Assembly: GCA_041650335.1 (NCBI GenBank) | Contig: JBAZLK010000001.1 | Span: 36,940-100,939 of the forward strand | DNA length: 64,000 bases | Direction of reading: 5' to 3' | From: Patescibacteria group bacterium | GTDB lineage: Bacteria; Patescibacteriota; Patescibacteriia; JAHIZJ01 | Shown here: in pieces, positions 1 through 64,000 of the stretch | Numbering within the stretch: the stretch's first letter is position 1 | How the letters are laid out: each line of letters starts with the position of its first letter | Notes under the pieces: model-generated | What the model was told of the DNA's origin: nothing | Seen by the model: only the letters and a program-made list of their open reading frames with translations | Database searches by the model: none | Position numbers and translations under genes: made by a program

Positions 1-1
1 T

Positions 2-451
2 CAAATAACGAAATACATCTATCTCAGCACGCGCCTGTATACGCGCAAGGATCTGGAACAGATTTTACGTTTGGGCGTGCAGGCGAATGTCGATCTTGAG
101 ATGGAAAAAATGGATCGGCCGAAAGACCTTCTGGCTTATCTCTGGATTCCGGTCAAGGATTTTAACTCGCCGTCGTTGGAACAGTTTTTTTTGGGAGTCG
201 ATTTTATCGACCAGCTGGTGCGGCGTCGGATTAAAACCATTGTGCATTGCAATGTCGGGTACGGCCGAGCGCCGACACTGGTTGCGGCCTACTTGATGGC
301 GATAAAAGGGTATTCCTTGAAACGCGCCATAACGTTTTTAAGCCACAAGCGTCCGGGTGTCCACCCGAGTCCGGGGCAGATTCGCGGCATGAAAGCGTTT
401 ATCCGCGCTTTTCGGTTAACCCAGAAAAGCAAGAGCAAAGTGGTCATATAG
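2..451 (+). CDS. dual-specificity/tyrosine protein phosphatase (5' end lies outside the window)
   Basis: The frame of ORF 71..451 stays open back to position 2. It carries the HC(X5)R phosphatase signature VHCNVGYGRAPT. Confidence 0.75.
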   Translation, partial: QITKYIYLSTRLYTRKDLEQILRLGVQANVDLEMEKMDRPKDLLAYLWIPVKDFNSPSLEQFFLGVDFIDQLVRRRIKTIVHCNVGYGRAPTLVAAYLMAIKGYSLKRAITFLSHKRPGVHPSPGQIRGMKAFIRAFRLTQKSKSKVVI

Positions 452-516
452 AACTCACGCGCCGACGGCCAGAGATTGTTCTAGCCGTTTTTGTATTTTC
501 CCGGTATACTAGCACT

Positions 517-1215
517 ATGCGCCTTCATGTTTTTTTAGCCAAATCCGGCATTGCCTCACGGCGGACCTGCGAAGAATACATTCGCCGCGGCTTTGTCACG
601 GTGAACGGAAAGAAAGTAACGGCCATGGGCGTGACGGTCGAGCCAGGAAAAGATGTGGTCGAATATAAACACCGGGTCGTGACACTGGCTCAATTGCCCC
701 GGCTGATTGCCTATTATAAACCCGTCGGGGTTGTTTCGACGATGCAGCGGAGTCAAGAACGGGGTAAATCGCTGAGCGAAGCGCTGCCGTTTCCTGAACG
801 GCTTTTTCCGATCGGCCGACTTGATAAGAATTCTGAGGGCTTGTTGTTGCTCACCAATGACGGCGCGCTGGCGCTCCAATTAAGCCATCCGCGCTACGAA
901 CACGAAAAAGAATATGAAGTGACGGTGGCGCGGCGGTTGGAACCGAATGAGCTTGAACGGCTGCGTCAACCTTTCTCGCTCGACGGCTATCGAACCAAGG
1001 CAGCGCAGATTGAGCCAGTCGGTGAGCGGACCTATCGTATTATCTTACATGAAGGTCGAAAACGACAGATTCGACGGATGTGCGAAAAAATAGGCGTCCC
1101 TGTTCTGCGACTCATTCGCGTGCGCCTGGGGCCGTTCGCGCTCGGCACGCTCCAACCGGGAGCTTGGCACGAGCTTGATATTCAGCAGGCCCAGCAAGTG
1201 CTTGCCGAAACATGA
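517..1215 (+). CDS. pseudouridine synthase, RsuA/RluB family (S4 RNA-binding + PSUS catalytic domain)
   Basis: Start is the ATG at 517 (MRLHVFLAKSGIASRR, an S4 motif). The catalytic Asp motif GRLDKNSEGLLLLTNDG is present. The ORF-track start at 247 is a spurious upstream extension. Confidence 0.85.
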   Translation: MRLHVFLAKSGIASRRTCEEYIRRGFVTVNGKKVTAMGVTVEPGKDVVEYKHRVVTLAQLPRLIAYYKPVGVVSTMQRSQERGKSLSEALPFPERLFPIGRLDKNSEGLLLLTNDGALALQLSHPRYEHEKEYEVTVARRLEPNELERLRQPFSLDGYRTKAAQIEPVGERTYRIILHEGRKRQIRRMCEKIGVPVLRLIRVRLGPFALGTLQPGAWHELDIQQAQQVLAET

Positions 1216-1886
1216 TACCGCTACGCGATCACAATCCATCGGGAAAAACCCCATATGTAACGTACGGCCTGATTTGTGTCAACGTCGCCGTTTTTGTCTA
1301 TATGCTGACCCTTGGCAGCGGGGTTGATGCGTTTATTGGCCGCTATGCGCTTACGCCGGCCGACATCCTGCGCGGAACGGGTTGGCTAACGTTCATCACC
1401 TCGATGTTTATTCACGGCGGCTTTTTACATATCATCGGGAACATGCTTTTTTTGTACATCTTCGGCGATAATCTGGAAGCGTATCTCGGACGGATCAAAT
1501 ATATCGCCTTTTATCTCGCGAGCGGTATTGTTGCCTCGGCTGCGCAATTTCTCATCGCGCCGCATTCCACGGTTCCGCAAATTGGCGCCTCGGGCGCGAT
1601 CGCCGGCATCATGGGCGCGTATCTGGCCCTCTTCCCAGACGCAAAAATCGAAACGCTCTGGATCCTCGGCTTTTGGATCCAGCGGGTCACGGTGTCAGCC
1701 CGATTCATGTTGCTCTATTGGATTATTTTCGAGTTCATTTACGGCTTTGGCAGCATCGGTGCGCAGGGCGGCGTCGCCTATTTCGCGCATATCGGCGGTT
1801 TTGTATTCGGCTACGGATTGATGAAAATCTCCGCCCGCAATCAGGGAAGAAAGATTCCGCCGCCGACTCGATACTTCTATCAGTGA
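1212..1886 (+). CDS. rhomboid-family intramembrane serine protease
   Basis: Multi-TM protein with the GASGAIAG Ser motif and the AHIGGF His motif. The start overlaps the upstream stop (ATGA). Confidence 0.85.
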   Translation: MIPLRDHNPSGKTPYVTYGLICVNVAVFVYMLTLGSGVDAFIGRYALTPADILRGTGWLTFITSMFIHGGFLHIIGNMLFLYIFGDNLEAYLGRIKYIAFYLASGIVASAAQFLIAPHSTVPQIGASGAIAGIMGAYLALFPDAKIETLWILGFWIQRVTVSARFMLLYWIIFEFIYGFGSIGAQGGVAYFAHIGGFVFGYGLMKISARNQGRKIPPPTRYFYQ

Positions 1887-2040
1887 TGTTGAGTGCTTGA
1901 CAGGAAGAGCGAAATCCTATTAGATACAGACGAAAATAGCAGTGTTGCTCGATAGATTCGGGGACGATCTTTGTCATTGTCCATTCACTCACGGCTTCGG
2001 TTACCGGCGGGGCGCTACTCAGTCTCGCAGGAGGCATGTC

Positions 2041-3159
2041 ATGCCAGGTGTTAGGATTACGGGCATCGGTTCCTATGTCCCTGATGGGGCGGTAGTGAAT
2101 GCGGTGCTATCAGAACAGATGAACAAAGTGCTGCGCGGATTAGCTGACGAGGGCAGGATTGATCCAGCGGCGCTGCGCGGTCTCGAGTGTGATCCGAACT
2201 GGATCGTTGAGCGGACCGGCATTAAAGAGCGCCGTATTGCCGCACCCGAACAGGCCACGAGCGATCTGGCGGTGATGGCGATCCGTCAATGCTTGACTCG
2301 TTCCAGGTACTGGCCGATGGACGGCAGCGCGCTGGTCGTCGGCACGGTCATGGGCGATGAGCCGATTACGCCGTCCACGGCGGCCCGGGTTCAGCACGGG
2401 CTGAGCTTGCCGGTCCGGCATCCAGACGGTCGGTTAGTCGATCGGATGACCTGCGACACTAGCTCTGCCTGCACGAGTTTCGGCGCGGCGCTATTTCTGA
2501 TGGAATCGTTAATTCGTTCGGGTAATCGAAGCGGTGGCGTCGCGGTTGGCGCAGATGTCGGATCGCGACTGGCCAACCAGCGGGTTCGCGGCATCGCGCC
2601 AATCCTGGCCGACGCAGGTTTTGCCATGAGCCTGGAGGCAACCAAGGATCCGGCGCTGGACTGTTTTCTGCCCGACGGCCGGAGTTTCTTCTTCGGGTGC
2701 GACGGTGGGTTTGCCGAAGAGATCATCTGTCGGGCCGGTGGAACCAGAAAACCGACGACTGCCGAGATGCGGGCCGATCCGCTCAACCAGGACCCGTACA
2801 TCTTCATGAACGGCAATTCGGTGTTCAGGAAAATCATTCGGCTGGTGCGCGACGAGGTCATTGGCCAGGCACTCGCCAAGGCCGGCCTCACCCTGGCGGA
2901 CATCGGTCTATTTGTGCTCCACCAAGCTAACCTACGGATGATCGAGCCGATCACGCAGGCGCTGGAGATCGGGGAGGATAGGACGTTCAATAACATTCAG
3001 ACGCGGGGGAACACGATCTCGGCTTCGGTAGGCTTGTGCCTAGATGACGCACAGCAGCAGGGGGTACTCAAGCCGGGGATGACGGTCATGCTGATCGTCT
3101 TCGGCGGCGGGTTCACCTGGGGGACGATCATCCTGAAGTGGCCGGAGCTAAGGGCGTAG
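2041..3159 (+). CDS. 3-oxoacyl-ACP synthase III (FabH)-like condensing enzyme
   Basis: AGGAGG sits 7 nt upstream of the ATG at 2041. The Cys/His/Asn triad positions are present (SSACTSF, HQANLRM, GNTISAS). The ORF-track start at 1942 is an extension. Confidence 0.75.
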   Translation: MPGVRITGIGSYVPDGAVVNAVLSEQMNKVLRGLADEGRIDPAALRGLECDPNWIVERTGIKERRIAAPEQATSDLAVMAIRQCLTRSRYWPMDGSALVVGTVMGDEPITPSTAARVQHGLSLPVRHPDGRLVDRMTCDTSSACTSFGAALFLMESLIRSGNRSGGVAVGADVGSRLANQRVRGIAPILADAGFAMSLEATKDPALDCFLPDGRSFFFGCDGGFAEEIICRAGGTRKPTTAEMRADPLNQDPYIFMNGNSVFRKIIRLVRDEVIGQALAKAGLTLADIGLFVLHQANLRMIEPITQALEIGEDRTFNNIQTRGNTISASVGLCLDDAQQQGVLKPGMTVMLIVFGGGFTWGTIILKWPELRA

Positions 3160-3191
3160 CTGTTGAATCGTACAACCAACGAGGGGTTTGC

Positions 3192-3221
3192 GGGAGAGTC
3201 TTCGGACGGCTCCCTTTTTTC
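3192..3221 (+). terminator. rho-independent terminator after the FabH-like gene
   Basis: GGGAGAGTC-ttcg-GACGGCTCCC hairpin followed by TTTTTT. Confidence 0.5.
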
Positions 3222-3285
3222 TTGCCAAACGCCAGGTACTTTGGTATGATGCGGGCAAGAGTAATTATCCATAATTTTTTTTACC

Positions 3286-3507
3286 ATGAAAATACAAGTT
3301 CAACGCGATCTCTGCATCAGCGCCGCTTCATGCGTGGCGGTGGCGCCAGGGGTATTTCAGCTCGATACCGAGGGTAAGGTGTATGTTGTGGACCCAAAGG
3401 GCGCCGATGAAGCGACAATATTGGAAGCGGCTCGCTCGTGCCCGGTCCAGTGTATCACCATTACCGATGACGCCGGAAAACAATTGTATCCGGAAGCAGC
3501 AAAATAG
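3286..3507 (+). CDS. small ferredoxin (4-Cys, mono-cluster type)
   Basis: 73 aa with Cys at positions 10/16 and 52/56 (CISAASC ... CPVQC), consistent with a small Fe-S ferredoxin. Confidence 0.55.
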   Translation: MKIQVQRDLCISAASCVAVAPGVFQLDTEGKVYVVDPKGADEATILEAARSCPVQCITITDDAGKQLYPEAAK

Positions 3508-3539
3508 CACGTATAATAAATTCATCGTTGAGATAATCT

Positions 3540-3797
3540 ATGGTAGTAAATAAGAAAAAGAAGACGCCTCCAGCCAGCCGCACCGCAATCGAAAAGGCGA
3601 TTGAGGGTTTACGATCAGCGATCCAGGCGGATGGCGGCGATGTGTCATTCGTGAGTTTTCGGCAGGGCGTGGTCACGGTAGCCCTACAAGGCGCCTGCGC
3701 CACCTGTCCGCTTTCGACGCAAACACTGAAGCTCTATATCGAGCAACGACTGAGGCAAGAAGTGCCCGGGGTGAAAAAGGTCGAACAGCAAGTCTAA
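3540..3797 (+). CDS. NifU-like Fe-S cluster scaffold domain protein (Nfu C-terminal type)
   Basis: Carries the GGDVSFVSF...GACATCP (CxxC) NifU-domain signature. Confidence 0.75.
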   Translation: MVVNKKKKTPPASRTAIEKAIEGLRSAIQADGGDVSFVSFRQGVVTVALQGACATCPLSTQTLKLYIEQRLRQEVPGVKKVEQQV

Positions 3798-3899
3798 TAA
3801 TTCGATGTTCCCCGAAATATCTTCTGGTACGGCCGTGAGGCAGTAGCACGAAGACATTTCGTCACCATACGGCTCTCTGACATCGAAAGGAGGTACCTG

Positions 3900-4568
3900 A
3901 TGAACGTGACCGTTGTCTCCAGCGGTCAGCGTTCACTCCTGGAAGCCTTGCGACAGCAACACCATTTTGACAAGGCAACCACGCAGCTTGTCTCTTGTCA
4001 TCCAGGGACGGAAGCGACCGATGGCATTCTTTCGTGGCTACCTGGCCAGCCTCTCCATACGGTGGCTGGCATTGACACGACCAGATGGCTCATCCTCATT
4101 CACTGTGGGCGCTGTCTGACGGCTGAAGAAATCCGAGCCTTTCCGACGGTGGTGCAAATCTTCCCCGGACCGATCGAGTTTTTGCGGGCCGACCTCGACG
4201 AGGTGGATGTTCAGGGGGTCGGTATTCAAGCGGCAATTCTGCGTTATCTCGAGTTGACCAAGCAGGATTCGGGACATACCTGCGTCACGGTGCTCTGGCA
4301 CTCAGTCGACGAAGCAAGTCAGATTGTATCGGTGCCAATCAGTGAAGTTTGGGTACCGGTCTTTCTGTCGGCGGTTGATCCCGAAGAACTGATGGATGAA
4401 CTCTGGTCGCGCGAAGCGCTTGAGTTGATTCATCTCAAGTGCGGGCGGACAGCGTTGAGGCCGCTCCCGGCAAACCGGATCCGACAGGCGGATTTCACGC
4501 GGACCAAGGAATTGGAGGTGGCATTGAGGTTTGGGAAAGACTATGCCCTGCGAACGCAGGCAGCTTGA
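3900..4568 (+). CDS. hypothetical protein
   Basis: Strong SD GAAAGGAGGTACCTG directly precedes the ATG. No recognisable motif and no TM segment. Confidence 0.5.
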   Translation: MNVTVVSSGQRSLLEALRQQHHFDKATTQLVSCHPGTEATDGILSWLPGQPLHTVAGIDTTRWLILIHCGRCLTAEEIRAFPTVVQIFPGPIEFLRADLDEVDVQGVGIQAAILRYLELTKQDSGHTCVTVLWHSVDEASQIVSVPISEVWVPVFLSAVDPEELMDELWSREALELIHLKCGRTALRPLPANRIRQADFTRTKELEVALRFGKDYALRTQAA

Positions 4569-4597
4569 GACATGGTGAGTCAGTCTGTTTTCAGCGA

Positions 4598-4639
4598 CCG
4601 CCTATGGGTTTCATACCCACGGGCGGATTTTATTTTTTA
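4598..4639 (+). terminator. putative rho-independent terminator
   Basis: Imperfect hairpin CCGCCTATGGGT...ACCCACGGGCGG followed by a T-rich run (ATTTTATTTTTTAT). Confidence 0.4.
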
Positions 4640-4669
4640 TTGACATAGGTAAAATCGTGTGGTTAGATA
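4640..4669 (+). promoter_or_regulatory. sigma70-like promoter for purH (TTGACA -N17/18- TTAGATA)
   Basis: TTGACA at 4640-4645 and a TAGATA-like -10 at about 4663-4669, with the SD GGAAGGAGGTACTGA before the ATG at 4724. Confidence 0.4.
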
Positions 4670-4723
4670 GGGGCGTTCATGTTTCTGGCGAAGTGGAGTA
4701 AACGGTACGGAAGGAGGTACTGA

Positions 4724-6331
4724 ATGGCCTTTCCAAGACGGCCAAAGAACGCGCTTCTCGCGTCCTTCCAGAAGGACGAGCGGCTATCGGGGTTCGCCCA
4801 GGGGTTGCATGATCTGGGTTGGCAAGAGTGGGGTAGCGCGGGGACGGCAGAGTTCTTGATGGGTCAGGGTGTCGAAATCACCGACCTTGAGACTCTCACC
4901 GGTTTCCCGCCTCTGATGGATCACCGGCTGGCTACGCTGAGCCATCGGATTCATGGCGGCATCCTCTGCCGTGATGACCCGAGCGATATTAGCGATCTGG
5001 CTAAGCTAGGCGGCATTCCGTTCGGCCTGGTCTTCGTGGATCTCTATCCCGTTATGCGGGCGATCCGCGAAGGCAAGCCGTTCGAGGAAATCATCAGACT
5101 CATCGACATCGGCGGCCCGACTCTGCTGCGCGGGGCGGCCAAGGCGCACACGTATGGTTGCATCCCTGTATGCGACCTGGACGATTGTCAGATGGTACTC
5201 GGGCTGCTTGAGACCGACAGCCTGACCGACGACATACTTACCCAGCTAGCGCAGAAGGTGTTTGCCACCATGTCGGCCTACGACGGCGTGATCGCCGGGT
5301 ATCTGTCCGGACTCGGGCCGGTTCGTTCGCTCTATCTGCCGATGTTGCTGGGCGAACAGGCCCTCCGGTACGGCGAGAACCCGCATCAGGAAGCCTGGAT
5401 CTACCAGCTGCCAGGCGAAGATCTTTTGGCCTGGCACCGCTGGGAACTGCTCCAGGGAAAGCAGATGTCGTACAACAACTGGCGGGACTGGGACGCGGCG
5501 CTCCAGGCGCTCGGACATCTGGTCCGACCGAGCATGGAAGCGAGCGTCGTCATGAAGCACCGGAACCCGGTCGGCTGTCTCGTAACGGAGCAGGGAATCG
5601 AGGCGGGTGTGTTGCTTCAACGCGCCTGGGAAGGTGACGAGCTGGCGGCATTCGGCGGAGTGATCGGGTTGACGCTGCCGATCGATTTGCCGGCCGCTCA
5701 GTATCTCACCTCGAAGTTCGCGGAAGTGGTGATGGCGCCGGCTGTTACCGAAGAGGCTCGGGAGGTGTTGGCGCGGAAGCCTAATCTGCGCGTGCTCGTG
5801 AACCCGGCCTTGGGCGAGCTGCGTCATCATCCGGCGCCGGAATATGAGCATGTCCAGATCCGCGGCGGCGCACTCAGGCAGATGGCGAACCAGCATCATC
5901 TCGAGGCCAGCGATCTGTACCACGCGGCCGGACCCGAAATCGACCCAGCACTGATTCCCGATCTGCTGACCGCCTGGGCAATCTGCCAGTCGGCCGTGTC
6001 GAACACGGTCTGTGTCGTATGGGCGGGTCGTTTGCTCGGTATCGGCGCGGGTGATCCAGCTCGCGTTCAGGCGGCTCGGACGGCGGTTGAGGCGGCAGCC
6101 CGGCATACGGACAGCCATATGGCCCATTTCTCAGTGGCAGCATCGGACTCGTTCTTCCCGTTCCCGGACGGCGCTGAAGTGCTGATCGATGCTGGCGTGA
6201 AGGCGATTCTTCATCCGGGCGGTTCGGTCAAGGACAAGGACACGGAGGCGCTCTGCAACGCTCGCGGCGTGCCGCTCTACTACACCTCGGCTGATCCGAA
6301 GAACGCCATGATCCGGGCGTTTCGTCATTGA
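4724..6331 (+). CDS. purH: bifunctional AICAR transformylase / IMP cyclohydrolase PurH (divergent)
   Basis: Collinear PurH motifs are present: GFPPLMDHRLATLSHRIHGGIL, IDIGGPTLLRGAAKAH, RYGENPHQEA, KQMSYNN, KHRNPVG, AFGGVIG, IGAGDPARV, SDSFFPFPDG, HPGGSVKD and a C-terminal RAFRH. Confidence 0.85.
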   Translation: MAFPRRPKNALLASFQKDERLSGFAQGLHDLGWQEWGSAGTAEFLMGQGVEITDLETLTGFPPLMDHRLATLSHRIHGGILCRDDPSDISDLAKLGGIPFGLVFVDLYPVMRAIREGKPFEEIIRLIDIGGPTLLRGAAKAHTYGCIPVCDLDDCQMVLGLLETDSLTDDILTQLAQKVFATMSAYDGVIAGYLSGLGPVRSLYLPMLLGEQALRYGENPHQEAWIYQLPGEDLLAWHRWELLQGKQMSYNNWRDWDAALQALGHLVRPSMEASVVMKHRNPVGCLVTEQGIEAGVLLQRAWEGDELAAFGGVIGLTLPIDLPAAQYLTSKFAEVVMAPAVTEEAREVLARKPNLRVLVNPALGELRHHPAPEYEHVQIRGGALRQMANQHHLEASDLYHAAGPEIDPALIPDLLTAWAICQSAVSNTVCVVWAGRLLGIGAGDPARVQAARTAVEAAARHTDSHMAHFSVAASDSFFPFPDGAEVLIDAGVKAILHPGGSVKDKDTEALCNARGVPLYYTSADPKNAMIRAFRH

Positions 6332-6383
6332 TCATTCGGGTTTCGCGGACGCGCACCTCTCGGTGTTCGCCCGCTTTTCTTTT

Positions 6384-6392
6384 TGGTATAAT
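6384..6392 (+). promoter_or_regulatory. extended -10 element (TGgTATAAT) 7 nt before the ATG at 6400; leaderless start
   Basis: The TATAAT hexamer ends at 6392 and the start codon is at 6400, with no SD. Confidence 0.45.
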
Positions 6393-6399
6393 AAACAGT

Positions 6400-7836
6400 A
6401 TGTTGAATCCAAAGCGAGAATTATTTCGCTGGGGGCCGATACCGGGACGGCTCATATCGATCGATGACTGGAGCGCTATCTTCCAGCTCTACCCTGGGCG
6501 TTTACACCGTTTTTGCTGGTCTGATTCATACCAGATATTTCGAAATGGCGAGATGCTGTTTGTGTCAGATATGCATGATTTTGAACGAGTTGCCGGCCGG
6601 GTATTTCAGCAAATATTCGATCGTAAATCACTGACGCGCTACCAAAAGGCTTGGCGGACCAGCGTCCGCAATCTTTTCGACTACTGTCGGAGTATTACTG
6701 CTACTCGGTTGTCAGGGCTACCCGATCGCGCCCTGGAAACTGAATGGAAAAAATTTCACGAGCTGCTCAAACATTTTTGGGAACCGGCCGTCATTCCGGA
6801 ACTGGCGGCGTATGGCGGCGCACCGGAACTACGGCGGCTGTTAAGCCGGCACGGTTTGAATGGGGAAGCGCTGCAAACTGTTACCGCGAGGCTGTCAGCC
6901 CCGGAGCTTTTGTCATTTTATCAAGAGGAAGAACGCGACTTTCTGAAACTCTTTCGGCTGCGATCAAAAACAGCTCGGTATAAGGCTCTAAAAAACCACT
7001 ACCAGCGGTATAATTGGATAGAAAATTCCTATGGTGCCGTGCAATTCTTGACGCTGGCGGATTTCCAGCGGCAGTTGCGCGACCGAAAACAAGGCTGGTC
7101 ACAGCGTGCCCGCGCCATTGACCGCCACATTGCGACAGTACGTCGGGAAAAGGCTCGGGTGATAAGAGAATATCGGTTATCAAAGACGATCTGTCGGACG
7201 GCGGATAGGCTCAGCCTGGCTATCGGTTGGCAGGATGAGCGAAAGAAGCAGATCTTCCGGTATTTGCATTTTCAGGAATTGTTCCTGCGCGAATTTTCAC
7301 GCCGTTCTGGTGTGCCGCTGGTTCAGTTAAGCACAGCGATGGTATCTGAAGTCGTATCAAAACCGACTCGACAAAAAAAATACGAGTGGCGCCGAAGGTA
7401 TAAGTATCCCCACGTGCTCATATTAGGCCGGCGAGTTCATCGCGTTTTGAGCGGCGCGTCGGCGCGAAAAATTGTTCGGGATTTTTTCCAGACGCCGAAA
7501 CCGCTGCAGCGCAAAGAGTTAACCGGCATCGTTGCCCATTCAGGTTCAGCCAGGATCGTCGGACGCGTATTCGTCGTGCGCAATCACGAGCAACTAAAGC
7601 GCTTTCCGGCGGGCGCCATCCTGGTGAGCACGCAGACGGCCCCGGAATACGTAACCGCCATTCGAAAATCAAGGGCGATAGTGACTGATGCCGGCGGAAT
7701 CACCTCGCACGCGGCGATTGTGGCCCGGGAATATGACAAACCATGCATCGTTGGAACAAAATACGCGACCAGCATACTGCGAACAGGGGATCGTATTGCG
7801 GTTGACGCACGGAAGGGATTAGTGGTTAAGTTATAA
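6400..7836 (+). CDS. PEP-utilising-enzyme mobile (phosphohistidine) domain protein with an unassigned ~350-aa N-terminal region
   Basis: The C-terminus carries VTDAGGITSHAAIVAREYDKPCIVG, the PEP-utilisers His-domain signature. The N-terminal region has no recognisable motif. Confidence 0.7.
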   Translation: MLNPKRELFRWGPIPGRLISIDDWSAIFQLYPGRLHRFCWSDSYQIFRNGEMLFVSDMHDFERVAGRVFQQIFDRKSLTRYQKAWRTSVRNLFDYCRSITATRLSGLPDRALETEWKKFHELLKHFWEPAVIPELAAYGGAPELRRLLSRHGLNGEALQTVTARLSAPELLSFYQEEERDFLKLFRLRSKTARYKALKNHYQRYNWIENSYGAVQFLTLADFQRQLRDRKQGWSQRARAIDRHIATVRREKARVIREYRLSKTICRTADRLSLAIGWQDERKKQIFRYLHFQELFLREFSRRSGVPLVQLSTAMVSEVVSKPTRQKKYEWRRRYKYPHVLILGRRVHRVLSGASARKIVRDFFQTPKPLQRKELTGIVAHSGSARIVGRVFVVRNHEQLKRFPAGAILVSTQTAPEYVTAIRKSRAIVTDAGGITSHAAIVAREYDKPCIVGTKYATSILRTGDRIAVDARKGLVVKL

Positions 7837-7859
7837 GGCTTACGATTAAGAAATACGGT

Positions 7860-8675
7860 ATGTCACTTTTTCAAACCCTTGAAGACAAAGCAAAACAAAA
7901 ACGCCGCCGGATCGGAATTTCCATCCTTCGTTGGAACGATCCGATTCGGGCCAGCTTGGAAAAAGCCAAAGCAATCGCCGATATTATCGTATATGGTGAC
8001 CCAAAATACGGCTTTAATGGCGTTACCAATGACAATCAGGAAGAGGTTGGTCGGCAGATGGTTCGGGATTATAAAGCGGGGAAGCTTGACCAATTCGTGC
8101 GCGGCCAGGTCGATGATTTCGGCACAGTCGATGAGTTTAAAAAGCAGTTTGGCGTTCCCGATGACCTAAGAAGATTCGGTCCGGCGCTGATGCGTGATGC
8201 TTTTGACCGCGAGTTCTGGATGATTCTCGTCTCTAATCCAGAAGGCCAAACCCTAGAGCAGAAAGTGAGGTATGCCGACGGCGTGCTGGCCTGGCTCAAG
8301 GAAATGTTCCCGTCATTTGTGCCGAAGGTGGCGGTGATGGCTACATGCCGGCCTGGCTCGGTTGGACGCGATCCGGTAATGACACAGAGCTACGAGCAGG
8401 CTGAGTCACTGGTCAGTCATCTATCCGGCGAAGGAATTGAGTCGAAAAATGTGCATATCGAGATCGAAAACGCGATTACCTGGTCAAATTTCATCATTCC
8501 GGCCAATGGCACAATCGGCAATCAGATTTTCCGGGCTCTCTGCTATCTCGGCAGAGGCAAAATTCTTGTCTGCCCGACAATACTGCCCGGCTACGGCATC
8601 TATGAAGACGACAGCCGGAACGAGGAGGATTGGTATCCACATATTGCGGCTGCAGCAGCCTATGTGAAAAAATAG
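7860..8675 (+). CDS. hypothetical protein
   Basis: Intact 271-aa ORF with only a vague resemblance to phosphate acyltransferase-like folds. No firm motif. Confidence 0.45.
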   Translation: MSLFQTLEDKAKQKRRRIGISILRWNDPIRASLEKAKAIADIIVYGDPKYGFNGVTNDNQEEVGRQMVRDYKAGKLDQFVRGQVDDFGTVDEFKKQFGVPDDLRRFGPALMRDAFDREFWMILVSNPEGQTLEQKVRYADGVLAWLKEMFPSFVPKVAVMATCRPGSVGRDPVMTQSYEQAESLVSHLSGEGIESKNVHIEIENAITWSNFIIPANGTIGNQIFRALCYLGRGKILVCPTILPGYGIYEDDSRNEEDWYPHIAAAAAYVKK

Positions 8676-8684
8676 TGACAATAA

Positions 8685-8712
8685 AAAACCGGGCAGAGAA
8701 CTCGGTTTTTTG
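8685..8712 (+). terminator. weak terminator for the + strand gene
   Basis: AAAACCG...CGGTTTT stem followed by a T run. Confidence 0.35.
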
Positions 8713-8726
8713 GAAATAAAAAATGA

Positions 8727-8753
8727 GGGCAAAGTTCTTTGCAGAACTTGCCC
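8727..8753 (-). terminator. rho-independent terminator for the convergent minus-strand M20 gene
   Basis: GGGCAAAGTTCT-ttgc-AGAACTTGCCC hairpin. On the minus strand it is followed by TTTTTTATTT. Confidence 0.5.
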
Positions 8754-8789
8754 TCGTGCGTAGTTGGCGGGAACAATGCCCGCCGTTGG

Positions 8790-10022
8790 TCAGTCCTGGG
8801 TCGCCAACTGCAGCCAGTAGGCGACCCCCAACACGAGCGCGCGCTCGTCGGGGTTGAAGAGAGGTCTGTGGTGCCCGTGGCCGTGGACAGCCTGCTCAGC
8901 CGGTGTGATACCGCCGGCACCCAGGAACATGAAGTTCCCCGGGAAGCCAGCGTTGTGAAACTGGCCGAAGGACTCGCCGCCGAGTATCTGGTCCATCTCG
9001 GCGACATGAGCAACGGGATTGTCGTGGGACAGCCGAGCCCAGGCGGCAACTTCGTGAGCCGCCCGTCGAGCGGCTTCCGTGGGAAGCGGATCGTTGATCG
9101 TGGGAATGTGTCCGGCCGGGTGGTCGACGCTGATTTCCACGTCCGGCCAGGCGGTCCGGAACGACTCGATGATGCGGTCGAGGCAGGTGTGCATTCCGTC
9201 GTAGGTCTCGCGGTCGAGTGCTCGAAACGTGAATTCGAACTCGATCACCGAGGGAACAACGTTCGCTGATTGCGCCGGAGTTGGAGCGGCGCAATGAACG
9301 AATCCCTTGGGCTGGAATTTGCGGGTCAGGCTTCCGGCGAGTTTCGTGACCAGCCAAGCATAGGCGTCGATCGGACTGACGATCGAGCCCTGCCCATACT
9401 CCATGGCGTGGCCGCCCCTGGCACGGAGCGTGATCTTCGGCCGGTCGCTGTAGCATGAGATCGTTCCGACACAGGTCAGGAAGGTGCCGGTCGGGTACAC
9501 GACGCCACAGTGGGACGTGAGCACGTGCAGGCCATGGACCTCGTCCAGGCCGTGGCCCCCGCCTTCGGCGAGCAGCTTCGGCTCGCCCCCAGGCGGAATC
9601 TCCTCGGCCCTGGTGAAGAGAAGCCGGATATTCCGTGTCAGAGATGCGCGGTTGGACACGAGACGCCCGGCAGCCATCAGGAGCATGGCCACGTGGCAGT
9701 CGTGCCCGCAGGCATGCATGACTCCGGGCACGGTCGAAGCGTACTCGAGTCCGGTCTCTTCCTCGATCGGCAGGGCGTCCATGTCCGCCCTGAAGCCGAT
9801 GCGCGGAGCAGTGGTTCCGAGCGACGAGCTGTCGATGTCGCAGATGATTCCGCCGGTGATGATCTTCGGCGAGAGACCCATCTGCTGCAGTAGAGTGATG
9901 ACTCGCTCGGCCGTTGCCGTTTCGAGCCAGCCCAGCTCGGGCTGGCGGTGAAGATCTCGACGAAGAGCGATCAGCATTGCCTCGGCTTGGCCGAGAAGAC
10001 TGTCGAACAGAGATAACGGCAT
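8790..10022 (-). CDS. M20-family amidohydrolase (aminoacylase / hippurate hydrolase-like)
   Basis: The MHACGHD metal-binding motif is present. Start is the ATG at 10022, preceded by CAGGAGGGTACCT. GC is very high, which generates long antisense shadow ORFs. Confidence 0.85.
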   Translation of the reverse strand: MPLSLFDSLLGQAEAMLIALRRDLHRQPELGWLETATAERVITLLQQMGLSPKIITGGIICDIDSSSLGTTAPRIGFRADMDALPIEEETGLEYASTVPGVMHACGHDCHVAMLLMAAGRLVSNRASLTRNIRLLFTRAEEIPPGGEPKLLAEGGGHGLDEVHGLHVLTSHCGVVYPTGTFLTCVGTISCYSDRPKITLRARGGHAMEYGQGSIVSPIDAYAWLVTKLAGSLTRKFQPKGFVHCAAPTPAQSANVVPSVIEFEFTFRALDRETYDGMHTCLDRIIESFRTAWPDVEISVDHPAGHIPTINDPLPTEAARRAAHEVAAWARLSHDNPVAHVAEMDQILGGESFGQFHNAGFPGNFMFLGAGGITPAEQAVHGHGHHRPLFNPDERALVLGVAYWLQLATQD

Positions 10023-10207
10023 AGGTACCCTCCTGTGTTCGTCCGTGGTATCCAACGCGACTCATCTATGTATGCACATCAAGGTTCGCCTTGATAAAAC
10101 CAAAGATGTGAAAAGGGCGCAATGTAACCAGGTACTATAGACGAAAAACTTGAAATTGTCAAGGGTTTTCAGTGAAATATAGGTGATTTGTATTTTTTCA
10201 AAAGTTA

Positions 10208-10216
10208 TGCTATAAT
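10208..10216 (+). promoter_or_regulatory. extended -10 element (TGcTATAAT) 12 nt before the ATG at 10229
   Basis: The hexamer lies directly upstream of the start and there is no SD. Confidence 0.45.
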
Positions 10217-10228
10217 AAGTTCACGTTT

Positions 10229-11173
10229 ATGGAGAAAATTACCCTTCCATTTAGCCAAATTGATATTTCATCTGTTCCCGACGCCGGTGGGAAGGGTGCC
10301 AATCTCGGCGAGCTGACAAAAGCCGGCATTCCGGTACCGCCCGGATTCGTTGTCACGGCCACGGCGTTCAAGAAATATCTCGAGCTGTCAGACCTTGATG
10401 TCGAACTCGACGCCATCCTTGATGAACTGAAGATAGAGGACGTCAGTTCGGTCGAACGCGAGTCGCGGAAGATGCGTTCGCTCATTCAACGAGAGAAAAT
10501 ACCTGAAGCGATAAGCCAAGAAATCAAAACAGCGTTTCGTCATTTACGGGCCAAGTACGTGGCCGTGCGCTCCTCGGCTACGGCTGAGGATTCAAAAGTG
10601 GCTTCCTGGGCAGGCGAGCTCGAAACCTACCTCTTTATCACCGACAAGGAGCTTCTCGCCGCTGTTCGGAAATGCTGGTCATCGCTCTATACGCCGCGGG
10701 CTTTGTTCTACCGATTTGAAAAGAAACTGCACAACAAGATGATCCGCGTCGCGGTCGTCGTGCAGAAAATGATCAATGCAAAGGTTTCCGGTATCGCCTT
10801 TACCACCCACCCGGTGACGCGCGACCCAAATCAGCTGATTATTGAAGCGGGGTGGGGTTTGGGTGAGGCGATCGTGTCAGGGCAGATAACGCCTGACGCC
10901 TACGTCCTGGACAAGGCAGATAACACCTTGATTGACGTAAACGTAAACCGGCAGGAGATGATGATCGTGCCGGCTGTGCCGAAGGGTACAAAAAAAGTGA
11001 GCGTGCCGCGAGCGAAGCAAGAAAAACAAAAACTGACCAAAAGCCAGATTCTTACGCTGGTCGACATCCTCCGGCGGATCGAAAAATATTATGGTAGCCC
11101 ACAGGACATCGAGTGGGCGTTTAACGGGCAAAATTTCTATATTGTTCAGACGCGCCCAATAACCACGCTTTAA
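10229..11173 (+). CDS. PPDK_N-type ATP-binding domain protein (PEP synthase / rifampin phosphotransferase-like N-domain only)
   Basis: N-terminal signature DAGGKGANLGEL...GIPVPPGFVVT. The protein is 314 aa and has no His domain or TIM-barrel domain. Confidence 0.8.
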   Translation: MEKITLPFSQIDISSVPDAGGKGANLGELTKAGIPVPPGFVVTATAFKKYLELSDLDVELDAILDELKIEDVSSVERESRKMRSLIQREKIPEAISQEIKTAFRHLRAKYVAVRSSATAEDSKVASWAGELETYLFITDKELLAAVRKCWSSLYTPRALFYRFEKKLHNKMIRVAVVVQKMINAKVSGIAFTTHPVTRDPNQLIIEAGWGLGEAIVSGQITPDAYVLDKADNTLIDVNVNRQEMMIVPAVPKGTKKVSVPRAKQEKQKLTKSQILTLVDILRRIEKYYGSPQDIEWAFNGQNFYIVQTRPITTL

Positions 11174-11175
11174 TT

Positions 11176-12993
11176 ATGGAGCTAGCCGGTACATCACCGC
11201 AGGCCAAAACAAACGGCGCAGACAATCTTGCCGATCAGATTCTTGACGCACTCCAAAGTCAGTCGTCGAAGCACGCCCTGACTCTGCTTTTCCAGCTCCA
11301 AACCAAAGAACAAACGGCGGCGCTGCCCGCTGACCTCCAGGAACAGAAACAGCGCCTGCAAATCATTGCTATCCCGTTGCTCTCGGCCAACGAGCTGGTT
11401 TCGATTTTTCAAAAAAATCTCGGGCCGGTACTCGAATTTAATGTCGGCGATCGTTTGAAACGCCGATTCGTGTCGTTACCGTTACGCGACCAGGACGAGC
11501 TGAAACAGAATATTCAGTCGGCTCTCGAATTAAACACGCTCCCGTTTGTATCGGGCGTCGTGGCTTCGCCGGCGGCCTGGATCGAGCAATATAATCTGCG
11601 ACACGGACAATATGCCGATTTCTTAAAGAATAACGTAGCCTATATTTCCCTGACGAAAGAAGAGCAACTGAAGGTTGAGCGTCTCATGCGGCTGTATCAG
11701 CAGATTTCCGCGCCCTCCACGTCACCGGCTGGGATCGAGGACGAGATGTTGGTGAAGGATGAACAAGGGAAATTTCAGGTATTGCGCGAGGGACACTTCA
11801 TCGAACTGAACGCCGAGCCCATCGAAACCCCGCCGACTCCGAGTCCAAGCATCCAGCCAGTCCCACCAAAACAAGGTATTCCGCCGTCGCCGGTTGTGAC
11901 GATCCCGGTCGCGCCGACAGTGCCACCGCGGCCGACAGTCCCGCCCAGAACCGATCTCCCGAAGCCAGCGGCGGCGCCAGTCCAGCCGGTTTCCCGGCCG
12001 ATTATTCCGCAGCCGCGTCCCAGCCCAGCCAGCCAAAGCCCGACCGCTGATTTCTATTTTCATCGCGAAGATGAGGAGGAGGTGAATCGCTATCGGACGC
12101 GGCTCGCCGACGCTGCCATGCCAACCGGCGTCAATATTGAACAGATCGCCGATCGGCTGATCCGCGATTTTCGTTTGACCTTTGCCAATGACGCGTTACG
12201 TTCGCGCTTTGTCAGCATCATCGTTTCCCGCCTGAAAGACGTACGCGATTTGATTGAAACAAAGAACATGCTCATGCGGCCGATTGAGGTCGGCGGCATT
12301 GGTCTGCCGGAAACGCTCGTGATGCAAATTCTTTCTCAGGTTGAGGAGGAAATACTGACTTTACATAATCGGCCAGCTGAGCCGGTCAGTCAGAAAAAAC
12401 CACCCGAACCGGCTCCCGTCAAACCGCCTGAGGAGCCAATTACGCCACCGGCTGCTCAAATGCCGCCAGTGATCGCGCCGACAGTACCGTCGCGGCCGAC
12501 AGTCCCGCCCAGAACCGATCTCCCGAAGCCAGCGGCGGTGGTTCAACCAACGCCAATTCAGCCGCGCCAACCTGTGACGAGTCAGCCTGCAAAATCGGGC
12601 ACGACCATTGTAAAACGGCCTGTTGAGACAATGCGGCCGGTCATGTCGGACATAAAGCCGCCGGCCAAGACTGTCGGACCAGTTGAAGAAATTCTTCGCC
12701 TGACGCCTGACGATTACCGTCGTCTCGGAAAGACCTTGGCCGAAGCGAATGATAAAATCGCTGAAAAACTCGACCTGCTGGAAGAGGATTCATATCTCAG
12801 ACGGGCCGAGGGCGTAAAAGCCTGGAAGAAGAACGCCGTTCACCGGCTTTATCTCGAGATCGGCCGGGAAAGCATGGAGCGGAACATGGCCATTTCGGAC
12901 GTTATTCGCCAGCGTCAGGAAGCGAATCGCCCGACCGTAACCGAGGAGGAATTTCACGCCATCGCTGATTTAAATAAGCGGATAAGTTTCTAG
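11176..12993 (+). CDS. proline-rich hypothetical protein with two internal near-identical repeats
   Basis: 605 aa with no signal peptide or TM segment. The PTVPPRPTVPPRTDLPKPAA block occurs twice. Confidence 0.55.
   Translation: MELAGTSPQAKTNGADNLADQILDALQSQSSKHALTLLFQLQTKEQTAALPADLQEQKQRLQIIAIPLLSANELVSIFQKNLGPVLEFNVGDRLKRRFVSLPLRDQDELKQNIQSALELNTLPFVSGVVASPAAWIEQYNLRHGQYADFLKNNVAYISLTKEEQLKVERLMRLYQQISAPSTSPAGIEDEMLVKDEQGKFQVLREGHFIELNAEPIETPPTPSPSIQPVPPKQGIPPSPVVTIPVAPTVPPRPTVPPRTDLPKPAAAPVQPVSRPIIPQPRPSPASQSPTADFYFHREDEEEVNRYRTRLADAAMPTGVNIEQIADRLIRDFRLTFANDALRSRFVSIIVSRLKDVRDLIETKNMLMRPIEVGGIGLPETLVMQILSQVEEEILTLHNRPAEPVSQKKPPEPAPVKPPEEPITPPAAQMPPVIAPTVPSRPTVPPRTDLPKPAAVVQPTPIQPRQPVTSQPAKSGTTIVKRPVETMRPVMSDIKPPAKTVGPVEEILRLTPDDYRRLGKTLAEANDKIAEKLDLLEEDSYLRRAEGVKAWKKNAVHRLYLEIGRESMERNMAISDVIRQRQEANRPTVTEEEFHAIADLNKRISF
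11911..11974 (+). repeat. intragenic 64-bp direct repeat, copy 1
   Basis: GCGCCGACAGTGCCACCGCGGCCGACAGTCCCGCCCAGAACCGATCTCCCGAAGCCAGCGGCGG. Confidence 0.9.
12475..12538 (+). repeat. intragenic 64-bp direct repeat, copy 2 (61/64 identical)
   Basis: Same sequence as copy 1 with 3 substitutions near its 5' end, lying 564 bp downstream. Confidence 0.9.
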
Positions 12994-12999
12994 GGGAGC

Positions 13000-13455
13000 A
13001 TGCCACTTCAATTCACTGTGCCACAATTCATCGATGTTGAAGACAAGATCTTCGGTCCGATCTCGGTCCGTCAATTCGTTATTATTTTAATTGGGATCGG
13101 TGTGGTCGTGATGCTGTATTTCGTGTTAACATTTACATTGTTCATCCTTGCCGCTCCGCTCGCCTGTGGCGTGATCGCCATCTTTGCCTTCTTTAAGATA
13201 AATGGCCAGCATTTTCACCTTTTTCTCCTCAACGTCGCGACCACCTTCCGTCGTCCGCGCATCAAACTGTGGCATAAACACTTGGATGATGACGAGATCC
13301 AAGAGGAAAAAGCGAAGGAAAAGGTCGGTTCAGAAGGCGGCGGACCGCCGAAGGTCACTCCGACGAAAAGCCGTCTGCGGGAGCTTTCTCTGATCGTCGA
13401 CACCGGTGGCGCCTACGGCGAGGAATCCTGGCAGGTAACTCGCGATATCCGATAG
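13000..13455 (+). CDS. PrgI/VirB3-like small membrane protein (T4SS)
   Basis: N-terminus FTVPQFIDVEDKIFGPISVRQ followed by two TM helices. It sits immediately upstream of VirB4. Confidence 0.6.
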   Translation: MPLQFTVPQFIDVEDKIFGPISVRQFVIILIGIGVVVMLYFVLTFTLFILAAPLACGVIAIFAFFKINGQHFHLFLLNVATTFRRPRIKLWHKHLDDDEIQEEKAKEKVGSEGGGPPKVTPTKSRLRELSLIVDTGGAYGEESWQVTRDIR

Positions 13456-13468
13456 CTAACAAACATTC

Positions 13469-14152
13469 ATGCCTACTCCACAGAACAAACAGCGCAAAAA
13501 CACTCCCTCGACTCAGCGGTTCGTGCCGATCGCTGAAATTAAGGATGACGCCGTCATCCTAAAAGACGGGACCATCCGAGGCGTTATCCTGGTTTCCTCG
13601 ATCAATTTTGCTTTGAAGTCGGAAGACGAACAAAACGCCATCATTCAGGCCTACACTCAGTTTCTCAACTCATTTGAATTCCCGGTGCAGGTAGTGATTC
13701 AATCGCGGAAACTTGATATCGATGAATACCTCCAACGGCTCGAGAAGGTTGAAAAGGAGCAAATGAACGAGTTGTTAAAAATGCAGACCCGGGAATACCG
13801 CCAGTTTGTAAACGAACTGATCGAATTGGCTGATATTATGAGCAAGCGTTTCTATGTCATTGTCCCGTACGCGCCGGTAACGAAAAAATCCTCGAAGAAA
13901 TTTTTTGACCGGGTCCAGGAATTATTTGCGCCCAGCCGGATTATTCAACTGAAAAAAAGCCAATTTGAAAAATACCACACCGAACTGGCGAAGCGGGTTG
14001 ATTTCTTGATCAGCGGCTTGAACGCCATGGGCTTAAAAGCCGTCGGCCTTGATACGCAGAGTCTGATCGAACTGTATTACAATACATATAATCCAGAGAC
14101 CTACGACCACCAAGAATTGGTCCAGGTTGATCGCATTCAAGTGGAGCACTAA
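13469..14152 (+). CDS. VirB4/TrbE N-terminal segment encoded as a separate ORF
   Basis: The pattern FVPIAEIKDDAVILKDG...INFALKSEDEQ...FLNSFEFPVQVVIQS matches the N-domain of Gram-positive-type VirB4. The stop at 14150-14152 lies 2 nt before the next ORF's ATG, in a different frame. Confidence 0.6.
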   Translation: MPTPQNKQRKNTPSTQRFVPIAEIKDDAVILKDGTIRGVILVSSINFALKSEDEQNAIIQAYTQFLNSFEFPVQVVIQSRKLDIDEYLQRLEKVEKEQMNELLKMQTREYRQFVNELIELADIMSKRFYVIVPYAPVTKKSSKKFFDRVQELFAPSRIIQLKKSQFEKYHTELAKRVDFLISGLNAMGLKAVGLDTQSLIELYYNTYNPETYDHQELVQVDRIQVEH

Positions 14153-14154
14153 TT

Positions 14155-16080
14155 ATGGCAAACCTCGATCTCTCGAAAAAACAAGCCGCGATACCGGAAG
14201 CAACCCAGGCCAAGGTCATTTTAACGCCGCAACAAAAACGCGAGGCGGAGGCATTGGCTCTTGAGCGCGAGAAACGCGCGATTGAAGTCGAGCGGATCTA
14301 CCGCGAAGGCGTGGTGACGATCCGGGATCTGATCGCCCCGTCGTCTTTCCGGGTCATGCCGTCGTATGTCGAGTTGGGCAGCAAATTCGTCCGGACACTC
14401 TTCGTGGTGACCTATCCGCGTTATCTCACGGTCGGCTGGTTTGCGCCGATAGTCAATCTCAATTTCACGCTCGATATCTCGATGTATTTCTACCCGATCG
14501 GTTCCGACATTATTTTGAAGCAATTACGGAACAAAGTCGGTGCTCTCGAAGCACAAATCATGGCTGACGCTGAAAAGGGAGCGGCGCGCGATCCGATGCG
14601 AGAAACCGCGCTGCGCGACATTGAGAAGCTGCGCGATGATCTGACTCAGGGAACCGAGAAATTCTTCCAATTTTCTCTGTATGTCACCCTGTATGCGGAT
14701 TCGCTCAAGGAGCTAAATGAATTGACGGACCGCGTCGAAGGCATGCTCGGCTCACGTCTGGTTTATTCAAAGCGGGTGTTTTACCAGGCGGAACAGGGCT
14801 ATAATTCAACTCTGCCCATGGCGATCGACGAGATCAATGTGACCTTTAACATGAACACCTCGCCGGCCGCCTCGTCCTTCCCGTTTATATCGTCCGAGCT
14901 GACGAGCGACAACGGAATTCTTTACGGCATTAACCGCCACAACAACAGCTTGATCCTATTTGACCGTTTCAGTCTCCAGAATGCCAACTCCTGCGTTTTC
15001 GCCACCTCGGGCGCAGGCAAAAGCTATGCGGTCAAGCTTGAGGTGCTCCGCAGCTTAATGCTTGGCACAGACGTTATCATTATTGATCCGGAAAAGGAAT
15101 ATAAGTATCTCTGCGACGCGGTCGGCGGGGCCTACGTCAACATCTATCTCAACTCGGATTCAAAGATCAACCCATTTGATTTGCCGCGACCGGTCGGGGA
15201 GGCTGACCGACCGGCTGACATCATCCGTTCAGCCGTGATTACGTTGAAGGGGCTGCTCCGCTTGATGCTCGGGGAATTTACGCACGAGGAAGACTCGCTG
15301 GTTGACCGGGCGCTGATCGAAACCTACGCCAAGAAAGACATTACGGCTGATTCTGACCTGACGAAGATCGAAGCGCCGCTCATGTCTGATTTTGAAGAAG
15401 TTCTCGGCGGGATGGAGGGTGGCGACGGCTTAGTGAAGCGGCTGAAGAAATTCACCGAGGGAACGTTTGCCGGTCTGTTTAATAGCCCAACGAACATTGA
15501 TGTTAAAAATCAACTGGTCGTGTTCAGCGTGCGGGATCTTGAAGACGAGCTGCGGCCGATTGCGATATATACCATCATCAATTATATCTGGAATGTTGTC
15601 CGGTCGGAAATGAAAAAGCGGATTATGGTTATCGATGAGGCGTGGTGGCTGATGCAGAACGAAGACTCGGCCAAATTCATCTATGCACTGGTTAAACGCT
15701 GCCGCAAATATTATCTTGGGGTGACGACGATCACGCAGGACGTAAACGACTTTTTGCGATCGCCGTACGGTCAGGCCATTGTCACAAACTCGTCATTGCA
15801 GCTGTTGCTCAAACAGTCGCCGGCCGGTGTTGATATTTTGGCAAAAACATTCTTACTGACAGAAGGCGAAAAATATTTGCTTCTTGAAAGCGGGGTTGGC
15901 GAGGGAATATTCTTTGCCGGTGCCCGCCATGCCGCCATCAAAGTTGTCGCCTCGTATACGGAGGATCAAATCATTACCTCGGATCCGAAGCAGCTGCTCG
16001 AGATTGAGGCCGCGAAGAAGGAATTCGCCGAATCAATGGCTCAAGAGGAGGACGTAAAGTCAGCTGCACCAAAACCATAG
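14155..16080 (+). CDS. VirB4/TrbE/CagE-family type IV secretion ATPase (ATPase segment)
   Basis: Walker A FATSGAGKS and Walker B IMVIDEAWW are present, with VirB4-like collinearity. Confidence 0.9.
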   Translation: MANLDLSKKQAAIPEATQAKVILTPQQKREAEALALEREKRAIEVERIYREGVVTIRDLIAPSSFRVMPSYVELGSKFVRTLFVVTYPRYLTVGWFAPIVNLNFTLDISMYFYPIGSDIILKQLRNKVGALEAQIMADAEKGAARDPMRETALRDIEKLRDDLTQGTEKFFQFSLYVTLYADSLKELNELTDRVEGMLGSRLVYSKRVFYQAEQGYNSTLPMAIDEINVTFNMNTSPAASSFPFISSELTSDNGILYGINRHNNSLILFDRFSLQNANSCVFATSGAGKSYAVKLEVLRSLMLGTDVIIIDPEKEYKYLCDAVGGAYVNIYLNSDSKINPFDLPRPVGEADRPADIIRSAVITLKGLLRLMLGEFTHEEDSLVDRALIETYAKKDITADSDLTKIEAPLMSDFEEVLGGMEGGDGLVKRLKKFTEGTFAGLFNSPTNIDVKNQLVVFSVRDLEDELRPIAIYTIINYIWNVVRSEMKKRIMVIDEAWWLMQNEDSAKFIYALVKRCRKYYLGVTTITQDVNDFLRSPYGQAIVTNSSLQLLLKQSPAGVDILAKTFLLTEGEKYLLLESGVGEGIFFAGARHAAIKVVASYTEDQIITSDPKQLLEIEAAKKEFAESMAQEEDVKSAAPKP

Positions 16081-16110
16081 ATAATTACGTAGGTTAAAAA
16101 ATACTATCGT

Positions 16111-16743
16111 ATGAAAGGGTTCCGCATTCTCATTATCGTGCTTGGAGGGCTGGCCGTTCTCGCCGCCGCGGCGCTGGTGGTTTTGCGATTGACGCAAAAG
16201 CCGACTACTGCGAATACCAATACGAATATTCCGGCAAATAATGCGGTGGTGAATACGACAAACGAAAACACCAACGCGTCAAATCTAAATGCCAACGCGA
16301 ATACGAATATCGTGAATACAAATACCGTACCGAGCAACACGAACACAAACACCGGGAGCACACCCGAAGCGAATCTCAAGGCGGTCGCGCGAAGTTTTGC
16401 TGAGCGCTTTGGAACATATTCGAACCACTCTGATTTTGAAAACATCGAGCACTTGATACCGTATATGAGCGAACGGATGAAAAAATGGGCGCAAAAATAT
16501 CTTGATGAGCAGCGGGACAAAACCGTCGATCAAAGCGTTTACTACGGCATGATTACCCGAACCATGTCGGTGAAACAGATCAGCTACGATTCTGATAATG
16601 GCACGGCTGAATTTCTGGTCACGACGCAGCGGAACGAGTCGACCGGTACAAGCTCGAATGCAAGAATATTTTACCAAGACCTCCAGATAAAATTTATTAA
16701 AGAGCAGTCGGTTTGGAAAGTAAACGAAGCCTGGTGGCAGTAA
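16111..16743 (+). CDS. bitopic membrane protein with N/T-rich linker and NTF2-like C-terminal domain (possible VirB8/PrgL-like)
   Basis: N-terminal TM helix, then NTNTN low-complexity, then a ~130-aa globular domain. The VirB8 assignment rests on position and architecture only. Confidence 0.5.
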   Translation: MKGFRILIIVLGGLAVLAAAALVVLRLTQKPTTANTNTNIPANNAVVNTTNENTNASNLNANANTNIVNTNTVPSNTNTNTGSTPEANLKAVARSFAERFGTYSNHSDFENIEHLIPYMSERMKKWAQKYLDEQRDKTVDQSVYYGMITRTMSVKQISYDSDNGTAEFLVTTQRNESTGTSSNARIFYQDLQIKFIKEQSVWKVNEAWWQ

Positions 16744-16752
16744 CGGGTTGAT

Positions 16753-17469
16753 ATGGCTACGAATGGAAACAATTTTGATGACGCGCTAGGGAAATCAAAG
16801 GAGAAACGACGCGAATTAGATGATCGAACCGGTCGTTCAAAATCGAGTCAAGAAGCGCTCAGTCGTCAGCTGGGACAAGATCCGAAGTCTTGGCACGATC
16901 AGCAAATTCGGCAGGGGAAAGACGCGTACACAAAAGACCGGCTAGCCAGTTCGATGGGCAGTTCAATCGGCGACGTCAATCAACCGCGTGGCATCCGGGG
17001 ACGAGTGGCTGACAAGATGGATCGATCGATACAGGATTTTGACGCCCGTCAGGGTGTTGCTGGCGCAGCCGGTGAACGGTCGGCCGCGAAACAGCTAGGT
17101 GGTGCTAAAGCCGCGGCGTTGAAAAAAGCAGCCGAAGGGGGAAGCGCTGAAGAAGTCGGCGAAGCAGCCGGTGCTGCCGCTCTTCAGGCAAAAAAGATAC
17201 AGCAATACCGGATGCTCCTGATGGTTTTGAAAGGAGTCAAGGTCGGCGCGGCGGCAACGGTGGTGGGAATAATCATCACGATCCTGATCTGGGTGGCTCA
17301 GGTAATCCTCTCAAAGGTCTTTGGCAAAAAAGAGTTTGAGCTCGATTTGTGGGAAAAGATCATCGCCTATCCAATTTGTTTTATCATTTTAGTCTTTGTG
17401 GTGACACAAATTGCAGTTCTTGTCCAAGCCCTTGGTTTAGTGAGTAGTGCCATCAATTGGATTTCCTAG
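16753..17469 (+). CDS. hypothetical protein with C-terminal hydrophobic hairpin
   Basis: Charged N-terminal region followed by two C-terminal TM helices. Confidence 0.45.
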   Translation: MATNGNNFDDALGKSKEKRRELDDRTGRSKSSQEALSRQLGQDPKSWHDQQIRQGKDAYTKDRLASSMGSSIGDVNQPRGIRGRVADKMDRSIQDFDARQGVAGAAGERSAAKQLGGAKAAALKKAAEGGSAEEVGEAAGAAALQAKKIQQYRMLLMVLKGVKVGAAATVVGIIITILIWVAQVILSKVFGKKEFELDLWEKIIAYPICFIILVFVVTQIAVLVQALGLVSSAINWIS

Positions 17470-17529
17470 CCTCACTTGGGCACATGCGCTGGTTACGTAA
17501 TAGTGAAAAAGATGTGGTATAATACAGCT

Positions 17530-18618
17530 ATGAATAACACGGCAATAAAAAGACAAAGTCAGGCTCAACGGTGGTTTGGCGTCTTGATGTTGATATCGCT
17601 CGTGACCATGATGGTGTTAATGTTCGCGGCACCACATGTTGCGTTTGGCGCAGATCCAGAGACGAACCCTTGCGGTAAAGGCAAGGTAAAGCTCAATGTC
17701 AAGCTCGGCACGACCGAGTGCATCTCTGATATCACGCAATATACGAAGATTTTTTATAACCTTTTTATCGGGGTCATCGGCATCTTCGCTGCAGTCATGA
17801 TCATGTATGCCGGTTTTCAATGGATTTCCGCCTCCGGGAATTCGCAAAAAATTGAACGGGCCAAAGACAGTTTTACGTCAGCCATCATTGGCGTTGTGAT
17901 CGCGCTCATCTCGTACGTTTTATTGAATTTGATCAACCCCATGATCGTTAACCTGCAGCCAATCGCCCTGGAGACAATTACCGGCCAGGCGACCGTCGCG
18001 AACATGGAGCTCTGTAAAAACATGCTCGGCGATAATTGGTCGCAGCAAGTGATCAGTCCAAACGCCAGTTGCGGCGTGCCAAATAATTTAAAAGACGCGC
18101 AGGGTAAGCCAACGGGCGGCCTATGTTATGGACACGAATGCGGATCCGGCACCCAGTGTTTCAACGCGGCCGGTGTCTGGAGTTGTGGTGCCCCCGAGGA
18201 GAAATGCGAGGACGCGGACAGCGGTCGGTGCGCCGCTATCGATGCGATGCTCAGTAATCGTGATGAATTCGGCTGTATTGAACACGAGAATAAATGCGTC
18301 TATGGGCCGATCATACCCCTCCGTCAAGGACAGGGCACGGTCGGCGTTGCGCCAAATGAGTATGAGCGGATTAATTGCGAAACATCGCCAGAGGGTGTCT
18401 GCTGGAAAACGCACGCCTCCGGAGCGGCCCCAACAAAATGCAACGATTATTCCCGGTACAATATGCTGCTTTACTGTACCAACAATGATCGCGCCGTTCA
18501 GGGCGCGCAGTCGGTTTGCGTCCATAGAGTCGGCAGTGATCCGCCGGAATATTATCTCTGGACAGGCGAGGCGCAGGGTGACGATATTAGTATTGGCTTG
18601 TGTGCGGAAACGCTATGA
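17530..18618 (+). CDS. secreted protein: VirB2/TrbC-like hydrophobic hairpin fused to a Cys-rich extracellular domain
   Basis: Start is the ATG at 17530, 6 nt after TGgTATAAT. It has a signal/TM segment, then two hydrophobic helices separated by WISASGNSQKIERAKD, then ~200 aa containing more than 20 Cys. Confidence 0.55.
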   Translation: MNNTAIKRQSQAQRWFGVLMLISLVTMMVLMFAAPHVAFGADPETNPCGKGKVKLNVKLGTTECISDITQYTKIFYNLFIGVIGIFAAVMIMYAGFQWISASGNSQKIERAKDSFTSAIIGVVIALISYVLLNLINPMIVNLQPIALETITGQATVANMELCKNMLGDNWSQQVISPNASCGVPNNLKDAQGKPTGGLCYGHECGSGTQCFNAAGVWSCGAPEEKCEDADSGRCAAIDAMLSNRDEFGCIEHENKCVYGPIIPLRQGQGTVGVAPNEYERINCETSPEGVCWKTHASGAAPTKCNDYSRYNMLLYCTNNDRAVQGAQSVCVHRVGSDPPEYYLWTGEAQGDDISIGLCAETL

Positions 18619-19865
18619 CACTCTCTCCACAAACAAAAAAAATCCTGATTATTGCCGGCCTGGCGGTCGTTGTATTGGTCGTCGGCGTCGCCATTTATTT
18701 TTTCTTTTTCCGATCAATTTTTGAACCGACGAGCAACGGAAACACAAATGGCAATACCAACAACACCAACGACCTTAATCGTTTACCCAACATTAACGGT
18801 AATCGGAACGTAAACGTAAATACGAACGGAAACACGAACAGTGTGTCGAATCTGCCGGACATTTCTGACGTGGCGGACGGCGGTCCGACGAAGGTTACCC
18901 CGATCATCAACAGCCGAACAAAAGACGGCGCGCCCACAAGCGATGGAACTAGCTATGTGTATTACGACCCCGCTACGTATAAGTTTTACAAAGTACTGGC
19001 AAACGGCGAACGCGTCGAAATCTCCTCAAAAGAGTTTTATGATGTTCAGAGCATTGCTTGGTCGCCTGATCGGCAGCAAGCCATCCTCAAGTATCCGGAC
19101 GGCAGTAATTTGTATTATAACTTCAGCGACGGCCTATCCGTGACGCTGCCAAAAGAAATACAGGAGCCGGAGTTTACGGCTTCTGGCAATAAAATCGCCT
19201 ATAAATTTATTGGCGAGCAAGAAGAACAGCAATGGCTGGCAGTCGCAAACCCAGACGGTAGCGAACAGCAGCTGCTTCAAGCGCTCGGCGACCGTGCCTC
19301 CCGCGTCGATGTCAATTGGTCACCCGACGGCCAAGTGGTGGGTATTTATCGGGAGGGTACCGGCCTTGATGAAGAGGAAATATACTTTATCGGCCAGCAC
19401 GGGGAAAATTTCAAATCCTTCACAGTCAAGGGCTCTGGGTTTACCAGCGCCTGGTCACCGCAAGGCGATAAGCTTCTTTATAGCGTCTATAGCGCCGACA
19501 CTGATTATAAACCGACGTTAAGCATTGTCGACGCGCGCGGTGACGCGGTTGGGCTTAATAATACCGCCCTAGATCTAAACACCTGGCCGGATAAATGCAC
19601 CTTTGGTGGCACTGCTCTGTATTGCGCCGTTCCGACCGATCTGGCGACTGGCGCCGGCTTGTCTCGGGATAGCGCCGTCACGGCAAGCGACAATTTCTAC
19701 AGCATTGACCTTGCGACCGGACAAAAAACACTCCTGGCGATTCCCTACAACGGACCCGAAGATATCGGGTATAGCGCTGACGGACTGTATTTATCACCTG
19801 GTGAAGACGCTTTGTATTTTCATAACGCGAAAAACGACAAGCTTGAAAAAATAACGCTCAAATAA
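18615..19865 (+). CDS. membrane-anchored TolB-like beta-propeller protein
   Basis: ATGA overlap with the upstream gene. TM helix, then an NGNTN linker, then repeated WSPD(G/R)Q blades. Confidence 0.6.
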   Translation: MTLSPQTKKILIIAGLAVVVLVVGVAIYFFFFRSIFEPTSNGNTNGNTNNTNDLNRLPNINGNRNVNVNTNGNTNSVSNLPDISDVADGGPTKVTPIINSRTKDGAPTSDGTSYVYYDPATYKFYKVLANGERVEISSKEFYDVQSIAWSPDRQQAILKYPDGSNLYYNFSDGLSVTLPKEIQEPEFTASGNKIAYKFIGEQEEQQWLAVANPDGSEQQLLQALGDRASRVDVNWSPDGQVVGIYREGTGLDEEEIYFIGQHGENFKSFTVKGSGFTSAWSPQGDKLLYSVYSADTDYKPTLSIVDARGDAVGLNNTALDLNTWPDKCTFGGTALYCAVPTDLATGAGLSRDSAVTASDNFYSIDLATGQKTLLAIPYNGPEDIGYSADGLYLSPGEDALYFHNAKNDKLEKITLK

Positions 19866-19866
19866 T

Positions 19867-20610
19867 ATGGCTGAGAAAAAGGTAACGACCACCTCAAAAA
19901 CAAAAACCATCGTTATCGTTGTTGTCGGCTTGCTCGCCTTTCTCGGTTTTCTTTTTGCCTTGATTATGACCCGCTCGACAATAAACTCGATCTCGCGGCG
20001 GCTGAACACGAAGGTGGTTTATGAGGGGGTCTCAGATCCGGTTGACCAGTCCCAGGATGTTTTGGTAACTGTCGCGAATAAAGAAGTGAGCGGGACGCCG
20101 GAAATTCGTGACACCGATCCAGTTCTCGGGACAGCGGCTCCAAAAATCACCATCATCGAATTCGCCAGTTTCGGATCCGGCTATTCGGCGGCGGCTCAGC
20201 CGATTGTTCAGCAAATCATGGACAATTATGGCAGCGAGGTGAAGCTAGTTTTCAAGGATTATTTTAATCAGTCTGATGCAATGGCAAGCCTGGGAGCGAA
20301 GGCGGCCCGCTGCGCCCAAGCCCAAAACAAATTCTGGGAAATGGAAAAACAGATTTTTCAGACCACGGATGGATTTGAGAAATCGGACATTATTGATATC
20401 GCAAAAAATATCGGTTTAACCGAAGACACCTTTACCACCTGCCTCGATAAAACGGAAACCGATTCCGCCGTCAGTCAGAATATCAGCGATGGCATCGAAC
20501 TTCACCTGTCCGCCGTTCCGACGTTTTTTGTCGACGACAAGGTACTGACCGGCATTGTGACGTATGACGAATTTGAGGCACTGGTCATACAAGAACTCGA
20601 AGGAAAATAA
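19867..20610 (+). CDS. DsbA-like thioredoxin-fold protein with the CxxC active site replaced (FGSGY)
   Basis: Paralogous to the CPAC-containing protein at 25392..26135 (EFASFGSGYS versus EYSDFQCPACS), but it has no Cys at the active-site position. Confidence 0.65.
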   Translation: MAEKKVTTTSKTKTIVIVVVGLLAFLGFLFALIMTRSTINSISRRLNTKVVYEGVSDPVDQSQDVLVTVANKEVSGTPEIRDTDPVLGTAAPKITIIEFASFGSGYSAAAQPIVQQIMDNYGSEVKLVFKDYFNQSDAMASLGAKAARCAQAQNKFWEMEKQIFQTTDGFEKSDIIDIAKNIGLTEDTFTTCLDKTETDSAVSQNISDGIELHLSAVPTFFVDDKVLTGIVTYDEFEALVIQELEGK

Positions 20611-20726
20611 CAGAGTCAAACATCACAGATATATAAACGCGGCCTTGTCCCGTGTTTTCGTTTATCTATGGGATATAATAGTGCCCTGAATTTACAATGC
20701 AAAATTCAAAAGTAAAAATTATTGTT

Positions 20727-20757
20727 CCCCGCCTATGGCGGGGTTCATCCATTTTTA
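20727..20757 (+). terminator. hairpin CCCCGCC-tat-GGCGGGG followed by a T run
   Basis: Perfect 7-bp GC stem followed by TTCATCCATTTTT. It lies about 115 nt downstream of the DsbA-like gene. Confidence 0.35.
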
Positions 20758-20885
20758 ATTATTAATTTTGAATTCTGAATTTTCTCCTTGGCCCAAAGAA
20801 AAAAGCAGGCGACTATCTCTTCGGACGCGAGTCCAAAAGAGACAGCCAACCTGCTGTGACAGACAAGAGCAGTACAGACGCGTAA

Positions 20886-21461
20886 CTACGCAGACGGGAC
20901 AGTGCGTGCCCGGGACCGACAGCGTCCGTTGACAGCCACCAGACCGAACAGCTCGAGAACCTCGGCCGGACCGCTGAAATGCTGCAGCGACTCGCCGAAC
21001 TGCTCAACCCATTGGGTCAGAGTCGTCGTGGTGCCCTTGATGGCGCCGCAGTGACCCGTTGCCGTGGGGTGGAGGCAGACCGCGAGCTTAACCTCGCCTT
21101 CTCCGTGGAGTCGTGCCGTGACCAGGCCACGGAAGTCGTGGTGCCCGGCATAGATGAAGCCAGGACGTTCGGGCTTGTACCGACGCAGTTCCTGACAGAC
21201 CTCGCCAACCGGGTCTACGCCAGCCGCTGTGAGCAGGTCCATGGGTCCACCGAGGTGGCGGATCCGAGGATCCGCTGCGAACACGGCGAGCGGCTTGGAG
21301 ACTTCAGGGACCAGGCCATGGATCTGCCCAGGCCCGACCAGGTTGATGCAGGCGTTGAACTGTCTCGCCCCACCGCTTCCACGGAACTCGACATCGAACG
21401 GACTGAAGACACATGACCCGAACGTGTACTTACCCGTCGTTGGGTTGTAGATCCTGCACAT
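20886..21461 (-). CDS. hypothetical protein (high GC, SD-bearing; possible Cys...His hydrolase)
   Basis: GGGAGG lies 6 nt before the ATG. N-terminal MC..., a GSCVF motif and a later HCG motif. The papain-fold idea is speculative. Confidence 0.45.
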   Translation of the reverse strand: MCRIYNPTTGKYTFGSCVFSPFDVEFRGSGGARQFNACINLVGPGQIHGLVPEVSKPLAVFAADPRIRHLGGPMDLLTAAGVDPVGEVCQELRRYKPERPGFIYAGHHDFRGLVTARLHGEGEVKLAVCLHPTATGHCGAIKGTTTTLTQWVEQFGESLQHFSGPAEVLELFGLVAVNGRCRSRARTVPSA

Positions 21462-21950
21462 ACTCGCCTCCCTTTCAGGCAGTATGTAGAAGTGTCGTGA
21501 GGATCCGTCCTCACCGATCTCATGCTAGATGCAATGAGTGTTAAGGATCCCCTGTTACCATACCGTGATGTAGAAGAACGGCGATCGAAGAACCCGCAAC
21601 CTCAGCCGAACTTCATGCGCATGTCAACCCCCTTTGCCGTTGTTGTACCCCCTGTACCCGCATTCCTCGGGATGCTGATCTACCGGATTGCTCCGGAGAA
21701 AATCGCGGGGGGAGCCCGTAACGTTTCAGTGGTCCTTCCATCAACTGGGTAGGGCTTGGTCTGGGGAAAGGGCCCAGGCCGTTCTCCTACTGATGTCGTG
21801 GGCAGACCTATACAGATTTGAATCGCGGGGCTCCCACCCACTAACCTTGCTTTCAAGTGTCTGGTGTGTCGTAGCACGCGAACTAAGATAGCAATGTGCT
21901 ATCAACGAGTATATTCAGATATTGCATTTTTGTCAAGGCAGGGGAGCGCC

Positions 21951-24032
21951 TTATTCCCAGTGAATTGATTCCTTAAACTCGCGCATTTTTTGCCTGATGT
22001 TAGGGTATTGTGTCAATTCGAAATCATGGTGAAGAATATTTTTCGCTATGGTTTGCGCTTTATTGATAATCGGAAAATCGGTTAGTTTCGCGATTTTAAA
22101 TTCTGGAAATCCAGATTGACGTAAGCCGTAGAGTTCGCCGGCCCCGCGCATTTCTAGGTCCTTTTCCGCTAAAGCAAAGCCATTTTGCGAACCAGCAATC
22201 GCATAGAGACGTTGCTGGGCGTTTTCGTTTTCGGTTTCGGTCAAGAGGAAGCAGGAGGCTTGATGACTGCCTCGGCCGACGCGGCCGCGAAACTGGTGGA
22301 GCTGAGCCAAGCCAAAGCGTTCGGCGCCTTCAATCAGCATGACCGTCGCATTCGGCACGTCAATGCCGACTTCAATAACCGACGTTGAAACGAGTATCTG
22401 AATCCTATTCGCTAAAAAATCGCGCATGACTTTTTCGCGACTCGGCGCCGGTAGTCGGCCGTGGAGCAAGCCGATTCTAAATTCTGGGAAGATCTTCTTT
22501 TGCAGCCGCTCGTGCTCTTCACGGGCTGATTTCACGCCGAGCTTGTCTGACGGATCGATCAGCGGGCAAATGACAAACGCCTGTCGGCCATGAGTGATTT
22601 CCTCGGCGATGAACTGATAGGTTTCCTTTCGTTCGTGCGGGGGCACGATCTTGGTACGAATCTTTTGACGGCCTTTTGGCAGTTCATCAATGACCGAAAT
22701 ATCCAGATCACCATAAAAACCGAGTGCGAGCGTTCGTGGGATCGGCGTGGCGGTCAGGCTCAGAAAATGAGGGGACGTCGTCGCGCCGGTTTGTGATTTT
22801 CCAGCCAAGGCTTTCCGCTGGTCTACGCCGAAACGATGCTGCTCGTCGACCATGGCCAGGCCAAGTCGATGAAACGATATTTTTTCCTGGAGAACAGCGT
22901 GTGTGCCGATCAGCAGGTCGACGTCGCCATTTGAGATTTTTCGGGCGAGCGATGTTTGAGTTAAAGGCCTTTTCGTCTGATTCGTCATTTTCAGGCTTCG
23001 AGTCAGAAGCCCGACGGTTATTTTTTCTTTTTGGAAAAGTTTTGAAAAGGTATCAAAATGCTGACCGGCGAGAATTTCGGTCGGAGCCATGAGAACTGAT
23101 TGCCAGCCCTGTTTGGCGGCGTTGAGCACAGCCAGGCTGGCGACGACGGTTTTACCCGAGCCGACGTCGCCGTCCAAGAGGCGGTTCATCGGATGATTTT
23201 TCCCCATGTCCCGCAATATTTGCCAGGCGGCGCGGCGTTGGGCGTTTGTCAGGCGGAAGGGCAGGCGGTCGACATATTTTTTCGTCAGTTCCTGATTGAA
23301 CGGTATGGTTGGTGCCGGGATATGCTCGAGCAGGCGGCGGTTTTGGAGCGTATAGACTTGGATCGGAAAAAGCTCGTCGAACTTAAGGCGCTCAAGCGCT
23401 TTTTTTAAAAGAGAATGACTGCGTGGAAAATGAATTTCCTGTAGGGCGGATTGCTCCTCCATCAACTCAGCCTGTTTTCTGAGGGCAAAAGGGAGATAGT
23501 CAATCGTTCGACGGGCGAGCGGTCTCACCAGCTGGGCGAGAAAGCGAATCTGGCGCTGGGTTAGCCGGCTTGTCGTCGGATAGATGGGCACAAGCCGGCC
23601 AGTATGGATCGCCGGACCGGCTAATTTTTCATATGAGGGGCTGGTAAAATGCAGACCATATTTGTCCATTTCCAGCTTGCCAGCCACGACGATATGATCG
23701 CCCGGCGAAAAGGTTTTCAGTAAGTAGGGTTGGTTAAACCAGATGATTTTTACTGAGCCGGTTTGGTCGCCGACAATCGCTTCAGTGATATAGAGGCGCC
23801 GGCGGAAACTTCGGCGGTTCTGAATGTCTTGAATCTTTCCCTTGATTGTTACCTGGGCGCCTGGGACGAGCTTGTCGATGGTGGTGATCTTCGAAAAATC
23901 TTCGTAGCGCGAGGGAAAATGAAACAAAATATCCTTAGCTGTTCGGAGACCGAGTGTTTTCAGGCGTTGGGCCACTGTTTTCCCAACCGAGTATAATTCC
24001 TCAACCGGCGTATCAAATTGAATGAGTTTCAT
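21951..24032 (-). CDS. recG: ATP-dependent DNA helicase RecG
   Basis: N-terminal wedge/OB region, GDVGSGKT Walker A, DEQHRFG and C-terminal helicase motifs. Confidence 0.9.
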   Translation of the reverse strand: MKLIQFDTPVEELYSVGKTVAQRLKTLGLRTAKDILFHFPSRYEDFSKITTIDKLVPGAQVTIKGKIQDIQNRRSFRRRLYITEAIVGDQTGSVKIIWFNQPYLLKTFSPGDHIVVAGKLEMDKYGLHFTSPSYEKLAGPAIHTGRLVPIYPTTSRLTQRQIRFLAQLVRPLARRTIDYLPFALRKQAELMEEQSALQEIHFPRSHSLLKKALERLKFDELFPIQVYTLQNRRLLEHIPAPTIPFNQELTKKYVDRLPFRLTNAQRRAAWQILRDMGKNHPMNRLLDGDVGSGKTVVASLAVLNAAKQGWQSVLMAPTEILAGQHFDTFSKLFQKEKITVGLLTRSLKMTNQTKRPLTQTSLARKISNGDVDLLIGTHAVLQEKISFHRLGLAMVDEQHRFGVDQRKALAGKSQTGATTSPHFLSLTATPIPRTLALGFYGDLDISVIDELPKGRQKIRTKIVPPHERKETYQFIAEEITHGRQAFVICPLIDPSDKLGVKSAREEHERLQKKIFPEFRIGLLHGRLPAPSREKVMRDFLANRIQILVSTSVIEVGIDVPNATVMLIEGAERFGLAQLHQFRGRVGRGSHQASCFLLTETENENAQQRLYAIAGSQNGFALAEKDLEMRGAGELYGLRQSGFPEFKIAKLTDFPIINKAQTIAKNILHHDFELTQYPNIRQKMREFKESIHWE

Positions 24033-24094
24033 ACCCCAATGGTATCAGATTATTCCCAAAAGCGGAATGCAGATCTAGACTGATCCGCATTCTA

Positions 24095-24679
24095 TTGATA
24101 TACTACGGCCTGATGTTAACCCAATTATTTCAACATATCGACCTCGTCGTCTCTCAGGTTCTGCAGTCGTTCCAGCCGTCCTGGCTGACAGATATTGCCC
24201 GGCACGTCAGCGGTGTCTGCGCGCCGCGATTTGTCGTGCCGGCGCTCATCGTCAGCTTGATCGTCTGGTGGTATTCTCGTCAAAAACACCGTGAGGCAAT
24301 CCAATTCGCGGCGGTCCTTACCGGTAATATTTTCTCATTTATTCTGAAGCCGCTGATTGAGCGGCCGCGCCCAGTTGATGGCGTTGTACGCGTCATGGTC
24401 TATGAGCCAACGTACAGCTTTCCGAGCGGCCATGCCTTGGCTATTGCCCTCGGCGCCGGGTTTCTCTGGCTTTGGTCGAATCACTTCTCGCGGCCTGTCT
24501 GTTGGGTTATCCGATTGGTCGCGATTGTTGCTTTTTTGGCAGTCGGCTGGTCACGCATCTATCTCGGCGCGCACTGGTTGAGCGACGTCGTTGCCGGATA
24601 TGCGATTGGACTTCTCTGGGTCGGGGCAGTCTGGCTCTACTGGCCGAAAGTATTGGCTAGAACTCTAAAAAAGATATAA
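24095..24679 (+). CDS. PAP2-family phosphatase
   Basis: KPLIERPRP, PSGH and SRIYLGAHWLSDV motifs. The ORF-track start is TTG at 24095; an alternative ATG is at 24113. Confidence 0.8.
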   Translation: MIYYGLMLTQLFQHIDLVVSQVLQSFQPSWLTDIARHVSGVCAPRFVVPALIVSLIVWWYSRQKHREAIQFAAVLTGNIFSFILKPLIERPRPVDGVVRVMVYEPTYSFPSGHALAIALGAGFLWLWSNHFSRPVCWVIRLVAIVAFLAVGWSRIYLGAHWLSDVVAGYAIGLLWVGAVWLYWPKVLARTLKKI

Positions 24680-24731
24680 GGCGATCGTCATAATCACAAA
24701 AACCGCGACTGAGCGGTTTTATGTTTTATCA

Positions 24732-24808
24732 TGGTGCGCCCGGCAGGGGTCGAACCTGCGACCTTGAGATCCGCAATCTCACGCTCTATCCAGCTGAGCT
24801 ACGGGCGC
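24732..24808 (-). tRNA. tRNA-Arg: tRNA-Arg (anticodon read as GCG)
   Basis: The reverse complement folds as a 77-nt cloverleaf GCGCCCGTAGCTCAGCTGGATAGAGCG-TGAGA-TTGCGGA-TCTCA-...GGTTCGACCCCTGCCGGGCGCACCA. Confidence 0.85.
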
Positions 24809-24841
24809 GCGTGTATCCATTGTTGGAGTCGGACGCGATTC

Positions 24842-25330
24842 TTAGAGTTTGTACTCGCGACTGATGGTTTCCGAGATATTTTCGTCCTCTTTTGAAATAT
24901 CCTCTTTCAAGTAATCGAGCAAGATTTCCCGCACCTTCGTCGGTTGGGCGCGTTCGAGCGGGATAACGAGCTCGGGCTTCCAAAAGGTTTTAAAATGGAA
25001 ATAGACGAATTTGCTGTGCGGCGGTTTGTATATTACCCAGAATTTTTCGATATCGTCAAATGGGTAGAACTTGGTATTAACCCGAAGCCCGTCTTCCAGG
25101 ATGGTAAACTGAAGCATCTGCGGTTTGCGACGGCCTGAAACGTAGATAACCGTCCAGGCGATCAGGATGATCATGAGGAAGAGAAAGTTGGCCGTGAAGA
25201 GCGACCAGATCATCGCTGCCCCGCCAATCAGGAAAAAGAAGACATACCAGGCTTTCCCGCGCTGGCGCACTTGGTGTTCGGGGAACTTCCAGGTGGCTAA
25301 TTTTTGGCCGCGATCATTCGTTTCGGGCAT
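24842..25330 (-). CDS. hypothetical membrane protein
   Basis: Two TM helices followed by a small C-terminal domain. Confidence 0.5.
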   Translation of the reverse strand: MPETNDRGQKLATWKFPEHQVRQRGKAWYVFFFLIGGAAMIWSLFTANFLFLMIILIAWTVIYVSGRRKPQMLQFTILEDGLRVNTKFYPFDDIEKFWVIYKPPHSKFVYFHFKTFWKPELVIPLERAQPTKVREILLDYLKEDISKEDENISETISREYKL

Positions 25331-25391
25331 AGAGTTTAGCGATAGGTATTAGCGCCTGTATAGTACCATGTTTTTAGGCTCGGTAACAGCC

Positions 25392-26135
25392 TTAGGGTTT
25401 GTTCTTGTCCACGGCGTCTTGCAGAGACTGTTTCAGCTGTTCGTAGGTTGAAAACGGTTGCAGCATTTTTCCGCCGAGATAATAGGTGGGTGTGCCTTCA
25501 ATTGGGATACGCTCGCCGGCTAAGACGGCGTCAGAAACGATTTTTTTAACGGTGTCGGAAGAATAGTCGCTCTGAAATTGGGTTTTATCAAGGCTTAGCG
25601 ACTCGGCGTACTGGGCAAACGTGTTTGCCGGGTCATCAAGCCCTGACCACTCGGCTTGTTTTTCAAACAAAAGATCATGCATTTCCCAAAACTTACCCTG
25701 TTTGCCGGCGGCTTCAGCTGCCCAGGCGGCCGGTTTCGCGTTTGGATGCATGGGGAGGGGAAAGTGGCGGAAAACAAAGGCGACACGATCGTTAAACTCA
25801 GACTCGGCCTGTTTGACGAACGGATACCGGGCGGAGCAGGCAGGACATTGAAAATCGCTGTATTCGATTAAGACAACTTTTGAATCGTTTTTGCCCCTGA
25901 CCCAGTCGCCGCCGGCAACGGCATCAAGAGGTAATTTTGGCGTTTTGGCGGCGCTTTTACTGCCCAGCCAGAAGATGCCGAATATGACGAGCGCCCCAGC
26001 GACGCCGATAATGCTCCAGAGCAATATTTTATTACGGCGCTGTTTGCTGCCTTGTTGTTCGCGACGTTCGGTTTTTTCCTGCCGGCGCAGTTCGCGACGT
26101 TCGCGTTTGGTCAGATTTTGGTTTGGTTCATCCAT
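25392..26135 (-). CDS. membrane-anchored DsbA-like thiol:disulfide oxidoreductase
   Basis: TM anchor, an intact CPAC motif and the FWEMHDLLF region. Confidence 0.8.
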   Translation of the reverse strand: MDEPNQNLTKRERRELRRQEKTERREQQGSKQRRNKILLWSIIGVAGALVIFGIFWLGSKSAAKTPKLPLDAVAGGDWVRGKNDSKVVLIEYSDFQCPACSARYPFVKQAESEFNDRVAFVFRHFPLPMHPNAKPAAWAAEAAGKQGKFWEMHDLLFEKQAEWSGLDDPANTFAQYAESLSLDKTQFQSDYSSDTVKKIVSDAVLAGERIPIEGTPTYYLGGKMLQPFSTYEQLKQSLQDAVDKNKP

Positions 26136-26167
26136 ATGGAAATTGCTATTTTATTAGACGATTATTC

Positions 26168-26257
26168 TGGCGGAGGCGGTAGGATTCGAACCTACGATAC
26201 CTTTGCAGGTATTCCGGTTTTCAAGACCGGCCCGTTCAACCACTCCGGCACGCCTCC
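26168..26257 (-). tRNA. tRNA-Ser: tRNA-Ser (anticodon TGA), long variable arm
   Basis: The reverse complement is GGAGGCGTGCCGGAGTGGTTGAACGG...CCGGT-CTTGAAA-ACCGG...GGTTCGAATCCTACCGCCTCCGCCA. Confidence 0.85.
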
Positions 26258-26294
26258 TGAAGAGGGTGATCATACAATGGCGGGCAACTCGGGT

Positions 26295-27506
26295 TCAGTA
26301 CTGCGCCCGTGCAGGTATTATAAGGGTTTTTTGACGATATTTCAAGTGGACGATTTGAGGCACGTGGGTCGGGGTCTGGAAAACCAGAATGAGACAAATG
26401 AGACAGTACAAGAGGGTGTCTCGTTTCTTGCCGAGATTGCGCTTTGCCAGCTCTAGTAAGGATTCTTCTCCCTCTGCGCCCCGCAGGCGGCCATTGAGGA
26501 AACCTAAGCGATATGTGACGCCGTCGCTCATCAAGTGCCAGTTCGTGCCTTCCAAAGCCTTCTTTAGGAGCTTTTGCAGGCCATGGACGCTATCATATTC
26601 GGATCGACCTGGTCGGTTATCTTGTAAGGTAAAGTCGATGCTGACGCCTCGCCGAAGCTCAGGCTTGCTGAATTCAAATTTACCGTATCCCGCTTTCTCG
26701 ACGATCGGTGTTAGCAAGCCCAGCAAATCAGCAATCGCCAGCTTCTTCATTTTTGCGACCATTTCGTAGGCTTCTTTGTTTTCTTCCTTGTCATTCAATT
26801 CCTTTGAAAATGCCGTCATCCGGTCGGTTTGGATCACGTACTCCGATCCCTCATTTTCCGACAGGCAGTATTTCTTTCGATCGGCTTCGAAATTCGGATC
26901 AATCGTTTCTTCCGCAGTTTTATCGTCGAGATTCAGCTTGTCCGTTTTCTTATGACCGCAGTTCGGGCAGGAATACACCGTGGTGATGATATTTTCTTTC
27001 CGGGAATTAGTCGACGTCATGTGTGCGGCGCATTTCGGACAAGGCGTGGGACGGGGTTGCCATTCTTCGCCGCCTACCCAGCACGCCCGACGTTTGCCGC
27101 AGTCCGGACAGCGAAAAAAGAAAAGGACGCGGTCTTTTTGACCGTCGACGCTTTCGTGCAGGTCGCAGTCGGTATATTCCATAATCGAGCCACACCCGAG
27201 ACAGCGGATACCGACTGGCTCGATGGCGGCAGCGATTCTTTCATCGCGCTTGCAATCCCGTTCCATCCAGCCGCGAATCGCTTCGGCTTTGTTCCGATAG
27301 CGCTCGCCCGTGATGAAATACATGGCGACATTGACGAAAAGATTCTCGTCAAACGGTTCTTTGGATGTATCCGACCGTTCTCGTTTCGCGTCCACCGCCG
27401 ATCTTCGCAATCTTATTTCCATTCGGCGGCACTCGTCGACAGTGAAACGGTCATAGAGGTCATTGTAATGAGATTCGACTTTGAGGTAGGGCATAAAATA
27501 TCGCAT
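26295..27506 (-). CDS. hypothetical multi-zinc-ribbon protein
   Basis: Three CxxC...CxxC pairs (CLGCGS..CDLH, CPDCGK, CPKC, CPNCGH). Confidence 0.5.
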   Translation of the reverse strand: MRYFMPYLKVESHYNDLYDRFTVDECRRMEIRLRRSAVDAKRERSDTSKEPFDENLFVNVAMYFITGERYRNKAEAIRGWMERDCKRDERIAAAIEPVGIRCLGCGSIMEYTDCDLHESVDGQKDRVLFFFRCPDCGKRRACWVGGEEWQPRPTPCPKCAAHMTSTNSRKENIITTVYSCPNCGHKKTDKLNLDDKTAEETIDPNFEADRKKYCLSENEGSEYVIQTDRMTAFSKELNDKEENKEAYEMVAKMKKLAIADLLGLLTPIVEKAGYGKFEFSKPELRRGVSIDFTLQDNRPGRSEYDSVHGLQKLLKKALEGTNWHLMSDGVTYRLGFLNGRLRGAEGEESLLELAKRNLGKKRDTLLYCLICLILVFQTPTHVPQIVHLKYRQKTLIIPARAQY

Positions 27507-28137
27507 TCAAGCTAAAATTCGCTTAGGGCGCTTAATAAGCAGTTTGGATTGAATGAAAAATCGACTGCTGTGGATAACTTAAGTATAATCCAATTTAGCT
27601 AACAAAAGCCAAAAAAATACGAAACGGATTTAAACGGTTAATATCCGTTGTCGTTCGTTTTCATTTCCTCGTCCATTGACCAGAAATGACCAGTATGTAT
27701 ACTCAAAACGTACGCTGAATTTGAAAGATTTGGCGCCACGAAGATTCATTAACGCAACCAAGAAAGGAACCAAAGCCCGAAAGGATTACACCCCGATGCG
27801 CGCCACGGAAGAACATCGGCGTACGTCGCGGGATCGAGCGACAAGCTCGTTATGTACCGCAGAGGCAGAGAGTGGTTTAAGCTAATGCTCGTCATGTAGC
27901 TTATATACCCCCACTCTTTCCGAATACTCGCCATACGTCTTGGCTCAAAAAACGCGCTAGCGTGAGGAAAGAGGTCGAACCGCGTGTGGGTACGACTCAA
28001 AGCTCCGCTAACGAACGAAGAGGCCCGGAGTAAATGACGAATTTTGGTCAGCCCCTAATCCTGGGAACCAATTTTAGTCGTTTATACTGCGCCTCTTTTT
28101 GCTTTGCCCTAAGGAGGCCAGGAAGGAGATCAACACC

Positions 28138-29460
28138 ATGAACAACCCAAACCTCAAAATCCACTACGTCGACGTCAACGAATTGAAACCGTCCGAGTAC
28201 AACCCCCGCGTCTGGGACAAGCAGGCCATCCACGATCTGACCGAGAGCATAAAGCGTTACGGTCTAGTTGAGCCACTGTTATGCAACGGTGCCTCCAGTC
28301 GTCGCAATATAGTCATAGGGGGTCACTTCCGACTGAAGATCGCAAAAGACCTCGGCATTGAGACAGCGCCGGTAGTGTACGTGAACATTCCTGACATCGA
28401 AAAGGAAAAAGAGCTGAACTTGCGTCTGAACAAAAATACGGGCGCATTCGACTTGGACCTGTTGGCGACACTCGATGAGCGTTTTCTCGCTGATATCGGT
28501 TTCTCCTCCGAAGAACTGGACGACATTTTCGAGATTGAAGAGACGCCGGGAGTGTTCGATCTTGAACGGGAGCTCAAGAAACTGGATATCAACAACATTG
28601 AAATCCAGAAAGGCGACGTCTACCGACTTGGAGACTCGAAAATCATGTGCGGTGACAGTACCATTGAAGCGGATATGCTGAAACTCATGAACGGCGAGAA
28701 GGCCGATATGTGCCTAACTGACGCGCCCTACATCCTCGATTATCTCAGGGGTAAAAAGAAAAACGGCAAGCCGACCGAGGGATTTGGATTCAAACGTGAT
28801 CGCAGGTACCTCGAGACGGACAGCTTGCCGGAGAACTTCAGCGAATTGTGGATGGGCAATGTCGCCAAGGTTCAGAAGGACGACTTCTCTATCATTGCGT
28901 ACGAAAATTGGAAGAATATTCCGACCATTTGGGGCGAGATGGCTAAACACTGGAAAATCAAGAACATGATCGTCTGGCACCTCCCGAACCGTACCCAAGG
29001 ATTCGCCGCTAAGTATAAATTCTTCTCCAAGCACGATATCGTCATGGTAGGCACGCAAGGGAATGTTGTCTTGAATCAAGAGTCGGAAGAGACGCTGCTT
29101 CAGAACGAATATGAAACGGCGCTGTACGCCATCTCGGGGAGGCCCCAATGGGAGGGCTATGAAAAGGGCAAGAAAATCTGCCCGACCGACTTCATCGAGT
29201 ACAACGCCGCGGATGAGAAGAGTTCAGGCCAAGGGATCATCTTCGGTACAAAACCCGTGCAGATACTTATCCCGTATCTCAAGGTACTAACCAAGCGGGG
29301 CGATCTCGTGCTAGAACCTTTCGGCGGGTCGGGCAGTACGTTAATCGCCGCCGAGAAAATGAACCGACGCTGCTTCCTAATGGAAAAATCTCCGGTCTAT
29401 GCCGAAGTCATCCGCAAGCGCTGGGAAAATCTGACTGGTCGTAAAGCAACAAAAATATGA
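28138..29460 (+). CDS. ParB-like nuclease domain fused to beta-class DNA (N6A/N4C) methyltransferase
   Basis: SD AAGGAGG..GGAGA upstream. The N-terminus carries NPR and GGHFRL ParB motifs. Motif IV is TDAPY (a DPPY variant) and precedes motif I LEPFGGSGST. Confidence 0.8.
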   Translation: MNNPNLKIHYVDVNELKPSEYNPRVWDKQAIHDLTESIKRYGLVEPLLCNGASSRRNIVIGGHFRLKIAKDLGIETAPVVYVNIPDIEKEKELNLRLNKNTGAFDLDLLATLDERFLADIGFSSEELDDIFEIEETPGVFDLERELKKLDINNIEIQKGDVYRLGDSKIMCGDSTIEADMLKLMNGEKADMCLTDAPYILDYLRGKKKNGKPTEGFGFKRDRRYLETDSLPENFSELWMGNVAKVQKDDFSIIAYENWKNIPTIWGEMAKHWKIKNMIVWHLPNRTQGFAAKYKFFSKHDIVMVGTQGNVVLNQESEETLLQNEYETALYAISGRPQWEGYEKGKKICPTDFIEYNAADEKSSGQGIIFGTKPVQILIPYLKVLTKRGDLVLEPFGGSGSTLIAAEKMNRRCFLMEKSPVYAEVIRKRWENLTGRKATKI

Positions 29461-29885
29461 ACGACCTTTATCAAGAAACCATCGAGCAAAGGCAGGTCAG
29501 AGACAAGGAATCGATCTTGGAATACTTGCGGAAGATGCCCATCGCGCAGATCGCCTGCGAGCGAGCCGGAATAGCCCGAGCCACCTACTACCGTTGGCGA
29601 AACGAGGATAAAGAATTCAAGAAAGCGGCGGACGAGGCAATGCGGGACGGCGAGGCATTCATCAACGACTTAAGCGAAAGCCAAGTCGTGACGCTGATTA
29701 AAGACCGGAACCTGCCAGCCATCACCCTATGGCTGAAGAATCATCATCCCGCGTATGCCGACAGGATCAAAGTGGAGGCGAGCATAAGCCGTACGGACGA
29801 GCCGTTGAGCGCGGAGGAGGAAAAGCTGGTGCGGCACGCGCTGGCCTGCCTGCGCGGAACCGCTAACGAGAAATCCAATGATTAA
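29457..29885 (+). CDS. phage terminase small subunit-like HTH protein
   Basis: HTH region AGIARATYYRWRNEDKEF. It overlaps the TerL start by 8 nt. Confidence 0.5.
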   Translation: MNDLYQETIEQRQVRDKESILEYLRKMPIAQIACERAGIARATYYRWRNEDKEFKKAADEAMRDGEAFINDLSESQVVTLIKDRNLPAITLWLKNHHPAYADRIKVEASISRTDEPLSAEEEKLVRHALACLRGTANEKSND

Positions 29886-31407
29886 CTTACCGCCCGACGT
29901 CAGCAAGGCGATCGCGGGCAACCAGAAGGTGCGTATAGCGATCGCGCGGCAAAGTCATCTTGCCTTCTTCACGGTCTATCTGCACAACTACATCAAATAC
30001 CCATTCGCACCGTTCCATGATGATCTGTTTGATATCACCGAGCGGAACGATAACCGTTATGCCGTGATTACCGCGTTTCGCGGATCGGGAAAATCCACGA
30101 TCCTCACGCTGTCATATCCGCTGTGGGCGATCATCGGACGGCCGCAAAAAAAGTTCGTGCTTATCTTGGGCAACACCATGCATCAGGCGCAAACCTACAT
30201 GAAGCACATCAAGAGCGAGTTGGAAGGGAACCTGCTGCTCCGTCGCGACCTCGGGCCATTTCAGGAGGAGAACAATTGGCAAGCGGCATCGATAGTCCTC
30301 CAAAAGTATGGCGCTCGCATCACTTGCGCTTCTTACGAGCAGGGCATACGCGGCCTGCGGCATCGGCAGTACCGTCCCGATCTCATCATTTGCGACGACA
30401 TCGAGGACTTGGATTCGGTCAAAACGCTGGAAAGCCGGGACCGAACGGCCGACTGGTTTAAGGGCGAAGTGCTACCCGCCGGAGACAGAAACACACGCGT
30501 CTTCGTCGTCGGAAACTTGTTGCATGAGGATTCCTTGATCATGCGCCTGCGGAAGGAAATCGAGGAGGGCCAGTTCGACGCCGATTATCGGGCATATCCT
30601 TTTCTCGACGAAGCGGGGAAAGCCGCGTGGCCGGGGAAGTTCCCTGATCAAGCGAGCATTGATGCGGAACGGCGAAAGATTAACGACGAGGCGGCCTTCC
30701 AGCGGGAGTACATGCTGAACATAATCCCTGACGTGGATCGGGTCATTCAGAAGGAGTGGATACGCTATTACGACGACCTGCCGGACGAGGAGTCGGGATG
30801 GCGATACGGTCGGGCGGGGATCGGGGTCGATCCGGCTTTGTCGCAGCGAGACGGCGCGGACCGCACGGCCATGGTCGCGGCGAAATCCTTCATCAAGGGA
30901 AAAGAGTTGCGGGTGTACGTCCTGCCGTATCCGGTGAACGAGCGGCTCACGCCGCTCCGGTCGATACAGCGGGCGAAGAAAGTCGCGAGTCGCGTCGAGT
31001 CGGGCCGAAAGACGCCCTTGTTCGTCGAGGACGTCGCCTTCCAGCGGCATCTCATCGATGACCTGAAAAAAGAAGGATATCCGGCCATCGGCGTGCCAAC
31101 GCGCGGCTTGGACAAGCGCGGCCGATTGCTTGCGGTGAGTCAGTACCTCGAGAATGGCCAGGTGTTTTTCCCTCGTCATGGAGCGGAAATCCTGATCAGC
31201 CAGCTCTTGGGATTCGGCGCGGAGCGGTACGATGATTTGGTGGACGCGTTCACGATCATCGTGGGCGAGCTGTTCCAGCACCCGCCCTCGCCGCCGCCAA
31301 CGTGGATGAACGACGATGATGATAACGATCCGCAAATCGACGACGGATTCGGTTATCCGACAGACGGCAAGCCGATCTTCTGGGACATTTTAAATAAGCA
31401 GTTCTAG
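29878..31407 (+). CDS. phage terminase large subunit
   Basis: Walker A AFRGSGKST and Walker B LIICDDIED. The C-terminal RNase H-like nuclease has GIGVDPA and DDLVDAF acidic motifs. Confidence 0.85.
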   Translation: MINLPPDVSKAIAGNQKVRIAIARQSHLAFFTVYLHNYIKYPFAPFHDDLFDITERNDNRYAVITAFRGSGKSTILTLSYPLWAIIGRPQKKFVLILGNTMHQAQTYMKHIKSELEGNLLLRRDLGPFQEENNWQAASIVLQKYGARITCASYEQGIRGLRHRQYRPDLIICDDIEDLDSVKTLESRDRTADWFKGEVLPAGDRNTRVFVVGNLLHEDSLIMRLRKEIEEGQFDADYRAYPFLDEAGKAAWPGKFPDQASIDAERRKINDEAAFQREYMLNIIPDVDRVIQKEWIRYYDDLPDEESGWRYGRAGIGVDPALSQRDGADRTAMVAAKSFIKGKELRVYVLPYPVNERLTPLRSIQRAKKVASRVESGRKTPLFVEDVAFQRHLIDDLKKEGYPAIGVPTRGLDKRGRLLAVSQYLENGQVFFPRHGAEILISQLLGFGAERYDDLVDAFTIIVGELFQHPPSPPPTWMNDDDDNDPQIDDGFGYPTDGKPIFWDILNKQF

Positions 31408-31785
31408 GAGGGCTCAAGGCGGAAAAGTTATCGACAAGTTGTCGACTGGACTTCCACGACCTTCGCGGTACCGTAGGAATAGCGGAATATCCTTGCAGAA
31501 GGCCTGAAAAAGGGGTAAACTGAGAGTAATTCGAGGCCTTCGGAAAAGGTTGTTTCGCCCGAATGTTCATTCTGCAATAACCATCTTTACCTAAACCGTT
31601 CTTCGGAACGGCATGGTATATAAAACCCTTGGAAGATACTGAACCCCGTGTTCAGCGACTCTTCCAAGGGTCATATCCCGAAAGGGGTATGGGCGGCCGA
31701 AAGGTTGCTAGCTGGCGCGGGGTTTTGTGTATCTGGAGCCAGCAACACTAATGGAACAACTTACTTCTTGAAGGGAGGTGATCAC

Positions 31786-32313
31786 ATGGCAGATGAAAAA
31801 CAACCGAAGAAGAAAGGCCGTAAAGGTCTCTGGATTACCTTAATCGTTGTCGTATTCGCGATTATCGGTTTGGCCAGCATGAACAAAGAAAACAAAAACG
31901 CGAATACGAATTCGACAGCGCAGGCGAACGTGACGGCGAAAAACGCTAATACTCAACAAGTCACTCTGGCAGAACATAAGGTAATACCAAAGGATACGCA
32001 CGGTACGACGAAGATTGTTTATGCGATAGTCAATCCGAATATCACCCGAGCGGAAGTCATCGCAATAAATGACTCGTTAATCAGTCAGTACTCCTCCGGC
32101 CTAACGCATCTCACGATCGAGTACTTCGATGACGAAACGGTTTCGGGGGACTACTTCAGTAAAATAACCGACCTGTTGAGTCAAGATAAGACGACAGAGG
32201 CTGATAATCTTGCGAAACACTATCTCGCGACCTACACCATGAATACAGTGTCAGGTCTTAACCAGCTTGAGTATAAAGAGAACGGAGAATTGGTATCGAT
32301 CAAGAATTATTAA
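31786..32313 (+). CDS. membrane-anchored protein with N/T-rich linker
   Basis: GGGAGGTG SD precedes the ATG at 31786. TM helix followed by NKENKNANTNST low-complexity sequence. Confidence 0.5.
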   Translation: MADEKQPKKKGRKGLWITLIVVVFAIIGLASMNKENKNANTNSTAQANVTAKNANTQQVTLAEHKVIPKDTHGTTKIVYAIVNPNITRAEVIAINDSLISQYSSGLTHLTIEYFDDETVSGDYFSKITDLLSQDKTTEADNLAKHYLATYTMNTVSGLNQLEYKENGELVSIKNY

Positions 32314-32381
32314 CATTGCGGGTATACAAAACCGCTTTCGATGAGAAAGTGGTTTTGTCATTATGGTTCAGTTGTTTTGCC

Positions 32382-33194
32382 CTAGAAGAGATCAAATGAT
32401 TCTTCGTTTGTTTGATGACGATTTTCCCTCTCTTGAGCACCAATGTCCCAGTCGAGATTCTCGCGTAATAGTTTGATATCTCGATTCTCTAAGTCCTGTA
32501 AGAAAGAATCTAACGCGTCAAAGTTTACAATATCAATTAAAAAATATTTCATGATATCAGTTGAGTCCCCGCTGCTTTTAGGTTGCTTGTATGAATAATC
32601 AATTTCAAGTTGGAATGGTTCGGTAATGGGAGCATGTCCCGAACTCGCATCACGCTTATGCAGGTTTTGTAGCGAATCAGTAATTATGAGAGGAAAATCA
32701 ACATGATAGGAGGAGGGGATGTTTCTCCCGTTACTAAAGAAAATAAGACCGTTGAGACATTGGTTCATCGCCTCGAAAACGTCATCACGGTTGCCGCTTT
32801 TTGCCGCTATTTTAGCAACGGGGACATTATCCACGTAATGATGCTTTGCTAAACCCTGATCCTGAGTAACATAATAATCCGGCTTATCGTTTAAAATGCT
32901 ATTATCCTTTGCCAATTCCGTAGCGGACTTCATATTCTTTTGTCTGAACCAAAAAACTACGGGATCCTTTATATGTTTACATTCAATAAATAGCCTGACG
33001 GCAAATACCTCGTTCCTAACTTTATACTTTTTCGTTGCGATAATATCAATTTCTCTAGGCTTCCCAGTCGCCGGATCGTTATAGTACGGACTGATAGTTG
33101 CCTCCCATTCGTGACTATGTAGAAAATCGGCGACTTTAAATTGCAAGTCGTTTCCACTATTATCAATTATTTCTTGGAATTTATCCTTAGTCAT
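32382..33194 (-). CDS. PD-(D/E)xK nuclease-family protein
   Basis: EIDIIATKK ... RLFIECKH matches the D...ExK core. Confidence 0.55.
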   Translation of the reverse strand: MTKDKFQEIIDNSGNDLQFKVADFLHSHEWEATISPYYNDPATGKPREIDIIATKKYKVRNEVFAVRLFIECKHIKDPVVFWFRQKNMKSATELAKDNSILNDKPDYYVTQDQGLAKHHYVDNVPVAKIAAKSGNRDDVFEAMNQCLNGLIFFSNGRNIPSSYHVDFPLIITDSLQNLHKRDASSGHAPITEPFQLEIDYSYKQPKSSGDSTDIMKYFLIDIVNFDALDSFLQDLENRDIKLLRENLDWDIGAQERENRHQTNEESFDLF

Positions 33195-33206
33195 ATACGG
33201 ATTAGC

Positions 33207-34721
33207 TCAAATATAAAGAGAAACCAACTCTTTCCATACCGCGACCATCGCGTAGGTGTCGAATCCGCAGTACTCTTTCAGATTACTGGCGATAGTTTTG
33301 CTTTCCTCCGGAGTAGTCGCCGGAGATACCATCTTCCACCATGCATCCGAGGCCTGTCCGCCTTCCTGAATAGCCAGATTCCCATATCGAAGGTCGGGCA
33401 TGAGGGCTGGCAGAACATATTTAATGGAATGACTTCCGAAGAATTTCGGATGAACGTAATGCTGTTTTTGGAATATTTCCATGAGGTCATAGATTCTCGC
33501 ATTCAGATCCTCAAGGAATTCTTGATGCTGAGGGTGTCGCGAAGCAAGCTCGCGATGAACTCCCATTTCGAAGCATTGATTCCATACTAATATCCGGCCC
33601 CCGTCTTGCACGTGTCGCTGGAGTGTAGCGATAACTTGCCCGGAAGGATCGCTTCGTTCTTCGTGGAGATACTCGTAATGCTTAAGCTCACCGTTTGGCG
33701 CATCAAGGACATGGAGCGACATCTGAAATGGAATCCGTTGGTACGGCTTGAAACCGTTGAATATCGGAATAGCGGGTGCGAAGGTCTCGTAGTCGAGAAA
33801 ATACAGCGGAAATGTCAATGCGCCGAGCTTCTCCTTGATCGTTTTCAGGTCGATCATGGACTGTTGCGTTTGGTGCGCTCGTACTTGATTCCATTGGATA
33901 TCGGAGAGCTCGGTATCCTCCGGCACGTGGGCGATGTCGAAAATACGGCGTTCAACGAATGTACGGAGCTTCTTCTTGCTTACTCCGATACGGGCGATAT
34001 CGTGAACCGAGTACTCTGGAACGTCGGGGTTGGAGTATGAAAAGGTCGTACAGTGGTTATTGCGTCCGAGATAAATGCACTGGCATTCACCGGCTGGTTC
34101 TTTTTCTTGCAGAAGGTAATTCTTCGCGGCGGTCATTTCAGCCTCTATTTTCGGCAGTCGCGCACGAACCTTTTCGGTTTCGTCCTCGATCACAAGGAGC
34201 TGCTCGATATCGAGATCGCCCTGACGGACGTAGTCTTTGTTCAGATGGATGATATTATATTTCCCTGTTCGTATTTTGGCTCGATTCAATACGGATACTT
34301 GGAACGCAACATCATCGATGTGGTCGCGATCGGAACCCTCTTTGAGCGAGTTGGTACCTTTGACTTCGTATAAGTCCCAGCACTCGTTGGTTTCGTCATA
34401 AGCGAGAATATCGTTCCGAGCGATGAAACCGTCGACGATAAAGGTCGCCTGAAACAAGGTCGGGACCTTTGATGTCATGTGCCGGATCGTCTCTTGGCAA
34501 GCTTCGTCGCCGTAACCCACGATCTCAATTCCGTCGGGGAAAAGATTGCGAGCGATTGAATCAACTTCGTTTCCTTGTTCCAGAAGGTGTTTCTCGAACT
34601 CTGAAAGCTGATAATGCTGGTGTAAGTCTGGACGGTGAAGTTTCAGCCAGGTGTTTTTTGAGCACTGTAAAAATTCGAGGAAGACTGTTTTTGAGATGAG
34701 AATTTGTGGACTATTTATCAT
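33207..34721 (-). CDS. DUF2779-like protein: Cas4/RecB-like PD-(D/E)xK nuclease N-domain (Cys cluster) + DEDD-type 3'-5' exonuclease C-domain
   Basis: N-terminal FIVDGFIARNDILAYDE...LYEVKG with ECQCIYLGRNNHC. C-terminal YFLDYETF...RIPFQMSLHV. Confidence 0.65.
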   Translation of the reverse strand: MINSPQILISKTVFLEFLQCSKNTWLKLHRPDLHQHYQLSEFEKHLLEQGNEVDSIARNLFPDGIEIVGYGDEACQETIRHMTSKVPTLFQATFIVDGFIARNDILAYDETNECWDLYEVKGTNSLKEGSDRDHIDDVAFQVSVLNRAKIRTGKYNIIHLNKDYVRQGDLDIEQLLVIEDETEKVRARLPKIEAEMTAAKNYLLQEKEPAGECQCIYLGRNNHCTTFSYSNPDVPEYSVHDIARIGVSKKKLRTFVERRIFDIAHVPEDTELSDIQWNQVRAHQTQQSMIDLKTIKEKLGALTFPLYFLDYETFAPAIPIFNGFKPYQRIPFQMSLHVLDAPNGELKHYEYLHEERSDPSGQVIATLQRHVQDGGRILVWNQCFEMGVHRELASRHPQHQEFLEDLNARIYDLMEIFQKQHYVHPKFFGSHSIKYVLPALMPDLRYGNLAIQEGGQASDAWWKMVSPATTPEESKTIASNLKEYCGFDTYAMVAVWKELVSLYI

Positions 34722-35446
34722 AAAGCAACCTTAGGAGACGATGTTCTAAACTGGCTTATTCTTTCAATGTGCTGATTGCGAAACAATTTGAATTTATCTT
34801 TCCATTCAATATTAAGCAAATCCTTAAAACATAGTTCTATAATCTCTAGAATCAAGATATAACAATGAATTGTATATAGGATAGACCGATGAAGATTTGG
34901 TAAATCATTAATATCGGAGAAGATATTTTGATGATGATTCTTGTCAACTGTTATACGACTAAATATTGTCGATGAAAAATTTGAGTGTGTACCGTACTCT
35001 CGAGTTAAGTTATATGCGTCCTTGATTTTGTCGGTCTCTCGCCCCACCCATCTTGGTGAAAATGCCTTTTTAAAACCCTCGGTATCGTGCCGCTTCAACA
35101 GCCAGATTTTTGATTTTACTGGTGATATTCGTATGTGGTTTGCATAACCCGCGGCCTCAAGGGATCGACTAGTCATAGAATACGATTCTGCGATATGGGC
35201 TGAAAATATTAATTCCGAAGAACAGAAAAGACCTCTCAAGGAAATCCAGAATAACTCATATTCCACGAGTTTATTTTCTGGTACCGTAGACCCTAGCGCC
35301 TCTGTAAACGTGCAATACAAATCGATGAGCTGATTAACAGCACTAGTCTCGGCAGGAAAGTGCTGTGTCGTAGCTTTTACGTTTACGTTGTTTAATTCCG
35401 AGATTTTGGCAATATCAAGCGGCATTCTCGTCGAAATGTTATCCAT
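34718..35446 (-). CDS. hypothetical protein (AT-rich), translationally coupled to the DUF2779-like gene
   Basis: 4-nt overlap with the downstream start. No recognisable motif. Confidence 0.45.
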   Translation of the reverse strand: MDNISTRMPLDIAKISELNNVNVKATTQHFPAETSAVNQLIDLYCTFTEALGSTVPENKLVEYELFWISLRGLFCSSELIFSAHIAESYSMTSRSLEAAGYANHIRISPVKSKIWLLKRHDTEGFKKAFSPRWVGRETDKIKDAYNLTREYGTHSNFSSTIFSRITVDKNHHQNIFSDINDLPNLHRSILYTIHCYILILEIIELCFKDLLNIEWKDKFKLFRNQHIERISQFRTSSPKVAL

Positions 35447-35463
35447 TTTTTAATACTTATGTA

Positions 35464-37758
35464 TTATGCGATGGTATGCCACCCCGTCCAATCACCCTTG
35501 AGCGTCGCGTCCCAGCGATATTTAGGTTGGCCGTTGAGATACCACGTTTTTCCGCGTTGAATCACAATGCCGCTTGAAACATCCTTCCGTTTGAGTGAAG
35601 TAGTATAGGTCTGCAATGCTTCGGCCTTCGCCTTTGTATAGGTCGAGCCCTCACGGTCGTGCTCATCTTTCGTTTCAAAAATGCCTATCCGACCATCTTT
35701 GTATTGGACAATATAATCAGGATAGAACGTGTGAACCCCGTCAATATATTCGTATCTGACCCCGAAGAATTCCTTCGATCCTTCACCGTTCTTCCACCAC
35801 CATAAAACAGTTGATTGTTGATCAATATACTCTTCAAAGTGCCGCTCGGGATCAGAACGTTCTTTGTCTAACAGGCATTTATCATAAGCATACCGCTTAG
35901 CCATAAATGGCTCGACTGTATACTGGTTGAAGTATTGTGGCTCCGGAAGTTCATATGGATCTAAGCGCTCACTGGCTGCTGTGCGTTCCCGTACTTCGGC
36001 ATCCCGGACGTGCTTGTAGGCAGCGATGGCTTCAGTCAGAATGCGATCGAATATGGCTCGGTTCTTTGGATGCGTCACGATCTTTTGGACCATCAGCAGT
36101 TCCTCTTTCCAATCGGCGCTTCCGAACGCGTCTTTAAACCATAGGTAAATAGATGATTTGACCGCTGGTACTGATCGCTTGACGTTTGTGAATGATCCGA
36201 GTCGGTGACGGATAAATTCTTCAAACTCGGCTAGAACTTGATTCGATGATTTTTCTAATTGAACCGTTGCCGATGGATCAATTCGACCTACCAGTTCGTC
36301 AAAGGTTTTTGTTTTCAGGGTAGTATCAGCAATCAGCTCTTCTTGGATTGTTTTCAGATTCATGAGCATTTGCCTGCTTGCCGCAACGATGTTTTCACGT
36401 TTACTCTTGGCTAGTTTAAGGATGCGGTTGGCAGTTGCGGCAAAGACCGGCGTGAAACTTGACGCCACATCTCCGTAGTCAGCGCGGGAAATATAGAACG
36501 AGCGCAAACGGATCGGCTTATACGCCTTTATCCTATGAACCGGGATGTCGACGATGATATTCGGATTGTATTCTTCGTGTTTGATGGTGAAGTCTAGCTG
36601 GTTCGTGAAGACGTATCCTTTGTTGAGGATTTCATTTTCATAGTGCTTCTGTTCCGGCATTCGGAGAATTCGACCGACGGTCTGTATCTCGAATACTTCA
36701 TTACCAGGTTTGCGAAACTTCACGAGGATTTGTGCGCGGGGGCAGTCCCAGCCAGTATCGATTGCTTGCTTGAAAATAAGAAATTCAACTTCGTTCTCCG
36801 GATCGGCAATGTCGTCAATCGTCTCGGTCTTTTGTTCTGACAACCAAATAGCCAGTTTGCTCACCGGAACACCTTTACTCTTCAGGAATCCTAATGCAAA
36901 CTGTTTGACGTCTTCTCCAGCTTCAGAGGCCGGAATCTGAATCAGAACGAGTGGGTTAACGCTTGATCCGACTTCTCGATATGCTTTAGCGAGATCCTGA
37001 CGTTTCTTCCAAGCCACTTCGAGAACAAGTTGCTGTGAATCTTTGGCGGAACGGGAGAGAGATTCAAGGTTTTCGTTGATAACGATTTCCTTCTTAATAA
37101 TACCTTCACGGATAACATCATACGGATCGACTTCAACCCACTCTGCCTGATGACGGGACGTGTCGCTCGCAGTGACAGTTGTTTTAGGAGTGGCGCTGAC
37201 TTCAATAGCAACATCGGCTTGAATTAAATCACGCAACTCTGTTGTCCGTTCTGCCCCAGCACCAACATGGCTCTCGTCAATGACGAGGATCAGCGCCCGT
37301 TTCTTACGGGTTGCTTCGAGGACTTCAAGGAAGTTCACTTTTTCACCCTCACGCATGAGCGTGTTCTTCCATTCACCGGTAGCCCGATCTCGTGTCCGTA
37401 ATTTTTCCCAATTAGCTACCACAACTTCGTTACGGGCGATAATTGTTCGGCTTCCGCCGAATTCCTCTTCAATCAGGCTGACTTTCGGCGCACCGCCAAA
37501 ATACGACTCTAAGCTATGCTTGCTTTGCAGATGCAGATCGCCTTTGCCAATCGAGACCCAGAGATAACAGAAATCATCCTCGGGTAGCTGGCGGCTAATC
37601 TCCTGAATGGCTTTTGCCATCATTAATGTTTTACCGCTACCAGTTGGGGCTTTAAAAACGCATATCTCACCCCGTCCTTCATGTATAAGCAGGGATCGCA
37701 CCGCAGTGACGATTTCGTCGACCGCTTTTTGTTGGTAGTCCTTAAGTACCCAGTTCAT
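35464..37758 (-). CDS. res: Type III restriction enzyme Res subunit (SF2 helicase + endonuclease)
   Basis: APTGSGKT and LVIDESH motifs, plus a C-terminal FETKDE nuclease motif. It overlaps mod by 17 nt. Confidence 0.85.
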   Translation of the reverse strand: MNWVLKDYQQKAVDEIVTAVRSLLIHEGRGEICVFKAPTGSGKTLMMAKAIQEISRQLPEDDFCYLWVSIGKGDLHLQSKHSLESYFGGAPKVSLIEEEFGGSRTIIARNEVVVANWEKLRTRDRATGEWKNTLMREGEKVNFLEVLEATRKKRALILVIDESHVGAGAERTTELRDLIQADVAIEVSATPKTTVTASDTSRHQAEWVEVDPYDVIREGIIKKEIVINENLESLSRSAKDSQQLVLEVAWKKRQDLAKAYREVGSSVNPLVLIQIPASEAGEDVKQFALGFLKSKGVPVSKLAIWLSEQKTETIDDIADPENEVEFLIFKQAIDTGWDCPRAQILVKFRKPGNEVFEIQTVGRILRMPEQKHYENEILNKGYVFTNQLDFTIKHEEYNPNIIVDIPVHRIKAYKPIRLRSFYISRADYGDVASSFTPVFAATANRILKLAKSKRENIVAASRQMLMNLKTIQEELIADTTLKTKTFDELVGRIDPSATVQLEKSSNQVLAEFEEFIRHRLGSFTNVKRSVPAVKSSIYLWFKDAFGSADWKEELLMVQKIVTHPKNRAIFDRILTEAIAAYKHVRDAEVRERTAASERLDPYELPEPQYFNQYTVEPFMAKRYAYDKCLLDKERSDPERHFEEYIDQQSTVLWWWKNGEGSKEFFGVRYEYIDGVHTFYPDYIVQYKDGRIGIFETKDEHDREGSTYTKAKAEALQTYTTSLKRKDVSSGIVIQRGKTWYLNGQPKYRWDATLKGDWTGWHTIA

Positions 37759-39475
37759 GGATTTCTTGGTAGATATCTAAAATAGGCTGTGGAATCGGCT
37801 CAAGACGAATATTTTGCCAGTAGTCGAATTCGTGCTGATCAAGACCAAGCGGATCAAGGGTGAAGCAGTAGAGGATCTTGTCACCCGTGAAGCGGTCGAA
37901 TTCTTTCTTCAAAGCAGATAAACCTGATCGGTCGAGCGCGTAATACACGCCCATAATACGTTGACCTTGGGTAAATGTCCGAAACTGCGTCGTCTCCTTC
38001 TTCAGGTCGTAGATACCTTCGCGGACGCTGAGCATTTCCGTACACTCGTTTGTAATGCGAACCTTGATCTCGTCACGGTTAATTGATTTCTTCACGAATG
38101 CAGTTTTGAAATAGCGTAGGTTACCGCCGAAACCGGCCACCTTTTCGCCATTGCCATTCTTTTTATATCCCTTTATTACTTTTTCAATGCGTGGATAGCA
38201 AATGTCCGTTGCTATATTATTTTCGTTATTGGTAGAAAGAATAAATTGGCGGTTACCACCATCTTTTTTATTCAACTGTAGAACGGCGTGGCCGGTCGTA
38301 CCCGAACCTGCAAAAAAGTCTAAAACCACAGCATTTTTATTGCCATTTGCTGCCGCAGTTATACAATCAATTACTGCATATAGAGATTTTGGATATGCAA
38401 AGGAACCTCGCTCAATAATTTGGTTAAGTAATTGCGTGCCGTAGTTATTGGCTGAGTATTTGCTATCTGTCCAGACGGTTTTGTAATTGAACCGGTTCTT
38501 GGTGCGTTTGATATCCCAGACACCCCTTCTTTTTAAAAGAATAGCCTGTAGCTCGTCCCTTATGCTCTCAACAGTATGTCGGGCGAAACGCCACTTCCTC
38601 TCAATTCCCTGTGGATCAATTGGATACACTTCGATAACGCCGTCCCTTCTTTTAAGATTTACTGACCTCGGGTGATAACTATCCTTACAAACTTCACCGA
38701 AGCCAACGATTTTACCGTTCTTCACAAGTACGGGGTAGAAACAATTTGCGCCGGCGGTTCTTAATGACTCATCACCTGTTACATCCCTAAAATTACGAAT
38801 GTCTTCGTTGTCTACTTCACGTGTTTGAAGCCCGATATATCGACCTGGTTTTGGATAAATAAAGTAAGCGAATTCGTGAGTATAAGAGAAATTATCCCCC
38901 TGTATGCCCGCAGGATTGTGTACGATTGTTATGCAGGTTATTTCTCGATCAGCAAACAGTTCTTTTAACAACAACCCGAGTGGTTCTTGTTCATTATGAT
39001 CAATTGTACAAATAAGGACGCCTTTTTCAGAAAGCAAGTTCTTTGCTAATCTAAGTCGCTTGCTCATGAAGCTTAGCCACTTGCTATGTCGCCAAGTATC
39101 ATTGTCGTCAACAAAGTTATTGTTGTATTTCCAATCCCGAGAACCAGTATTGTATGGCGGATCAATATAAATCACATCAACTTTCCTTTGGTGTGTATAC
39201 TGCAAAACCGACAACGCGTGGTAGTTGTCGCCTTCGATCAGTAAGTTGACTGGTTTCTCTGGATCGGTTTCGATCGCCCGACCTTTTACTTCTTTGAGAA
39301 CCGGGTAGGCGTTCTCGGCGTCCTGCTCGAATTTTTCTTTTGTGCGCTCTTCATCCCAAATAAGTCCGTACTTTTTTCGGGACTCAAGTTTCTCTATAGT
39401 CTTGAGTAATTCTTCCTTGCTGAGTTTTGAGTAATCCTTTGCCACAAATTTTGTTAATGAGATAACTTTCGGCAA
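37742..39475 (-). CDS. mod: Type III restriction-modification Mod subunit (N6-adenine methyltransferase)
   Basis: Motif IV DVIYIDPPYNTG lies upstream of motif I DFFAGSGTTGHAV. Confidence 0.85.
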   Translation of the reverse strand: MPKVISLTKFVAKDYSKLSKEELLKTIEKLESRKKYGLIWDEERTKEKFEQDAENAYPVLKEVKGRAIETDPEKPVNLLIEGDNYHALSVLQYTHQRKVDVIYIDPPYNTGSRDWKYNNNFVDDNDTWRHSKWLSFMSKRLRLAKNLLSEKGVLICTIDHNEQEPLGLLLKELFADREITCITIVHNPAGIQGDNFSYTHEFAYFIYPKPGRYIGLQTREVDNEDIRNFRDVTGDESLRTAGANCFYPVLVKNGKIVGFGEVCKDSYHPRSVNLKRRDGVIEVYPIDPQGIERKWRFARHTVESIRDELQAILLKRRGVWDIKRTKNRFNYKTVWTDSKYSANNYGTQLLNQIIERGSFAYPKSLYAVIDCITAAANGNKNAVVLDFFAGSGTTGHAVLQLNKKDGGNRQFILSTNNENNIATDICYPRIEKVIKGYKKNGNGEKVAGFGGNLRYFKTAFVKKSINRDEIKVRITNECTEMLSVREGIYDLKKETTQFRTFTQGQRIMGVYYALDRSGLSALKKEFDRFTGDKILYCFTLDPLGLDQHEFDYWQNIRLEPIPQPILDIYQEIHELGT

Positions 39476-39561
39476 ACACCCGAAGTATAGTTGATTTTGG
39501 CTGAGGAATCAAGAAAAAGACCTTCTTTTTCAATTGTTGAGTCAGTGTTTTCCCGATCTAC

Positions 39562-41925
39562 TTATTTGTCTAATTCGTAAACATATACTGAATTATCAGC
39601 AAGCTCACGAAAAGTGAAAGGGTATTGGTGTGGTAGTACAAAGTTTTGTCTCGTTTTTTTATAATCTATGTACTCATCCCACCAAGGTTCAAGTTCATGT
39701 GCCGTAAGAAGAATGGGTTTTATCCCTTTTTTAACAAGTTTTTTAAAGCGGTTAATTTCACCACTGGTAAACGCTTTCTTGGTTGTCGAAAATACAAGAT
39801 GGCAAGTTAATCCGCTATTTTGTAATAACCCTCTTGTGGTCAGTAGATTATCTATCTTTTTTGCAGTAATTTGATGACCAGTTTTGCATTCGCCAATCAA
39901 TACCTCATTATCATCTTTGCCTAATCTTTGGCTTAAATTTAGAATCGTTAAATCGGACTCAAAAGCCTCCTTTTTCCCATTGCTTGTCAGAGATAAGTCA
40001 AGCCCCGTGGAATAAAGAAAGTCATTCCCCGAATGCATTTTGTTTGTGAGAAACTGTAAAGTCAGGATTACGGGTATTGCACCTTGTTGCTTGTCACTTT
40101 TACCCATTAGCCCGCTAAGTCGATAGTGTAGTCGCAAGCCATCAACTTGTTTCCCATCGATTTTGATTGGATCAATAACCTCGACAAACTTACTAATCTC
40201 CGAACAATAATCACATAGATATCTATCACTTACATCCTTAAGATTTAGCCAATTTTTTAAGCCGCACTTAGGGCAACGAACCTCAACACCAACTTGAAGT
40301 AAATTGTGTTCAACCATCTCATCAAACACATCACTAGGCGTAATGGGCGTTTTTCCTTTTAGGCCAAATGCGTTCTCGAATTTTTTGAAGGTCTCTTCGT
40401 TTTCATTCTTATCTCGAATAGCTTTCAATACCTCATACTTTAGTTTTTGATGTAAAGGATGCGTCTCCTCAATAAATTTTCTTACACCGGTGATTTTGAA
40501 GATTCGAGCAGACCCCATTAATCCTTGCATTAACGAAACGACCCTCTCAGCAACTAAACCTGGTACACTTTTACTCGCAATAATTGATGCTCGTTCGAAA
40601 ACCTTTGTAATGATGTCATTCTTTGAAATTAGACCAATCCGTATCGTGTCGTCATCAATGTCTGTGATTAGGCTAACAGAAGTGCCTAAGGCCCCCCTTG
40701 TGACCCTTAAACCATGTGGGTCAAAAATTGTTTCTCTCGCATACCATTCGTTGAGGTCAGGAAGAGTAGGTAGGCTGAGAGTAAAACCATCGTCCTCCGT
40801 GCTCATTGGAGGATGCACTGATACCCCAAAACACTGATGTAAAAATCTACTATTATCGTGTTTTGCGAAAGGTTTATCTGATAATTGAATATTTAAACTT
40901 GGTTTTCCATATCTTTGGTTTAAGCCCGCAATAGTGGTAGTAGAACTAAGAATGTTATATCCGGGGACAATGTTTAATCCATTCCAAGAGATAGTGGAGA
41001 CTTGGGCGTATGCGAATGGTTTATCTTTGGCGGCAATCAAGTCGGCAATAGTTTTTACTTCTGACTCATTCTGTTTGCTGCCTGAATACCAAATAAGAAA
41101 TGAATGACGGTATCCAGTCGTTGGTTTCTTGATTCTACTCAAATGCTCCTTAATATATGGGAGGAAACGTCTAACATTTGATTTCGGAAGAAAAGTTATG
41201 TAACTGCCGGCTGCGCGTATATTCCAAAAATTTAATAGGTCTATAAAGCTTTTACTATCGCCAATATAAACACCCGCATCATGCCTATTTCCACCATATG
41301 AACGTATTTCCTGTTCAGTAAGCGCGAGCGGAGTAACGGTTGATGCGAGTTTTTTTGGGACTGGTCGACGACCGGTCAGTGTAATTTCTTTTGCCTTAAG
41401 TGCTTTTTGAAAATTATGATGGTATTTATACGCTAATTGCTTCTTTGGATACTCACCAAAAAGTAACGGTAAAAGATCTTTGTCAGCATCTTTATTGGAC
41501 CAAGATATTAATGTGCAATTACTATCATCAGTTTTTGAAAATTTAAAATTCGTGTCCCACATCTTTCTGAGAATATGACTGACATCCAGAACATTCACAT
41601 GCTTTTTCTTTCGATTCATGGAGTCTTCGGATAAAAGCAGTTCTGAGTTGTAAGAGGACGGAAGTCTTGCCCAAGAGTATTTTTCTAAGAATTTATTTAT
41701 TTCCGGTGTTTTGGAGATCGGTATTAATGCGTCGACTTGAAATAATTTTACTAGCGCGTGATCAAGACCCTCTTTTGATCCCACGGGAATAAGTGGGTTG
41801 TAAATACCGCCCCACAAAATGGTATTAAGCTTAACGGCCGTTGCTATATCTTGTTTATGACCATCACGAACACAAAACCCGAGTCTTAGTGGTCGATATT
41901 CAATCCTAACATCATCAAAAGTCAT
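39562..41925 (-). CDS. large hypothetical protein (787 aa): unassigned N-terminal ~550 aa, CxxC-X17-CxxC zinc ribbon, C-terminal PD-(D/E)xK-like motif
   Basis: CPKCGLKNWLNLKDVSDRYLCDYC zinc ribbon, then ESDLTIL...VLIGECKTG. The gene is AT-rich and has no SD. Confidence 0.55.
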   Translation of the reverse strand: MTFDDVRIEYRPLRLGFCVRDGHKQDIATAVKLNTILWGGIYNPLIPVGSKEGLDHALVKLFQVDALIPISKTPEINKFLEKYSWARLPSSYNSELLLSEDSMNRKKKHVNVLDVSHILRKMWDTNFKFSKTDDSNCTLISWSNKDADKDLLPLLFGEYPKKQLAYKYHHNFQKALKAKEITLTGRRPVPKKLASTVTPLALTEQEIRSYGGNRHDAGVYIGDSKSFIDLLNFWNIRAAGSYITFLPKSNVRRFLPYIKEHLSRIKKPTTGYRHSFLIWYSGSKQNESEVKTIADLIAAKDKPFAYAQVSTISWNGLNIVPGYNILSSTTTIAGLNQRYGKPSLNIQLSDKPFAKHDNSRFLHQCFGVSVHPPMSTEDDGFTLSLPTLPDLNEWYARETIFDPHGLRVTRGALGTSVSLITDIDDDTIRIGLISKNDIITKVFERASIIASKSVPGLVAERVVSLMQGLMGSARIFKITGVRKFIEETHPLHQKLKYEVLKAIRDKNENEETFKKFENAFGLKGKTPITPSDVFDEMVEHNLLQVGVEVRCPKCGLKNWLNLKDVSDRYLCDYCSEISKFVEVIDPIKIDGKQVDGLRLHYRLSGLMGKSDKQQGAIPVILTLQFLTNKMHSGNDFLYSTGLDLSLTSNGKKEAFESDLTILNLSQRLGKDDNEVLIGECKTGHQITAKKIDNLLTTRGLLQNSGLTCHLVFSTTKKAFTSGEINRFKKLVKKGIKPILLTAHELEPWWDEYIDYKKTRQNFVLPHQYPFTFRELADNSVYVYELDK

Positions 41926-41937
41926 AAAGGATATAGG

Positions 41938-42405
41938 TCACGAACACTTTATTATTCCATATAATCGAATTACTGCCTCATAAATCACCGTAAAAACCCC
42001 AGCAAAGATCGTTGCCCATACAATGATGATAAAAATACTATATCGATACTTAACCAATGATTTACATTCCAGATCGTGGATAACCTCACCCATCATCAGT
42101 CCATCAAGAGTAATTTCAATTCCGCCATCTACTTGTCGAGCAAACTTTTTCACTCGCAAATTACCCATTGCTGGATTAAGATTATTTAAATAATCAAGAT
42201 CGCTTGTTTTGAGAATGTTTATTTTGATGTATTCGCCGTTTAGGGGCGACTCAAGATGGTGATGGTTATCGACCGTCCACTTTAGTATTTGTTTCTCAAT
42301 TTCCCAAACTTGACGTCGTGTTTGATGAGTTTTCTTCTCTGAAAATTCATACTCTTGATAGAGTTCTAGCTTTCTAAAAAACTTTATTTGAATTGGTAGC
42401 TCCAT
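41938..42405 (-). CDS. small protein with C-terminal TM helix
   Basis: 155 aa with the C-terminal TM segment YSIFIIIVWATIFAGVFTVIY. It lies 12 nt upstream of the 787-aa gene. Confidence 0.45.
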   Translation of the reverse strand: MELPIQIKFFRKLELYQEYEFSEKKTHQTRRQVWEIEKQILKWTVDNHHHLESPLNGEYIKINILKTSDLDYLNNLNPAMGNLRVKKFARQVDGGIEITLDGLMMGEVIHDLECKSLVKYRYSIFIIIVWATIFAGVFTVIYEAVIRLYGIIKCS

Positions 42406-42423
42406 ATTCTAAATCATCAATAT

Positions 42424-42957
42424 TCAGTTGTTCTCTGCGACATGGACACGAAACCCACAGGTTCGACAAAGTCCGTTTGTGCTTGTAGCATTTTTGTTAT
42501 ACTCAAATCTAGCTGAGCCGCAATCTGTACACGTGGTAACGCCGTATCTCTCCTTTAGGCCTTTAATTATTGCGGCAACACTTTTACAATTTCGCGCATA
42601 TCGATCAACCATTTCTTTGTTACCCAAATACCCCTGAACCCATATATCTGTAGTAATCATACCCGCAGCAGCTTCTTTATATAGAATTTTTCCTTCCTTT
42701 AGAAGCTTTTCCCAATACTGTCTCGTGAAGCCATAATCATTTGAGAGGTCGGAGGATGTCATAAATCGGGCTTCTGGGCTTAGATATCCTTTGTCTCGCA
42801 TCAACTTAACCGACTCCGCTATTCCGTCTGCCAATTCTTTTTCTTTCTCATCCGTCGTGACTTCAGCAGGCATAGTAAGCATTAAAGATAAATTGCCACC
42901 GCTATTTATACCGGCGTGCCAAGAGTATTTACGTGTCTGAGTTCGTGTTTTAAGCAT
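42424..42957 (-). CDS. hypothetical protein with C-terminal zinc ribbon
   Basis: C-terminal CTDCGS...CRTCG zinc ribbon. First gene of the 3-gene module. Confidence 0.45.
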   Translation of the reverse strand: MLKTRTQTRKYSWHAGINSGGNLSLMLTMPAEVTTDEKEKELADGIAESVKLMRDKGYLSPEARFMTSSDLSNDYGFTRQYWEKLLKEGKILYKEAAAGMITTDIWVQGYLGNKEMVDRYARNCKSVAAIIKGLKERYGVTTCTDCGSARFEYNKNATSTNGLCRTCGFRVHVAENN

Positions 42958-43135
42958 AAAACAAGGATATCATTATTGGTTGCATTACGCAACCACCCAA
43001 ATAAACACAAAGATCAGATTGCATAAAGATATGGCTCGAAAGAATCATTGAGCGGTTTTTCAAGGCGTTTCAGGAAAAAGTTATCAACTCCACCCACTCT
43101 GGACGCCCCGCAGGGGTTGCGTCATCCCTTAGAGC

Positions 43136-44467
43136 ATGAATAACCATACCCAACAGGGAGAGGCCGACCAGGGGCAGGTTCTGGCCCCTCCCCCAATCAA
43201 GTATTGCCTCTATGCCCGCAAGAGTTCGGAGTCCGAGGAGAGACAAGTTCTGTCGATCGACTCCCAGATTAAAGAGATGCTTCAGATCGCCGACCGAGAG
43301 AAGCTCAATATCGTCGAGATGCGCCGGGAGAGCCATTCCGCCAAGGACACAGGCCAGCGTCCGGTATTCAACGAACTGATCAGTGATATCCGCCTGGGAA
43401 AGTTCAACGGTATCCTGACTTGGGCGCCGGACCGGCTCTCGCGTAACGCCGGTGACCTCGGCATGTTAGTCGACCTGATGGATCAAAAACTACTTCATGA
43501 AATTCGCACGTACGGACAGGTCTTTTCGAACTCGCCAAATGAGAAGTTTCTCTTGATGATTCTCGGTAGCCAAGCAAAGCTCGAAAACGACAACCGGGGC
43601 GTCAATGTGAAACGTGGATTGCGAACCCGTGTCGAAATGGGTCTCTGGCCGAACATGGCACCAATCGGGTATTTGAATCAAAACCGGCAGGATAAAAAGG
43701 GGCAATTACTCGTCGATCGGGTGCGAGCGCCGATCATCAAGCAAATGTTCGAGCGAGTCGCCTACGAACATCAAAGCGGCAGGAAAATCTACAATTGGCT
43801 GCGTCACGATCTGAATTTTCATACGCGGGGAAACAAACATCTCACCTTAAGTGGCGTCTACCGGATCCTGACCACCACGTTCTACTACGGCATGTATGAA
43901 TACCCGAGAGACAGCGGTAATTGGTACAAAGGCAAGCATGAGCCGATCATCACGCAGGAACTTTTCGATAAAGCCACGGAACAGCTTAAACGCGATCAGA
44001 TCGTTCGGGAAAACAAGGAATTCGCCTTTACCAAGTTGTTTACCTGCGGCAAGTGCGGTTCCGGCATCAGCGCTGAGGAGAAATATAAGGAGCATAAAGA
44101 CGGAACGGCCGCTCGGTACGTCTACTACGGCTGCACCAGAGCGCGTGATCGTGATTGCCGGAATACGTACATCCGGGAGGAAGAGCTTATCCAGCAGCTT
44201 CTCGGCATTCTCGATCAGGTGAACGTCAACGAGTTGGGCATGCGGTACAAGCTGGAAGAGGAAATCAAGCGGTTCAACAAATTCCAACACGTAGTCATGG
44301 GCACGAAAGCCGATAGCATATCGGAGGAAACCGAAGTGAACATTCGAAAGTACGCCAAATACCTCTTGAAAGAGGGAAGCGTTACCGAGAAACGCGAATT
44401 GTTGGCGAACCTGCGGAGCCGGTTGATCTACAAAGATAAGACGCTGACTTTAGTACGGGAAGGGTAA
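43136..44467 (+). CDS. large serine recombinase (integrase)
   Basis: Resolvase catalytic region YARKSSESEERQVLSIDSQ, a recombinase domain and a CGKCGS...YYGC zinc ribbon. Confidence 0.85.
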   Translation: MNNHTQQGEADQGQVLAPPPIKYCLYARKSSESEERQVLSIDSQIKEMLQIADREKLNIVEMRRESHSAKDTGQRPVFNELISDIRLGKFNGILTWAPDRLSRNAGDLGMLVDLMDQKLLHEIRTYGQVFSNSPNEKFLLMILGSQAKLENDNRGVNVKRGLRTRVEMGLWPNMAPIGYLNQNRQDKKGQLLVDRVRAPIIKQMFERVAYEHQSGRKIYNWLRHDLNFHTRGNKHLTLSGVYRILTTTFYYGMYEYPRDSGNWYKGKHEPIITQELFDKATEQLKRDQIVRENKEFAFTKLFTCGKCGSGISAEEKYKEHKDGTAARYVYYGCTRARDRDCRNTYIREEELIQQLLGILDQVNVNELGMRYKLEEEIKRFNKFQHVVMGTKADSISEETEVNIRKYAKYLLKEGSVTEKRELLANLRSRLIYKDKTLTLVREG

Positions 44468-44584
44468 AGGATTTCTAATCGTAGCAACCCCCCGCCGGGT
44501 TCTCCGGCAGGGGGTTGGGGTATTGCCAACACAAGCTTCTATTCTTTTTGAGCCACGTGGGTCGGCTCCGATAAAAGATTGTGT

Positions 44585-44674
44585 TGGCGGAGAGTGCAGG
44601 ATTCGAACCTGCGAGGGACCTTACGGTCCCATGGTTTAGCAAACCATTGCCTTAAGCCACTCGGCCAACTCTCC
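44585..44674 (-). tRNA. tRNA-Ser: tRNA-Ser (anticodon GCT), long variable arm
   Basis: The reverse complement is GGAGAGTTGGCCGAGTGG...ATGGT-TTGCTAA-ACCAT...GGTTCGAATCCTGCACTCTCCGCCA. Confidence 0.85.
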
Positions 44675-44677
44675 GTG

Positions 44678-44923
44678 TTAGTTGTTGTCAAATTTCTTCT
44701 TTAGAAGCTCCTTTTGCTGACCAGTCTTTAAGAACATTTCTCTTCGGTATGCCTCGCTTCGTGTGTTATATGTCTCATATCCTACCAATTCCCAGGGGCG
44801 GTTAGATTTAGTCGATCGAACAAGACCCAGATTGTGTCTTTTGTATCTAACCGTTAAATCTTTGCATGAGCCGATATAAAGGTCGCCATTGACTCTGCTT
44901 TTTAAGAAGTATATGTAGAACAT
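44678..44923 (-). CDS. GIY-YIG nuclease-family protein
   Basis: YIYFLKS..GDLYIGSCKDLTVRYKRHN motif. The stop lies only 3 nt from the tRNA-Ser 5' end. Confidence 0.75.
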   Translation of the reverse strand: MFYIYFLKSRVNGDLYIGSCKDLTVRYKRHNLGLVRSTKSNRPWELVGYETYNTRSEAYRREMFLKTGQQKELLKKKFDNN

Positions 44924-45012
44924 ACGATGATATCTAGGGTTGTGAAAAAGCTACTTTACCTCGGTCTTCCTTCGGGAGATCCCCCGTAGGGGGACCAACT
45001 CTCCGTATCATA

Positions 45013-45741
45013 TTACTGTTGTGATCGGGCAAACACGACACCCCAGACTTTTCCGGCGCCGGCCTTACGAAGCGTCTGGGCGCAGGCTTCGAGCGTGGCG
45101 AGCGTCGTAGCCACATCATCAATAAGTATAACGGTTTGACCAGATATGACAACCCCTGGTTTGACCCGGAAGGCGACTGTCAAATTAGCTAAACGTTCAG
45201 CGCGCGCCAGCTGGGCCTGCGGACTGGTGTAATGGGTGCGGCCAAGTATATCAGTTCGTATCGGCCAGTCAAGCGCTTGCCCAAAGGCTCGGGCGATTGT
45301 CTCAGCTTGATTAAAACCGCGCTCATTCTTCCGTTGCCAATGAAGCGGAACCGGGATAACAATCGGTTTTTGGTTGGAGGAGCTGATCAGCGCTTGTTGT
45401 GTTGCTACGCCTGAGGCGAGCTCTTGTCCGATGGACGCGCCTAGCTCTTCAATAAACTGGTATTTTAAGGCATGAACGCACGTTTGGACCAAGGGTTGTT
45501 GATAATCTGCCCGGACAAACAACCCGGCAAGAGCGGTCTGTTTTGAGCAATCGGGACAGGTCAGGTTTGTCGATTGCGGTCGGTGACAGAAGGGGCACTC
45601 AGGCTGAGGGATTGGGCTGATATGCTTCCGGCAGTCATCGCAGAGCCAGCGGTCATACCGGCCGCAGCCGCCGACGCAGCGGATCGGGAAAACACAGTCG
45701 AGAACAAATTGCCGGACACGTTGAAGTATTTTTTCGTACAT
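45013..45741 (-). CDS. comFC: ComF-family competence protein (ComFC; zinc finger + phosphoribosyltransferase domain)
   Basis: N-terminal CxxC pairs and a C-terminal PRTase motif VILIDDVATTLATL. Confidence 0.8.
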   Translation of the reverse strand: MYEKILQRVRQFVLDCVFPIRCVGGCGRYDRWLCDDCRKHISPIPQPECPFCHRPQSTNLTCPDCSKQTALAGLFVRADYQQPLVQTCVHALKYQFIEELGASIGQELASGVATQQALISSSNQKPIVIPVPLHWQRKNERGFNQAETIARAFGQALDWPIRTDILGRTHYTSPQAQLARAERLANLTVAFRVKPGVVISGQTVILIDDVATTLATLEACAQTLRKAGAGKVWGVVFARSQQ

Positions 45742-45773
45742 AAAAAGGCGCGTGCTCCCAACCGCCTTTTTCG

Positions 45774-48260
45774 CTATGATTTTCGGATGACGATTTTTTG
45801 TTTTTGGACGTCGAGTTTTAAAGCGGCGCCCGATTCGAGCTGGCCGGAAATAATTTCCTCGGCCAATTTTGTTTCGATTTCGTCTTGGATGATTTTTCGT
45901 ACCGCCCGGGCGCCCTCCTCGGGTTTAAAGGCTTTTTTGGCGATGTATTTGATGGCGACTGGCGTTGCCCGAACAGTGAGTTGATGATGACCCAGGCGCT
46001 GTTCCAGAGCGGCCAGCTGAAGCTGGACGATTTGTTCAACAACCGGCTCGGTCAATGGCCGAAAGACAATAATATTGTCGAGCCGATTGATAAATTCTGG
46101 CCGGAAAGATTTCTTTAAATTTTGCAGAATATCCTGTTTGATACTTTCGTACGAATTTTCTGGATCGTCGGTCGGAGCGGCGGATCGGAAACCGACTTTA
46201 GCGGCGCGGTTGAGTTCGGCCACGCCGACGTTCGAGGTCATGATGATGACGGTGTTTTTGAAGTTCACCTTTTTGCCGACTGCATCGGTCAACTGGCCAT
46301 CCTCCAGCACCTGAAGGAGAAGATTAAAGACGTCCGGGTGGGCTTTTTCGATCTCGTCGAATAACACCACGACATACGGCTTGCGTCGGACGATTTCGGT
46401 CAGCTTGCCGCCTTCTTTGTAGCCGACGTAGCCGGGCGGCGCCCCGATTAATTTTGAGGCCTGAAAACTCTCGCCAAACTCGGACATATCGATGCGGAGC
46501 AGGGCTTTTGGGTCCTCGAAAACAACATCGGCAATGACCTTGGCCAGCTCAGTTTTTCCGACCCCGGAGGGTCCGAGAAACATAAACGACCCAATCGGTC
46601 GGTTTGGCTCGGTCAGGCCGGCGCGCGCCCGGCGAAGGCAACGCGCGACCGTCTGGACGGCTTCGGTTTGGCCGATAATGCGTTCGGCCAGATCGTGTTC
46701 GAGGCGGAGAAGCTTATCCTTTTCTTCTTTAAGCAGCTCAGTGACCGGGATTTTTGTCATCCGAGCGACAATTTCGGCGATGTCTTTTTGAGTTATTTCG
46801 CCTTGGAGCTCGGTTTGTTCCTGGCGCTGTTTTTCTTTCAATATGCTGATGCGACGCCGCAGTAATTCCTGCTGGGTTTTGAGGCGCATTGCCCCTTGAA
46901 ACTGTTCGGCCGCCACTGCCTCGTGTTTTTTCTTTTCCGAGTCCTTGATCTGCTTGGAGAGATGGAGTATTTCTTTTGTCCGTTCGTCCTGTTTTCGGCC
47001 CACCTTGTGCTTCGAAGCCGCCTCGTCGATGAGGTCGATCGCCTTATCAGGAAAAAACTTATCCTGAAGATACCGTTGGCTGAACCGAACCGCCGCACGG
47101 AGCGCGGCATCGGAAATGTTTACCTGGTGGAAGAGCTCGTAGTTTTTCTTAATCCCGCGCAGCACGTCAAGGGTTTCTTCCGGGCTCGGTTCTTCCACGA
47201 GGATCGGCTGGAAGCGGCGCTCGAGCGCCGGGTCAGATTCGATGTGTTTGCGGTATTCGTCGAGCGTGGTCGCGCCGATGCAGCGAATCTCGCCTTTTGC
47301 CAAAGCCGGTTTCAAGATATTGGCGGCATCAAGCGTCCCGGTTGCTCCGCCGGTACCGATGATCGTGTGTAGTTCGTCGATAAAGAGAATAATATTCGGG
47401 TCTTTCTTTATTTCGTCGATGATTTGTTTGAAGCGGGCTTCAAATTCCCCTCGGTAGATTGTCCCGGCAATTACCAGTCCAAGGTCAAGATTCAAAATGC
47501 GTTTATCGAGGAGAATGTCCGGAACTTCGTGATTGAGTATTTTTTTCGCCAAACCCTCGACAATAGCGGTTTTTCCCACGCCCGGATCGCCGATTAAGAC
47601 CGGATTATTCTTCGTCCGGCGTGAGAGGATGTGGATCAGGCGGTCGATTTCATCAATTCGGCCGATCACCGGATCGATTTTTTTCTGGAGGCGCTCAGAG
47701 GTCAGGTCGGTGCAAAAGAAATCAAGGGCGGGTGTAGTCGGACTGCCATCGGGCTGAAGTGCTAATTCACCATTTTTATCGAAAATCTCTGTCAGGTCTG
47801 GAAATTTTGAAGTGCTTTTCAGTACCTGCAACAACTGTTGGTTTAAGTGTTGAAGATTGACCTGGCTGCGCTGCAGCATGGAGTGAATATTCGGTTCTTT
47901 GAGCTGGGTGAGGGCGTAAAGGAGATGTTCCGTGCCAATATATTTATGGTTGTGCTGGCGGGCGGTGGTTGTTGCTTTAACAAGCGCCTCTTTGGCGAGT
48001 GGGGAGAAATCAATCGGCTTCGCCGGCGCTTGACTGGCAGCGGGTTTGATTTTTTCGAGGATAACTGTTTTCGCCACATCCTTTTTCAAGCCGACTTTGT
48101 GGAGAATTTCCGAACCGAGGCTGCCGCGCTGAGAAAGAAGGCTGTATAACAAATGCTCCGGCTGCGTGGCCGGGTGGCCCCACTCCTGAGTCAACTCCGT
48201 GGCTCGTACCAAGGTTCGCTTCAGGTGGGTGGTAAATTTATTGAGCGTGTCGAGATTCAT
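45774..48260 (-). CDS. clpC: ATP-dependent Clp protease ATP-binding subunit ClpC-like
   Basis: Two Clp_N repeats and two AAA+ modules ([15 protein letters not shown]; [14 protein letters not shown]). It has a short middle domain and a VGF ClpP-docking tripeptide. Confidence 0.9.
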
Positions 48261-48263
48261 GAC

Positions 48264-49157
48264 TTAGGCCATTGTGCGCAAGGCTTTTATACGTTCTTCG
48301 ATTGGCGGGTGGGTGGAGAAGAGGTTCCGGAAGGATTTGCCGGACCCGCCAAACGGATTGGAGATATAGAGATGGGCGGTAGCAGTGTTGACGCGGCGCA
48401 GCGGCTGCTTGTATTGGCCGATTTTTTCCAGCGCCTTGGCCAGACCCTCGGGATAGCGAGTCAGCAAGGCGCCGGACGCGTCAGCCAAGAATTCCCGACG
48501 ACGGGAAACGGCGAATTGGATCAACCGAGCAAAGAGGGGGGACAGAATAATCAGCACCAGTCCAAAAATCGCAAAGATGTCGTTTCCCTCGCGCCGGCGA
48601 CTGCCGCGAAACAAACTGCCTCGAAAGAAAATATCTGCCAGGAGAGTGATTACGCCAACGGAGACGATGACGATCATCATCAGCCGGATATCGTAGTTTT
48701 TCACGTGCGAGAGCTCGTGCGCGATCACGCCCTCAAGCTCTTCGTTTTCGAGGCTCTGAATGAGGCCGGTAGTAATGGCAATCGAGGCGTGTTTCGGGTC
48801 GCGGCCGGTGGCAAAGGCATTCGGAGCGGGGTCGTCAATCACGTAGACCTTTGGTATCAGCAGGCCGGCGGTGATGCAGAGATTCTCAACCATTCGATAG
48901 ACATAGGGATTTTCCTCTTTGGTGATGGCCCGCGCGCCGGCGGTGGCCAAGGCGATTTTATCGCCCGAAAAGTAACTGACCAAGCTCAGTGATCCGGCGA
49001 TGATTACCGCGAGAGCAATCGCGACGCCCGGGGACTGCGACCATTGGCCAACTGCCCAGCCTAAGCCGAGAACAACCATCACAAATAACAACATGAGTAT
49101 GACGGTGGCTCGTTTATTTGATGAGATTTGGTTATACATAGTCAATGGATGAAGCAA
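48264..49157 (-). CDS. htpX: M48 zinc metalloprotease HtpX
   Basis: HELSH motif and four TM helices. Confidence 0.9.
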   Translation of the reverse strand: MLHPLTMYNQISSNKRATVILMLLFVMVVLGLGWAVGQWSQSPGVAIALAVIIAGSLSLVSYFSGDKIALATAGARAITKEENPYVYRMVENLCITAGLLIPKVYVIDDPAPNAFATGRDPKHASIAITTGLIQSLENEELEGVIAHELSHVKNYDIRLMMIVIVSVGVITLLADIFFRGSLFRGSRRREGNDIFAIFGLVLIILSPLFARLIQFAVSRRREFLADASGALLTRYPEGLAKALEKIGQYKQPLRRVNTATAHLYISNPFGGSGKSFRNLFSTHPPIEERIKALRTMA

Positions 49158-49209
49158 ACGGCTGAAGATCAGCCGTCCACTTGCGAATTATATTGTCTGA
49201 GAGGACCGT

Positions 49210-49767
49210 TTAGAACTTCACTTGCGGGGCTTTGCGTTCAGCTTCACCTTCCAGTTCGAAGAATTCCCGTTTCTTGAAGCCCAGCATGCCGGCGATTAAA
49301 GTGTTCGGGAAGGTTTGGAGCATGATGTTGAAATCCCGGACGTTGCCGTTGTAGAAGCGGCGGGCAGCCTGGATCTTATTTTCCGTGTCAGACAGCTCGT
49401 CCTGGAGTTTGGCGAAGTTATTCGAGGCCTTTAAGTCTGGGTAATTCTCAGCTACGGCAAAGAGAGATTTCAGGGTGCTCGAGAGAGCATTCTCAGCTTT
49501 GGCTTTATCAGCCGGCGATTTGGCGCCCATGGCCGTGGCGCGGGCCGCAGTCACATTTTCGAACACCTCACGTTCATGCGTCGCATACCCTTTGACGGTC
49601 TCGATCAAGTTTGGGATCAAATCATAGCGCCGTTTTAATTGGACGTCGATATCCGACCAGGCTTCGTCGGTCTGGTTCTTGCGTCGGATCAAGCCATTGT
49701 AGACGGCAATGAACCAGAATACGATGATGACGATAACGCCGAGGATAATCCAGGTAATAGTTGACAT
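49210..49767 (-). CDS. lemA: LemA-family protein
   Basis: N-terminal TM helix and the conserved LemA core (YNGLIRRKNQ...RRFYNGNVRDFN). Confidence 0.85.
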   Translation of the reverse strand: MSTITWIILGVIVIIVFWFIAVYNGLIRRKNQTDEAWSDIDVQLKRRYDLIPNLIETVKGYATHEREVFENVTAARATAMGAKSPADKAKAENALSSTLKSLFAVAENYPDLKASNNFAKLQDELSDTENKIQAARRFYNGNVRDFNIMLQTFPNTLIAGMLGFKKREFFELEGEAERKAPQVKF

Positions 49768-49926
49768 ACGTTTTTTTCCTTTGTACTCTTACATTGACAC
49801 TAAAGTAGAAATATGTTAAAATTTCAAGTAGGTTGGCTGAATTTCATTTTGATTATATAATTTAGCTAACCAGGTGTCAAAAGAAACACACCAACCGGGT
49901 AATTACCCAATAAATTACATACTACA

Positions 49927-52900
49927 ATGAACATGGTAGGGAAACTCATAAGGAATCTTTTGCAAAAAAAGATTTTTTATTTTGGCATTGTGGCAATAAT
50001 TCTGGGGCTCTCATTTTGCCATCACGCCTTTATCCACTCCACCCACGCCGCGCCGGCTTGTAGCTCCTATCAAGTCTGCTCGAGTCCGCAGTGGAATGAA
50101 GGCCCTCATATCTTTTATAGCGTCACCCCGGAGAGCTTAATCATGGGTAATCACGTGGTAGAGCTGCGGGTTGACAACTGTAACTTTCATGAACCGTCTG
50201 ACCCACCTGATAGTGGCTTTAACCGGTATGTTTTGCGAAGGGACGGAGGCACTTCTGAAGACGGTAATGATATAGAATCCACGTATGGCTATCAGGCCGG
50301 CCAGTATCTGTATCTCGGTTTTGATCTGACTGGTGTGGGGGCGGGGTATTACAGCCTGATCCACTACTATTCGACAATGACTCACTGTAATCCTGACACT
50401 TGGAGTCCTGGCAAGGATAATTTGGAGTTGCCCGATCCCCCGTATGAGTACCACGATCTCATCAGCGATGATTATGCTCCAAAGAAAACGTACGGAAGAA
50501 AAATATTGGTCTATTCTCCAGCCATCGTCGGCTGGGGATGGTTTGGCGCAGCCACGCCGGGTGATACCAGTTGTCGTGATTCGCGCGGTCAGCCATATCC
50601 CTGCGGTTCGCCTGCCTGGATGAGTTTGAATTGTATGAGCGACACTATCGGCGGGACCAGCCGCAATCGATGCTATGATGCTGTCGAAAACCCAACCGGG
50701 ATTGATTATGGTTTGAGTTTGTTCTATGACATGGATCATTTCCGTATTCGTGGCCAGGCTTGGCTCGGCATCCATAGCGACAACGATTCCAATCCGGCAA
50801 ATAATACCGGAATTGGCTGGACGAATTTTGATCCGACGATCGATCAGGGCAACCCCTATTCTGCGGTGCCGACACTGGCTGGCACGACGGTGGCTCAAGC
50901 CAGCTACAACGAAGATACGGGCGCGGTCTATGGCTGGGCGCGGATACAAACGCTCCAGGAAGAAGGGACGAATACCCGTTGCTCAACAATGGCTCGCGAT
51001 TGGAGCGGCGTGCCGATCAGTTTGCTGGGCAGTCTCAATGGTCTCTCTGGCCATCTCGTTGAAGCGCCAGACCACACTCTTCATGCGACCTGGGTCGGTC
51101 CAGGCCCCGACCAGTCGGTCTATTATGATTATCAAACCGCCGGCTTATGGCTGACAAACCCGGTTAATCTGTCAAATATCGCTGGCGGGGAAATTGGCAA
51201 CTCTGTTCCAGACATCTCGGTCGAGTCTGATGGTACCGTCTACGTATCATACATACACCAGGGGACGGATATACGCCTGTTTTCATGCAGCTCGAGTTGC
51301 GATGATTCAGCGAATTGGTCCTTTACTGATGCAGTGACAGGTGTCGTCGGCTTAGCGGATCAAGTGCTCGCCACGACAAAAGATATCAGCCGTACGATTT
51401 ACGTCTTCTATCAGGTAAACGGTGACGTGTTCATTATCACCAGTCAAGACGGTAGCGCCTGGACGGTTCCTGAAAATATCTCAGACTCCGGGACGGCGTC
51501 TTGGCCTCGCCTGGCCGTCGATTTTCAGGATAATATCCACGTCGTCTGGCAAGACGGATCAAATATATACTATCGGAAATACACCAACGGCTCTGGCTGG
51601 TCGCCGGATTTATCCTCACCAGGCACGCAGGTAAACGTACTTGGCGCCAGCGCTCATCCCGCCATCGCGGTTGACCCCGAGGCCAATCCTCACATCGCAT
51701 ATGAGACCGCTCCAAACATCGTTTATCGGAAACACACTCCAATTGGCGGCTGGTATTCGGAAATACAGGTAACCAGCGGTACAAACGACACTAATCCGAT
51801 TATCGCCTATGGGAATGATTACCGGGCCCATGTTCTGTATCTCGACAACGCCCACGTTCCCAACAAGAAGATTTTATACTCGGAATCAACCAACGGGAAG
51901 GATTGGTCTACGCCCAACCCAATCTATGATGAAAATACCGTCGATCAATTATCGCCTGACGCAATCGTGACAAAAAATAACTATGTCCAGGCGCTCTTTA
52001 GTCGTCCGGGGGACGTGATCCATCAAACCGTATCCACCGGCGTCTACGGCGACTCCTGTACGGCGCCGAGTCCGACCGATGTGTCGGGAACGGACTGGGG
52101 CTGGGTAAGTCTCCGGGGCGGGTTAGGCATGTGTGGGGCCACGCAATGCGCCACCCCCCAAGATTATGCTGATGTTCTCGAAACGATCGGTCCGGGTTTC
52201 CGGGGTTGTTACGCCTGTGATGAAACGGCGAAGTCCTGCAAGATTTGTGAAATCATCGATCAAGATTATGGCGCTCCTAATATGACAACACCGCCTCGCT
52301 ACGCCTGCAATGTCTGTACCAGCTGTGGAAAATGCGATAATCAGCCGACCATATCTTGCTATGATGATACGCCGTGTAATGGTGGGAGCTGCGTGATTAA
52401 TAGTAAATGCTCACGTACCGGAGTAGCCTGCGATCAAGATAATCCGTGCGAGTGGACCGAGGGCGAAAAAAACGAATGCGTGCCGGCCTGTGCATCTTGC
52501 GATTCCTGTAATATCTGGGGCGTATCGATCGACGGTGATCTTGCGACTGGAGCAAATTTTCACGGCTACGCCTGGTCTGCCGGCGGAACAGTGGATATCA
52601 CCGGTCAGCCGGGTTCATACAATTCTGGCGACACCGATTCTGCCTATAACTTGACGCTGGCCGGCTCGTGCAGTAGCGCGAATGATTGTGTTGCCGGCGG
52701 CTGGGTGATTAACAGTCCAGCCAATCCGAACTTTAATACCGCCAGCCAGCTATGCGGCAAGGATGCAGACTTTGGTCTGGGAGGTGGAACACTTAATGGT
52801 TGGGGGGCTTGCCAGGTCCGTGGTCCCGGGGCGTCAACGAAATATTTCACCAAAGACCTTCCGGCTTCTATCACCCAGGCTGGTAACTATTTTCTATCAC

Positions 52901-54168
52901 TTAAGGCGGTCTATGACACCTCGGTGAATGAAAATGTTGTTGTTGAAATTCTCGATAATGCGACTGACGGAAATGTTATTAATACATTAACCTCGGCCGA
53001 TCTGAATAACGCCGGAAAAGCTGTTAAAACCTGCACATTCTCCAACGAGGTCTATCTCGAGCCGGGCAACCTATTGCGCTTTACGTCGGTAAACGATGTT
53101 GATATCGAAATTGACTCGTTCCAGATTACGAGTCTGCCGGTCAGCAACGTGAACTGCGAGCTGAATAATGAGTTAACCGAGGTCTATGTCGATGAGGTCG
53201 GATTCGGCTTCATGGATTATAGCAATGTGTCCACGCTCGACCCGTGGATTCAGACGCAATACGGCAATATTTATTCAGGCGGGGCAGTTGGTCCGGGCGG
53301 CGGAGCGCCAGCCGGAGCCATGAACTCGACCTATATCATTGGCACGGCCGAAGGCGCAGGAATTGATAGTAGCTGGATTGCTCCGATCATTCGGGAAGGG
53401 ACGGAAACGACGTTCGGATTACCGTCGCCCGAACATAATTATCGAAATCCGCTCGGAAAAATACCATATGCAGAGCTGAGTAAGTCAGCCGGCAGTAATC
53501 CCTACAGCGATCGTGTAATCGAGTTTAACAAAGACACGTTGCCGGATTGCCAACCGAATGGATCAATCTACTGGAGCGAAGTAAAAAACACTGTCATACC
53601 GCCGAATGGAAAAGGCCCATTGCGGAAAGGAATCTATCATTTTGGGCGGAGTAATGAAGCCTGCAACCTCGTCATTGATCAGGAAATGGAACTTGAAAAC
53701 GGTAACAATGAAAACGGTTCTGGAACCTTCTTGATTGAGGGCGACCTGGTTGTTGACGCTAACATCTCGGTGAAAGAAACTGGCAACCAGATAGATGTCA
53801 TTAGTGAGCTCGCTTCGGCTGGGTTCATCGTAAAGGGGAACGTAAAAATAAAGGGCTCAGTCACTGAGATAGTCGGCGCCTATGCTGTCATCGGCTGCGA
53901 TGATGCCGGCGGGAACTGCCAGGGCGATCCATTAAGCCATGTTGGCTTGTTCGATACGGCGTATGACACCGATGCGTCAACCGATCAATTCAAGCTGTAT
54001 GGCGTGGTTATTGCCTATCGCTATGACTTCGGACGCAAGTATTCTGGCCTGGAAGGCGCCGAGGTCTTCACAAACAATGGCGTTCTTCAAGCCAATCCTC
54101 CGCCCGGATTTGTGAACATTTCAACAGCCACGAAGATTTCGGCCGAAAGACCATTTACCACTCCCTAA
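49927..54168 (+). CDS. giant (1413 aa) secreted/cell-surface protein with BNR/Asp-box beta-propeller repeats and Cys-rich modules
   Basis: N-terminal signal anchor. Repeated S-x-D-G-x-x-W units (SQDGSAWT, YTNGSGWS, STNGKDWS) and a Cys-rich stretch around residues 720-850. Confidence 0.6.
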   Translation: MNMVGKLIRNLLQKKIFYFGIVAIILGLSFCHHAFIHSTHAAPACSSYQVCSSPQWNEGPHIFYSVTPESLIMGNHVVELRVDNCNFHEPSDPPDSGFNRYVLRRDGGTSEDGNDIESTYGYQAGQYLYLGFDLTGVGAGYYSLIHYYSTMTHCNPDTWSPGKDNLELPDPPYEYHDLISDDYAPKKTYGRKILVYSPAIVGWGWFGAATPGDTSCRDSRGQPYPCGSPAWMSLNCMSDTIGGTSRNRCYDAVENPTGIDYGLSLFYDMDHFRIRGQAWLGIHSDNDSNPANNTGIGWTNFDPTIDQGNPYSAVPTLAGTTVAQASYNEDTGAVYGWARIQTLQEEGTNTRCSTMARDWSGVPISLLGSLNGLSGHLVEAPDHTLHATWVGPGPDQSVYYDYQTAGLWLTNPVNLSNIAGGEIGNSVPDISVESDGTVYVSYIHQGTDIRLFSCSSSCDDSANWSFTDAVTGVVGLADQVLATTKDISRTIYVFYQVNGDVFIITSQDGSAWTVPENISDSGTASWPRLAVDFQDNIHVVWQDGSNIYYRKYTNGSGWSPDLSSPGTQVNVLGASAHPAIAVDPEANPHIAYETAPNIVYRKHTPIGGWYSEIQVTSGTNDTNPIIAYGNDYRAHVLYLDNAHVPNKKILYSESTNGKDWSTPNPIYDENTVDQLSPDAIVTKNNYVQALFSRPGDVIHQTVSTGVYGDSCTAPSPTDVSGTDWGWVSLRGGLGMCGATQCATPQDYADVLETIGPGFRGCYACDETAKSCKICEIIDQDYGAPNMTTPPRYACNVCTSCGKCDNQPTISCYDDTPCNGGSCVINSKCSRTGVACDQDNPCEWTEGEKNECVPACASCDSCNIWGVSIDGDLATGANFHGYAWSAGGTVDITGQPGSYNSGDTDSAYNLTLAGSCSSANDCVAGGWVINSPANPNFNTASQLCGKDADFGLGGGTLNGWGACQVRGPGASTKYFTKDLPASITQAGNYFLSLKAVYDTSVNENVVVEILDNATDGNVINTLTSADLNNAGKAVKTCTFSNEVYLEPGNLLRFTSVNDVDIEIDSFQITSLPVSNVNCELNNELTEVYVDEVGFGFMDYSNVSTLDPWIQTQYGNIYSGGAVGPGGGAPAGAMNSTYIIGTAEGAGIDSSWIAPIIREGTETTFGLPSPEHNYRNPLGKIPYAELSKSAGSNPYSDRVIEFNKDTLPDCQPNGSIYWSEVKNTVIPPNGKGPLRKGIYHFGRSNEACNLVIDQEMELENGNNENGSGTFLIEGDLVVDANISVKETGNQIDVISELASAGFIVKGNVKIKGSVTEIVGAYAVIGCDDAGGNCQGDPLSHVGLFDTAYDTDASTDQFKLYGVVIAYRYDFGRKYSGLEGAEVFTNNGVLQANPPPGFVNISTATKISAERPFTTP

Positions 54169-54189
54169 AATCAAAGCATAATATCGAAA

Positions 54190-54216
54190 AGGGCTGAATA
54201 TCAGCCCTTTTTGTTT
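54190..54216 (+). terminator. rho-independent terminator
   Basis: AGGGCTGA-ata-TCAGCCCT followed by TTTTGTTT. Confidence 0.6.
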
Positions 54217-54241
54217 AAATCTTGAATTTTTTGTAGTTTTG

Positions 54242-54250
54242 TGCTATACT
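54242..54250 (+). promoter_or_regulatory. extended -10-like element (TGcTATACT) upstream of pilM
   Basis: An additional CATAAT lies 9 nt before the ATG at 54288. Confidence 0.3.
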
Positions 54251-54287
54251 TAAATTGTAGAAAATAAACATCCACCATAATACCAAC

Positions 54288-55412
54288 ATGGGTCTATTTG
54301 CGAAAAGATTGAGTTATATCGGCATTGATATCGGCACTGCCGGTATTAAAATTGTCGAATTATTGAATGATCAGGGCAAACCGCGCCTGGCTACGTACGG
54401 GTACCTCGATGAACCGATTAATGTGGTTCGAAGCGATTCGCCGGATGCGCACGCGAAAGCTGTCCAGGTGATAAAGGAGATATTTAAGCAGGCTAAGGTC
54501 GGCACGAATCGCGTCATTTCCGCCTTGCCCAGCTTTTCCGTCTTTAGCGCGATTATCAGCTTACCGAACATGTCTCGCAAGGAGCTCGTTTCAGCTGTCC
54601 GCTGGGAAGCGAAAAAATTCGTACCCATGCCGATTGAGGAAATGATATTGGATTGGAAAGTGCTCGACGAACAGAAGAATGACGGGGCGGCGCCAAAAGC
54701 CGAGCCGGCGCCAGCGAATAAGAAAACGGGCGAACCGGCGGCCGCGGGAAAGAATTTAAACATATTACTGACCGCCGCACCGCGCAACCTCGTTCAGCGC
54801 TATCTCAATATATTTAAAGAGCTCAATGTCAAGCTCGTCGGTCTTGAGACGGAGGCCTTTGCGCTCGAACGGTCATTGATCGGGCACGATAAATCCGCCG
54901 TCATGATTGTCGATATTGGCGGCCTGAACACGAATGTCTGCGTCATGCGCGACAGCATCCCGCTCTTGAATCGAAGCATCGATGTCGGCGGGGAAACGAT
55001 CACTCGGACAATTGCGAATGGATTAAACGTCGACTTGGAACGTGCGGAACAGTTCAAGCGTGATTTTGGCATGTCGACGGACGAATCCGGCGGACAGCAG
55101 CAGATTCCGAAAACGATCGAATTCGTTATCAGTTCGATTGTCAACGAAATAAAGTACTGTTTTAATCTCTATCACAACCAATCGCTCGGGCCGACCGACG
55201 CGAACAAGGCGATTGAGAAGGTGATTTTAATTGGCGGCTCCGCATTTTTACCGTCGTTGCCAGAATATCTTTCTAAAGTCTTGAATATGCGTGTCTACGT
55301 CGGCGATCCTTGGGCACGGGTCGCCTATCCGGAAGAGCTGAAGCCGGTTTTGGCTGAGCTCGGTCCGAAGTTGGCCGTTGCCATTGGCTTAGCGATGAGA
55401 GAAATATATTAA
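54288..55412 (+). CDS. pilM: type IV pilus assembly protein PilM (actin-like ATPase)
   Basis: N-terminal IGIDIGTAGIKIVEL and overall PilM collinearity. Confidence 0.85.
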   Translation: MGLFAKRLSYIGIDIGTAGIKIVELLNDQGKPRLATYGYLDEPINVVRSDSPDAHAKAVQVIKEIFKQAKVGTNRVISALPSFSVFSAIISLPNMSRKELVSAVRWEAKKFVPMPIEEMILDWKVLDEQKNDGAAPKAEPAPANKKTGEPAAAGKNLNILLTAAPRNLVQRYLNIFKELNVKLVGLETEAFALERSLIGHDKSAVMIVDIGGLNTNVCVMRDSIPLLNRSIDVGGETITRTIANGLNVDLERAEQFKRDFGMSTDESGGQQQIPKTIEFVISSIVNEIKYCFNLYHNQSLGPTDANKAIEKVILIGGSAFLPSLPEYLSKVLNMRVYVGDPWARVAYPEELKPVLAELGPKLAVAIGLAMREIY

Positions 55413-55422
55413 TAAAAAACCT

Positions 55423-56598
55423 ATGGTAGACATCAATCTACTCGACGACACCACGGGTGAGGGGGATGAGAATAAGAATAAAAAGGCGAAGAAACCTCCC
55501 GAACGGATAGAATATACGAAACCGTCGATCGAGCCAAAAGAAAACGAACAAGAGGCAAAAGTAAAAAGTGGTTTATTGGGCGGAATATTCAAGAAAAAAA
55601 CGGTCTCGACAGCAGGCGCAGAATTGCCACCACCGCCACCCCTGTCTCGGCCATCGGCCAGGCCGATCGAGACTCGCTCGATACCGAAAGAGACGCCGGC
55701 CGCCTATGACGCGGGCCAGCCGCCAGCAAAACCAAAAACAGGAATTTTTGGAAACTGGTTTGGTCGCCGGCCGCAGCCAGCAAATCCGCCGGGTCCAGCC
55801 TCAACGCCGAACCCTCCAGGCGGGAGCGCCGAGGCGCGGTTTCGGGCGTCCTATGCCCAGAAAGAAAAGGTGAAGAAAACAGACAGTCAGGTACTGGAAG
55901 AAAAGGTGATTTCATCCAAGCAGCCTCGCGCGTTGCCGGTCGAAGAACCGCCGACTGAAGAGAAACCGTCGTTTCTCGACGTCAACCTTATGCCGGCCGA
56001 TCTCATGGTCGAGCTTGAGCCGAGAAAGAAATTGATACTGTATGCGATTGTCACTGGAATTTCCATGGCGTTTGTGGCCGCGATCTATTTCGGCCTGCAG
56101 TTCTATGAAAGCCGGATACAAAAAGATGTCGAAGAAACCTCGGGACAGATAGCGGAAGTAGAAAAAAGCATTGCCGCTCTCAGAAAAGAACAGTCGGCGG
56201 CGATTCTCTTCAAATCGCGCACCGACCAAGTGAAGGACGCCTTGGACAAGCACATCCACTGGACGAATTTCTTCAGCAAGCTCGAAGCAAACACGATCAG
56301 CGATGTCCAGTATGACAGTTTTGCTGGGTCGTTTTCCAGCGGCAGCAATCCTACGTTTTCGCTGAATGCGGTCGGTCGCGATTTTAGCTCCGTTGCTCGG
56401 CAGATAAAGGCTTTTGAGGGTCCGAAGGCGGCCGATTTTATCACCAGCGTGCGCGTCGACCGCGGGGAACGGACGCTTCCCGAAACCGCCGATGAAAAGG
56501 AGTTTGTCCGATTCGGTATTCAGTTTACCGTTTTAGAAAGTCTCTTTTATGACACCGCGAGCAGCGTAAGCTCGACCGGTGTCGAGGGGGAGGAATAA
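55423..56598 (+). CDS. pilN: PilN-like protein with long Pro-rich cytoplasmic N-terminal extension
   Basis: Two INLL-type motifs (DINLLDD, VNLMPADL), a single TM helix and a periplasmic domain. Confidence 0.7.
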   Translation: MVDINLLDDTTGEGDENKNKKAKKPPERIEYTKPSIEPKENEQEAKVKSGLLGGIFKKKTVSTAGAELPPPPPLSRPSARPIETRSIPKETPAAYDAGQPPAKPKTGIFGNWFGRRPQPANPPGPASTPNPPGGSAEARFRASYAQKEKVKKTDSQVLEEKVISSKQPRALPVEEPPTEEKPSFLDVNLMPADLMVELEPRKKLILYAIVTGISMAFVAAIYFGLQFYESRIQKDVEETSGQIAEVEKSIAALRKEQSAAILFKSRTDQVKDALDKHIHWTNFFSKLEANTISDVQYDSFAGSFSSGSNPTFSLNAVGRDFSSVARQIKAFEGPKAADFITSVRVDRGERTLPETADEKEFVRFGIQFTVLESLFYDTASSVSSTGVEGEE

Positions 56599-57313
56599 GA
56601 CCATGTCAACCGCATCACAATTAGGTAAAACAGTCCTTTATCTTTTCTTCAAGAAACACAAGCTTGTTTCAGGCATTTTGGTTGTGTTAATTGTCGCTGT
56701 CGGCTCATTAGCCTTTCTGGTGCCGAAATATCAAGTGATCCGTAATCAAGGATTGCTCAGCTCGGGGAACAAGAAGAAACAGCTGACCGAGCGGCAAAAT
56801 TACCTCGATCGTCTCCAAAAAATGGTCAATCTCTATCGCGGCATTCAAAAAACCGATCTGGATAAACTTCAGCAGATTTTGCCAGACAGCCAGGAAATTC
56901 CGGAACTTTTCGTAATGATTGACCAGATTGGTAAAGATCTCACGAATAAGGGCGTAAATGTAACAGTCACGCGCATCTCACTAACACCTCAAACGCTTGT
57001 CTCGACAAATGTCAATACAACGAGCGGCGATCTTGATCAAAATCGCCAAGGCGGAGTCTCGGGCCTGCTCAGCCCGATAACGGGGACAAATCCGGTCCTG
57101 GCGACACCGTCAGCGGTTAAAACGTATCAAATCGGAAAAATCACCGCGGTGGTTGACATGTCGGTTAATGATTTAACCTACACGGCATACAAGAAGATAC
57201 TCGAAGGCCTGGAAAACAATATGCGTCTGTTCAATATAACCAGCATAAATTATATGCCGGGCGCTCAATCGGTATCGTTTAATCTCGAAACCTATTATCT
57301 CTCATCGTCATAA
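56579..57313 (+). CDS. pilO: PilO-like protein
   Basis: Bitopic protein with a coiled-coil and a C-terminal domain. An alternative ATG is at 56603. Confidence 0.65.
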   Translation: MSRGRNKTMSTASQLGKTVLYLFFKKHKLVSGILVVLIVAVGSLAFLVPKYQVIRNQGLLSSGNKKKQLTERQNYLDRLQKMVNLYRGIQKTDLDKLQQILPDSQEIPELFVMIDQIGKDLTNKGVNVTVTRISLTPQTLVSTNVNTTSGDLDQNRQGGVSGLLSPITGTNPVLATPSAVKTYQIGKITAVVDMSVNDLTYTAYKKILEGLENNMRLFNITSINYMPGAQSVSFNLETYYLSSS

Positions 57314-57331
57314 TTGGAGGAGGTTTAAACT

Positions 57332-57649
57332 ATGGCCCTTGTACAAAAAAGACTCGCCCCAAAAAAGAGAAACCTTCTGGTCATTATTGTTGTGGCCTTT
57401 ATTGGGATATCGGCCGTACTGGTGGTACAGAATTATTGGAAGCCGGGGACCTCGACAACGACTGACGACGGTTCGTCCGAAACCCTCAACGTCCGCGACG
57501 TGCCTATCTACACCGATCTCGGTATCGATGTTTTGCAGGACCCGCGTTGGCAGGAACTGAAAATGCCAAAGATGACGCTTCCGATCGAGCCCGGCACAGT
57601 CGGTCGCGCGAATCCCTTTGTCGACGCGCCGAAACAATCGACCCAGTAA
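57332..57649 (+). CDS. small TM protein in PilP position
   Basis: GGAGGAGG SD and a single TM helix. Confidence 0.5.
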   Translation: MALVQKRLAPKKRNLLVIIVVAFIGISAVLVVQNYWKPGTSTTTDDGSSETLNVRDVPIYTDLGIDVLQDPRWQELKMPKMTLPIEPGTVGRANPFVDAPKQSTQ

Positions 57650-57663
57650 CACATCGTACACAC

Positions 57664-59430
57664 ATGGGTGACAACCCGATCGCGAATAATCCATCCGCCA
57701 GACTCAATTTTTTAGACTACCTGATCAAAGGTAATCTTGCGACGGCTGAGCAAATTGAGGAATGGAAGCGCACCGCTCGTTCAAAGAACAAGAGCGTTAT
57801 TGAGATAATTGAAGATGCTCAGGCAATTAAAGACGAGGCACTGCTTCAAGCGAAGGGTGAAGCCTACTCGTTGCCTTCGGTCGATCTTTTTGGTCGCGTG
57901 GTTACGCCGGACGTGTTGCGGGTAATTCCTCAAGAAATCGCCACGAATTATAAAATCATCTGTTTCGCGCAGAGCGGCAAAGAGGTGAGTATCGGGATGG
58001 TCGATCCAGGCAACTATAAGGCGATTGAGGCAGTTGAATACATCGCCCGAGAAAACCACTACCAGGTCAAATATTTTATCATCAGCGGAAATTCATACAA
58101 ATTTCTCCTCCGCCAATATGAAAGCTTGAGCTCAGAAGTGGCGGAAGCACTCGAGGGCGCCGGAAATGAACTAGGCGTCGAGGTGGGCGAGAAGGTAGAG
58201 ATTGCCGAAAAAGGCTTTGAGGAAGTGGTCCGTTCGGCCCCGGTGGCGAAAATGGTCAATGTCATTTTGGAGCACGCGGTAGAAGGAAAAGCTTCCGATG
58301 TCCATATCGAGCCGCTGGCCGAAGACACCCGGGTCCGGTACCGAATCGACGGCATTTTGCATACCTCATTGATTTTACCAAAGACGGTTCATTCCTCGAT
58401 CGTCGCGCGCATCAAAGTATTGGCCAATCTGAAAATCGACGAAACGCGCGTGCCGCAGGACGGACGGTTTCGAAAGAAGTTTGAAACCGGCGATGTCGAC
58501 TTTCGTGTTTCCACCCTGCCTGTCGTCGGGAATGAAAAGGTCGTGATGCGGATACTCGATACCTCGTCAAACGTTCTGGATTTGGAGCGGCTTGGTTTCT
58601 GGGGCAAGAGCTTGGAAAAAATGATCGCGAATATTGACCGGCCGCACGGCATGTTCCTGATCACCGGCCCGACCGGTTCCGGTAAATCGACCACTCTCTA
58701 TGCCTTGCTGCATATCTTGAACGAGGATTCCGTCAATATCATCACCCTCGAAGATCCGGTCGAGTATTACCAGAAGGGGGTCAATCAGTCTCAGGTAAAT
58801 CCCGAAGTCGGTCTGACCTTCGCGCGCGGCCTACGGTCTATCCTGCGTCAGGACCCCGACATCATCATGGTTGGTGAGATCCGCGACAGTGAAACCGCCG
58901 AATTGGCCGTCCACGCCAGCTTGACGGGCCATATCGTACTCTCGACCCTGCATACCAATGATGCCTTTGGAGCCATCCCGCGCTTGGTCGATATGAAAAT
59001 TGAACCCTTCCTTTTAACCTCATCACTCAACCTGGTCATGGCCCAGCGTTTGGTCCGGCGCCTCTGCGACCATTGCAAAGAGGAAATGGCGCTGCCGAAA
59101 CGGTATGAGGATGAAGCCTTCCGGTCGTTGTCGCTCTTGCCGAAAGACGCGCTGCCGAAGAACTTCAAGCTGGCCAAGCCGATGAAGTTTTATCGAGGGA
59201 AGGGCTGCGCCCGCTGCGAAAATACTGGCTACAAGGGCCGCGTTGCCTTGGCTGAAGTGCTCGAAATAACCGAGGAATTAAAACGTATTGTTTTGGCCGG
59301 ATCCGATCAGGATAAAATCAAAGAAGAATTTCGGCGGCAGGGGATGCACTCAATGCTCCAGGACGGTTTTATCAAGGCGATCCAGGGGCTGACCACGATT
59401 GAAGAAATAATGAAAGTAACCAAAGAATAA
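57664..59430 (+). CDS. pilB: type IV pilus assembly ATPase PilB (GspE family)
   Basis: T2SSE_N domain, Walker A GPTGSGKST and the tetracysteine CDHC...CARC motif. The ORF-track TTG start at 57547 is an extension. Confidence 0.9.
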   Translation: MGDNPIANNPSARLNFLDYLIKGNLATAEQIEEWKRTARSKNKSVIEIIEDAQAIKDEALLQAKGEAYSLPSVDLFGRVVTPDVLRVIPQEIATNYKIICFAQSGKEVSIGMVDPGNYKAIEAVEYIARENHYQVKYFIISGNSYKFLLRQYESLSSEVAEALEGAGNELGVEVGEKVEIAEKGFEEVVRSAPVAKMVNVILEHAVEGKASDVHIEPLAEDTRVRYRIDGILHTSLILPKTVHSSIVARIKVLANLKIDETRVPQDGRFRKKFETGDVDFRVSTLPVVGNEKVVMRILDTSSNVLDLERLGFWGKSLEKMIANIDRPHGMFLITGPTGSGKSTTLYALLHILNEDSVNIITLEDPVEYYQKGVNQSQVNPEVGLTFARGLRSILRQDPDIIMVGEIRDSETAELAVHASLTGHIVLSTLHTNDAFGAIPRLVDMKIEPFLLTSSLNLVMAQRLVRRLCDHCKEEMALPKRYEDEAFRSLSLLPKDALPKNFKLAKPMKFYRGKGCARCENTGYKGRVALAEVLEITEELKRIVLAGSDQDKIKEEFRRQGMHSMLQDGFIKAIQGLTTIEEIMKVTKE

Positions 59431-59441
59431 CGTTCATCCGT

Positions 59442-59867
59442 ATGGCATCGAGCGAGAAAACAGCGAAAAAAGAGAGTCCGAGTCGAGGCAAACGAAAAAT
59501 CCTACTTGTCGAGGACGACACCTTTATTTCCGGAATGTATATTGCCAAACTTGCTCTCGAAAACTTCGATGTCCTGCTGGCAACGGACGGGGAGATGGGC
59601 TTGGAGTATGCTCGGAAACAAAAGCCCGATCTAATCTTGCTTGATCTGATGCTGCCAAAGCTTGACGGCTACGGCGTGCTCAAGGCGTTAAAGAAGAGCC
59701 CGGCCCTCGCCAAGATTCCAGTCATACTTTTGACGAACTTGAATCAGCAAGAGTCGATCGACAAGGCCAGGAAATACCAGATTGAAGATTATCTCATCAA
59801 AGCGCATTTCATGCCGTCCGAAGTCATCGAAAAAGTGAAAGTCGTATTGCGTAAATACCGACGCTAA
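59442..59867 (+). CDS. stand-alone response-regulator receiver (CheY/PilH-like)
   Basis: LLVEDD and LILLDLMLP (phospho-acceptor Asp) motifs. Confidence 0.8.
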   Translation: MASSEKTAKKESPSRGKRKILLVEDDTFISGMYIAKLALENFDVLLATDGEMGLEYARKQKPDLILLDLMLPKLDGYGVLKALKKSPALAKIPVILLTNLNQQESIDKARKYQIEDYLIKAHFMPSEVIEKVKVVLRKYRR

Positions 59868-59871
59868 AACC

Positions 59872-60948
59872 ATGCCAGACACAACCACTCAACTCGGTTT
59901 ATCAAAACTACTCAGCCAAGTGGCCGAATACAAGGCCTCGGCTTTGCATTTGTCTGTCGGTAACCCGCCGATTCTTCGGGTCGATGAGAAGCTTCTGCCG
60001 ATCGAGAGCGAAGGCATCATGACGCCCGACCGGATCGAAAAAATCGCTTTATCGTTTTTAAACGCTGACCAAAAAGCCGAGCTCGAGGCGGAAAAAGAAA
60101 TCGTCTTCACCTATTCCTTCGAAGAGCGGGCACGTTTTAAGGTCAGTATTTTTTATCAGAAAGGCTATCTCTCCGTCTCCTTGCGCTATATCCCGACCGT
60201 CGTGCCGACACTCCACGAGCTCGGTCTGCCTTCGATCGTCGAACGGTTTACGCAGTTGAAGAAAGGCTTGGTACTGGTGACCGGCCCCTTCGGTTCCGGC
60301 AAGACAACGACGCTGGCTTCGCTCGTTGACGCCATCAATCAGAGCCGGTCGGAATACATTATTTCCATTGAGCGGCCGATCGAGTATCTTTTCACGAATA
60401 ATAAGAGCATCGTCGAACAGCGCGAAGTCGGCCGGGATACCCAGAGCATCCAGAAAGCGCTCTTCAATATCCCGCAAGAGGACATGAATGTGGTGATGAT
60501 TTCCGAAATGGAAACGCCAGAGATCATGGAGCTGGTCTTCACGGTTGTTGAGTCGGGCCGGCTGGTTTTTTCGTCGATGAATACCGACTCAGCCTACAAG
60601 ACGATTGAGCGGATTATTAATAGCTTTCCGGATCAAAAACACGAGCAAATACGGCTCCAATTGGCTGACGCGCTCGAAGGGGTGATCAGCCAGCGTTTAT
60701 TGCCCCGCGTCGGCGGCGGGAAGGTGGCCGCGGCGGAAATACTCGTTCCCACGCCGGCCGTCAAGGCGATCATGAAAGAAGGCTCTATTTATCAGCTCAA
60801 TACAATACTCCAAACGTCGCGGGAAGAGGGAATGATCTCGCTTGACCGGGCGCTGGCCGATCTCGTGAAGGCGGGCGAGGTCTTGATGGAAGACGCCCTC
60901 GCCCATGCCGTCGACAAGAACGGTCTCAAAATGATGATTCGTATATAA
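59872..60948 (+). CDS. pilT: twitching-motility ATPase PilT
   Basis: Walker A GPFGSGKTTT at the size expected for PilT. Confidence 0.85.
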   Translation: MPDTTTQLGLSKLLSQVAEYKASALHLSVGNPPILRVDEKLLPIESEGIMTPDRIEKIALSFLNADQKAELEAEKEIVFTYSFEERARFKVSIFYQKGYLSVSLRYIPTVVPTLHELGLPSIVERFTQLKKGLVLVTGPFGSGKTTTLASLVDAINQSRSEYIISIERPIEYLFTNNKSIVEQREVGRDTQSIQKALFNIPQEDMNVVMISEMETPEIMELVFTVVESGRLVFSSMNTDSAYKTIERIINSFPDQKHEQIRLQLADALEGVISQRLLPRVGGGKVAAAEILVPTPAVKAIMKEGSIYQLNTILQTSREEGMISLDRALADLVKAGEVLMEDALAHAVDKNGLKMMIRI

Positions 60949-60951
60949 CCT

Positions 60952-62160
60952 ATGGCAATTTTCGATTATCGAGCCAAAGACTACCAGGGCAACACCGTTT
61001 CCGGCGTGATCGAGGCGCCGACTGAAAACGTGGCGGCCGAACTTTTGACCGAGCGGCGGTATATAATTTTAAATCTCGCGCCGCGTCGAAAAGCCGTCCT
61101 CTTTCAGAGCTCGCTCGGGTTTCTGAATCGCGTCCCCATGCGGGAAGTCGTGATCTTTTCGCGGCAGCTCGCGGTCATGATCAACACGGCCGTACCGATC
61201 GTCCAGGCGCTCCGGATCCTCGTGAAACAAACCAAGACAGTTGCTTTTAAAATCATTATCTCGGAGATTGCCGACGAGGTCGACGGCGGGGCAAAACTCT
61301 CAACCGCGCTGAGCCGGTACCCGCAAGTGTACTCAGAATTTTTTGTCCACATGATTCGATCGGGCGAAACAACGGGCAAGCTCGACGAAACCCTGAATTA
61401 CCTCGCTGACCAGCTGGAAAAGGATTATGATCTCAATAGCCGGATCAAGGGCGCGATGATCTACCCGGCCTTCATCCTGACGGCCATCGTCGGCGTCGGT
61501 GTCGTGATGATGATCTATGTCATACCAAAACTGACTTCTGTATTGGAAGATAGCGGGACCAAGCTTCCCTGGTCGACGAAGCTCATGATCAATATGAGCA
61601 AATTTCTGAAACAGGACTGGTGGCTGCTAATCTTGATACTGATTGGCCTCGGTTTTCTCTACCGCGTGATTACCCGTACCAGCGCTGGCCGGCGGCAATT
61701 GGATGCGATGAAAATACGCATGCCGATTTTTGGCAATTTGTTCCAGAAAATATATTTAACCCGTTTTACGCGGAGCATTGCCACACTCATCATGGGCGGC
61801 ATTCCGCTGTCCCGGACGCTGGAAATCGTGGCTGATATTGTGGGTAATAGCGTCTATAAGGAATTAACCCTTGATACCATTGCCGTTATTGAAGACGGCA
61901 GCTCGATCGCCACGCTTTTTGCCAAGAGCCGGGATGTTCCGCCGATGCTGACACAAATGATGACGGTGGGCGAGCAGACCGGGAAGCTCGATGTGATTTT
62001 GTCGAAATTGTCAGATTTTTATTCAAAAGAGGTGGATAACCTCATCCGCAATCTCGTCTCGTTGATGGAGCCGGTGATCATGCTGCTTCTGGCAGTCGGC
62101 GTCGCCGTACTGGTCATGGCCATATTGTTACCCATGTATAACCTGTCGTCGGCAATATAA
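60952..62160 (+). CDS. pilC: type IV pilus platform protein PilC (T2SS F family)
   Basis: Two T2SSF repeats and three TM helices. Confidence 0.9.
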   Translation: MAIFDYRAKDYQGNTVSGVIEAPTENVAAELLTERRYIILNLAPRRKAVLFQSSLGFLNRVPMREVVIFSRQLAVMINTAVPIVQALRILVKQTKTVAFKIIISEIADEVDGGAKLSTALSRYPQVYSEFFVHMIRSGETTGKLDETLNYLADQLEKDYDLNSRIKGAMIYPAFILTAIVGVGVVMMIYVIPKLTSVLEDSGTKLPWSTKLMINMSKFLKQDWWLLILILIGLGFLYRVITRTSAGRRQLDAMKIRMPIFGNLFQKIYLTRFTRSIATLIMGGIPLSRTLEIVADIVGNSVYKELTLDTIAVIEDGSSIATLFAKSRDVPPMLTQMMTVGEQTGKLDVILSKLSDFYSKEVDNLIRNLVSLMEPVIMLLLAVGVAVLVMAILLPMYNLSSAI

Positions 62161-62204
62161 TAGTTGCATTGGCTAAATTTGACATTGCCCTTTTCCAATA
62201 ATTG

Positions 62205-62213
62205 TGCTATAAT
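62205..62213 (+). promoter_or_regulatory. extended -10 (TGcTATAAT) for the pilin gene
   Basis: About 115 nt upstream of the SD AAGGGGG and the ATG at 62329. Confidence 0.35.
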
Positions 62214-62328
62214 GAAGAACAGTGAGTGGTAATAATAACGGATATAGGTCGATTTATCATAATTTACCATCATGCTTTTAGGCTGGTTCTAGAGTGGCCT
62301 AAAGGCCTCAACGAAAGGGGGTGAACAA

Positions 62329-62871
62329 ATGAAAAACAAAAAAGGTTTTACTTTGATCGAGTTGCTCGTGGTTATCGCGATCATCGGGTTGCTCGCTTCC
62401 TTGGCTCTCGTGGCCTTGGGCGGCGCACAACAAAAGGCCCGAAACGCGAAACGTGAAGCCGATATGCGAACATTGCAATCAGCTATAGAGCTATGTATCA
62501 ACGATGGGGGCACTGTGCCAGCGAAGCCAGCCACTTGGGCGGCGCTGCCAACAGCGCAGTGTGGCTCGGCCACCTATACCATCGGTACATATCTTGCCAG
62601 TTCTACCCCGCCAACACCACCGCAGACAGGCTGTTCTACTTGGATGAACGGTGATTGCTACGCCTATTGTGCCAATACAAACGGCTACTTGTTAATGGCG
62701 AACAAGATCGAAAAGGCCGGACCAATCGGCGGTGACATGGATTCAAACACCGCTTACCTGGTCGCTGAATGTGTAAACAGTAACAATGCTGCCCCAGGAG
62801 TAAATTTGACTGGAACGGAGTGTCTGGATGGGGCTGCGGGTGCAGATTCTGTATTCTGTCTCGGAAAATAA
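62329..62871 (+). CDS. pilA: type IV pilin (prepilin with N-terminal methylation motif)
   Basis: [20 protein letters not shown] prepilin motif and a C-terminal Cys pair. Confidence 0.85.
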
Positions 62872-62890
62872 ATGCATAACACATGCGAGC

Positions 62891-62917
62891 AAAAAGGGGA
62901 TGATCCCCCTTTTTGCT
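62891..62917 (+). terminator. rho-independent terminator
   Basis: AAAAAGGGG-atgatc-CCCCTTTTT hairpin. Confidence 0.5.
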
Positions 62918-62960
62918 TTACCGTTTTTGTGGCAATCCCGTCTCATGGTATAATACCCAT

Positions 62961-63446
62961 ATGATGATATTTGGTATAATCGATAGGAAACGCTTTCCCG
63001 GCTTTACGCTCATTGAGTTATTAGTTGTAATTGCCATTATTGGCCTTTTAGCGTCGCTCGGTATTTTGGCCTTTCGTGACGCCCAGAAAAAGGCGCGCGA
63101 CGCCAAGCGCTGGTCAGACACGCGGGCAATGCAATCGGCGATTGAGCTGTGCATAAATGAAGGAGGGTCGGCTCCGGACGCAACCGCTACCTGGATAAGC
63201 TTACTCAATCAGTCTTGCGGCGGTATCACCTTATTCAAGAATTATTTCGCGAATAACGCTCTCCCGGAGCCGCCACGAGGAGATACCTGTACGGCGGCAA
63301 TGGCGGACGAGGAAGATTGCTACATGTACTGCAAAAAGACAAGCCGAGATAACTACATTCTCTACTCGAACTATGAGGGTTCAGCCCCGGCTGGCGGCGA
63401 AAATGGTGTCATGAGTAATTTGGTCCTGGGACCGAATGCATTTTAA
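62961..63446 (+). CDS. second type IV pilin paralog
   Basis: Start is the ATG at 62961, 6 nt after TGg[26 protein letters not shown] motif with a divergent C-terminus. Confidence 0.8.
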   Translation: MMIFGIIDRKRFPGFTLIELLVVIAIIGLLASLGILAFRDAQKKARDAKRWSDTRAMQSAIELCINEGGSAPDATATWISLLNQSCGGITLFKNYFANNALPEPPRGDTCTAAMADEEDCYMYCKKTSRDNYILYSNYEGSAPAGGENGVMSNLVLGPNAF

Positions 63447-63601
63447 GTAATAATGCGCGTCCAAACGCGCTCCCAACGTGTTCACCGATAGCGGCAGGCA
63501 CGTTCTGTCTTGGCAAGCTTGATGGGAATATATAAACCTTAGAAGAATCACAAATATATTGACGGGAAATAAATATTTCGCGTCATTTTATTGTGACACA
63601 A

Positions 63602-64000
63602 AGGAGAATATATCAAACCGAATTTCCGTATTTTGTGACGTTTCGGACGAGCGGCGATAACCCGTTTTTTGAAGAGACAAAATATGCCGCCTTGTTGTCG
63701 AATATTATATTCCAGGCCGGGAAATTGAAGGGGTATGACATTTTGTCGTATCAAATCATGCCGGACCACGTGCATTTATTGGTTTATAAAACATCCCAAG
63801 CGCACCTCTCCGTGGGTGCGCGTCGTGGAAAACATGTGAGCGCGGGCGCGGAGACCCGCGCTCGGGGGTTTAACATTTCTCAATTCATGTATTCGGTGAA
63901 ATCATATTTCATCAGACAAATACGAGATGAAGATGGAATTATGGATTCGATTTGGCAAAAACGCTTTTACACCCGGATTATCAATACCGACGAATATTTT
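63602..64000 (+). CDS. IS200/IS605-family (Y1 HuH) transposase TnpA, 3' end outside the window
   Basis: YFVTFRT, IMPDHVHLLV and IWQKRFYTRII motifs. AAGGAG at 63601-63606, but no canonical start codon in frame nearby. Confidence 0.6.

Follow-up and report, generated by a model that had tools for sequence, protein, structure and literature searches.

The closest described relatives of the genes considered here are rifampin phosphotransferase (RPH) and a small set of two-component dikinases. RPH (RPH-Lm, PDB 5FBS/5FBT/5FBU/5HV1) is a single chain of 867 aa, and its second phosphotransfer requires the second-site residues R666/E667/K670 together with His825 (PMC4844700). The split type is represented by three characterised two-component dikinases, HpeHI from Rhodococcus, CreHI from Corynebacterium glutamicum and the phenylphosphate synthase PpsAB from Thauera aromatica, all of which act on small phenolics (PMC12167813). 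In HpeHI, the ATP-grasp protein and the protein combining a RIF-binding-domain-like domain with a swivel domain form only a transient complex, and the mutation H581Q abolishes activity (PMC12167813). In the catabolic Hpe cluster, a HAD phosphatase follows the dikinase (PMC9618137).

We analysed a 64-kb stretch of DNA from a Patescibacteria group bacterium, referred to as a whole as the window, in which a first-pass annotation had claimed two separate genes, gene A (6400..7836) and gene B (10229..11173), that together reproduce the three-domain logic of RPH on two polypeptides. Both ORFs were confirmed as exact matches to deposited NCBI proteins, MFA5106736.1 ('PEP-utilizing enzyme') for A and MFA5106739.1 for B, and since the family matches are also strong, the two identities lie far beyond chance. 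The domains found in both proteins, the modelled fold of A, the preserved catalytic residues, the existence of fused relatives and the co-occurrence of the genes make it likely that the pair forms an ATP-dependent small-molecule dikinase of the RPH type, each protein being one subunit. Because PpsAB, CreHI and HpeHI have already been characterised, the division of such an enzyme over two genes was known before; the array-forming branch of such two-gene enzymes in Patescibacteria and DPANN archaea is previously unstudied.

Domains and catalytic residues of genes A and B

Gene B, on the plus strand, encodes a stand-alone ATP-grasp subunit of 314 aa. PF01326 (PPDK_N) covers aa 19-313 with an E-value of 2.2e-99 and Pfam finds no further domain, in line with the claim that this gene holds the ATP-binding domain only. 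It aligns to residues 4-316 of RPH-Lm with 211 bits and retains K22, R114 and T133, which correspond in the alignment to K22, R117 and T136 of the RPH ATP site. Its 120 best homologs are without exception stand-alone PPDK_N proteins, 233-350 aa long. Many of the homologs carry the name 'pyruvate, water dikinase' or 'phosphoenolpyruvate synthase', which is probably wrong because the PEP-binding domain is absent; metabolic reconstructions of Patescibacteria that count B-type proteins as a gluconeogenic step are thus probably wrong as well.

Gene A, also on the plus strand, encodes 478 aa, predicted to serve as the acceptor-binding and phosphohistidine-carrier subunit. Its ATG at 6400 sits within a longer, TTG-started ORF (6328..7836), and the family alignment begins exactly at the Met of this ATG (MLNPKRELFRWGP). 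The sole Pfam match in the protein is the PEP-utilizers swivel domain PF00391 at aa 402-473 (7603..7818, plus strand; 1.2e-24), preceded by a region, aa 1-370 (6400..7509, plus strand), that no Pfam or NCBIfam family model covers, as the description of an unassigned domain followed by a phosphohistidine swivel had anticipated. Used alone as the query, this region retrieved 608 cluster representatives (E<=1e-3), the majority of them 470-490 aa long and some 740-835 aa.

We then compared the AlphaFold (AF2) model of the gene A protein (pLDDT 93.6, pTM 0.91) with the PDB. The only whole-chain match was RPH-Lm (5fbu/5fbt/5hv1; TMq 0.59, E 1.7e-13), while all remaining matches covered the swivel domain only, at a TMq of about 0.2. 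The global rmsd to RPH is large, 9-10 Å, and likely reflects domain placement. The N-terminal region is thus modelled as RIF-binding-domain-like, with RPH as its single counterpart, which agrees with the proposal that it is the substrate-binding module.

[quoted passage not shown] The predicted catalytic histidine, His437 (codon 7708..7710, plus strand), lies in a T-x-x-G-G-x-T-S-H motif (GGITSHAAIVAREYDKPCIVG; T429-D-A-G-G-I-T-S-H437), is invariant in the profile, is present as His in 213 of 215 family ORFs and aligns with RPH His825. A second invariant element of the profile, the WQDxRK loop (codons D279-E-R281-K282, 7234..7245, plus strand), aligns with the RPH second-site loop R666-E667-Y-P-K670, with D279 on E667 and K282 on K670. 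RPH Arg666 falls on Gln278 rather than on an Arg, and the invariant R281 follows three positions on. Residues of this loop are kept in 145-193 of the 215 family ORFs (R281 in 193, K282 in 162).

By homology with RPH, PpsAB and HpeHI, we infer the following reaction, including the contact between A and B. [quoted passage not shown] The swivel would return onto the N-terminal RIF-binding-domain-like domain of the same A protein and pass the phosphate to the acceptor bound there, which is most likely a small-molecule hydroxyl, with the D279-x-R281-K282 loop assisting the transfer. The net reaction would be ATP + X-OH + H2O -> AMP + Pi + X-O-P.

We also weighed whether A and B could be a true PEP synthase or pyruvate phosphate dikinase (PPDK), divided over two genes and converting pyruvate to PEP. 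These enzymes have a homologous ATP-grasp domain, on whose PEP synthase model NF005057 gene B scores 325.6 bits, and a closely similar swivel: that of gene A is closest to PEP synthase swivels (8a8e, 1.3e-19, with 92% alignment accuracy). The GGxT[SC]H motif is common to both sides and includes the Thr at which PEP synthase is regulated (PMC12167813). However, they also have a PEP/pyruvate-binding TIM-barrel at the C-terminus (PEP-utilizers_C), which Pfam detects in neither A nor B, and the non-swivel domain of A is helical, RIF-binding-domain-like and N-terminal to the swivel, so that the domain order differs. The scores of 325.6 (gene B) and 95.7 bits stay well under the cutoff of 598, and under a further cutoff of 739.75, and searches of the window with profile A1 and gene B recovered one A, one B and no other relative. 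We therefore regard a PEP synthase as scarcely credible, and retain the RPH-type dikinase.

Genes between A and B and their transcription signals

Two genes occupy the 2.4 kb between A and B. The first-pass annotation had described these as a hypothetical gene and a GC-rich M20 amidohydrolase on the opposite strand that separate A from B; their positions and GC content were borne out, but they are probably more than separators, as described below.

Gene C (7860..8675, plus strand, 271 aa) encodes an MtxX/MMP4-like protein with a phosphate-acyltransferase fold. It matches TIGR03270 at 8.7e-23, with 80.8 bits that lie below the cutoff of 190, and its AF2 model (pLDDT 94.8) finds MtxX 9nzy as the best PDB match (E 1.1e-14, 24% identity), with PTA/PTB enzymes ranking next. 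Only 23 bp separate it from gene A on the same strand, and the two are probably co-transcribed. A terminator-like hairpin with a U-run lies 3' of gene C (8682..8712, plus strand; dG -12.2 kcal/mol, z -4.1), which the consensus terminator scan did not call. Convergent with the A-C unit, a second terminator-like hairpin with a U-run lies 3' of the M20 gene (8725..8755, minus strand), where the minus-strand fold of 8715-8795 reaches a dG of -32.5 kcal/mol (z -5.4).

The M20 gene itself (8790..10055, minus strand) encodes an M20D-type amidohydrolase (PF01546 4.5e-28; TIGR01891 201.7 bits, exceeding its 153.75 cutoff), starts at either a TTG at 10055 (421 aa) or an ATG at 10022 (410 aa), and has a GC content of 0.635 compared with 0.505 for the window. 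It is faced by a sigma-70-like promoter, TTGACA-17-TATAGT, with 11/12 consensus positions in the promoter scan (10134..10162, minus strand). Directly upstream of gene B we read an extended -10 element, TGCTATAAT. Since the transcription signals look separate, A and B do not appear to form one operon.

The order A-C-M20-B recurs in related loci, namely L001/L002 and L086, the last with an A protein 48% and an M20 protein 49% identical to those in the window. All three gene C homologs sampled lie inside arrays of A-type genes, as do homologs in L009, L021, L059 and L061, and M20 genes also adjoin A or B genes in L006, L021, L033, L057 and L066. Because C recurs in the arrays and the A-C-M20-B order is kept, we consider that the intervening genes probably belong to the module and are more than bystanders. 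Gene C, and probably also the M20 gene, shares the functional neighbourhood of A and B, and the products of these genes may act in steps that precede or follow the phosphorylation.

Fusions, co-occurrence and arrays in relatives

A search for fused relatives found two proteins, P0076 and P0106, with the domain order PPDK_N, A-like domain and swivel, and six further fused ORFs among 78 related loci. In P0076 (803 aa), gene B matches aa 7-313 at 55% identity (1e-118), and aa 67-475 of gene A match aa 390-797 at 32% identity (3e-48). Moreover, 33 of the 78 loci have a B-type gene no more than 10 kb from their A-type genes, as do 14 of the 29 loci whose array is fully contained. Under a binomial null in which a random 20-kb stretch holds a B-type gene with a probability of 0.02-0.05, this co-occurrence has p < 1e-10. 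A and B are directly adjacent in L006, L009 and L050. The two proteins therefore neither fall into unrelated families, as the profiles place both in the same enzyme superfamily, nor occur independently of one another, the two findings that the first-pass annotation had named as counting against it.

These data bear on whether A and B cooperate at all. B could have another partner or be a relic, with A charged by, for example, PEP, in the manner of Enzyme I. In favour of this, A and B belong to separate transcription units and an antisense gene intervenes, about half of the related loci lack a B-type gene within 10 kb, and gene B ends 3 bp before a type IV secretion-like cluster, a gene order shared by L048, L058 and L088. 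Against it, relatives carry fused B-A proteins, B-type genes are strongly enriched beside A arrays, the A-C-M20-B order persists where A is as little as 48% identical, gene A has no PEP-binding domain, and the window has exactly one A and one B. We thus judge it very unlikely that A and B act apart, and continue with A and B as partners.

Patescibacteria and DPANN archaea carry A-type genes in arrays of 3-12 paralogs whose divergence is ancient, usually accompanied by a single B, and an archaeal protein 3768 aa long joins one ATP-grasp domain to eight His modules. For 163 of 170 array members, the best match of the acceptor domain lies in another genome; the members are ancient subfamilies conserved across genomes and two domains of life. 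Since one B usually accompanies many A paralogs with different acceptor domains, the single B in these genomes probably supplies all of them. The genes that recur beside the arrays encode HAD and HD phosphohydrolases, several amidohydrolases (M20, M29/NicX, FGase, Amidohydro_3), the MtxX-like protein and TrmB regulators. The hosts have genomes of about 1 Mb, of which 10-20 kb is given to A-type arrays. One gene C homolog adjoins BacA (L085), and another, at a different locus, lies near glycosyltransferases and PMT_2.

Two alternatives concern what is phosphorylated, and why. With the same dikinase chemistry, the acceptor could be a macromolecule or a lipid-linked carrier (protein, glycan or polyprenol), as superfamily relatives phosphorylate glucans (glucan water dikinase) or proteins (Enzyme I), gene C homologs occur near the BacA, glycosyltransferase and PMT_2 genes mentioned above, and archaeal mtxX adjoins undecaprenyl pyrophosphate synthase in some methanogens (PMC12978539). 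Yet the acceptor domain is matched in structure only by the small-molecule enzyme RPH, Enzyme I matches are confined to the swivel, aa 1-370 of A show no carbohydrate-binding, membrane-anchoring or other Pfam family, and the characterised two-component members act on small phenolics (PMC12167813). We consider such an acceptor unlikely.

The other alternative, to which we give a small chance, is a role in inactivating antibiotics or xenobiotics, as for RPH, rather than in metabolic activation or salvage. RPH is the sole structural match of the acceptor domain, and many diversified acceptor modules would suit a detoxification battery in epibionts exposed to host metabolites. However, the 163 of 170 best matches in other genomes fit fixed metabolic specificities better than an arms race, the HAD and HD phosphohydrolases, amidohydrolases, MtxX-like genes and TrmB regulators resemble the catabolic Hpe cluster (PMC9618137), and gene A (55.2 bits) and gene B (294.1 bits) stay far below the cutoff of 999 of the RPH equivalog model NF041857.

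We tentatively propose, at somewhat less than even chance, that the A/B pair represents the simplest version of an ancient and so far undescribed modular kinase system common to Patescibacteria and DPANN, in which one ATP-grasp protein charges the swivel histidines of many acceptor-specific subunits, in arrays or giant fusions, with an MtxX-like protein and phosphohydrolases or amidohydrolases as regular partners. If this holds, genome-poor symbionts would phosphorylate a broad, fixed palette of scavenged compounds by an ATP-driven analogue of the logic in which one Enzyme I serves many Enzyme II. The 10-20 kb spent in genomes of about 1 Mb and the conservation across genomes and two domains of life suggest that the arrays are an important part of small-molecule handling by these symbionts. 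The window carries the one-plus-one version, at least within its 64 kb, and this would be the simplest system for finding the substrate.

Comparison with known systems

Compared with RPH, the A/B pair has the three-domain logic and the fold in common, distributed over two genes instead of one chain; gene A is about 14% identical to the RPH acceptor domain, and nothing ties the pair to rifamycins. The same single-chain architecture as in P0076 and P0106, with PPDK_N, a middle domain and a C-terminal swivel, is found in the prodiginine ligases PigC and RedH and in other PRK06241-type ('PEP synthase-like') proteins. Gene B scores 250-324 bits on these models against family cutoffs of 883-1350, the PigC and RedH models match only the swivel part of gene A (aa 370-475), and a further two PRK06241 models extend the match back to aa 249 and 310, still far below cutoff; unlike these proteins, A and B are split.

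The sugar phosphotransferase system has a homologous swivel His domain and, in that one Enzyme I feeds many Enzyme II branches, offers an analogy for the relation suggested by the gene counts, in which a general phosphoryl-loading protein would serve many specificity proteins. [quoted passage not shown]

The closest NCBIfam models to gene A are the PRK08296 set ('hypothetical protein'), which we take to be models of PpsA/HpeH-type subunits; the best, NF006153, gives 97.9 bits against a cutoff of 578 and aligns only aa 359-477, the swivel region.

HpeHI, CreHI and PpsAB have the ATP-grasp (PPDK_N) domain as its own polypeptide, like B, and a second subunit with an RPH-like acceptor domain followed by a C-terminal swivel, like A, whose motif conforms to their T/S-x-x-G-G-x-x-x-H. 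HpeHI comes with a HAD phosphatase, and A-type arrays, too, repeatedly have HAD genes next to them. The differences are that gene A is much shorter than HpeH (478 aa versus 71 kDa), that two positions ahead of the His it has Thr, like PEP synthase, instead of Met, and that A and B are not adjacent in the window. The hosts are Patescibacteria and DPANN rather than degraders of aromatic compounds, and the family differs further in its arrays, typically with one B, and in its MtxX-like partner. The two-component RPH-like dikinases (PMC12167813) are thereby extended into a very large, divergent branch, whose compact acceptor domain has no family model.

A probable split dikinase with an RPH-like predicted fold

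Gene A (window 6400-7836, + strand) encodes a protein of 478 aa whose sole Pfam family is PEP-utilizers (PF00391, aa 402-473, 1.2e-24), while gene B (10229-11173, +) encodes one of 314 aa whose sole family, PPDK_N (PF01326, 2.2e-99), covers its full length. Between them lie gene C (7860-8675, +), which encodes 271 aa and begins 23 bp past the end of A, and an M20 amidohydrolase gene on the - strand (8790-10022/10055). A, which starts at an ATG at 6400 common to the whole family, C and B are identical to the deposited proteins MFA5106736.1, MFA5106737.1 and MFA5106739.1, which derive from a "Patescibacteria group bacterium" MAG, on a contig of 363,808 bp. The ORFs, Pfam families and deposited proteins thus bear out the first-pass annotation, which had placed an ATP-binding protein and a His-domain protein in two separate genes. 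A Pfam match of A to UDP-GlcNAc 2-epimerase (E 0.0047) was below cutoff, overlapped the swivel domain and was discarded as spurious. No other copy of A or B occurs anywhere in the 64-kb window.

We next consider transcription signals. A hairpin with a U-run lies 3' of C (8682-8712), a second hairpin lies 3' of the M20 gene (8755-8725, - strand), a promoter (TTGACA-17-TATAGT) is directed at the M20 gene, and by sequence reading a TGCTATAAT element lies upstream of B. Their positions suggest at least three transcription units, namely A-C, M20 and B with its downstream genes. Rfam gave no match at all near A or B, and so no riboswitch that might hint at a substrate; elsewhere in the window it gave a full-length match to the LOOT RNA (RF03000, 31588-31709, +), scoring 90.4 bits where the gathering threshold is 46.4, and three tRNAs lie at 24735-24808, 26171-26257 and 44588-44674. 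PADLOC, searched for anti-phage defence, returned zero matches for A, B, C, M20 and the 605-aa protein downstream of B.

Fused versions, expected in relatives if A and B reproduce on two polypeptides the three-domain logic of rifampin phosphotransferase (RPH), were indeed found. For example, the 803-aa Liptonbacteria protein P0076 has the domain order PPDK_N, middle domain, swivel; B matches its aa 7-313 (55% identity, 1e-118), and A aa 67-475 match its aa 390-797 (32% identity, 3e-48). The AlphaFold2 model of A, built with 41 homologs, is confident (pLDDT 93.6, pTM 0.91), and RPH is its only whole-chain match in the PDB (5fbu, E 1.7e-13, TMq 0.59), which supports both the three-domain reading and the proposal that the central domain would be a substrate-binding module. 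PEP synthase, PPDK, pyruvate kinase and Enzyme I matched the model in the swivel domain only, with TMq of about 0.2.

Alignment to RPH extends this to single residues. The last residue of B aligns to residue 316 of RPH-Lm, and positions 218-478 of the A family profile align to RPH residues 607-865. In this profile alignment, the invariant A loop W277-Q-D279-E-R281-K282 falls on RPH Y665-R666-E667-Y-P-K670, and the catalytic His, H437, is present and falls on H825. R666, E667 and K670 constitute the second phosphotransfer site of RPH, and neither the R666A nor the E667A mutant inactivates rifampin. K22, R114 and T133 of B correspond to K22, R117 and T136 in the ATP site of RPH. The active sites of A and B therefore both look intact. 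A dikinase mechanism for A plus B is probable, with good support from homology.

Co-occurrence, arrays and giant fusions

Scanning for A relatives with one genome per species yielded 78 loci, all hosted by Patescibacteria or DPANN archaea; the few bins carrying other taxon labels are probably mislabelled. In 33 of the 78 (6 of the 33 being fusions), a B-type gene or domain is found no more than 10 kb away, as it is in 14 of the 29 loci whose A gene or array is wholly inside the fetched DNA. Both proportions give a binomial p < 1e-10 under an assumed null probability of 0.02-0.05 for the presence of a PPDK_N gene in a random 20-kb stretch. The two genes therefore co-occur rather than turning up independently. 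The 120 best homologs of B all come from Patescibacteria and have PPDK_N as their only domain; their identities are 56-99%, and nearly all are 309-350 aa long. Because of these co-occurrence counts and PPDK_N-only homologs, we conclude that the split form is a stable and widespread state. The original observation is confirmed overall, and its interpretation is supported by domains, fold, fused relative and co-occurrence alike.

A-type genes usually stand in same-strand arrays, with at least three in 37 of the 78 loci and a maximum of 12, and typically with one B per array. Twelve A matches accompany one B in L019, ten in L020 and nine in L023, and in L083/L088 B closes an array of 11 A genes. 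Several acceptor/swivel modules can also share a single ATP-grasp (PPDK_N) domain within one giant ORF: that of 3768 aa in a Woesearchaeota contig (JAFGGS010000004.1; L046 6188-17491) has eight GGxT[SC]H histidine motifs, and three of 1159-1311 aa (L045 384-4316, L070 7967-11665 and L080 7877-11353) have two each. The 11-gene array of L083, on a 960-kb Patescibacteria contig, also contains a Y1 (IS200/IS605-type) transposase gene (11544-12107).

Within arrays, acceptor domains are only 17-20% identical, whereas swivel domains are 52-61% identical. Recent lineage-specific duplication could have produced such arrays, but it is ruled out because 163 of 170 array members find their best acceptor-domain match outside their own genome (median 222 bits, against 51 bits in-array). 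Judged by these sequence matches, the arrays are instead sets of old, conserved subfamilies; that of window A is marked by an N-terminal ELFRWGPIPGR, carried by 31 of 215 ORFs. Since the swivel is conserved, the acceptor domains are divergent and B is usually single and well conserved, the gene counts fit one charging subunit B serving many acceptor subunits.

Genes between and around A and B

The first-pass annotation described A and B as separated by C and M20. Both genes are present and recur as neighbours of A/B genes, so that they are probably part of the module, and the order A-C-M20(-)-B is kept in L086, where A is 48%, M20 49% and C 79% identical. The M20 gene, an M20D-type amidohydrolase (TIGR01891, 201.7 bits, above cutoff), is GC-rich and on the opposite strand as described: its GC is 0.635 and that of purH 0.623, against 0.505 for the window and 0.51-0.52 for A, C and B. 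This GC hints at a recent foreign insertion merely splitting an operon, but the order kept in L086 makes so simple an account insufficient. The elevated GC suggests an older acquisition of purH and M20 from a GC-richer donor. In the window purH (4724-6331) is full length, 535 aa, GC 0.62. In two ~89%-identical strains (L001, L002) window 5322-6308 is missing, a ~990 bp deletion that leaves a 204-aa remnant (L001 2519-3133), so purH is dispensable or decaying in these close relatives.

M20 genes flank A/B genes in five loci besides L086. HAD hydrolases (8 loci), HD proteins (6 and 5 loci), TrmB regulators (11 loci, mostly DPANN) and Amidohydro_3, M29/NicX and FGase enzymes also recur. In the characterised Hpe pathway, too, a two-component dikinase is paired with a HAD phosphatase (PMC9618137). 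The A/B neighbourhood may be read as a small-molecule processing module.

C belongs to no Pfam family and has a sub-threshold match to MtxX/methanogenesis marker 4. The top structural match of its model (pLDDT 94.8) is the crystal structure of MtxX, 9nzy, followed by PTA/PTB phosphate acyltransferases; MtxX is a protein of unknown function (PMC12978539). Homologs of C from across Patescibacteria show 41-79% identity. The three whose genomic context was inspected are all located in an A array or at its edge, and genome loci with A genes hold four more, with a contiguous A-C-B in L009. In some methanogens mtxX adjoins undecaprenyl pyrophosphate synthase (PMC12978539). One C homolog adjoins BacA, an undecaprenyl-diphosphatase (L085 8001-9652), and at the locus of protein P0285 two C paralogs form a side-by-side pair with GT2, PMT_2 and GH8 genes nearby. 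These contexts may hint at polyprenyl-phosphate chemistry.

Downstream, a 605-aa proline-rich protein starts 3 bp past B, in a cluster spanning 11176-16080. PrgI/VirB3 (13000-13455), a TraC-like protein (13469-14152) and a VirB4-like ATPase (14155-16080) identify it as a Patescibacteria type IV secretion (T4SS) cluster. The B-then-T4SS order recurs in L001 and in three other lineages (L048, L058 and L088, where B is 57% identical) and is absent from the remaining loci with room downstream of B. A paper on Patescibacteria T4SS (PMC12102498) mentions neither this order nor PF00391/PF01326-type proteins. This arrangement may be inherited linkage or may point to a functional connection.

Comparison with known dikinases

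A genuine PEP synthase is ruled out: unlike that enzyme, A/B have no PEP-binding domain (PEP-utilizers_C), their domains do not follow its order, and their scores fall far short of the cutoffs. Scores are also below curated RPH cutoffs, so by that measure A/B are no RPH. Many Patescibacteria stand-alone PPDK_N proteins of ~312 aa bear the database name 'pyruvate, water dikinase' or 'Phosphoenolpyruvate synthase'. They lack swivel and PEP-binding domains, and B-type genes are likely misannotated as PEP synthase.

Two-component dikinases have already been characterised, namely PpsAB (phenol), CreHI (4-methylphenol) and HpeHI (hydroxyphenylethanones) (PMC12167813). For HpeHI, the ATP-grasp subunit has a crystal structure and the other subunit an RPH-like model, there is evidence for a transient complex, and mutation of the His abolishes activity (PMC12167813). 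Because these enzymes share the architecture, splitting a dikinase into two genes is a known design. What stands out is not so much the split as the ancient, unstudied array system, of which the window A/B pair is the minimal example, together with the likely misannotation of B-type genes. Full-text searching of the searchable library returned no paper that connects PF00391/PF01326-type proteins with CPR or DPANN. In contrast to the HpeHI type, A is compact, its closest curated models (the NCBIfam PRK08296 set) match the swivel region only, and its swivel motif resembles that of PEP synthase, having a Thr two positions ahead of the His. The A/B family further differs in its hosts, its MtxX-like partner, its one-to-many arrays and its giant fusions.

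What the first reader, a model, noticed from the sequence alone, without database searches (positions are those of the whole stretch)
27507..44674. Mosaic integrative island at tRNA-Ser with two nearby tRNA-Ser genes
A large serine recombinase (43136..44467) sits 117 nt from the 3' end of tRNA-Ser(GCU). The block to its left carries phage packaging genes, a ParB-methyltransferase, a Type III R-M and several nucleases, with sharply alternating GC (GC-rich terminase versus AT-rich defence genes). A second tRNA-Ser(UGA) and a multi-Zn-ribbon gene lie at the other side. A 630-bp mostly non-coding gap (27507..28137) is a candidate left junction. A GIY-YIG nuclease abuts the tRNA on the far side.
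Basis: partly seen in the sequence, partly recalled or inferred. Interest (0 to 1): 0.55.

Follow-up and report, generated by a model that had tools for sequence, protein, structure and literature searches.

The report
Capsid-less terminase island at tRNA-Ser
An 18.3-kb mobile island sits at the end of a serine tRNA gene in a tiny uncultured (Patescibacteria/CPR) bacterium; it belongs to a widespread, apparently undescribed family that keeps a phage DNA-packaging motor and a serine integrase, has no capsid genes, and carries anti-phage defence genes and an orphan structured RNA (LOOT).

Summary
A syntenic relative (L162) has the same flanking genes with nothing between tRNA-Ser(GCU) and tRNA-Ser(UGA). 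This sets the island at window 26284-44584 (18,301 bp), flanked by the 6-bp repeat TGGCGG, which is the 3' end of tRNA-Ser(GCU). The 630-bp gap proposed as the left junction is internal. The Zn-ribbon gene lies inside the island.

Joining the two island ends gives an attP that matches a contiguous sequence in another element (L107).

The packaging genes are not mosaic debris. ParB-methyltransferase, TerS, TerL, variable cargo and a large serine recombinase (LSR) recur in that order. Of 76 related loci, 57 have at least one of the three packaging-block genes upstream of the LSR and 39 have all three. In 22 loci a tRNA gene follows with its 3' end facing the LSR. None of the loci inspected shows portal or capsid genes. 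Phages with a more distant TerL (32-38% identity) do have them.

Cargo is mostly defence. Here it is an AT-rich operon with a Type III R-M system, DUF2779 and a Can2/VC1899-like nuclease.

LOOT RNA (Rfam RF03000, no function given in the Rfam table) occurs in 16 of 44 elements scanned.

The most likely lifestyle is a phage satellite. This is inferred, not shown.

The parts
26278..26283 (.). Left copy of the 6-bp core TGGCGG (attL crossover region).
   Evidence: The window's left flank aligns with the empty-site relative L161 up to this hexamer and diverges right after it. It is identical to the tRNA-Ser(GCU) 3' end at 44585-44590.
26284..26301 (+). Left end of the island, P' arm of the att site (GCAACTCGGGTTCAGTAC).
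   Evidence: Matches L107 7323-7340 at 20 of 22 positions. There it directly follows a P-arm motif, forming a contiguous attP-like site.
26354..26372 (+). Left subterminal box TTTGAGGCACGTGGGTCGG (GGGTCGG box).
   Evidence: 18/19 direct repeat of 44547-44565. The GGGTCGGGGTCT part is conserved at the same relative place in L107.
26295..27506 (-). Multi-Zn-ribbon protein (four CxxC pairs), an accessory gene at the island's left end. The called start gives 399 aa (26295-27494).
   Evidence: Only weak Zn-ribbon Pfam hits. Homologues (29-37% identity) lie left of ParB-MT in L122, L141, L142 and L166; further homologues occur elsewhere in L100 and L158. The last ~45 aa are unconserved read-through over the att boxes.
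27507..28138 (.).
   Evidence: No credible ORF, no Rfam match, two weak promoter-like sites. It lies 1.2 kb inside the island as defined by the empty site.
28099..29460 (+). ParB_N + N6/N4 DNA methyltransferase, first gene of the conserved core (probable start ATG at 28139).
   Evidence: Pfam PF02195 and PF01555. phrog_498, E 1e-76. 62-78% identical homologues stand in the same position in many loci.
29457..29885 (+). Small terminase subunit (TerS).
   Evidence: PHROG terminase-small families phrog_4044 and phrog_309. Conserved between ParB-MT and TerL in 48 loci.
29878..31407 (+). Large terminase subunit (TerL), apparently intact.
   Evidence: phrog_38, E 4e-79. NCBIfam termin_lrg_T7. It keeps all invariant columns of the 24-sequence alignment A4, including FRGSAKST and DDxED.
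31588..31709 (+). LOOT RNA (Rfam RF03000).
   Evidence: Full-length match, 90.4 bits against a gathering score of 46.4, E 2e-16. Also found in 15 of 43 related elements.
31786..32313 (+). Small single-pass membrane protein downstream of LOOT. The ORF is listed from 31648; the probable real start is Met47.
   Evidence: Translation shows a KKKGRKGLWITLIVVVFAIIGL membrane segment. The same LOOT-then-small-membrane-protein arrangement occurs in L099, L111, L113, L115, L120, L138 and L148.
32382..33194 (-). 270-aa protein with an EIDIIA...FIECKH motif (PD-(D/E)XK nuclease-like); last gene of the AT-rich cargo operon.
   Evidence: No family hit. The motif was read from the translation, so this is an inference.
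33207..34721 (-). DUF2779 protein (cargo).
   Evidence: PF11074, E 5e-40. Homologues occur as cargo in L090-92, L114, L117, L132, L144, L146, L158 and L163.
34718..35446 (-). 242-aa protein, unknown (cargo).
   Evidence: No hit in Pfam, PHROGs, PADLOC or NCBIfam.
35464..37758 (-). Type III restriction subunit (Res).
   Evidence: PF04851 ResIII. PADLOC REase_III, E 6e-17. Homologues sit next to Mod and the LSR in L109 and L125.
37742..39475 (-). Type III methyltransferase (Mod).
   Evidence: PADLOC MTase_III, E 3e-70. PF01555.
39562..41925 (-). 787-aa predicted nuclease: Rossmann/CARF-like N-terminal part, Zn ribbon and a C-terminal PD-(D/E)XK-type motif. Probable defence effector.
   Evidence: No Pfam or PADLOC hit. 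The family has 1,650 representatives. Invariant C551/C554/C571/C574 and E656/D658/E679/K681. AF2 model pLDDT 87, pTM 0.85. Best fold match is VC1899 (1xmx), E 5e-5, followed by Can2, Cdn1 and NucS.
41938..42405 (-). 155-aa protein, unknown (cargo).
   Evidence: No family hit.
42424..42957 (-). 177-aa protein, unknown; first gene of the cargo operon, divergent from the recombinase.
   Evidence: No family hit.
43136..44467 (+). Large serine recombinase (integrase), last gene of the island.
   Evidence: PF00239, PF07508 and PF13408. More than 8,000 homologues; the top 120 are 73-83% identical and carry Patescibacteria names. It keeps all invariant residues of alignment A2, including R28 and S30.
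44547..44584 (+). Right end of the island, P arm of the att site: the 19-nt box, GGGTC (44559-63), CCGATA (44568-73) and ATTGT (44578-82).
   Evidence: The motif GGGTC-N-CCGATA-N-ATTGT-N-(T)GGCGG is conserved next to tRNA-Ser 3' ends of different isoacceptors in L088, L090, L098, L099, L100, L102, L103, L108 and L109.
44585..44674 (-). tRNA-Ser(GCU), the target gene. Its 3'-terminal CCGCCA (44585-44590) is the right copy of the core.
   Evidence: ARAGORN and Rfam. 100% identical to the tRNA in empty-site relative L161.

Best explanation
Window 26284-44584 is an 18.3-kb integrative mobile element in a Patescibacteria (CPR) bacterium.

Shown here:
- It lies between two tRNA genes that are direct neighbours in relatives. 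It joins the chromosome at the 3'-terminal CCGCCA of tRNA-Ser(GCU).
- Its last gene is an apparently intact large serine recombinase, 117 nt from the tRNA.
- Joining its two ends gives an attP that matches a contiguous site in a related element.
- It belongs to a large family with a fixed core: ParB-methyltransferase, TerS, TerL, then the LSR at the tRNA-proximal end. Between TerL and the LSR is a cargo slot of 0-12 kb.
- Neither this island nor any related locus inspected contains portal, capsid or tail genes.

Inferred:
- The recombinase integrates the circular form by attP x attB recombination inside TGGCGG, leaving the tRNA intact.
- The element spreads as a phage satellite. It excises, and its own TerS/TerL package its DNA into capsids supplied by a helper phage, of the kind whose more distant TerL is followed by portal, protease and HK97-type capsid genes.
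- The ParB-methyltransferase modifies the element's DNA.
- The cargo protects the host, and therefore the element, against other phages. Here the cargo is an AT-rich eight-gene operon with a Type III R-M system, DUF2779, a Can2/VC1899-like nuclease and other nuclease-like proteins.
- The LOOT RNA with its small membrane protein is a recurrent accessory cassette of the family. Its role is unknown.
For: Empty site:
- L162 has PilM-...-ClpC-ComF-GIY-tRNA-Ser(GCU)-309 nt-tRNA-Ser(UGA)-DsbA-...-RecG with no island.
- L161 (ComF 81% identical, tRNA 100% identical) shows the same arrangement.
- The window's flanks align up to and from TGGCGG.

attP: the reconstructed junction aligns with L107 7263-7420, score 54 against a maximum of 36 in 200 shuffles.

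Family:
- 76 LSR loci. 57 have at least one of ParB-MT, TerS and TerL upstream on the LSR strand, and 39 have all three. The TerL/TerS-to-LSR gap is 58-9,277 nt.
- In 22 loci a tRNA follows with its 3' end towards the LSR. Six of these are 116-202 nt from the LSR stop.
- A P-arm motif is conserved next to tRNA-Ser genes of different anticodons.

No structural genes:
- No structural-protein family hit for any island ORF.
- No gene family beyond the four core ones is common in the gene-family maps of the loci.
- Phages with TerL 32-38% identical carry portal (phrog_2662, E 1e-84 to 1e-106), protease and major head protein right after terL.

Intact catalytic and invariant residues in the LSR and TerL.

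Defence cargo.
Against: - No excised or circular form was found. The attP and attB junction strings are absent from JGI metagenome contigs. Exact-protein look-ups returned only the integrated contigs. No locus has terminal repeats.
- No recombination directionality factor, replication gene or phage-sensing regulator was identified in the window's element.
- No helper phage is identified, and the host of the TerL-related phages is unknown.
- The left (P') arm is confirmed by only one other element.
- The P and P' arms show little inverted symmetry.
- Most related loci are IMG/VR fragments limited to 10 kb either side. Structural genes further away cannot be excluded for them. They are excluded for the window, where both ends are defined.
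Confidence: 0.55

Rival explanations
1. The terminase module serves interference or defence rather than self-transfer. In this reading the element is an LSR-mobilised defence island. Its TerS/TerL/ParB-MT act against invading phages, for example by competing for or cutting their DNA at packaging. Transfer happens by other means, such as natural transformation or the CPR type IV systems.
For: Cargo is overwhelmingly defence genes. No replication or regulatory module typical of satellites was found in the window. Some elements carry two tandem terL paralogues (L126, L128, L129, L134, L135, L160). That is odd for a simple packaging motor.
Against: TerS, TerL and ParB-MT are arranged exactly as in real phage packaging operons. 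ParB-like genes also precede terL in the related capsid-bearing phages. TerL keeps both its ATPase and nuclease invariant residues. No terminase-based defence system matched in PADLOC.
Confidence: 0.2
2. A decayed prophage remnant next to an unrelated defence island, with the recombinase left over from the prophage.
For: The GC content shifts sharply between the terminase block and 32.2-43.0 kb. TerL's nearest characterised relatives are Mu-like and other true phages.
Against: The same capsid-less order recurs in dozens of independent contigs with 45-83% identical proteins and intact ORFs. This includes minimal versions where TerL is 58-300 nt from the LSR. Random decay would not give the same end state repeatedly.
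Confidence: 0.1
3. A complete but unrecognised virus whose structural proteins are among the unannotated ORFs.
For: Several island ORFs have no family hit (221, 242, 155 and 177 aa). CPR phages are poorly sampled.
Against: None of these ORFs is conserved across the family; all are singletons in the clustering. They lie in an AT-rich operon together with R-M genes. Minimal elements have no room for a capsid set.
Confidence: 0.07
4. A fixed chromosomal region with a domesticated recombinase that is no longer mobile.
For: The LSR is unusually conserved: 73-83% identity across CPR lineages whose ClpC is at most 47% identical to any species representative retrieved by the row-capped scan. No excised form was found.
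Against: An empty site exists in syntenic relatives. Related elements sit at different tRNAs (Ser, Gln, Glu, Asp, Asn, Trp, Arg) and carry different cargo.
Confidence: 0.03

Closest known systems
Phage-inducible chromosomal islands (PICIs/SaPIs) and capsid-forming PICIs
   Same: Site-specifically integrated elements of about 10-18 kb. They lack a full virion gene set, carry their own packaging gene(s) and often carry anti-phage cargo. (The family properties come from established knowledge and the tycheposon preprint.)
   Different: PICIs use tyrosine integrases. They carry TerS (or Rpp) alone, or in cf-PICIs a full head set with TerS and TerL, and they have replication and repressor modules. 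This family has an LSR and both TerS and TerL but no head genes. No replication module was found. Helper dependence is untested.
Tycheposons of Prochlorococcus
   Same: tRNA-targeted integrative elements with a cargo slot. Some are PICI-like with terS or a capsid gene, and a minority encode a large serine recombinase.
   Different: Tycheposons are defined by shared replication hallmark genes and are mostly tyrosine-recombinase elements. PICI-like tycheposons were not seen with cargo. The present family combines a packaging core and cargo, and has no replication genes.
P4-like satellites and P2 prophage defence hotspots
   Same: A fixed position in a mobile element where diverse defence systems are swapped. 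This comparison rests on my own knowledge of Rousset et al. 2022; I did not read that paper here.
   Different: Different integrase class, different core genes and different host phylum.
Large-serine-recombinase prophages (phiC31, Bxb1, A118, SPbeta type)
   Same: Same three-domain integrase architecture. The gene is adjacent to one att site. There is a short identical core and no long target duplication.
   Different: The characterised LSR phages named here integrate into protein-coding genes (my own knowledge). Here the targets are the 3' ends of tRNA genes, which is usually the habit of tyrosine integrases. These elements also lack virion genes.
Can2 / Card1 (VC1899) CARF-nuclease effectors
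   Same: The model of the 787-aa cargo protein gives VC1899 as best fold match, then Can2 and Cdn1. The alignment has a D...ExK nuclease motif.
   Different: The global TM-scores are low (0.19-0.34). The protein is about twice as long, has an extra Zn ribbon, and no CRISPR type III or cyclic-nucleotide synthase gene is nearby. Membership is not established.

Membership tests
Large serine recombinase (serine integrase) | N-terminal resolvase catalytic domain with the nucleophilic serine | tested here: met
   PF00239, E 2.5e-19, residues 25-169. R28 and S30 fall in invariant columns of the 26-sequence alignment.
Large serine recombinase (serine integrase) | Recombinase domain plus zinc beta-ribbon domain C-terminal to the catalytic domain | tested here: met
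   PF07508, E 1e-13, and PF13408, E 8e-9.
Large serine recombinase (serine integrase) | Short identical core at attL and attR, with no long duplication, and the integrase gene next to one att site | tested here: met
   A 6-bp TGGCGG stands at both junctions, defined against the empty sites. The LSR stop is 117 nt from the core.
Large serine recombinase (serine integrase) | Catalyses attP x attB recombination with a 2-bp staggered crossover | not testable with these tools
   Needs an in vitro or in vivo recombination assay.
Integrative genomic island | Empty site in related genomes with conserved flanks | tested here: met
   L162 shows full synteny without the island. L161 is a closer relative with the same arrangement.
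Prophage (complete temperate phage) | Portal, major capsid and tail genes within the integrated element | tested here: not met
   No structural family hit for any island ORF. Both island ends are defined, so nothing lies outside the view.
Phage satellite (PICI-like) | Integrase plus own packaging gene(s) with an incomplete or absent virion module, size well below that of a phage genome | tested here: met
   LSR, TerS and TerL in 18.3 kb. Related elements have the core compressed to about 5-6 kb from ParB-MT to LSR.
Phage satellite (PICI-like) | Own replication initiator/primase and a helper-sensing repressor | tested here: not met
   None was found in the window. By reading their translations (no family search), proteins that look like LexA/CI-type repressors and XRE regulators sit upstream of ParB-MT in some relatives, for example L093 and L115.
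Phage satellite (PICI-like) | Induction by, and packaging into the capsids of, a helper phage | not testable with these tools
   Needs virome or particle-associated DNA data, or culture. Candidate helper-type phages with related TerL exist.
Type III restriction-modification system | Adjacent Mod (N6/N4 methyltransferase, type III) and Res (SF2 helicase-nuclease) genes | tested here: met
   PADLOC MTase_III, E 3e-70, and REase_III, E 6e-17. The genes overlap by 17 nt.
LOOT RNA (Rfam RF03000) | Score above the curated gathering threshold over the full covariance model | tested here: met
   90.4 bits against 46.4, model positions 1-121 of 121.
CARF-nuclease effectors (Can2/Card1) | CARF sensor domain fused to a PD-(D/E)XK nuclease and coupled to a cyclic-oligoadenylate source | tested here: inconclusive
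   Fold match to VC1899, E 5e-5, but TM 0.19-0.34. A nuclease motif is present. No cOA synthase was recognised in the island.

The most novel reading that the evidence does not exclude
These are a new, CPR-wide class of phage satellites. They keep a complete terminase (TerS and TerL) and a DNA methyltransferase but no capsid genes. They use a highly conserved serine integrase to enter the 3' ends of tRNA genes, and they act as the main exchangeable carriers of defence systems in these minimal genomes. LOOT RNA, transcribed divergently about 150 nt from the integrase start in many members, would be part of their regulatory switch.
Probability: 0.4. Interest if true: 0.78.

Novelty: new variant of a known kind. 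Interest (0 to 1): 0.64.

Why it matters
- CPR/Patescibacteria have tiny genomes and few CRISPR systems (PMC6509639, abstract). How they resist and exchange phage defences is an open question. A very widespread element family that shuttles R-M systems, reverse transcriptases, GmrSD, Shedu-like and new nuclease genes between CPR lineages would be a concrete answer. The scale is large: more than 8,000 recombinase homologues, with 73-83% identity across lineages that carry different NCBI candidate-phylum names.
- It would add a satellite architecture not among the families I know: both terminase subunits, no capsid genes, a serine integrase and tRNA targets.
- It gives the orphan LOOT RNA a defined genomic home and a testable context.
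- The recombinases come with natural tRNA-end attB sites and a reconstructable attP. That may interest people who collect serine integrases as genome-engineering tools.

Tried and rejected
- The 19-nt direct repeat (26354-72 and 44547-65) was first taken as the att core. It was rejected once the empty-site alignment put both copies inside the island. It is now read as two of three GGGTC boxes of the att region.
- Left junction in the 630-bp gap: no similarity to the right junction, and the gap is internal.
- TerL and the LSR as single-protein queries in viral contigs gave 0 and 4 loci. Alignments were needed.
- INPHARED phages: TerL at most 28% and the LSR at most 28% identical, so no close known phage.
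- Exact searches for the window's attP and attB junction strings in JGI metagenome contigs gave 0 hits each.
- Looked for an excised form through exact look-up of the Zn-ribbon protein: only integrated contigs. No circular contigs with terminal repeats. L110's repeated ends are 92% identical over the first 300 nt, so it is tandem elements, not a circle.
- Direct repeats flanking the Zn-ribbon gene and the LSR in other loci: none found. P'-arm motif search: only L107 matches.
- A LOOT covariance model of my own was abandoned because the 3-sequence MAFFT alignment was poor.
PDB sequence searches for the 787-aa, Zn-ribbon and DUF2779 proteins were uninformative.
- Literature searches found no description of the family or of LOOT's context. 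The supplement of the LOOT discovery paper is not held.

Full report
**What is there**

- ARAGORN finds tRNA-Ser(UGA) at 26168-26257, tRNA-Ser(GCU) at 44585-44674 and tRNA-Arg(GCG) at 24732-24808, all on the minus strand.
- The ORF at 43136-44467 has the three domains of a large serine recombinase (LSR). It ends 117 nt before the tRNA 3' end.
- To its left lie a ParB_N+N6/N4 methyltransferase, a small and a large terminase subunit, DUF2779, and Type III Res and Mod genes.
- GC is 0.50-0.60 over the terminase block, 0.355-0.49 between 32.2 and 43.0 kb, and about 0.51 in the flanks.
- The window comes from a 364-kb metagenome contig (ENA ERZ27247363). NCBI labels its proteins Patescibacteria group bacterium.

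**Boundaries**

The recombinase gave no close host relatives, so I searched with the flanking ComF-like protein and looked up the contigs of its nearest homologues.
- L162 (NCBI GCA_028717285.1, ComF 54% identical) has the window's whole neighbourhood in the same order: PilM, a 1,372-aa protein, LemA, M48 peptidase, ClpC, ComF, GIY-YIG, tRNA-Ser(GCU), tRNA-Ser(UGA), DsbA, a 163-aa protein, tRNA-Arg, RecG, a second DsbA and a T4SS pilin. The two serine tRNAs are only 309 nt apart, with no recombinase, terminase or R-M genes between them.
- L161 (ComF 81% identical, tRNA-Ser(GCU) 100% identical) shows the same tRNA pair.
- Aligned against L161, the window's left flank matches through GAAGAGGGTG, nine bases and TGGCGG (26278-26283), then diverges. 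The right flank matches from TGGCGGAGAGTGC (44585 onward).

The island is therefore 26284-44584 (18,301 bp). It is bracketed by TGGCGG, the complement of the tRNA's 3'-terminal CCGCCA.
- The Zn-ribbon ORF (stop codon at 26295-26297) is inside the island.
- The 630-bp gap is the internal divergent intergenic region between that ORF and the methyltransferase.
- The GIY-YIG gene is outside the island, and is itself absent from L161.

**Attachment sites**

The roughly 40 nt on the island side of the tRNA carry a motif: a small hairpin, GGGTC, CCGATA, ATTGT, then the tRNA end.
- This motif recurs next to tRNA-Ser genes of different anticodons in nine other elements. It is missing from unoccupied tRNA-Ser genes. 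So it is element DNA, the P arm.
- The first 18 nt of the island (GCAACTCGGGTTCAGTAC) reappear in L107 directly after such a P arm and a GCGG core.
- The window's attP, rebuilt by joining its right and left ends, aligns across the junction with that contiguous L107 sequence. The local score is 54, against at most 36 for 200 shuffles.
- The 18/19 direct repeat I first took for the att core is two of three GGGTC-containing boxes in this region, all inside the element.
- The tail of the Zn-ribbon ORF is unconserved read-through over these boxes.

The crossover within TGGCGG, and the recombinase's activity, are inferred.

**A family, not a mosaic**

- The recombinase has more than 8,000 homologues at E<=1e-20. 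The best 120 are 73-83% identical. Where a source names them, they come from Patescibacteria, Kerfeldbacteria, Niyogibacteria and Levybacteria. By contrast, the neighbouring ClpC is at most 47% identical to any GTDB species representative that the scan retrieved.
- I collected 76 loci around such recombinases. 57 have at least one of ParB-methyltransferase, TerS and TerL upstream on the same strand, and 39 have all three. Most of the rest have cargo that runs past the 10-kb limit.
- The distance from TerL/TerS to the recombinase ranges from 58 to 9,277 nt. In the window it is 11,729 nt.
- In 22 loci a tRNA gene follows the recombinase, always with its 3' end towards it: Ser x12, Gln x4, Glu x2, Trp x2, and Asp, Asn and Arg once each. 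In six loci it lies 116-202 nt from the recombinase stop, as in the window.
- Zn-ribbon homologues lie left of the methyltransferase in four loci (L122, L141, L142, L166) and occur elsewhere in L100 and L158.

**No virion genes**

- No island ORF matches a structural family.
- Clustering of all ORFs in the loci gives no common family beyond the four core ones.
- A TerL-profile scan of IMG/VR separates two groups. TerL at least 42% identical is always found with ParB-MT/TerS, and with the LSR where the contig reaches. TerL 32-38% identical sits in ordinary phage modules. In those modules it is followed by a 745-803-aa portal/MuF protein (phrog_2662, E 1e-84 to 1e-106), a protease/scaffold and a major head protein.
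- The element's packaging block thus derives from a phage lineage but travels without heads or tails.
- TerL and the LSR keep every invariant column of their family alignments.

**Cargo**

- In the relatives the variable genes are mostly defence. Pfam marks Type I R-M, Fic, SduA_C, GmrSD_N and NucS_C genes. By reading translations I also recognised Type IIG enzymes, a reverse transcriptase and helicases.
- In the window the cargo is one tightly packed, AT-rich, minus-strand operon that starts 178 nt from the recombinase. In order it encodes a 177-aa protein, a 155-aa protein, a 787-aa protein, Mod, Res, a 242-aa protein, DUF2779 and a 270-aa protein with a PD-(D/E)XK-like motif.
- The 787-aa protein belongs to an unannotated family with 1,650 representatives in a library clustered at 50% identity. 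It has invariant CxxC pairs and a D...ExK motif. It folds with high confidence, pLDDT 87. Its best fold matches are VC1899, Can2, Cdn1 and NucS-type nucleases. It is probably a defence nuclease, but the type is unresolved.

**LOOT RNA**

- A full-length LOOT RNA (RF03000) lies 180 nt after terL, at 90 bits against a gathering score of 46. The Rfam table lists it only as a gene/sRNA. The Rfam 14 paper describes it as a metagenome-based family (PMC7779021).
- Counting the window, 16 of 44 elements scanned carry a LOOT RNA.
- In six loci it is divergent from the recombinase, 141-170 nt from its start. In four loci it is divergent from the methyltransferase.
- It is usually followed within about 10-85 nt by a gene, often for a small single-pass membrane protein.
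- In the window this unit is inverted, and the cargo operon separates it from the recombinase.

**How it most likely works**

- Shown: site-specific insertion at the tRNA-Ser(GCU) 3' end, a conserved capsid-less core, a variable defence slot, and intact recombinase and terminase genes.
- Inferred: LSR-mediated attP x attB integration inside TGGCGG, and spread by packaging the excised element with its own terminase into a helper phage's capsids (a satellite lifestyle). The methyltransferase would protect the element's DNA and the cargo would protect the host.
- I give the integration part about 0.9 and the satellite part about 0.5.
- Against the satellite reading: no excised form, no directionality factor, no replication gene and no helper phage was found.
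- Rivals: a terminase module used for interference rather than transfer (0.2), a decayed prophage beside a defence island (0.1), an unrecognised complete virus (0.07), and a fixed, domesticated locus (0.03).

**Comparison and novelty**

- The element works like a PICI or P4-type satellite that carries a defence hotspot. It resembles tycheposons in using tRNA sites and in having a cargo slot.
- It fails the PICI-type membership features of a replication module and a repressor.
- It differs from all of these by combining a serine integrase, both terminase subunits and no head genes.
- To my knowledge, tRNA 3' ends are unusual targets for serine integrases.
- Full-text searches found no description of this family or of LOOT's context. 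The library covers open-access papers only, so prior description cannot be excluded.
- I rate it a new variant of a known kind.

Noticed in passing
window 31588-31709 (+); L099, L101, L110-L113, L115, L117, L119, L120, L127, L130, L138, L140, L148: LOOT RNA (RF03000, an orphan metagenome-based family) is a recurrent part of this element family: 16 of 44 elements scanned. It often lies 141-170 nt from the recombinase start on the opposite strand. It is followed by a small membrane-protein gene or another variable gene.
   Followed up: partly
window 44678-44923 (-): The 81-aa GIY-YIG gene, 3 nt from the tRNA-Ser(GCU) 5' end, is absent from the closest relative L161, where the flanking sequence is otherwise continuous. 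It is present in L162. Similar small GIY-YIG genes sit near tRNAs in L085 and L091/L092. It looks like an independent mobile or homing-type insertion.
   Followed up: partly
L161 about 6205-6360 and L162 11128-11320 (empty-site spacers): In both relatives without the island, the spacer after tRNA-Ser(GCU) contains a 21-nt copy of the tRNA's 3' end (TGGCGGAGAGTGCAGGATTCG) about 190 nt downstream. In L162 it is joined to a long GC-rich hairpin in which CAGGATTCG pairs with CGAATCCTG. It could be the scar of an older integration or a tRNA-like 3' structure. The window lacks this segment.
   Followed up: no
window 26317-26345 (-): An 11-of-12 sigma-70-like promoter match (TTGAAA-17-TATAAT) at the island's left end points outward at tRNA-Ser(UGA). 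The insertion separated that tRNA from its upstream tRNA neighbour. This is a consensus match only.
   Followed up: no
window 43136-44467; one search hit list: The recombinase is far more conserved across CPR lineages (73-83% identity) than the adjacent housekeeping ClpC (at most 47% to any GTDB representative retrieved) or the element's own TerL (about 40-55%). This suggests recent spread over a wide host range, or strong constraint.
   Followed up: partly
L107/L109, L112/L122, L123/L124, L102/L139, L141/L144, L158/L159, L110: Several IMG/VR contigs carry two recombinase modules. In L107 an attP-like P-core-P' junction lies between two different elements. L110's two ends are 92% identical over the first 300 nt. 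The elements seem to pile up in tandem.
   Followed up: partly
L126, L128, L129, L134, L135, L160: These elements have two tandem terL paralogues, each about 47-53% identical to the window's TerL. L097 and L099 have a shorter P-loop TerL-like protein (family f32) in place of terL.
   Followed up: no
window 39562-41925 (-): The 787-aa cargo protein represents a large unannotated family (1,650 representatives at E<=1e-3; no Pfam or PADLOC model). It has a confident predicted fold that combines Rossmann/CARF-like domains, a Zn ribbon and a PD-(D/E)XK-type nuclease motif.
   Followed up: partly
window about 15500-20700 (from L003 gene calls) and L162 16876-20619: T4SS-pilin, VirB4/TraG-like ATPase and second DsbA genes lie left of RecG. 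They are syntenic in the island-free relative L162. They are therefore chromosomal CPR genes, not part of this island or of a conjugative element linked to it.
   Followed up: partly
L004 and L002 (Logan SRR8542065 contigs), window about 26172-26197: In a second sample the assembly breaks inside tRNA-Ser(UGA), not at the island junctions. The likely cause is k-mers shared with other tRNA-Ser genes. It gives no evidence of island polymorphism.
   Followed up: no
L145 13649-13754 (+): A SAM riboswitch (RF00162, 50 bits) stands in the host flank right after the target tRNA-Gln of another element.
   Followed up: no

Follow-up and report, generated by a model that had tools for sequence, protein, structure and literature searches.

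In the genome of a Patescibacteria group bacterium, a gene encoding a 504-aa protein lies on the minus strand between two smaller co-oriented genes. An earlier note, made from the letters of the 64,000-nucleotide stretch analyzed here (the window), read the three as a nuclease-based module continuing the array of a Type III restriction-modification (R-M) system. Is the 504-aa protein the core of such a module, or does its position have another explanation? The three open reading frames were exact as first described, and each represents a real gene, since each has homologues. The 4-nt overlap between the stop of the 242-aa gene and the start of the 504-aa gene (ATGA) and the 12-nt gap between the 504-aa and 270-aa genes are visible in the sequence.

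32382..33194, minus strand: 270-aa stand-alone restriction-endonuclease-like PD-(D/E)xK protein (alignment, AF2, Foldseek)
33207..34721, minus strand: 504-aa DUF2779-family protein (Pfam PF11074, alignment, AF2 model, Foldseek)
34718..35446, minus strand: 242-aa alpha-helical protein of a rare family, remotely DUF5677-like (homologue and profile searches)

Two predicted nuclease domains in the 504-aa protein

The proposed assignment to DUF2779 was borne out by a profile search, in which residues 307-432 matched Pfam PF11074 over model positions 1-126 of 126 (E 4.9e-40; 137.1 bits against a gathering cut-off of 23.3). More than 2585 homologues were found, and the best 120 are 485-526 aa long with coverage of 96-100%. 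Sequence and profile searches of the PDB with the 504-aa and 270-aa proteins returned matches at chance level only, making fold comparison necessary. The AF2 model of the DUF2779 protein (pLDDT 89.5) comprises two domains and a linker:

~residues 1-230: N-terminal Cas4/RecB-like PD-(D/E)xK nuclease domain (D104, E119, K121; Cys20/213/215/224)
between the two domains: helical linker
~residues 300-504: C-terminal domain of RNase H-like fold, predicted to be a DEDDy-type 3'-5' exonuclease (D310, E312, E385, Y484, D488)

Invariant residues were read from an alignment of 48 sequences (A1). The motifs quoted in the earlier note, EVK (119-121), C213-x-C215...C224, FLDYETF (308-314) and PFQMSLH (331-337), were all found and sit on invariant columns. 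The RecB-type catalytic residues D104 and E119-x-K121 are invariant in all 48 sequences, as is the four-cysteine signature of C20, C213, C215 and C224, which probably forms an Fe-S cluster. In the C-terminal half, the DEDD Exo motifs were identified as D310-x-E312, F384-E385 and Y484-x3-D488, with D310, E312, E385, Y484 and D488 invariant. On the model, the N-terminal half matched the folds of Cas4, MGME1 and RecE (Foldseek probability 1.0 against 4r5q, 7mi4 and 5zyv) and also phage Cas4, again with probability 1.0, while the C-terminal half matched RNase T (3v9u) and a DEDDh exonuclease, consistent with an RNase H-like fold. Matches in BFVD included phage Cas4, a DEDDh exonuclease and, over the whole length, YprB-type proteins of giant viruses. 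The reading of a Cas4/RecB-like half joined to an RNase H-like exonuclease half thus agrees with both the invariant residues and the fold matches, and the 504-aa protein is a canonical, apparently active DUF2779 member with two nuclease domains in one polypeptide.

Each half can be compared with known nucleases. In the N-terminal domain, the PD-(D/E)xK core together with cysteines in a 1+3 pattern recalls Cas4 (Pcal_0546, 4R5Q; SSO0001, 4IC1; Cas4-Cas1, 7MI4) and other RecB-like nucleases such as MGME1, RecE, Dna2 and AdnAB. Its C-x-C-x8-C spacing is presumably unlike the C-terminal pattern of Cas4, and no sequence-level match to Cas4 was found in the PDB. Unlike Cas4, the domain shares its polypeptide with another nuclease and has no cas1, cas2 or CRISPR array in the window, where a search of the 64 kb found no CRISPR repeat family or tandem array and a Pfam search of 20 window proteins (21.9-32.3 and 32.4-48.3 kb) found no cas domains; a solo Cas4-like domain is the most it could be. 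The C-terminal domain resembles DEDDh/DEDDy exonucleases (RNase T, 3V9U; MrfB, 8UN9) in its RNase H-like fold and in its motifs (ExoI D-x-E, ExoII x-x-F-E, ExoIII Y-x3-D), but carries Glu for Asp in the second acidic motif and Tyr for His, and its Foldseek match to PDB DEDD entries is moderate (probability 0.87). Majorek 2014 placed PF11074 in an exonuclease clade.

The two-domain architecture itself is shared with the rest of the PF11074 family (MMSYN1_0389 of JCVI-syn3.0, Mbov_0804, NCBIfam UU173), as are the D..ExK motif and the DEDD motif with Tyr before the last Asp. In contrast with MMSYN1_0389, which keeps only two of the Cas4-type cysteines, the Patescibacteria clade has all four; its window member is about 500 aa long rather than the roughly 650 aa of MMSYN1_0389-type members, scores 52.7 bits against the mollicute UU173 model, far under the cut-off of 225, and resides in a mobile defence island rather than a minimal chromosome. 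The same Cas4-like plus RNase H-like exonuclease architecture is found in COG2251/YprB-type (PF13482) proteins, a parallel noted by Majorek 2014, and the whole-length fold matches of the DUF2779 protein were CroV E3T4R0 (E 8.5e-16, TMq 0.58) and proteins of Faunusvirus and Sylvanvirus. YprB-type proteins nevertheless belong to a different Pfam family, are 9-13% identical to DUF2779 and frequently carry a fused AAA or helicase domain.

The two flanking genes

The downstream 270-aa gene was confirmed to encode a PD-(D/E)xK protein. Its layout is E48 and D50, then E71-C72-K73, followed by a C-terminal beta domain and a long helix; an alignment of 40 sequences of the family keeps E48, D50 and C72-K73 without exception and E71 in at least 90%. 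The AF2 model (pLDDT 91.7) matched AF1548 (1y88) with Foldseek probability 1.0 and the R2 RLE domain with 0.96-0.97. The protein has 122 homologues and matched no family in Pfam, PADLOC (0 at E <= 0.1) or NCBIfam. Homologues in L004, L006 and L088 adjoin methyltransferase or R-M genes, and DUF2779 is absent from all three loci.

The upstream gene is of a different kind. Only three close homologues of the 242-aa protein were detected among 5.8 billion clusters; all begin at Met8 (ATG at 35425), which suggests that the true start is probably there, giving 235 aa. A profile search gave 91 matches, and when 45 of these were aligned to the window protein, H154 was the sole invariant residue. The Arg of an R-x4-H, HEPN-like reading varies among these remote relatives, and that reading was dropped. 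PF18928 (DUF5677) was matched by 4 of 46 remote relatives (best E 4e-07) and the window protein itself had no Pfam match to it; the affinity is remote, a lead rather than a membership. No family of PADLOC-DB 2.0 matched at E <= 0.1. A homologue in locus L003 has no DUF2779 neighbor, and its 790-aa neighbor, considered as a relative of a 787-aa protein of the window, proved unrelated.

Base composition separates the three genes. The description of all three as AT-rich held for the 242-aa and 270-aa genes (GC 0.38 and 0.39; GC3 0.38 and 0.40) and failed for DUF2779 (GC 0.48; GC3 0.55), which falls among host genes (GC3 0.55-0.61). By codon composition the flanking genes are foreign and DUF2779 is host-like.

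To place these genes in context, DUF2779 relatives at 45-90% identity were surveyed over +/-6-8 kb in 82 loci. A dedicated three-gene defence module would account for the tight same-strand packing without a terminator before 32326-32358, for the prediction that two of the three proteins are nucleases and for the defence-island setting. However, no homologue of either the 242-aa or the 270-aa protein occurs in any of the 82 loci, and six other contexts carry one or the other without DUF2779. The closest DUF2779 relative, at 90% identity (L001), has an unrelated 344-aa SIR2-like gene upstream and an unrelated gene downstream: BLASTP detected no similarity between the 242-aa gene and the genes at the same position in L001 and L002, or between the 270-aa gene and the downstream gene of L001. 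No single neighbor family is present in more than 10 of the 82 loci. The divergent codon composition of the partners and the contrast between three close members of the 242-aa family and thousands for DUF2779 also argue against the module, which we consider highly improbable. Both flanking genes are recent, unrelated additions to a mobile defence island and not conserved DUF2779 partners: the 242-aa gene is recently acquired cargo, and the 270-aa gene is independent cargo, a separate insertion on the other side of DUF2779.

A phage-derived element with variable cargo

The wider region supplies the setting for these arrivals:

28099..31407, plus strand: phage-derived backbone of ParB-DNA methyltransferase, small terminase and large terminase (PHROGs)
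32326..32358: bidirectional terminator-like hairpin with a 14 bp stem (sequence)
35464..39475, minus strand: Type III R-M, with Res at 35464-37758 and Mod at 37742-39475 (Pfam ResIII and N6_N4_Mtase; PADLOC)
39562..42957, minus strand: three low-GC cargo genes of 787, 155 and 177 aa (GC3 0.33-0.38)
43136..44467, plus strand: large serine recombinase, an integrase (Pfam Resolvase, Recombinase, Zn_ribbon_recom; phrog_95, E 2.7e-61)
44585-44674: tRNA-Ser(gct), beside the serine recombinase

As first observed, the three genes continue the minus-strand array immediately downstream of the co-oriented Mod and Res genes, which matched the PADLOC MTase_III and REase_III models at up to E 2.6e-70. No terminator-like hairpin was found between genes from Mod to the 270-aa gene, the last of the transcription unit; the strong hairpin at 32326-32358 ends this unit and, from the other side, a plus-strand gene for a small membrane protein. 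Spacings between -17 nt (an overlap) and 17 nt, with no terminator inside the array, indicate that Mod, Res and the three genes after them, five in all, probably share one transcript here; the five came together recently and are not conserved as a group. The 787-, 155- and 177-aa cargo genes had no significant matches in Pfam, PADLOC, NCBIfam or PHROGs.

The locus is an integrated phage-derived element of about 18 kb between two tRNA-Ser genes, bearing a serine integrase, a ParB-methylase and TerS/TerL. The backbone genes, which matched phrog_498 (1.4e-76), phrog_4044 (3.6e-09) and phrog_38 (4.2e-79), converge on the DUF2779 array, and their homologues adjoin DUF2779 in L007, L020, L021, L024, L031 and L083. 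When the tRNA-Ser end of the island was compared with its opposite end for att-like direct repeats, only chance-level matches of 15-25 nt appeared. A tRNA-Ser(gct) beside DUF2779 in other genomes, which would point to an empty integration site, was looked for and not found, and a megablast search with the region matched no E. coli genome or plasmid.

The serine integrase forms a conserved flank of a variable cargo region. It is 88% identical to the recombinase at the same relative position in L001, and the order integrase, cargo, DUF2779 recurs in L001, L007 and L020, followed in L007 and L020 by a LOOT RNA and a terminase. The flanks of the window and L001 share 88-90% identity, Mod and Res only 52-57%, and accessory genes have been exchanged. 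Such conserved flanks around swapped cargo recall the defence hotspots of P4/P2-type satellites and prophages, here with an integrase and DUF2779 as the flanks, and serine recombinases have been described as markers of defence loci (bioRxiv 10.1101/2025.10.07.681051). The window element differs from known hotspots in its occurrence in Patescibacteria, its putative boundaries and mobility and the use of DUF2779, which is no known hotspot flank.

We therefore favor, with a probability of roughly 0.6, a model in which the DUF2779 dual nuclease borders a variable defence-cargo slot in a mobile element instead of forming a three-gene core. DUF2779 would be the conserved downstream border of the slot, whose contents here would be the Type III R-M system, the three unassigned genes and the 242-aa DUF5677-like gene.

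Alternatively, DUF2779 could serve the element itself, a satellite-like one with integrase and terminase, either as an exonuclease in its recombination or replication or by countering restriction. The gene lies between an integrase and a LOOT RNA/terminase in the window, L007 and L020, and in L001 it has the integrase on one side and LOOT on the other; Cas4-like exonucleases, which DUF2779 matches in fold, are common in phages, and giant viruses encode the same two-domain architecture. Against this role, neither a homologue among 50,697 phage records nor a PHROG match was found, most loci lack mobile-element genes within 6 kb, and the GC3 of DUF2779 (0.55) departs from that of the integrase and terminases (0.66-0.73). 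We regard an element-serving role as quite improbable.

Defence and housekeeping neighborhoods of DUF2779

In at least 17 of 83 Patescibacteria loci DUF2779 lies directly downstream of co-oriented restriction, helicase-nuclease or motor genes. The 80 genome loci were the ones nearest in sequence to the query, and mobile contexts may be over-represented among them. The upstream genes encode Type III, Type I and ResIII subunits, PDC-S37/Hhe- or MkoC-like SF1 helicase-nucleases, SNF2, HerA and AAA_13 proteins, usually at gaps of less than 30 nt. Open reading frames of at least 600 aa account for 18 of 116 same-strand genes at positions -1/-2 of DUF2779, compared with 10 of 184 downstream. The defence-adjacent loci are scattered over the DUF2779 tree, and the same pattern was seen on 8 plasmids among the matches listed, from Cyanobacteriota, Campylobacterota, Pseudomonadota and Bacillota, where the neighbors are Qat, NACHT, MORC-like GHKL, HerA/PLD, NERD, WYL and dGTPase genes. 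A conserved adaptor between helicase and DUF2779 was also considered, but the small intervening genes of seven loci are mutually unrelated by BLASTP, which rules one out.

Association with Type III R-M was seen in only 5 of 83 loci. Cas4-like nucleases beside Type III R-M, and an excess of solo-Cas4 genes in CPR genomes, were reported by Hudaiberdiev et al. 2017. Their UvrD-Cas4 fusions likewise place a Cas4-like nuclease in a Mod/Res array, and the L001 array with Type III Mod/Res also holds a UvrD helicase gene; unlike those fusions, the window nuclease is not joined to UvrD, belongs to a different Cas4-like lineage and has an additional DEDD domain. The links of DUF2779 to defence genes and to Type III R-M are better supported than its link to the two flanking genes.

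In about 65 of the 82 Patescibacteria loci, DUF2779 sits among housekeeping genes (FolD, DsbA, RpoD, DnaG, HisRS), and a general repair or salvage role fits these loci as well as, or better than, defence. DUF2779 might be a purely housekeeping nuclease of reduced genomes, acting in DNA-end repair, recombination or nucleotide salvage, the defence cargo marking only a hotspot for integration that happens to lie upstream of a conserved gene of the chromosome. The host-like GC3 of DUF2779 is consistent with this role, as is the comparison of the protein with PADLOC-DB 2.0, in which no model matched (0 families at E <= 0.1). The gene is quasi-essential in JCVI-syn3.0 and required for growth of M. 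bovis with host cells, and solo-Cas4 genes evolve mostly vertically (Hudaiberdiev et al. 2017). However, the defence-type neighbors are co-oriented and mostly within 30 nt, so that they look operonic rather than split off by a promoter region; the association recurs on plasmids of four other phyla, to which the argument of a chromosomal hotspot is inapplicable; and in four loci DUF2779 lies inside an integrase/terminase element. A purely housekeeping role is to be taken seriously, but we judge it unlikely.

For the DUF2779 nuclease as slot border, we infer a mechanism of DNA-end degradation. The protein would be loaded at ends or nicks, from which the Cas4-like site would degrade DNA 5'-3' and the DEDD site 3'-5', so that both polarities are covered. 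Where a small genome lacks RecBCD or AddAB, it would clear or resect broken DNA; beside helicase-nuclease defence genes it would most plausibly finish DNA cut by the neighboring restriction or helicase system.

A broader proposal, which we offer only tentatively, is that DUF2779 constitutes an unrecognised family of defence-island nucleases, a dual-polarity shredder repeatedly recruited, as the last gene of an operon, behind varied sensors and motors and marking the border of a CPR slot. The heads would be Type I/III subunits, Hhe/PDC-S37/Mokosh-like SF1 helicases, SNF2, HerA, NACHT, MORC-like GHKL and Qat proteins; DUF2779 would complete the destruction of DNA already engaged by those systems and, in CPR bacteria, would mark the constant edge of an exchangeable defence slot in satellite-like elements bearing an integrase and a terminase.

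The 504-aa protein is one more ordinary member of a large, known family, and the fusion of a Cas4-like nuclease with a DEDD-type exonuclease in DUF2779 has already been published (Majorek 2014; mSphere 2026 paper). The locus also provides an example, from Patescibacteria, of an element that bears an integrase and terminase and has a slot for defence cargo; little is known of mobile elements in this group. DUF2779, quasi-essential in JCVI-syn3.0 and abundant among CPR bacteria, recurs as if in an operon behind defence helicases and R-M systems that replace one another, in five phyla and on plasmids, and this recurrent context yields the testable hypothesis that it degrades DNA ends downstream of restriction and helicase systems. 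As a candidate family missing from current defence catalogues, DUF2779 may be a nuclease whose link to defence islands has gone unrecognised.

A two-domain nuclease of the DUF2779 family

The 504-aa protein matches PF11074 (DUF2779) in Pfam at residues 307–432 (E 4.9e-40); no significant sequence match to it was found in PADLOC, PHROG or the PDB, and the mollicute UU173 family matched only below threshold. More than 2585 homologues were recovered, the best 120 of which are 485–526 aa long, are covered over 96–100% at 55–90% identity and, where a source is named, come from Patescibacteria or unclassified MAGs. Alignment of 48 sequences revealed invariant C20, D104, E119, K121, C213, C215 and C224 in the N-domain, which make up the D..ExK motif of RecB/Cas4 nucleases plus a 1+3 cysteine set, and invariant D310, E312, E385, Y484 and D488 in the C-domain, corresponding to ExoI, ExoII and ExoIII of a DEDDy exonuclease. 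AlphaFold models the protein with confidence (pLDDT 89.5, pTM 0.84). Foldseek matched its N-domain in the PDB to MGME1, Cas4 (4r5q), Cas4-Cas1 (7mi4), RecE, Dna2 and AdnAB and its C-domain to RNase T, while searches of viral models returned phage Cas4-like proteins and a DEDDh exonuclease. The fusion of a Cas4-like nuclease to an RNase H-like exonuclease that the earlier note had proposed is therefore correct, being borne out by Pfam, invariant residues, model and fold matches. These comparisons show the gene to be a canonical DUF2779 member with both predicted catalytic sites intact.

This two-domain reading is not new. PF11074 has been placed in a clade of RNase H-like exonucleases, co-occurring with the Cas4-type DUF83 domain (Majorek et al. 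2014), and the quasi-essential MMSYN1_0389 of JCVI-syn3.0 has been reported to be just this Cas4-like and DEDDh/y fusion (mSphere 2026), sharing the architecture of the 504-aa protein. Giant-virus YprB-type proteins matched the model over its whole length with the same two-domain plan, indicating that Nucleocytoviricota share this plan with DUF2779. The YprB-like protein E3T4R0 of Cafeteria roenbergensis virus is one such match (E 8.5e-16, TMq 0.58); Faunusvirus and Sylvanvirus proteins are others.

The minus-strand array and its unrelated neighbours

The gene lies in the following array:

37742–39475, minus strand: Type III Mod, head of the array
35464–37758, minus strand: Type III Res
34718–35446, minus strand: 242-aa ORF
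33207–34721, minus strand: 504-aa ORF, DUF2779 (PF11074)
32382–33194, minus strand: 270-aa ORF, last gene of the array

The coordinates agree with a single minus-strand array continuing from Type III Mod-Res, and both the ATGA overlap between the 242-aa and 504-aa ORFs and the 12-nt spacer before the 270-aa gene are present. No terminator-like hairpin was found between genes from Mod through the 270-aa gene; a bidirectional hairpin with a 14-bp stem lies past its end, at 32326–32358. The DUF2779 gene is probably co-transcribed with the Type III R-M genes and two unrelated cargo genes.

The further proposal, that the 242-aa, DUF2779 and 270-aa genes form a three-gene nuclease module, is rejected, since the neighbours are not conserved across 82 related loci and differ from DUF2779 in composition. 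In L001, the locus of the closest, 90%-identical orthologue, DUF2779 again stands behind a Type III Mod-Res pair, but the slot between Res and DUF2779 holds a 344-aa SIR2-like protein unrelated to the 242-aa protein, and the genes downstream are unrelated to the 270-aa gene. In L002, a 73% relative, the genes ahead of DUF2779 encode a 1517-aa SF1 helicase and an unrelated 173-aa protein. A tblastn search within ±6 kb of 80 further DUF2779 genome loci (relatives at 45–62% identity) detected no homologue of either flanking gene, and even the commonest neighbour family is present at no more than 10 of the 82 loci. Composition points the same way: DUF2779 has a GC3 of 0.55 and host genes 0.55–0.61, whereas the 242-aa and 270-aa genes have 0.38 and 0.40. 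The 344-aa protein of L001 (6957–7991) gives a weak SIR2_2 match (E 4.6e-4) and carries a GAGAS motif. A UvrD helicase gene precedes Mod in that locus, an arrangement that echoes the published UvrD-Cas4/Type III association.

The 270-aa protein, identical to WC497_00345 of a Patescibacteria MAG, has 122 homologues. Residues E48, D50 and C72-K73 do not vary among the 40 sequences aligned, and at least 90% of these carry E71. Its model is confident (pLDDT 91.7), and the N-terminal half matches restriction-endonuclease-like AF1548 (probability 1.0) and the RLE domain of R2 elements. The conserved motif and these fold matches support the PD-(D/E)xK assignment made in the earlier note. Homologues occur alone or directly after methylase or R-M genes, as in these loci:

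L004, 8001–8840: after an Eco57I-type N6-methylase
L006, 8001–8852: after a Type III Res
L088, 7001–7822: after a Dcm-Vsr pair

No DUF2779 gene was found near the homologues inspected. These proteins may be restriction endonucleases, or nucleases accessory to R-M, that are missing from catalogues.

Close relatives of the 242-aa protein number only three, and searching 1.84 billion representatives with a profile recovered 91 remote ones. Aligning 45 of these with the window protein left a single invariant residue, a His, and 4 of the 46 aligned proteins hit Pfam DUF5677, a domain for which enrichment next to serine recombinases was recently reported. The only informative homologue has unrelated genes on one side and, on the other, a gene fragment that appears NUDIX-like when its translation is read by eye.

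A compositionally mosaic mobile defence island

The array belongs to an element of about 18 kb (26295–44674, exact ends approximate) between two tRNA-Ser genes:

26168–26257: tRNA-Ser(tga)
28099–31407: ParB-methyltransferase, TerS and TerL, on the far side of the array (phrog_498, 1.4e-76; phrog_38, 4.2e-79)
31588–31709, plus strand: LOOT RNA
39562–42957, minus strand: three low-GC cargo genes (787, 155 and 177 aa) between integrase and Type III R-M
43136–44467: large serine integrase abutting tRNA-Ser(gct) (phrog_95, E 2.7e-61)
44585–44674: tRNA-Ser(gct)

The element gives way to host genes at tRNA-Ser(tga)/DsbA and, at the opposite end, at GIY-YIG/ClpB. The integrase, ParB-methyltransferase and terminases, together with the lack of any capsid, portal or tail gene in the element, point to a Patescibacteria prophage that is satellite-like or decayed. 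Three GC3 classes are present: integrase, ParB-methylase and terminases (0.66–0.73), DUF2779 (0.55) and cargo (0.33–0.49). The order integrase, variable cargo, DUF2779, LOOT RNA with small ORF, terminase recurs in loci L007 and L020, and its integrase-to-LOOT part in the available sequence of L001. Comparison of the window with L001 gives 88–90% identity for integrase and DUF2779 but only 52–57% for Mod and Res, and the accessory genes differ, indicating a cargo slot between conserved flanks. The DUF2779 gene sits within a mobile defence island of mosaic composition.

The stretch separating the terminase genes from the DUF2779 array encodes a LOOT RNA (Rfam RF03000; 80–90 bits, gathering score 46), which was also located in L007 (7605–7722), L020 (7231–7357) and L002 (1102–1224). 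The window, L007 and L020 each have a small ORF after the RNA; that of the window encodes a predicted membrane protein of 175 aa (ATG start at 31786). In L007 and L020 the RNA is encoded on the DUF2779 strand, about 95 nt downstream of that gene; in the window the cassette is inverted relative to DUF2779. These observations suggest that the orphan LOOT RNA is part of this mobile-element backbone.

Searches of Pfam, PADLOC, NCBIfam and PHROGs gave nothing significant for the 787-, 155- and 177-aa proteins, which may represent new defence cargo. Visual inspection of the 787-aa sequence shows a CxxC...CxxC pair and also a C-terminal D...E-C-K motif, which could mark another PD-(D/E)xK nuclease.

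Defence neighbourhoods and the proposed role

At least 17 of 83 loci have defence-type genes directly upstream of, and co-oriented with, DUF2779; where such a gene is the immediate upstream neighbour, the gap is mostly below 30 nt.

Defence-type genes upstream of DUF2779, by locus
Type III restriction: window, L001, L021, L042, L078
ResIII: L025
Type I HsdR and HNH: L050
PDC-S37/Hhe-like SF1 helicase with MTES_1575 nuclease: L017, L020, L048, L053
MkoC-like helicases: L002, L052, L082
SNF2 (BrxH/DrmD-like): L024
HerA: L042
AAA_13/PDC-S06: L044
Type III Mod-like match alone, 4.4 kb upstream: L043, the weakest case

ORFs of at least 600 aa make up 18 of 116 same-strand genes at −1/−2, versus 10 of 184 at +1 to +4. 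The defence-type loci are scattered over the DUF2779 tree, sister taxa carrying different cargo. Cas4-like nucleases adjacent to Type III R-M genes, and over-representation of solo-Cas4 in CPR genomes, had been noted before (Hudaiberdiev et al. 2017).

DUF2779 is absent from 50,697 phage records and present on 32 plasmids; all eight plasmid contexts inspected resemble defence islands.

Plasmid contexts of DUF2779
Planktothrix: DEAD helicase, MORC-like GHKL ATPase, DUF2779, PLD
Aliarcobacter: QatABCD, DUF2779, dGTPase further on
Aliarcobacter: NACHT-DUF4145, DUF2779, then dGTPase
Aliarcobacter: HerA/PLD, DUF2779, DEAD helicase, dGTPase
A. butzleri: resolvase, PD-(D/E)xK, DUF2779, WYL
Rhodoferax: DUF2357, macro, AAA+, DUF2779, WYL, PLD
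Selenomonas: NERD, AAA, metallophosphoesterase, DUF2779

In three Aliarcobacter plasmids (L091, L094, L095), DUF2779 and dGTPase are conserved flanks around which QatABCD, NACHT-DUF4145 and HerA/DUF6602/PLD are swapped, in what looks like a plasmid-borne defence hotspot.

A serious alternative is that DUF2779 serves purely in repair or salvage and that an integration hotspot lies upstream of it. In about 65 of the 83 loci DUF2779 has housekeeping genes as neighbours, which counts against a defence reading, and the homologues from mollicutes have the character of maintenance genes. In the proposed role, DUF2779 would act as a dual-polarity DNA-end nuclease; its conserved place after helicase and restriction genes suggests that it completes the degradation of DNA engaged by those systems.
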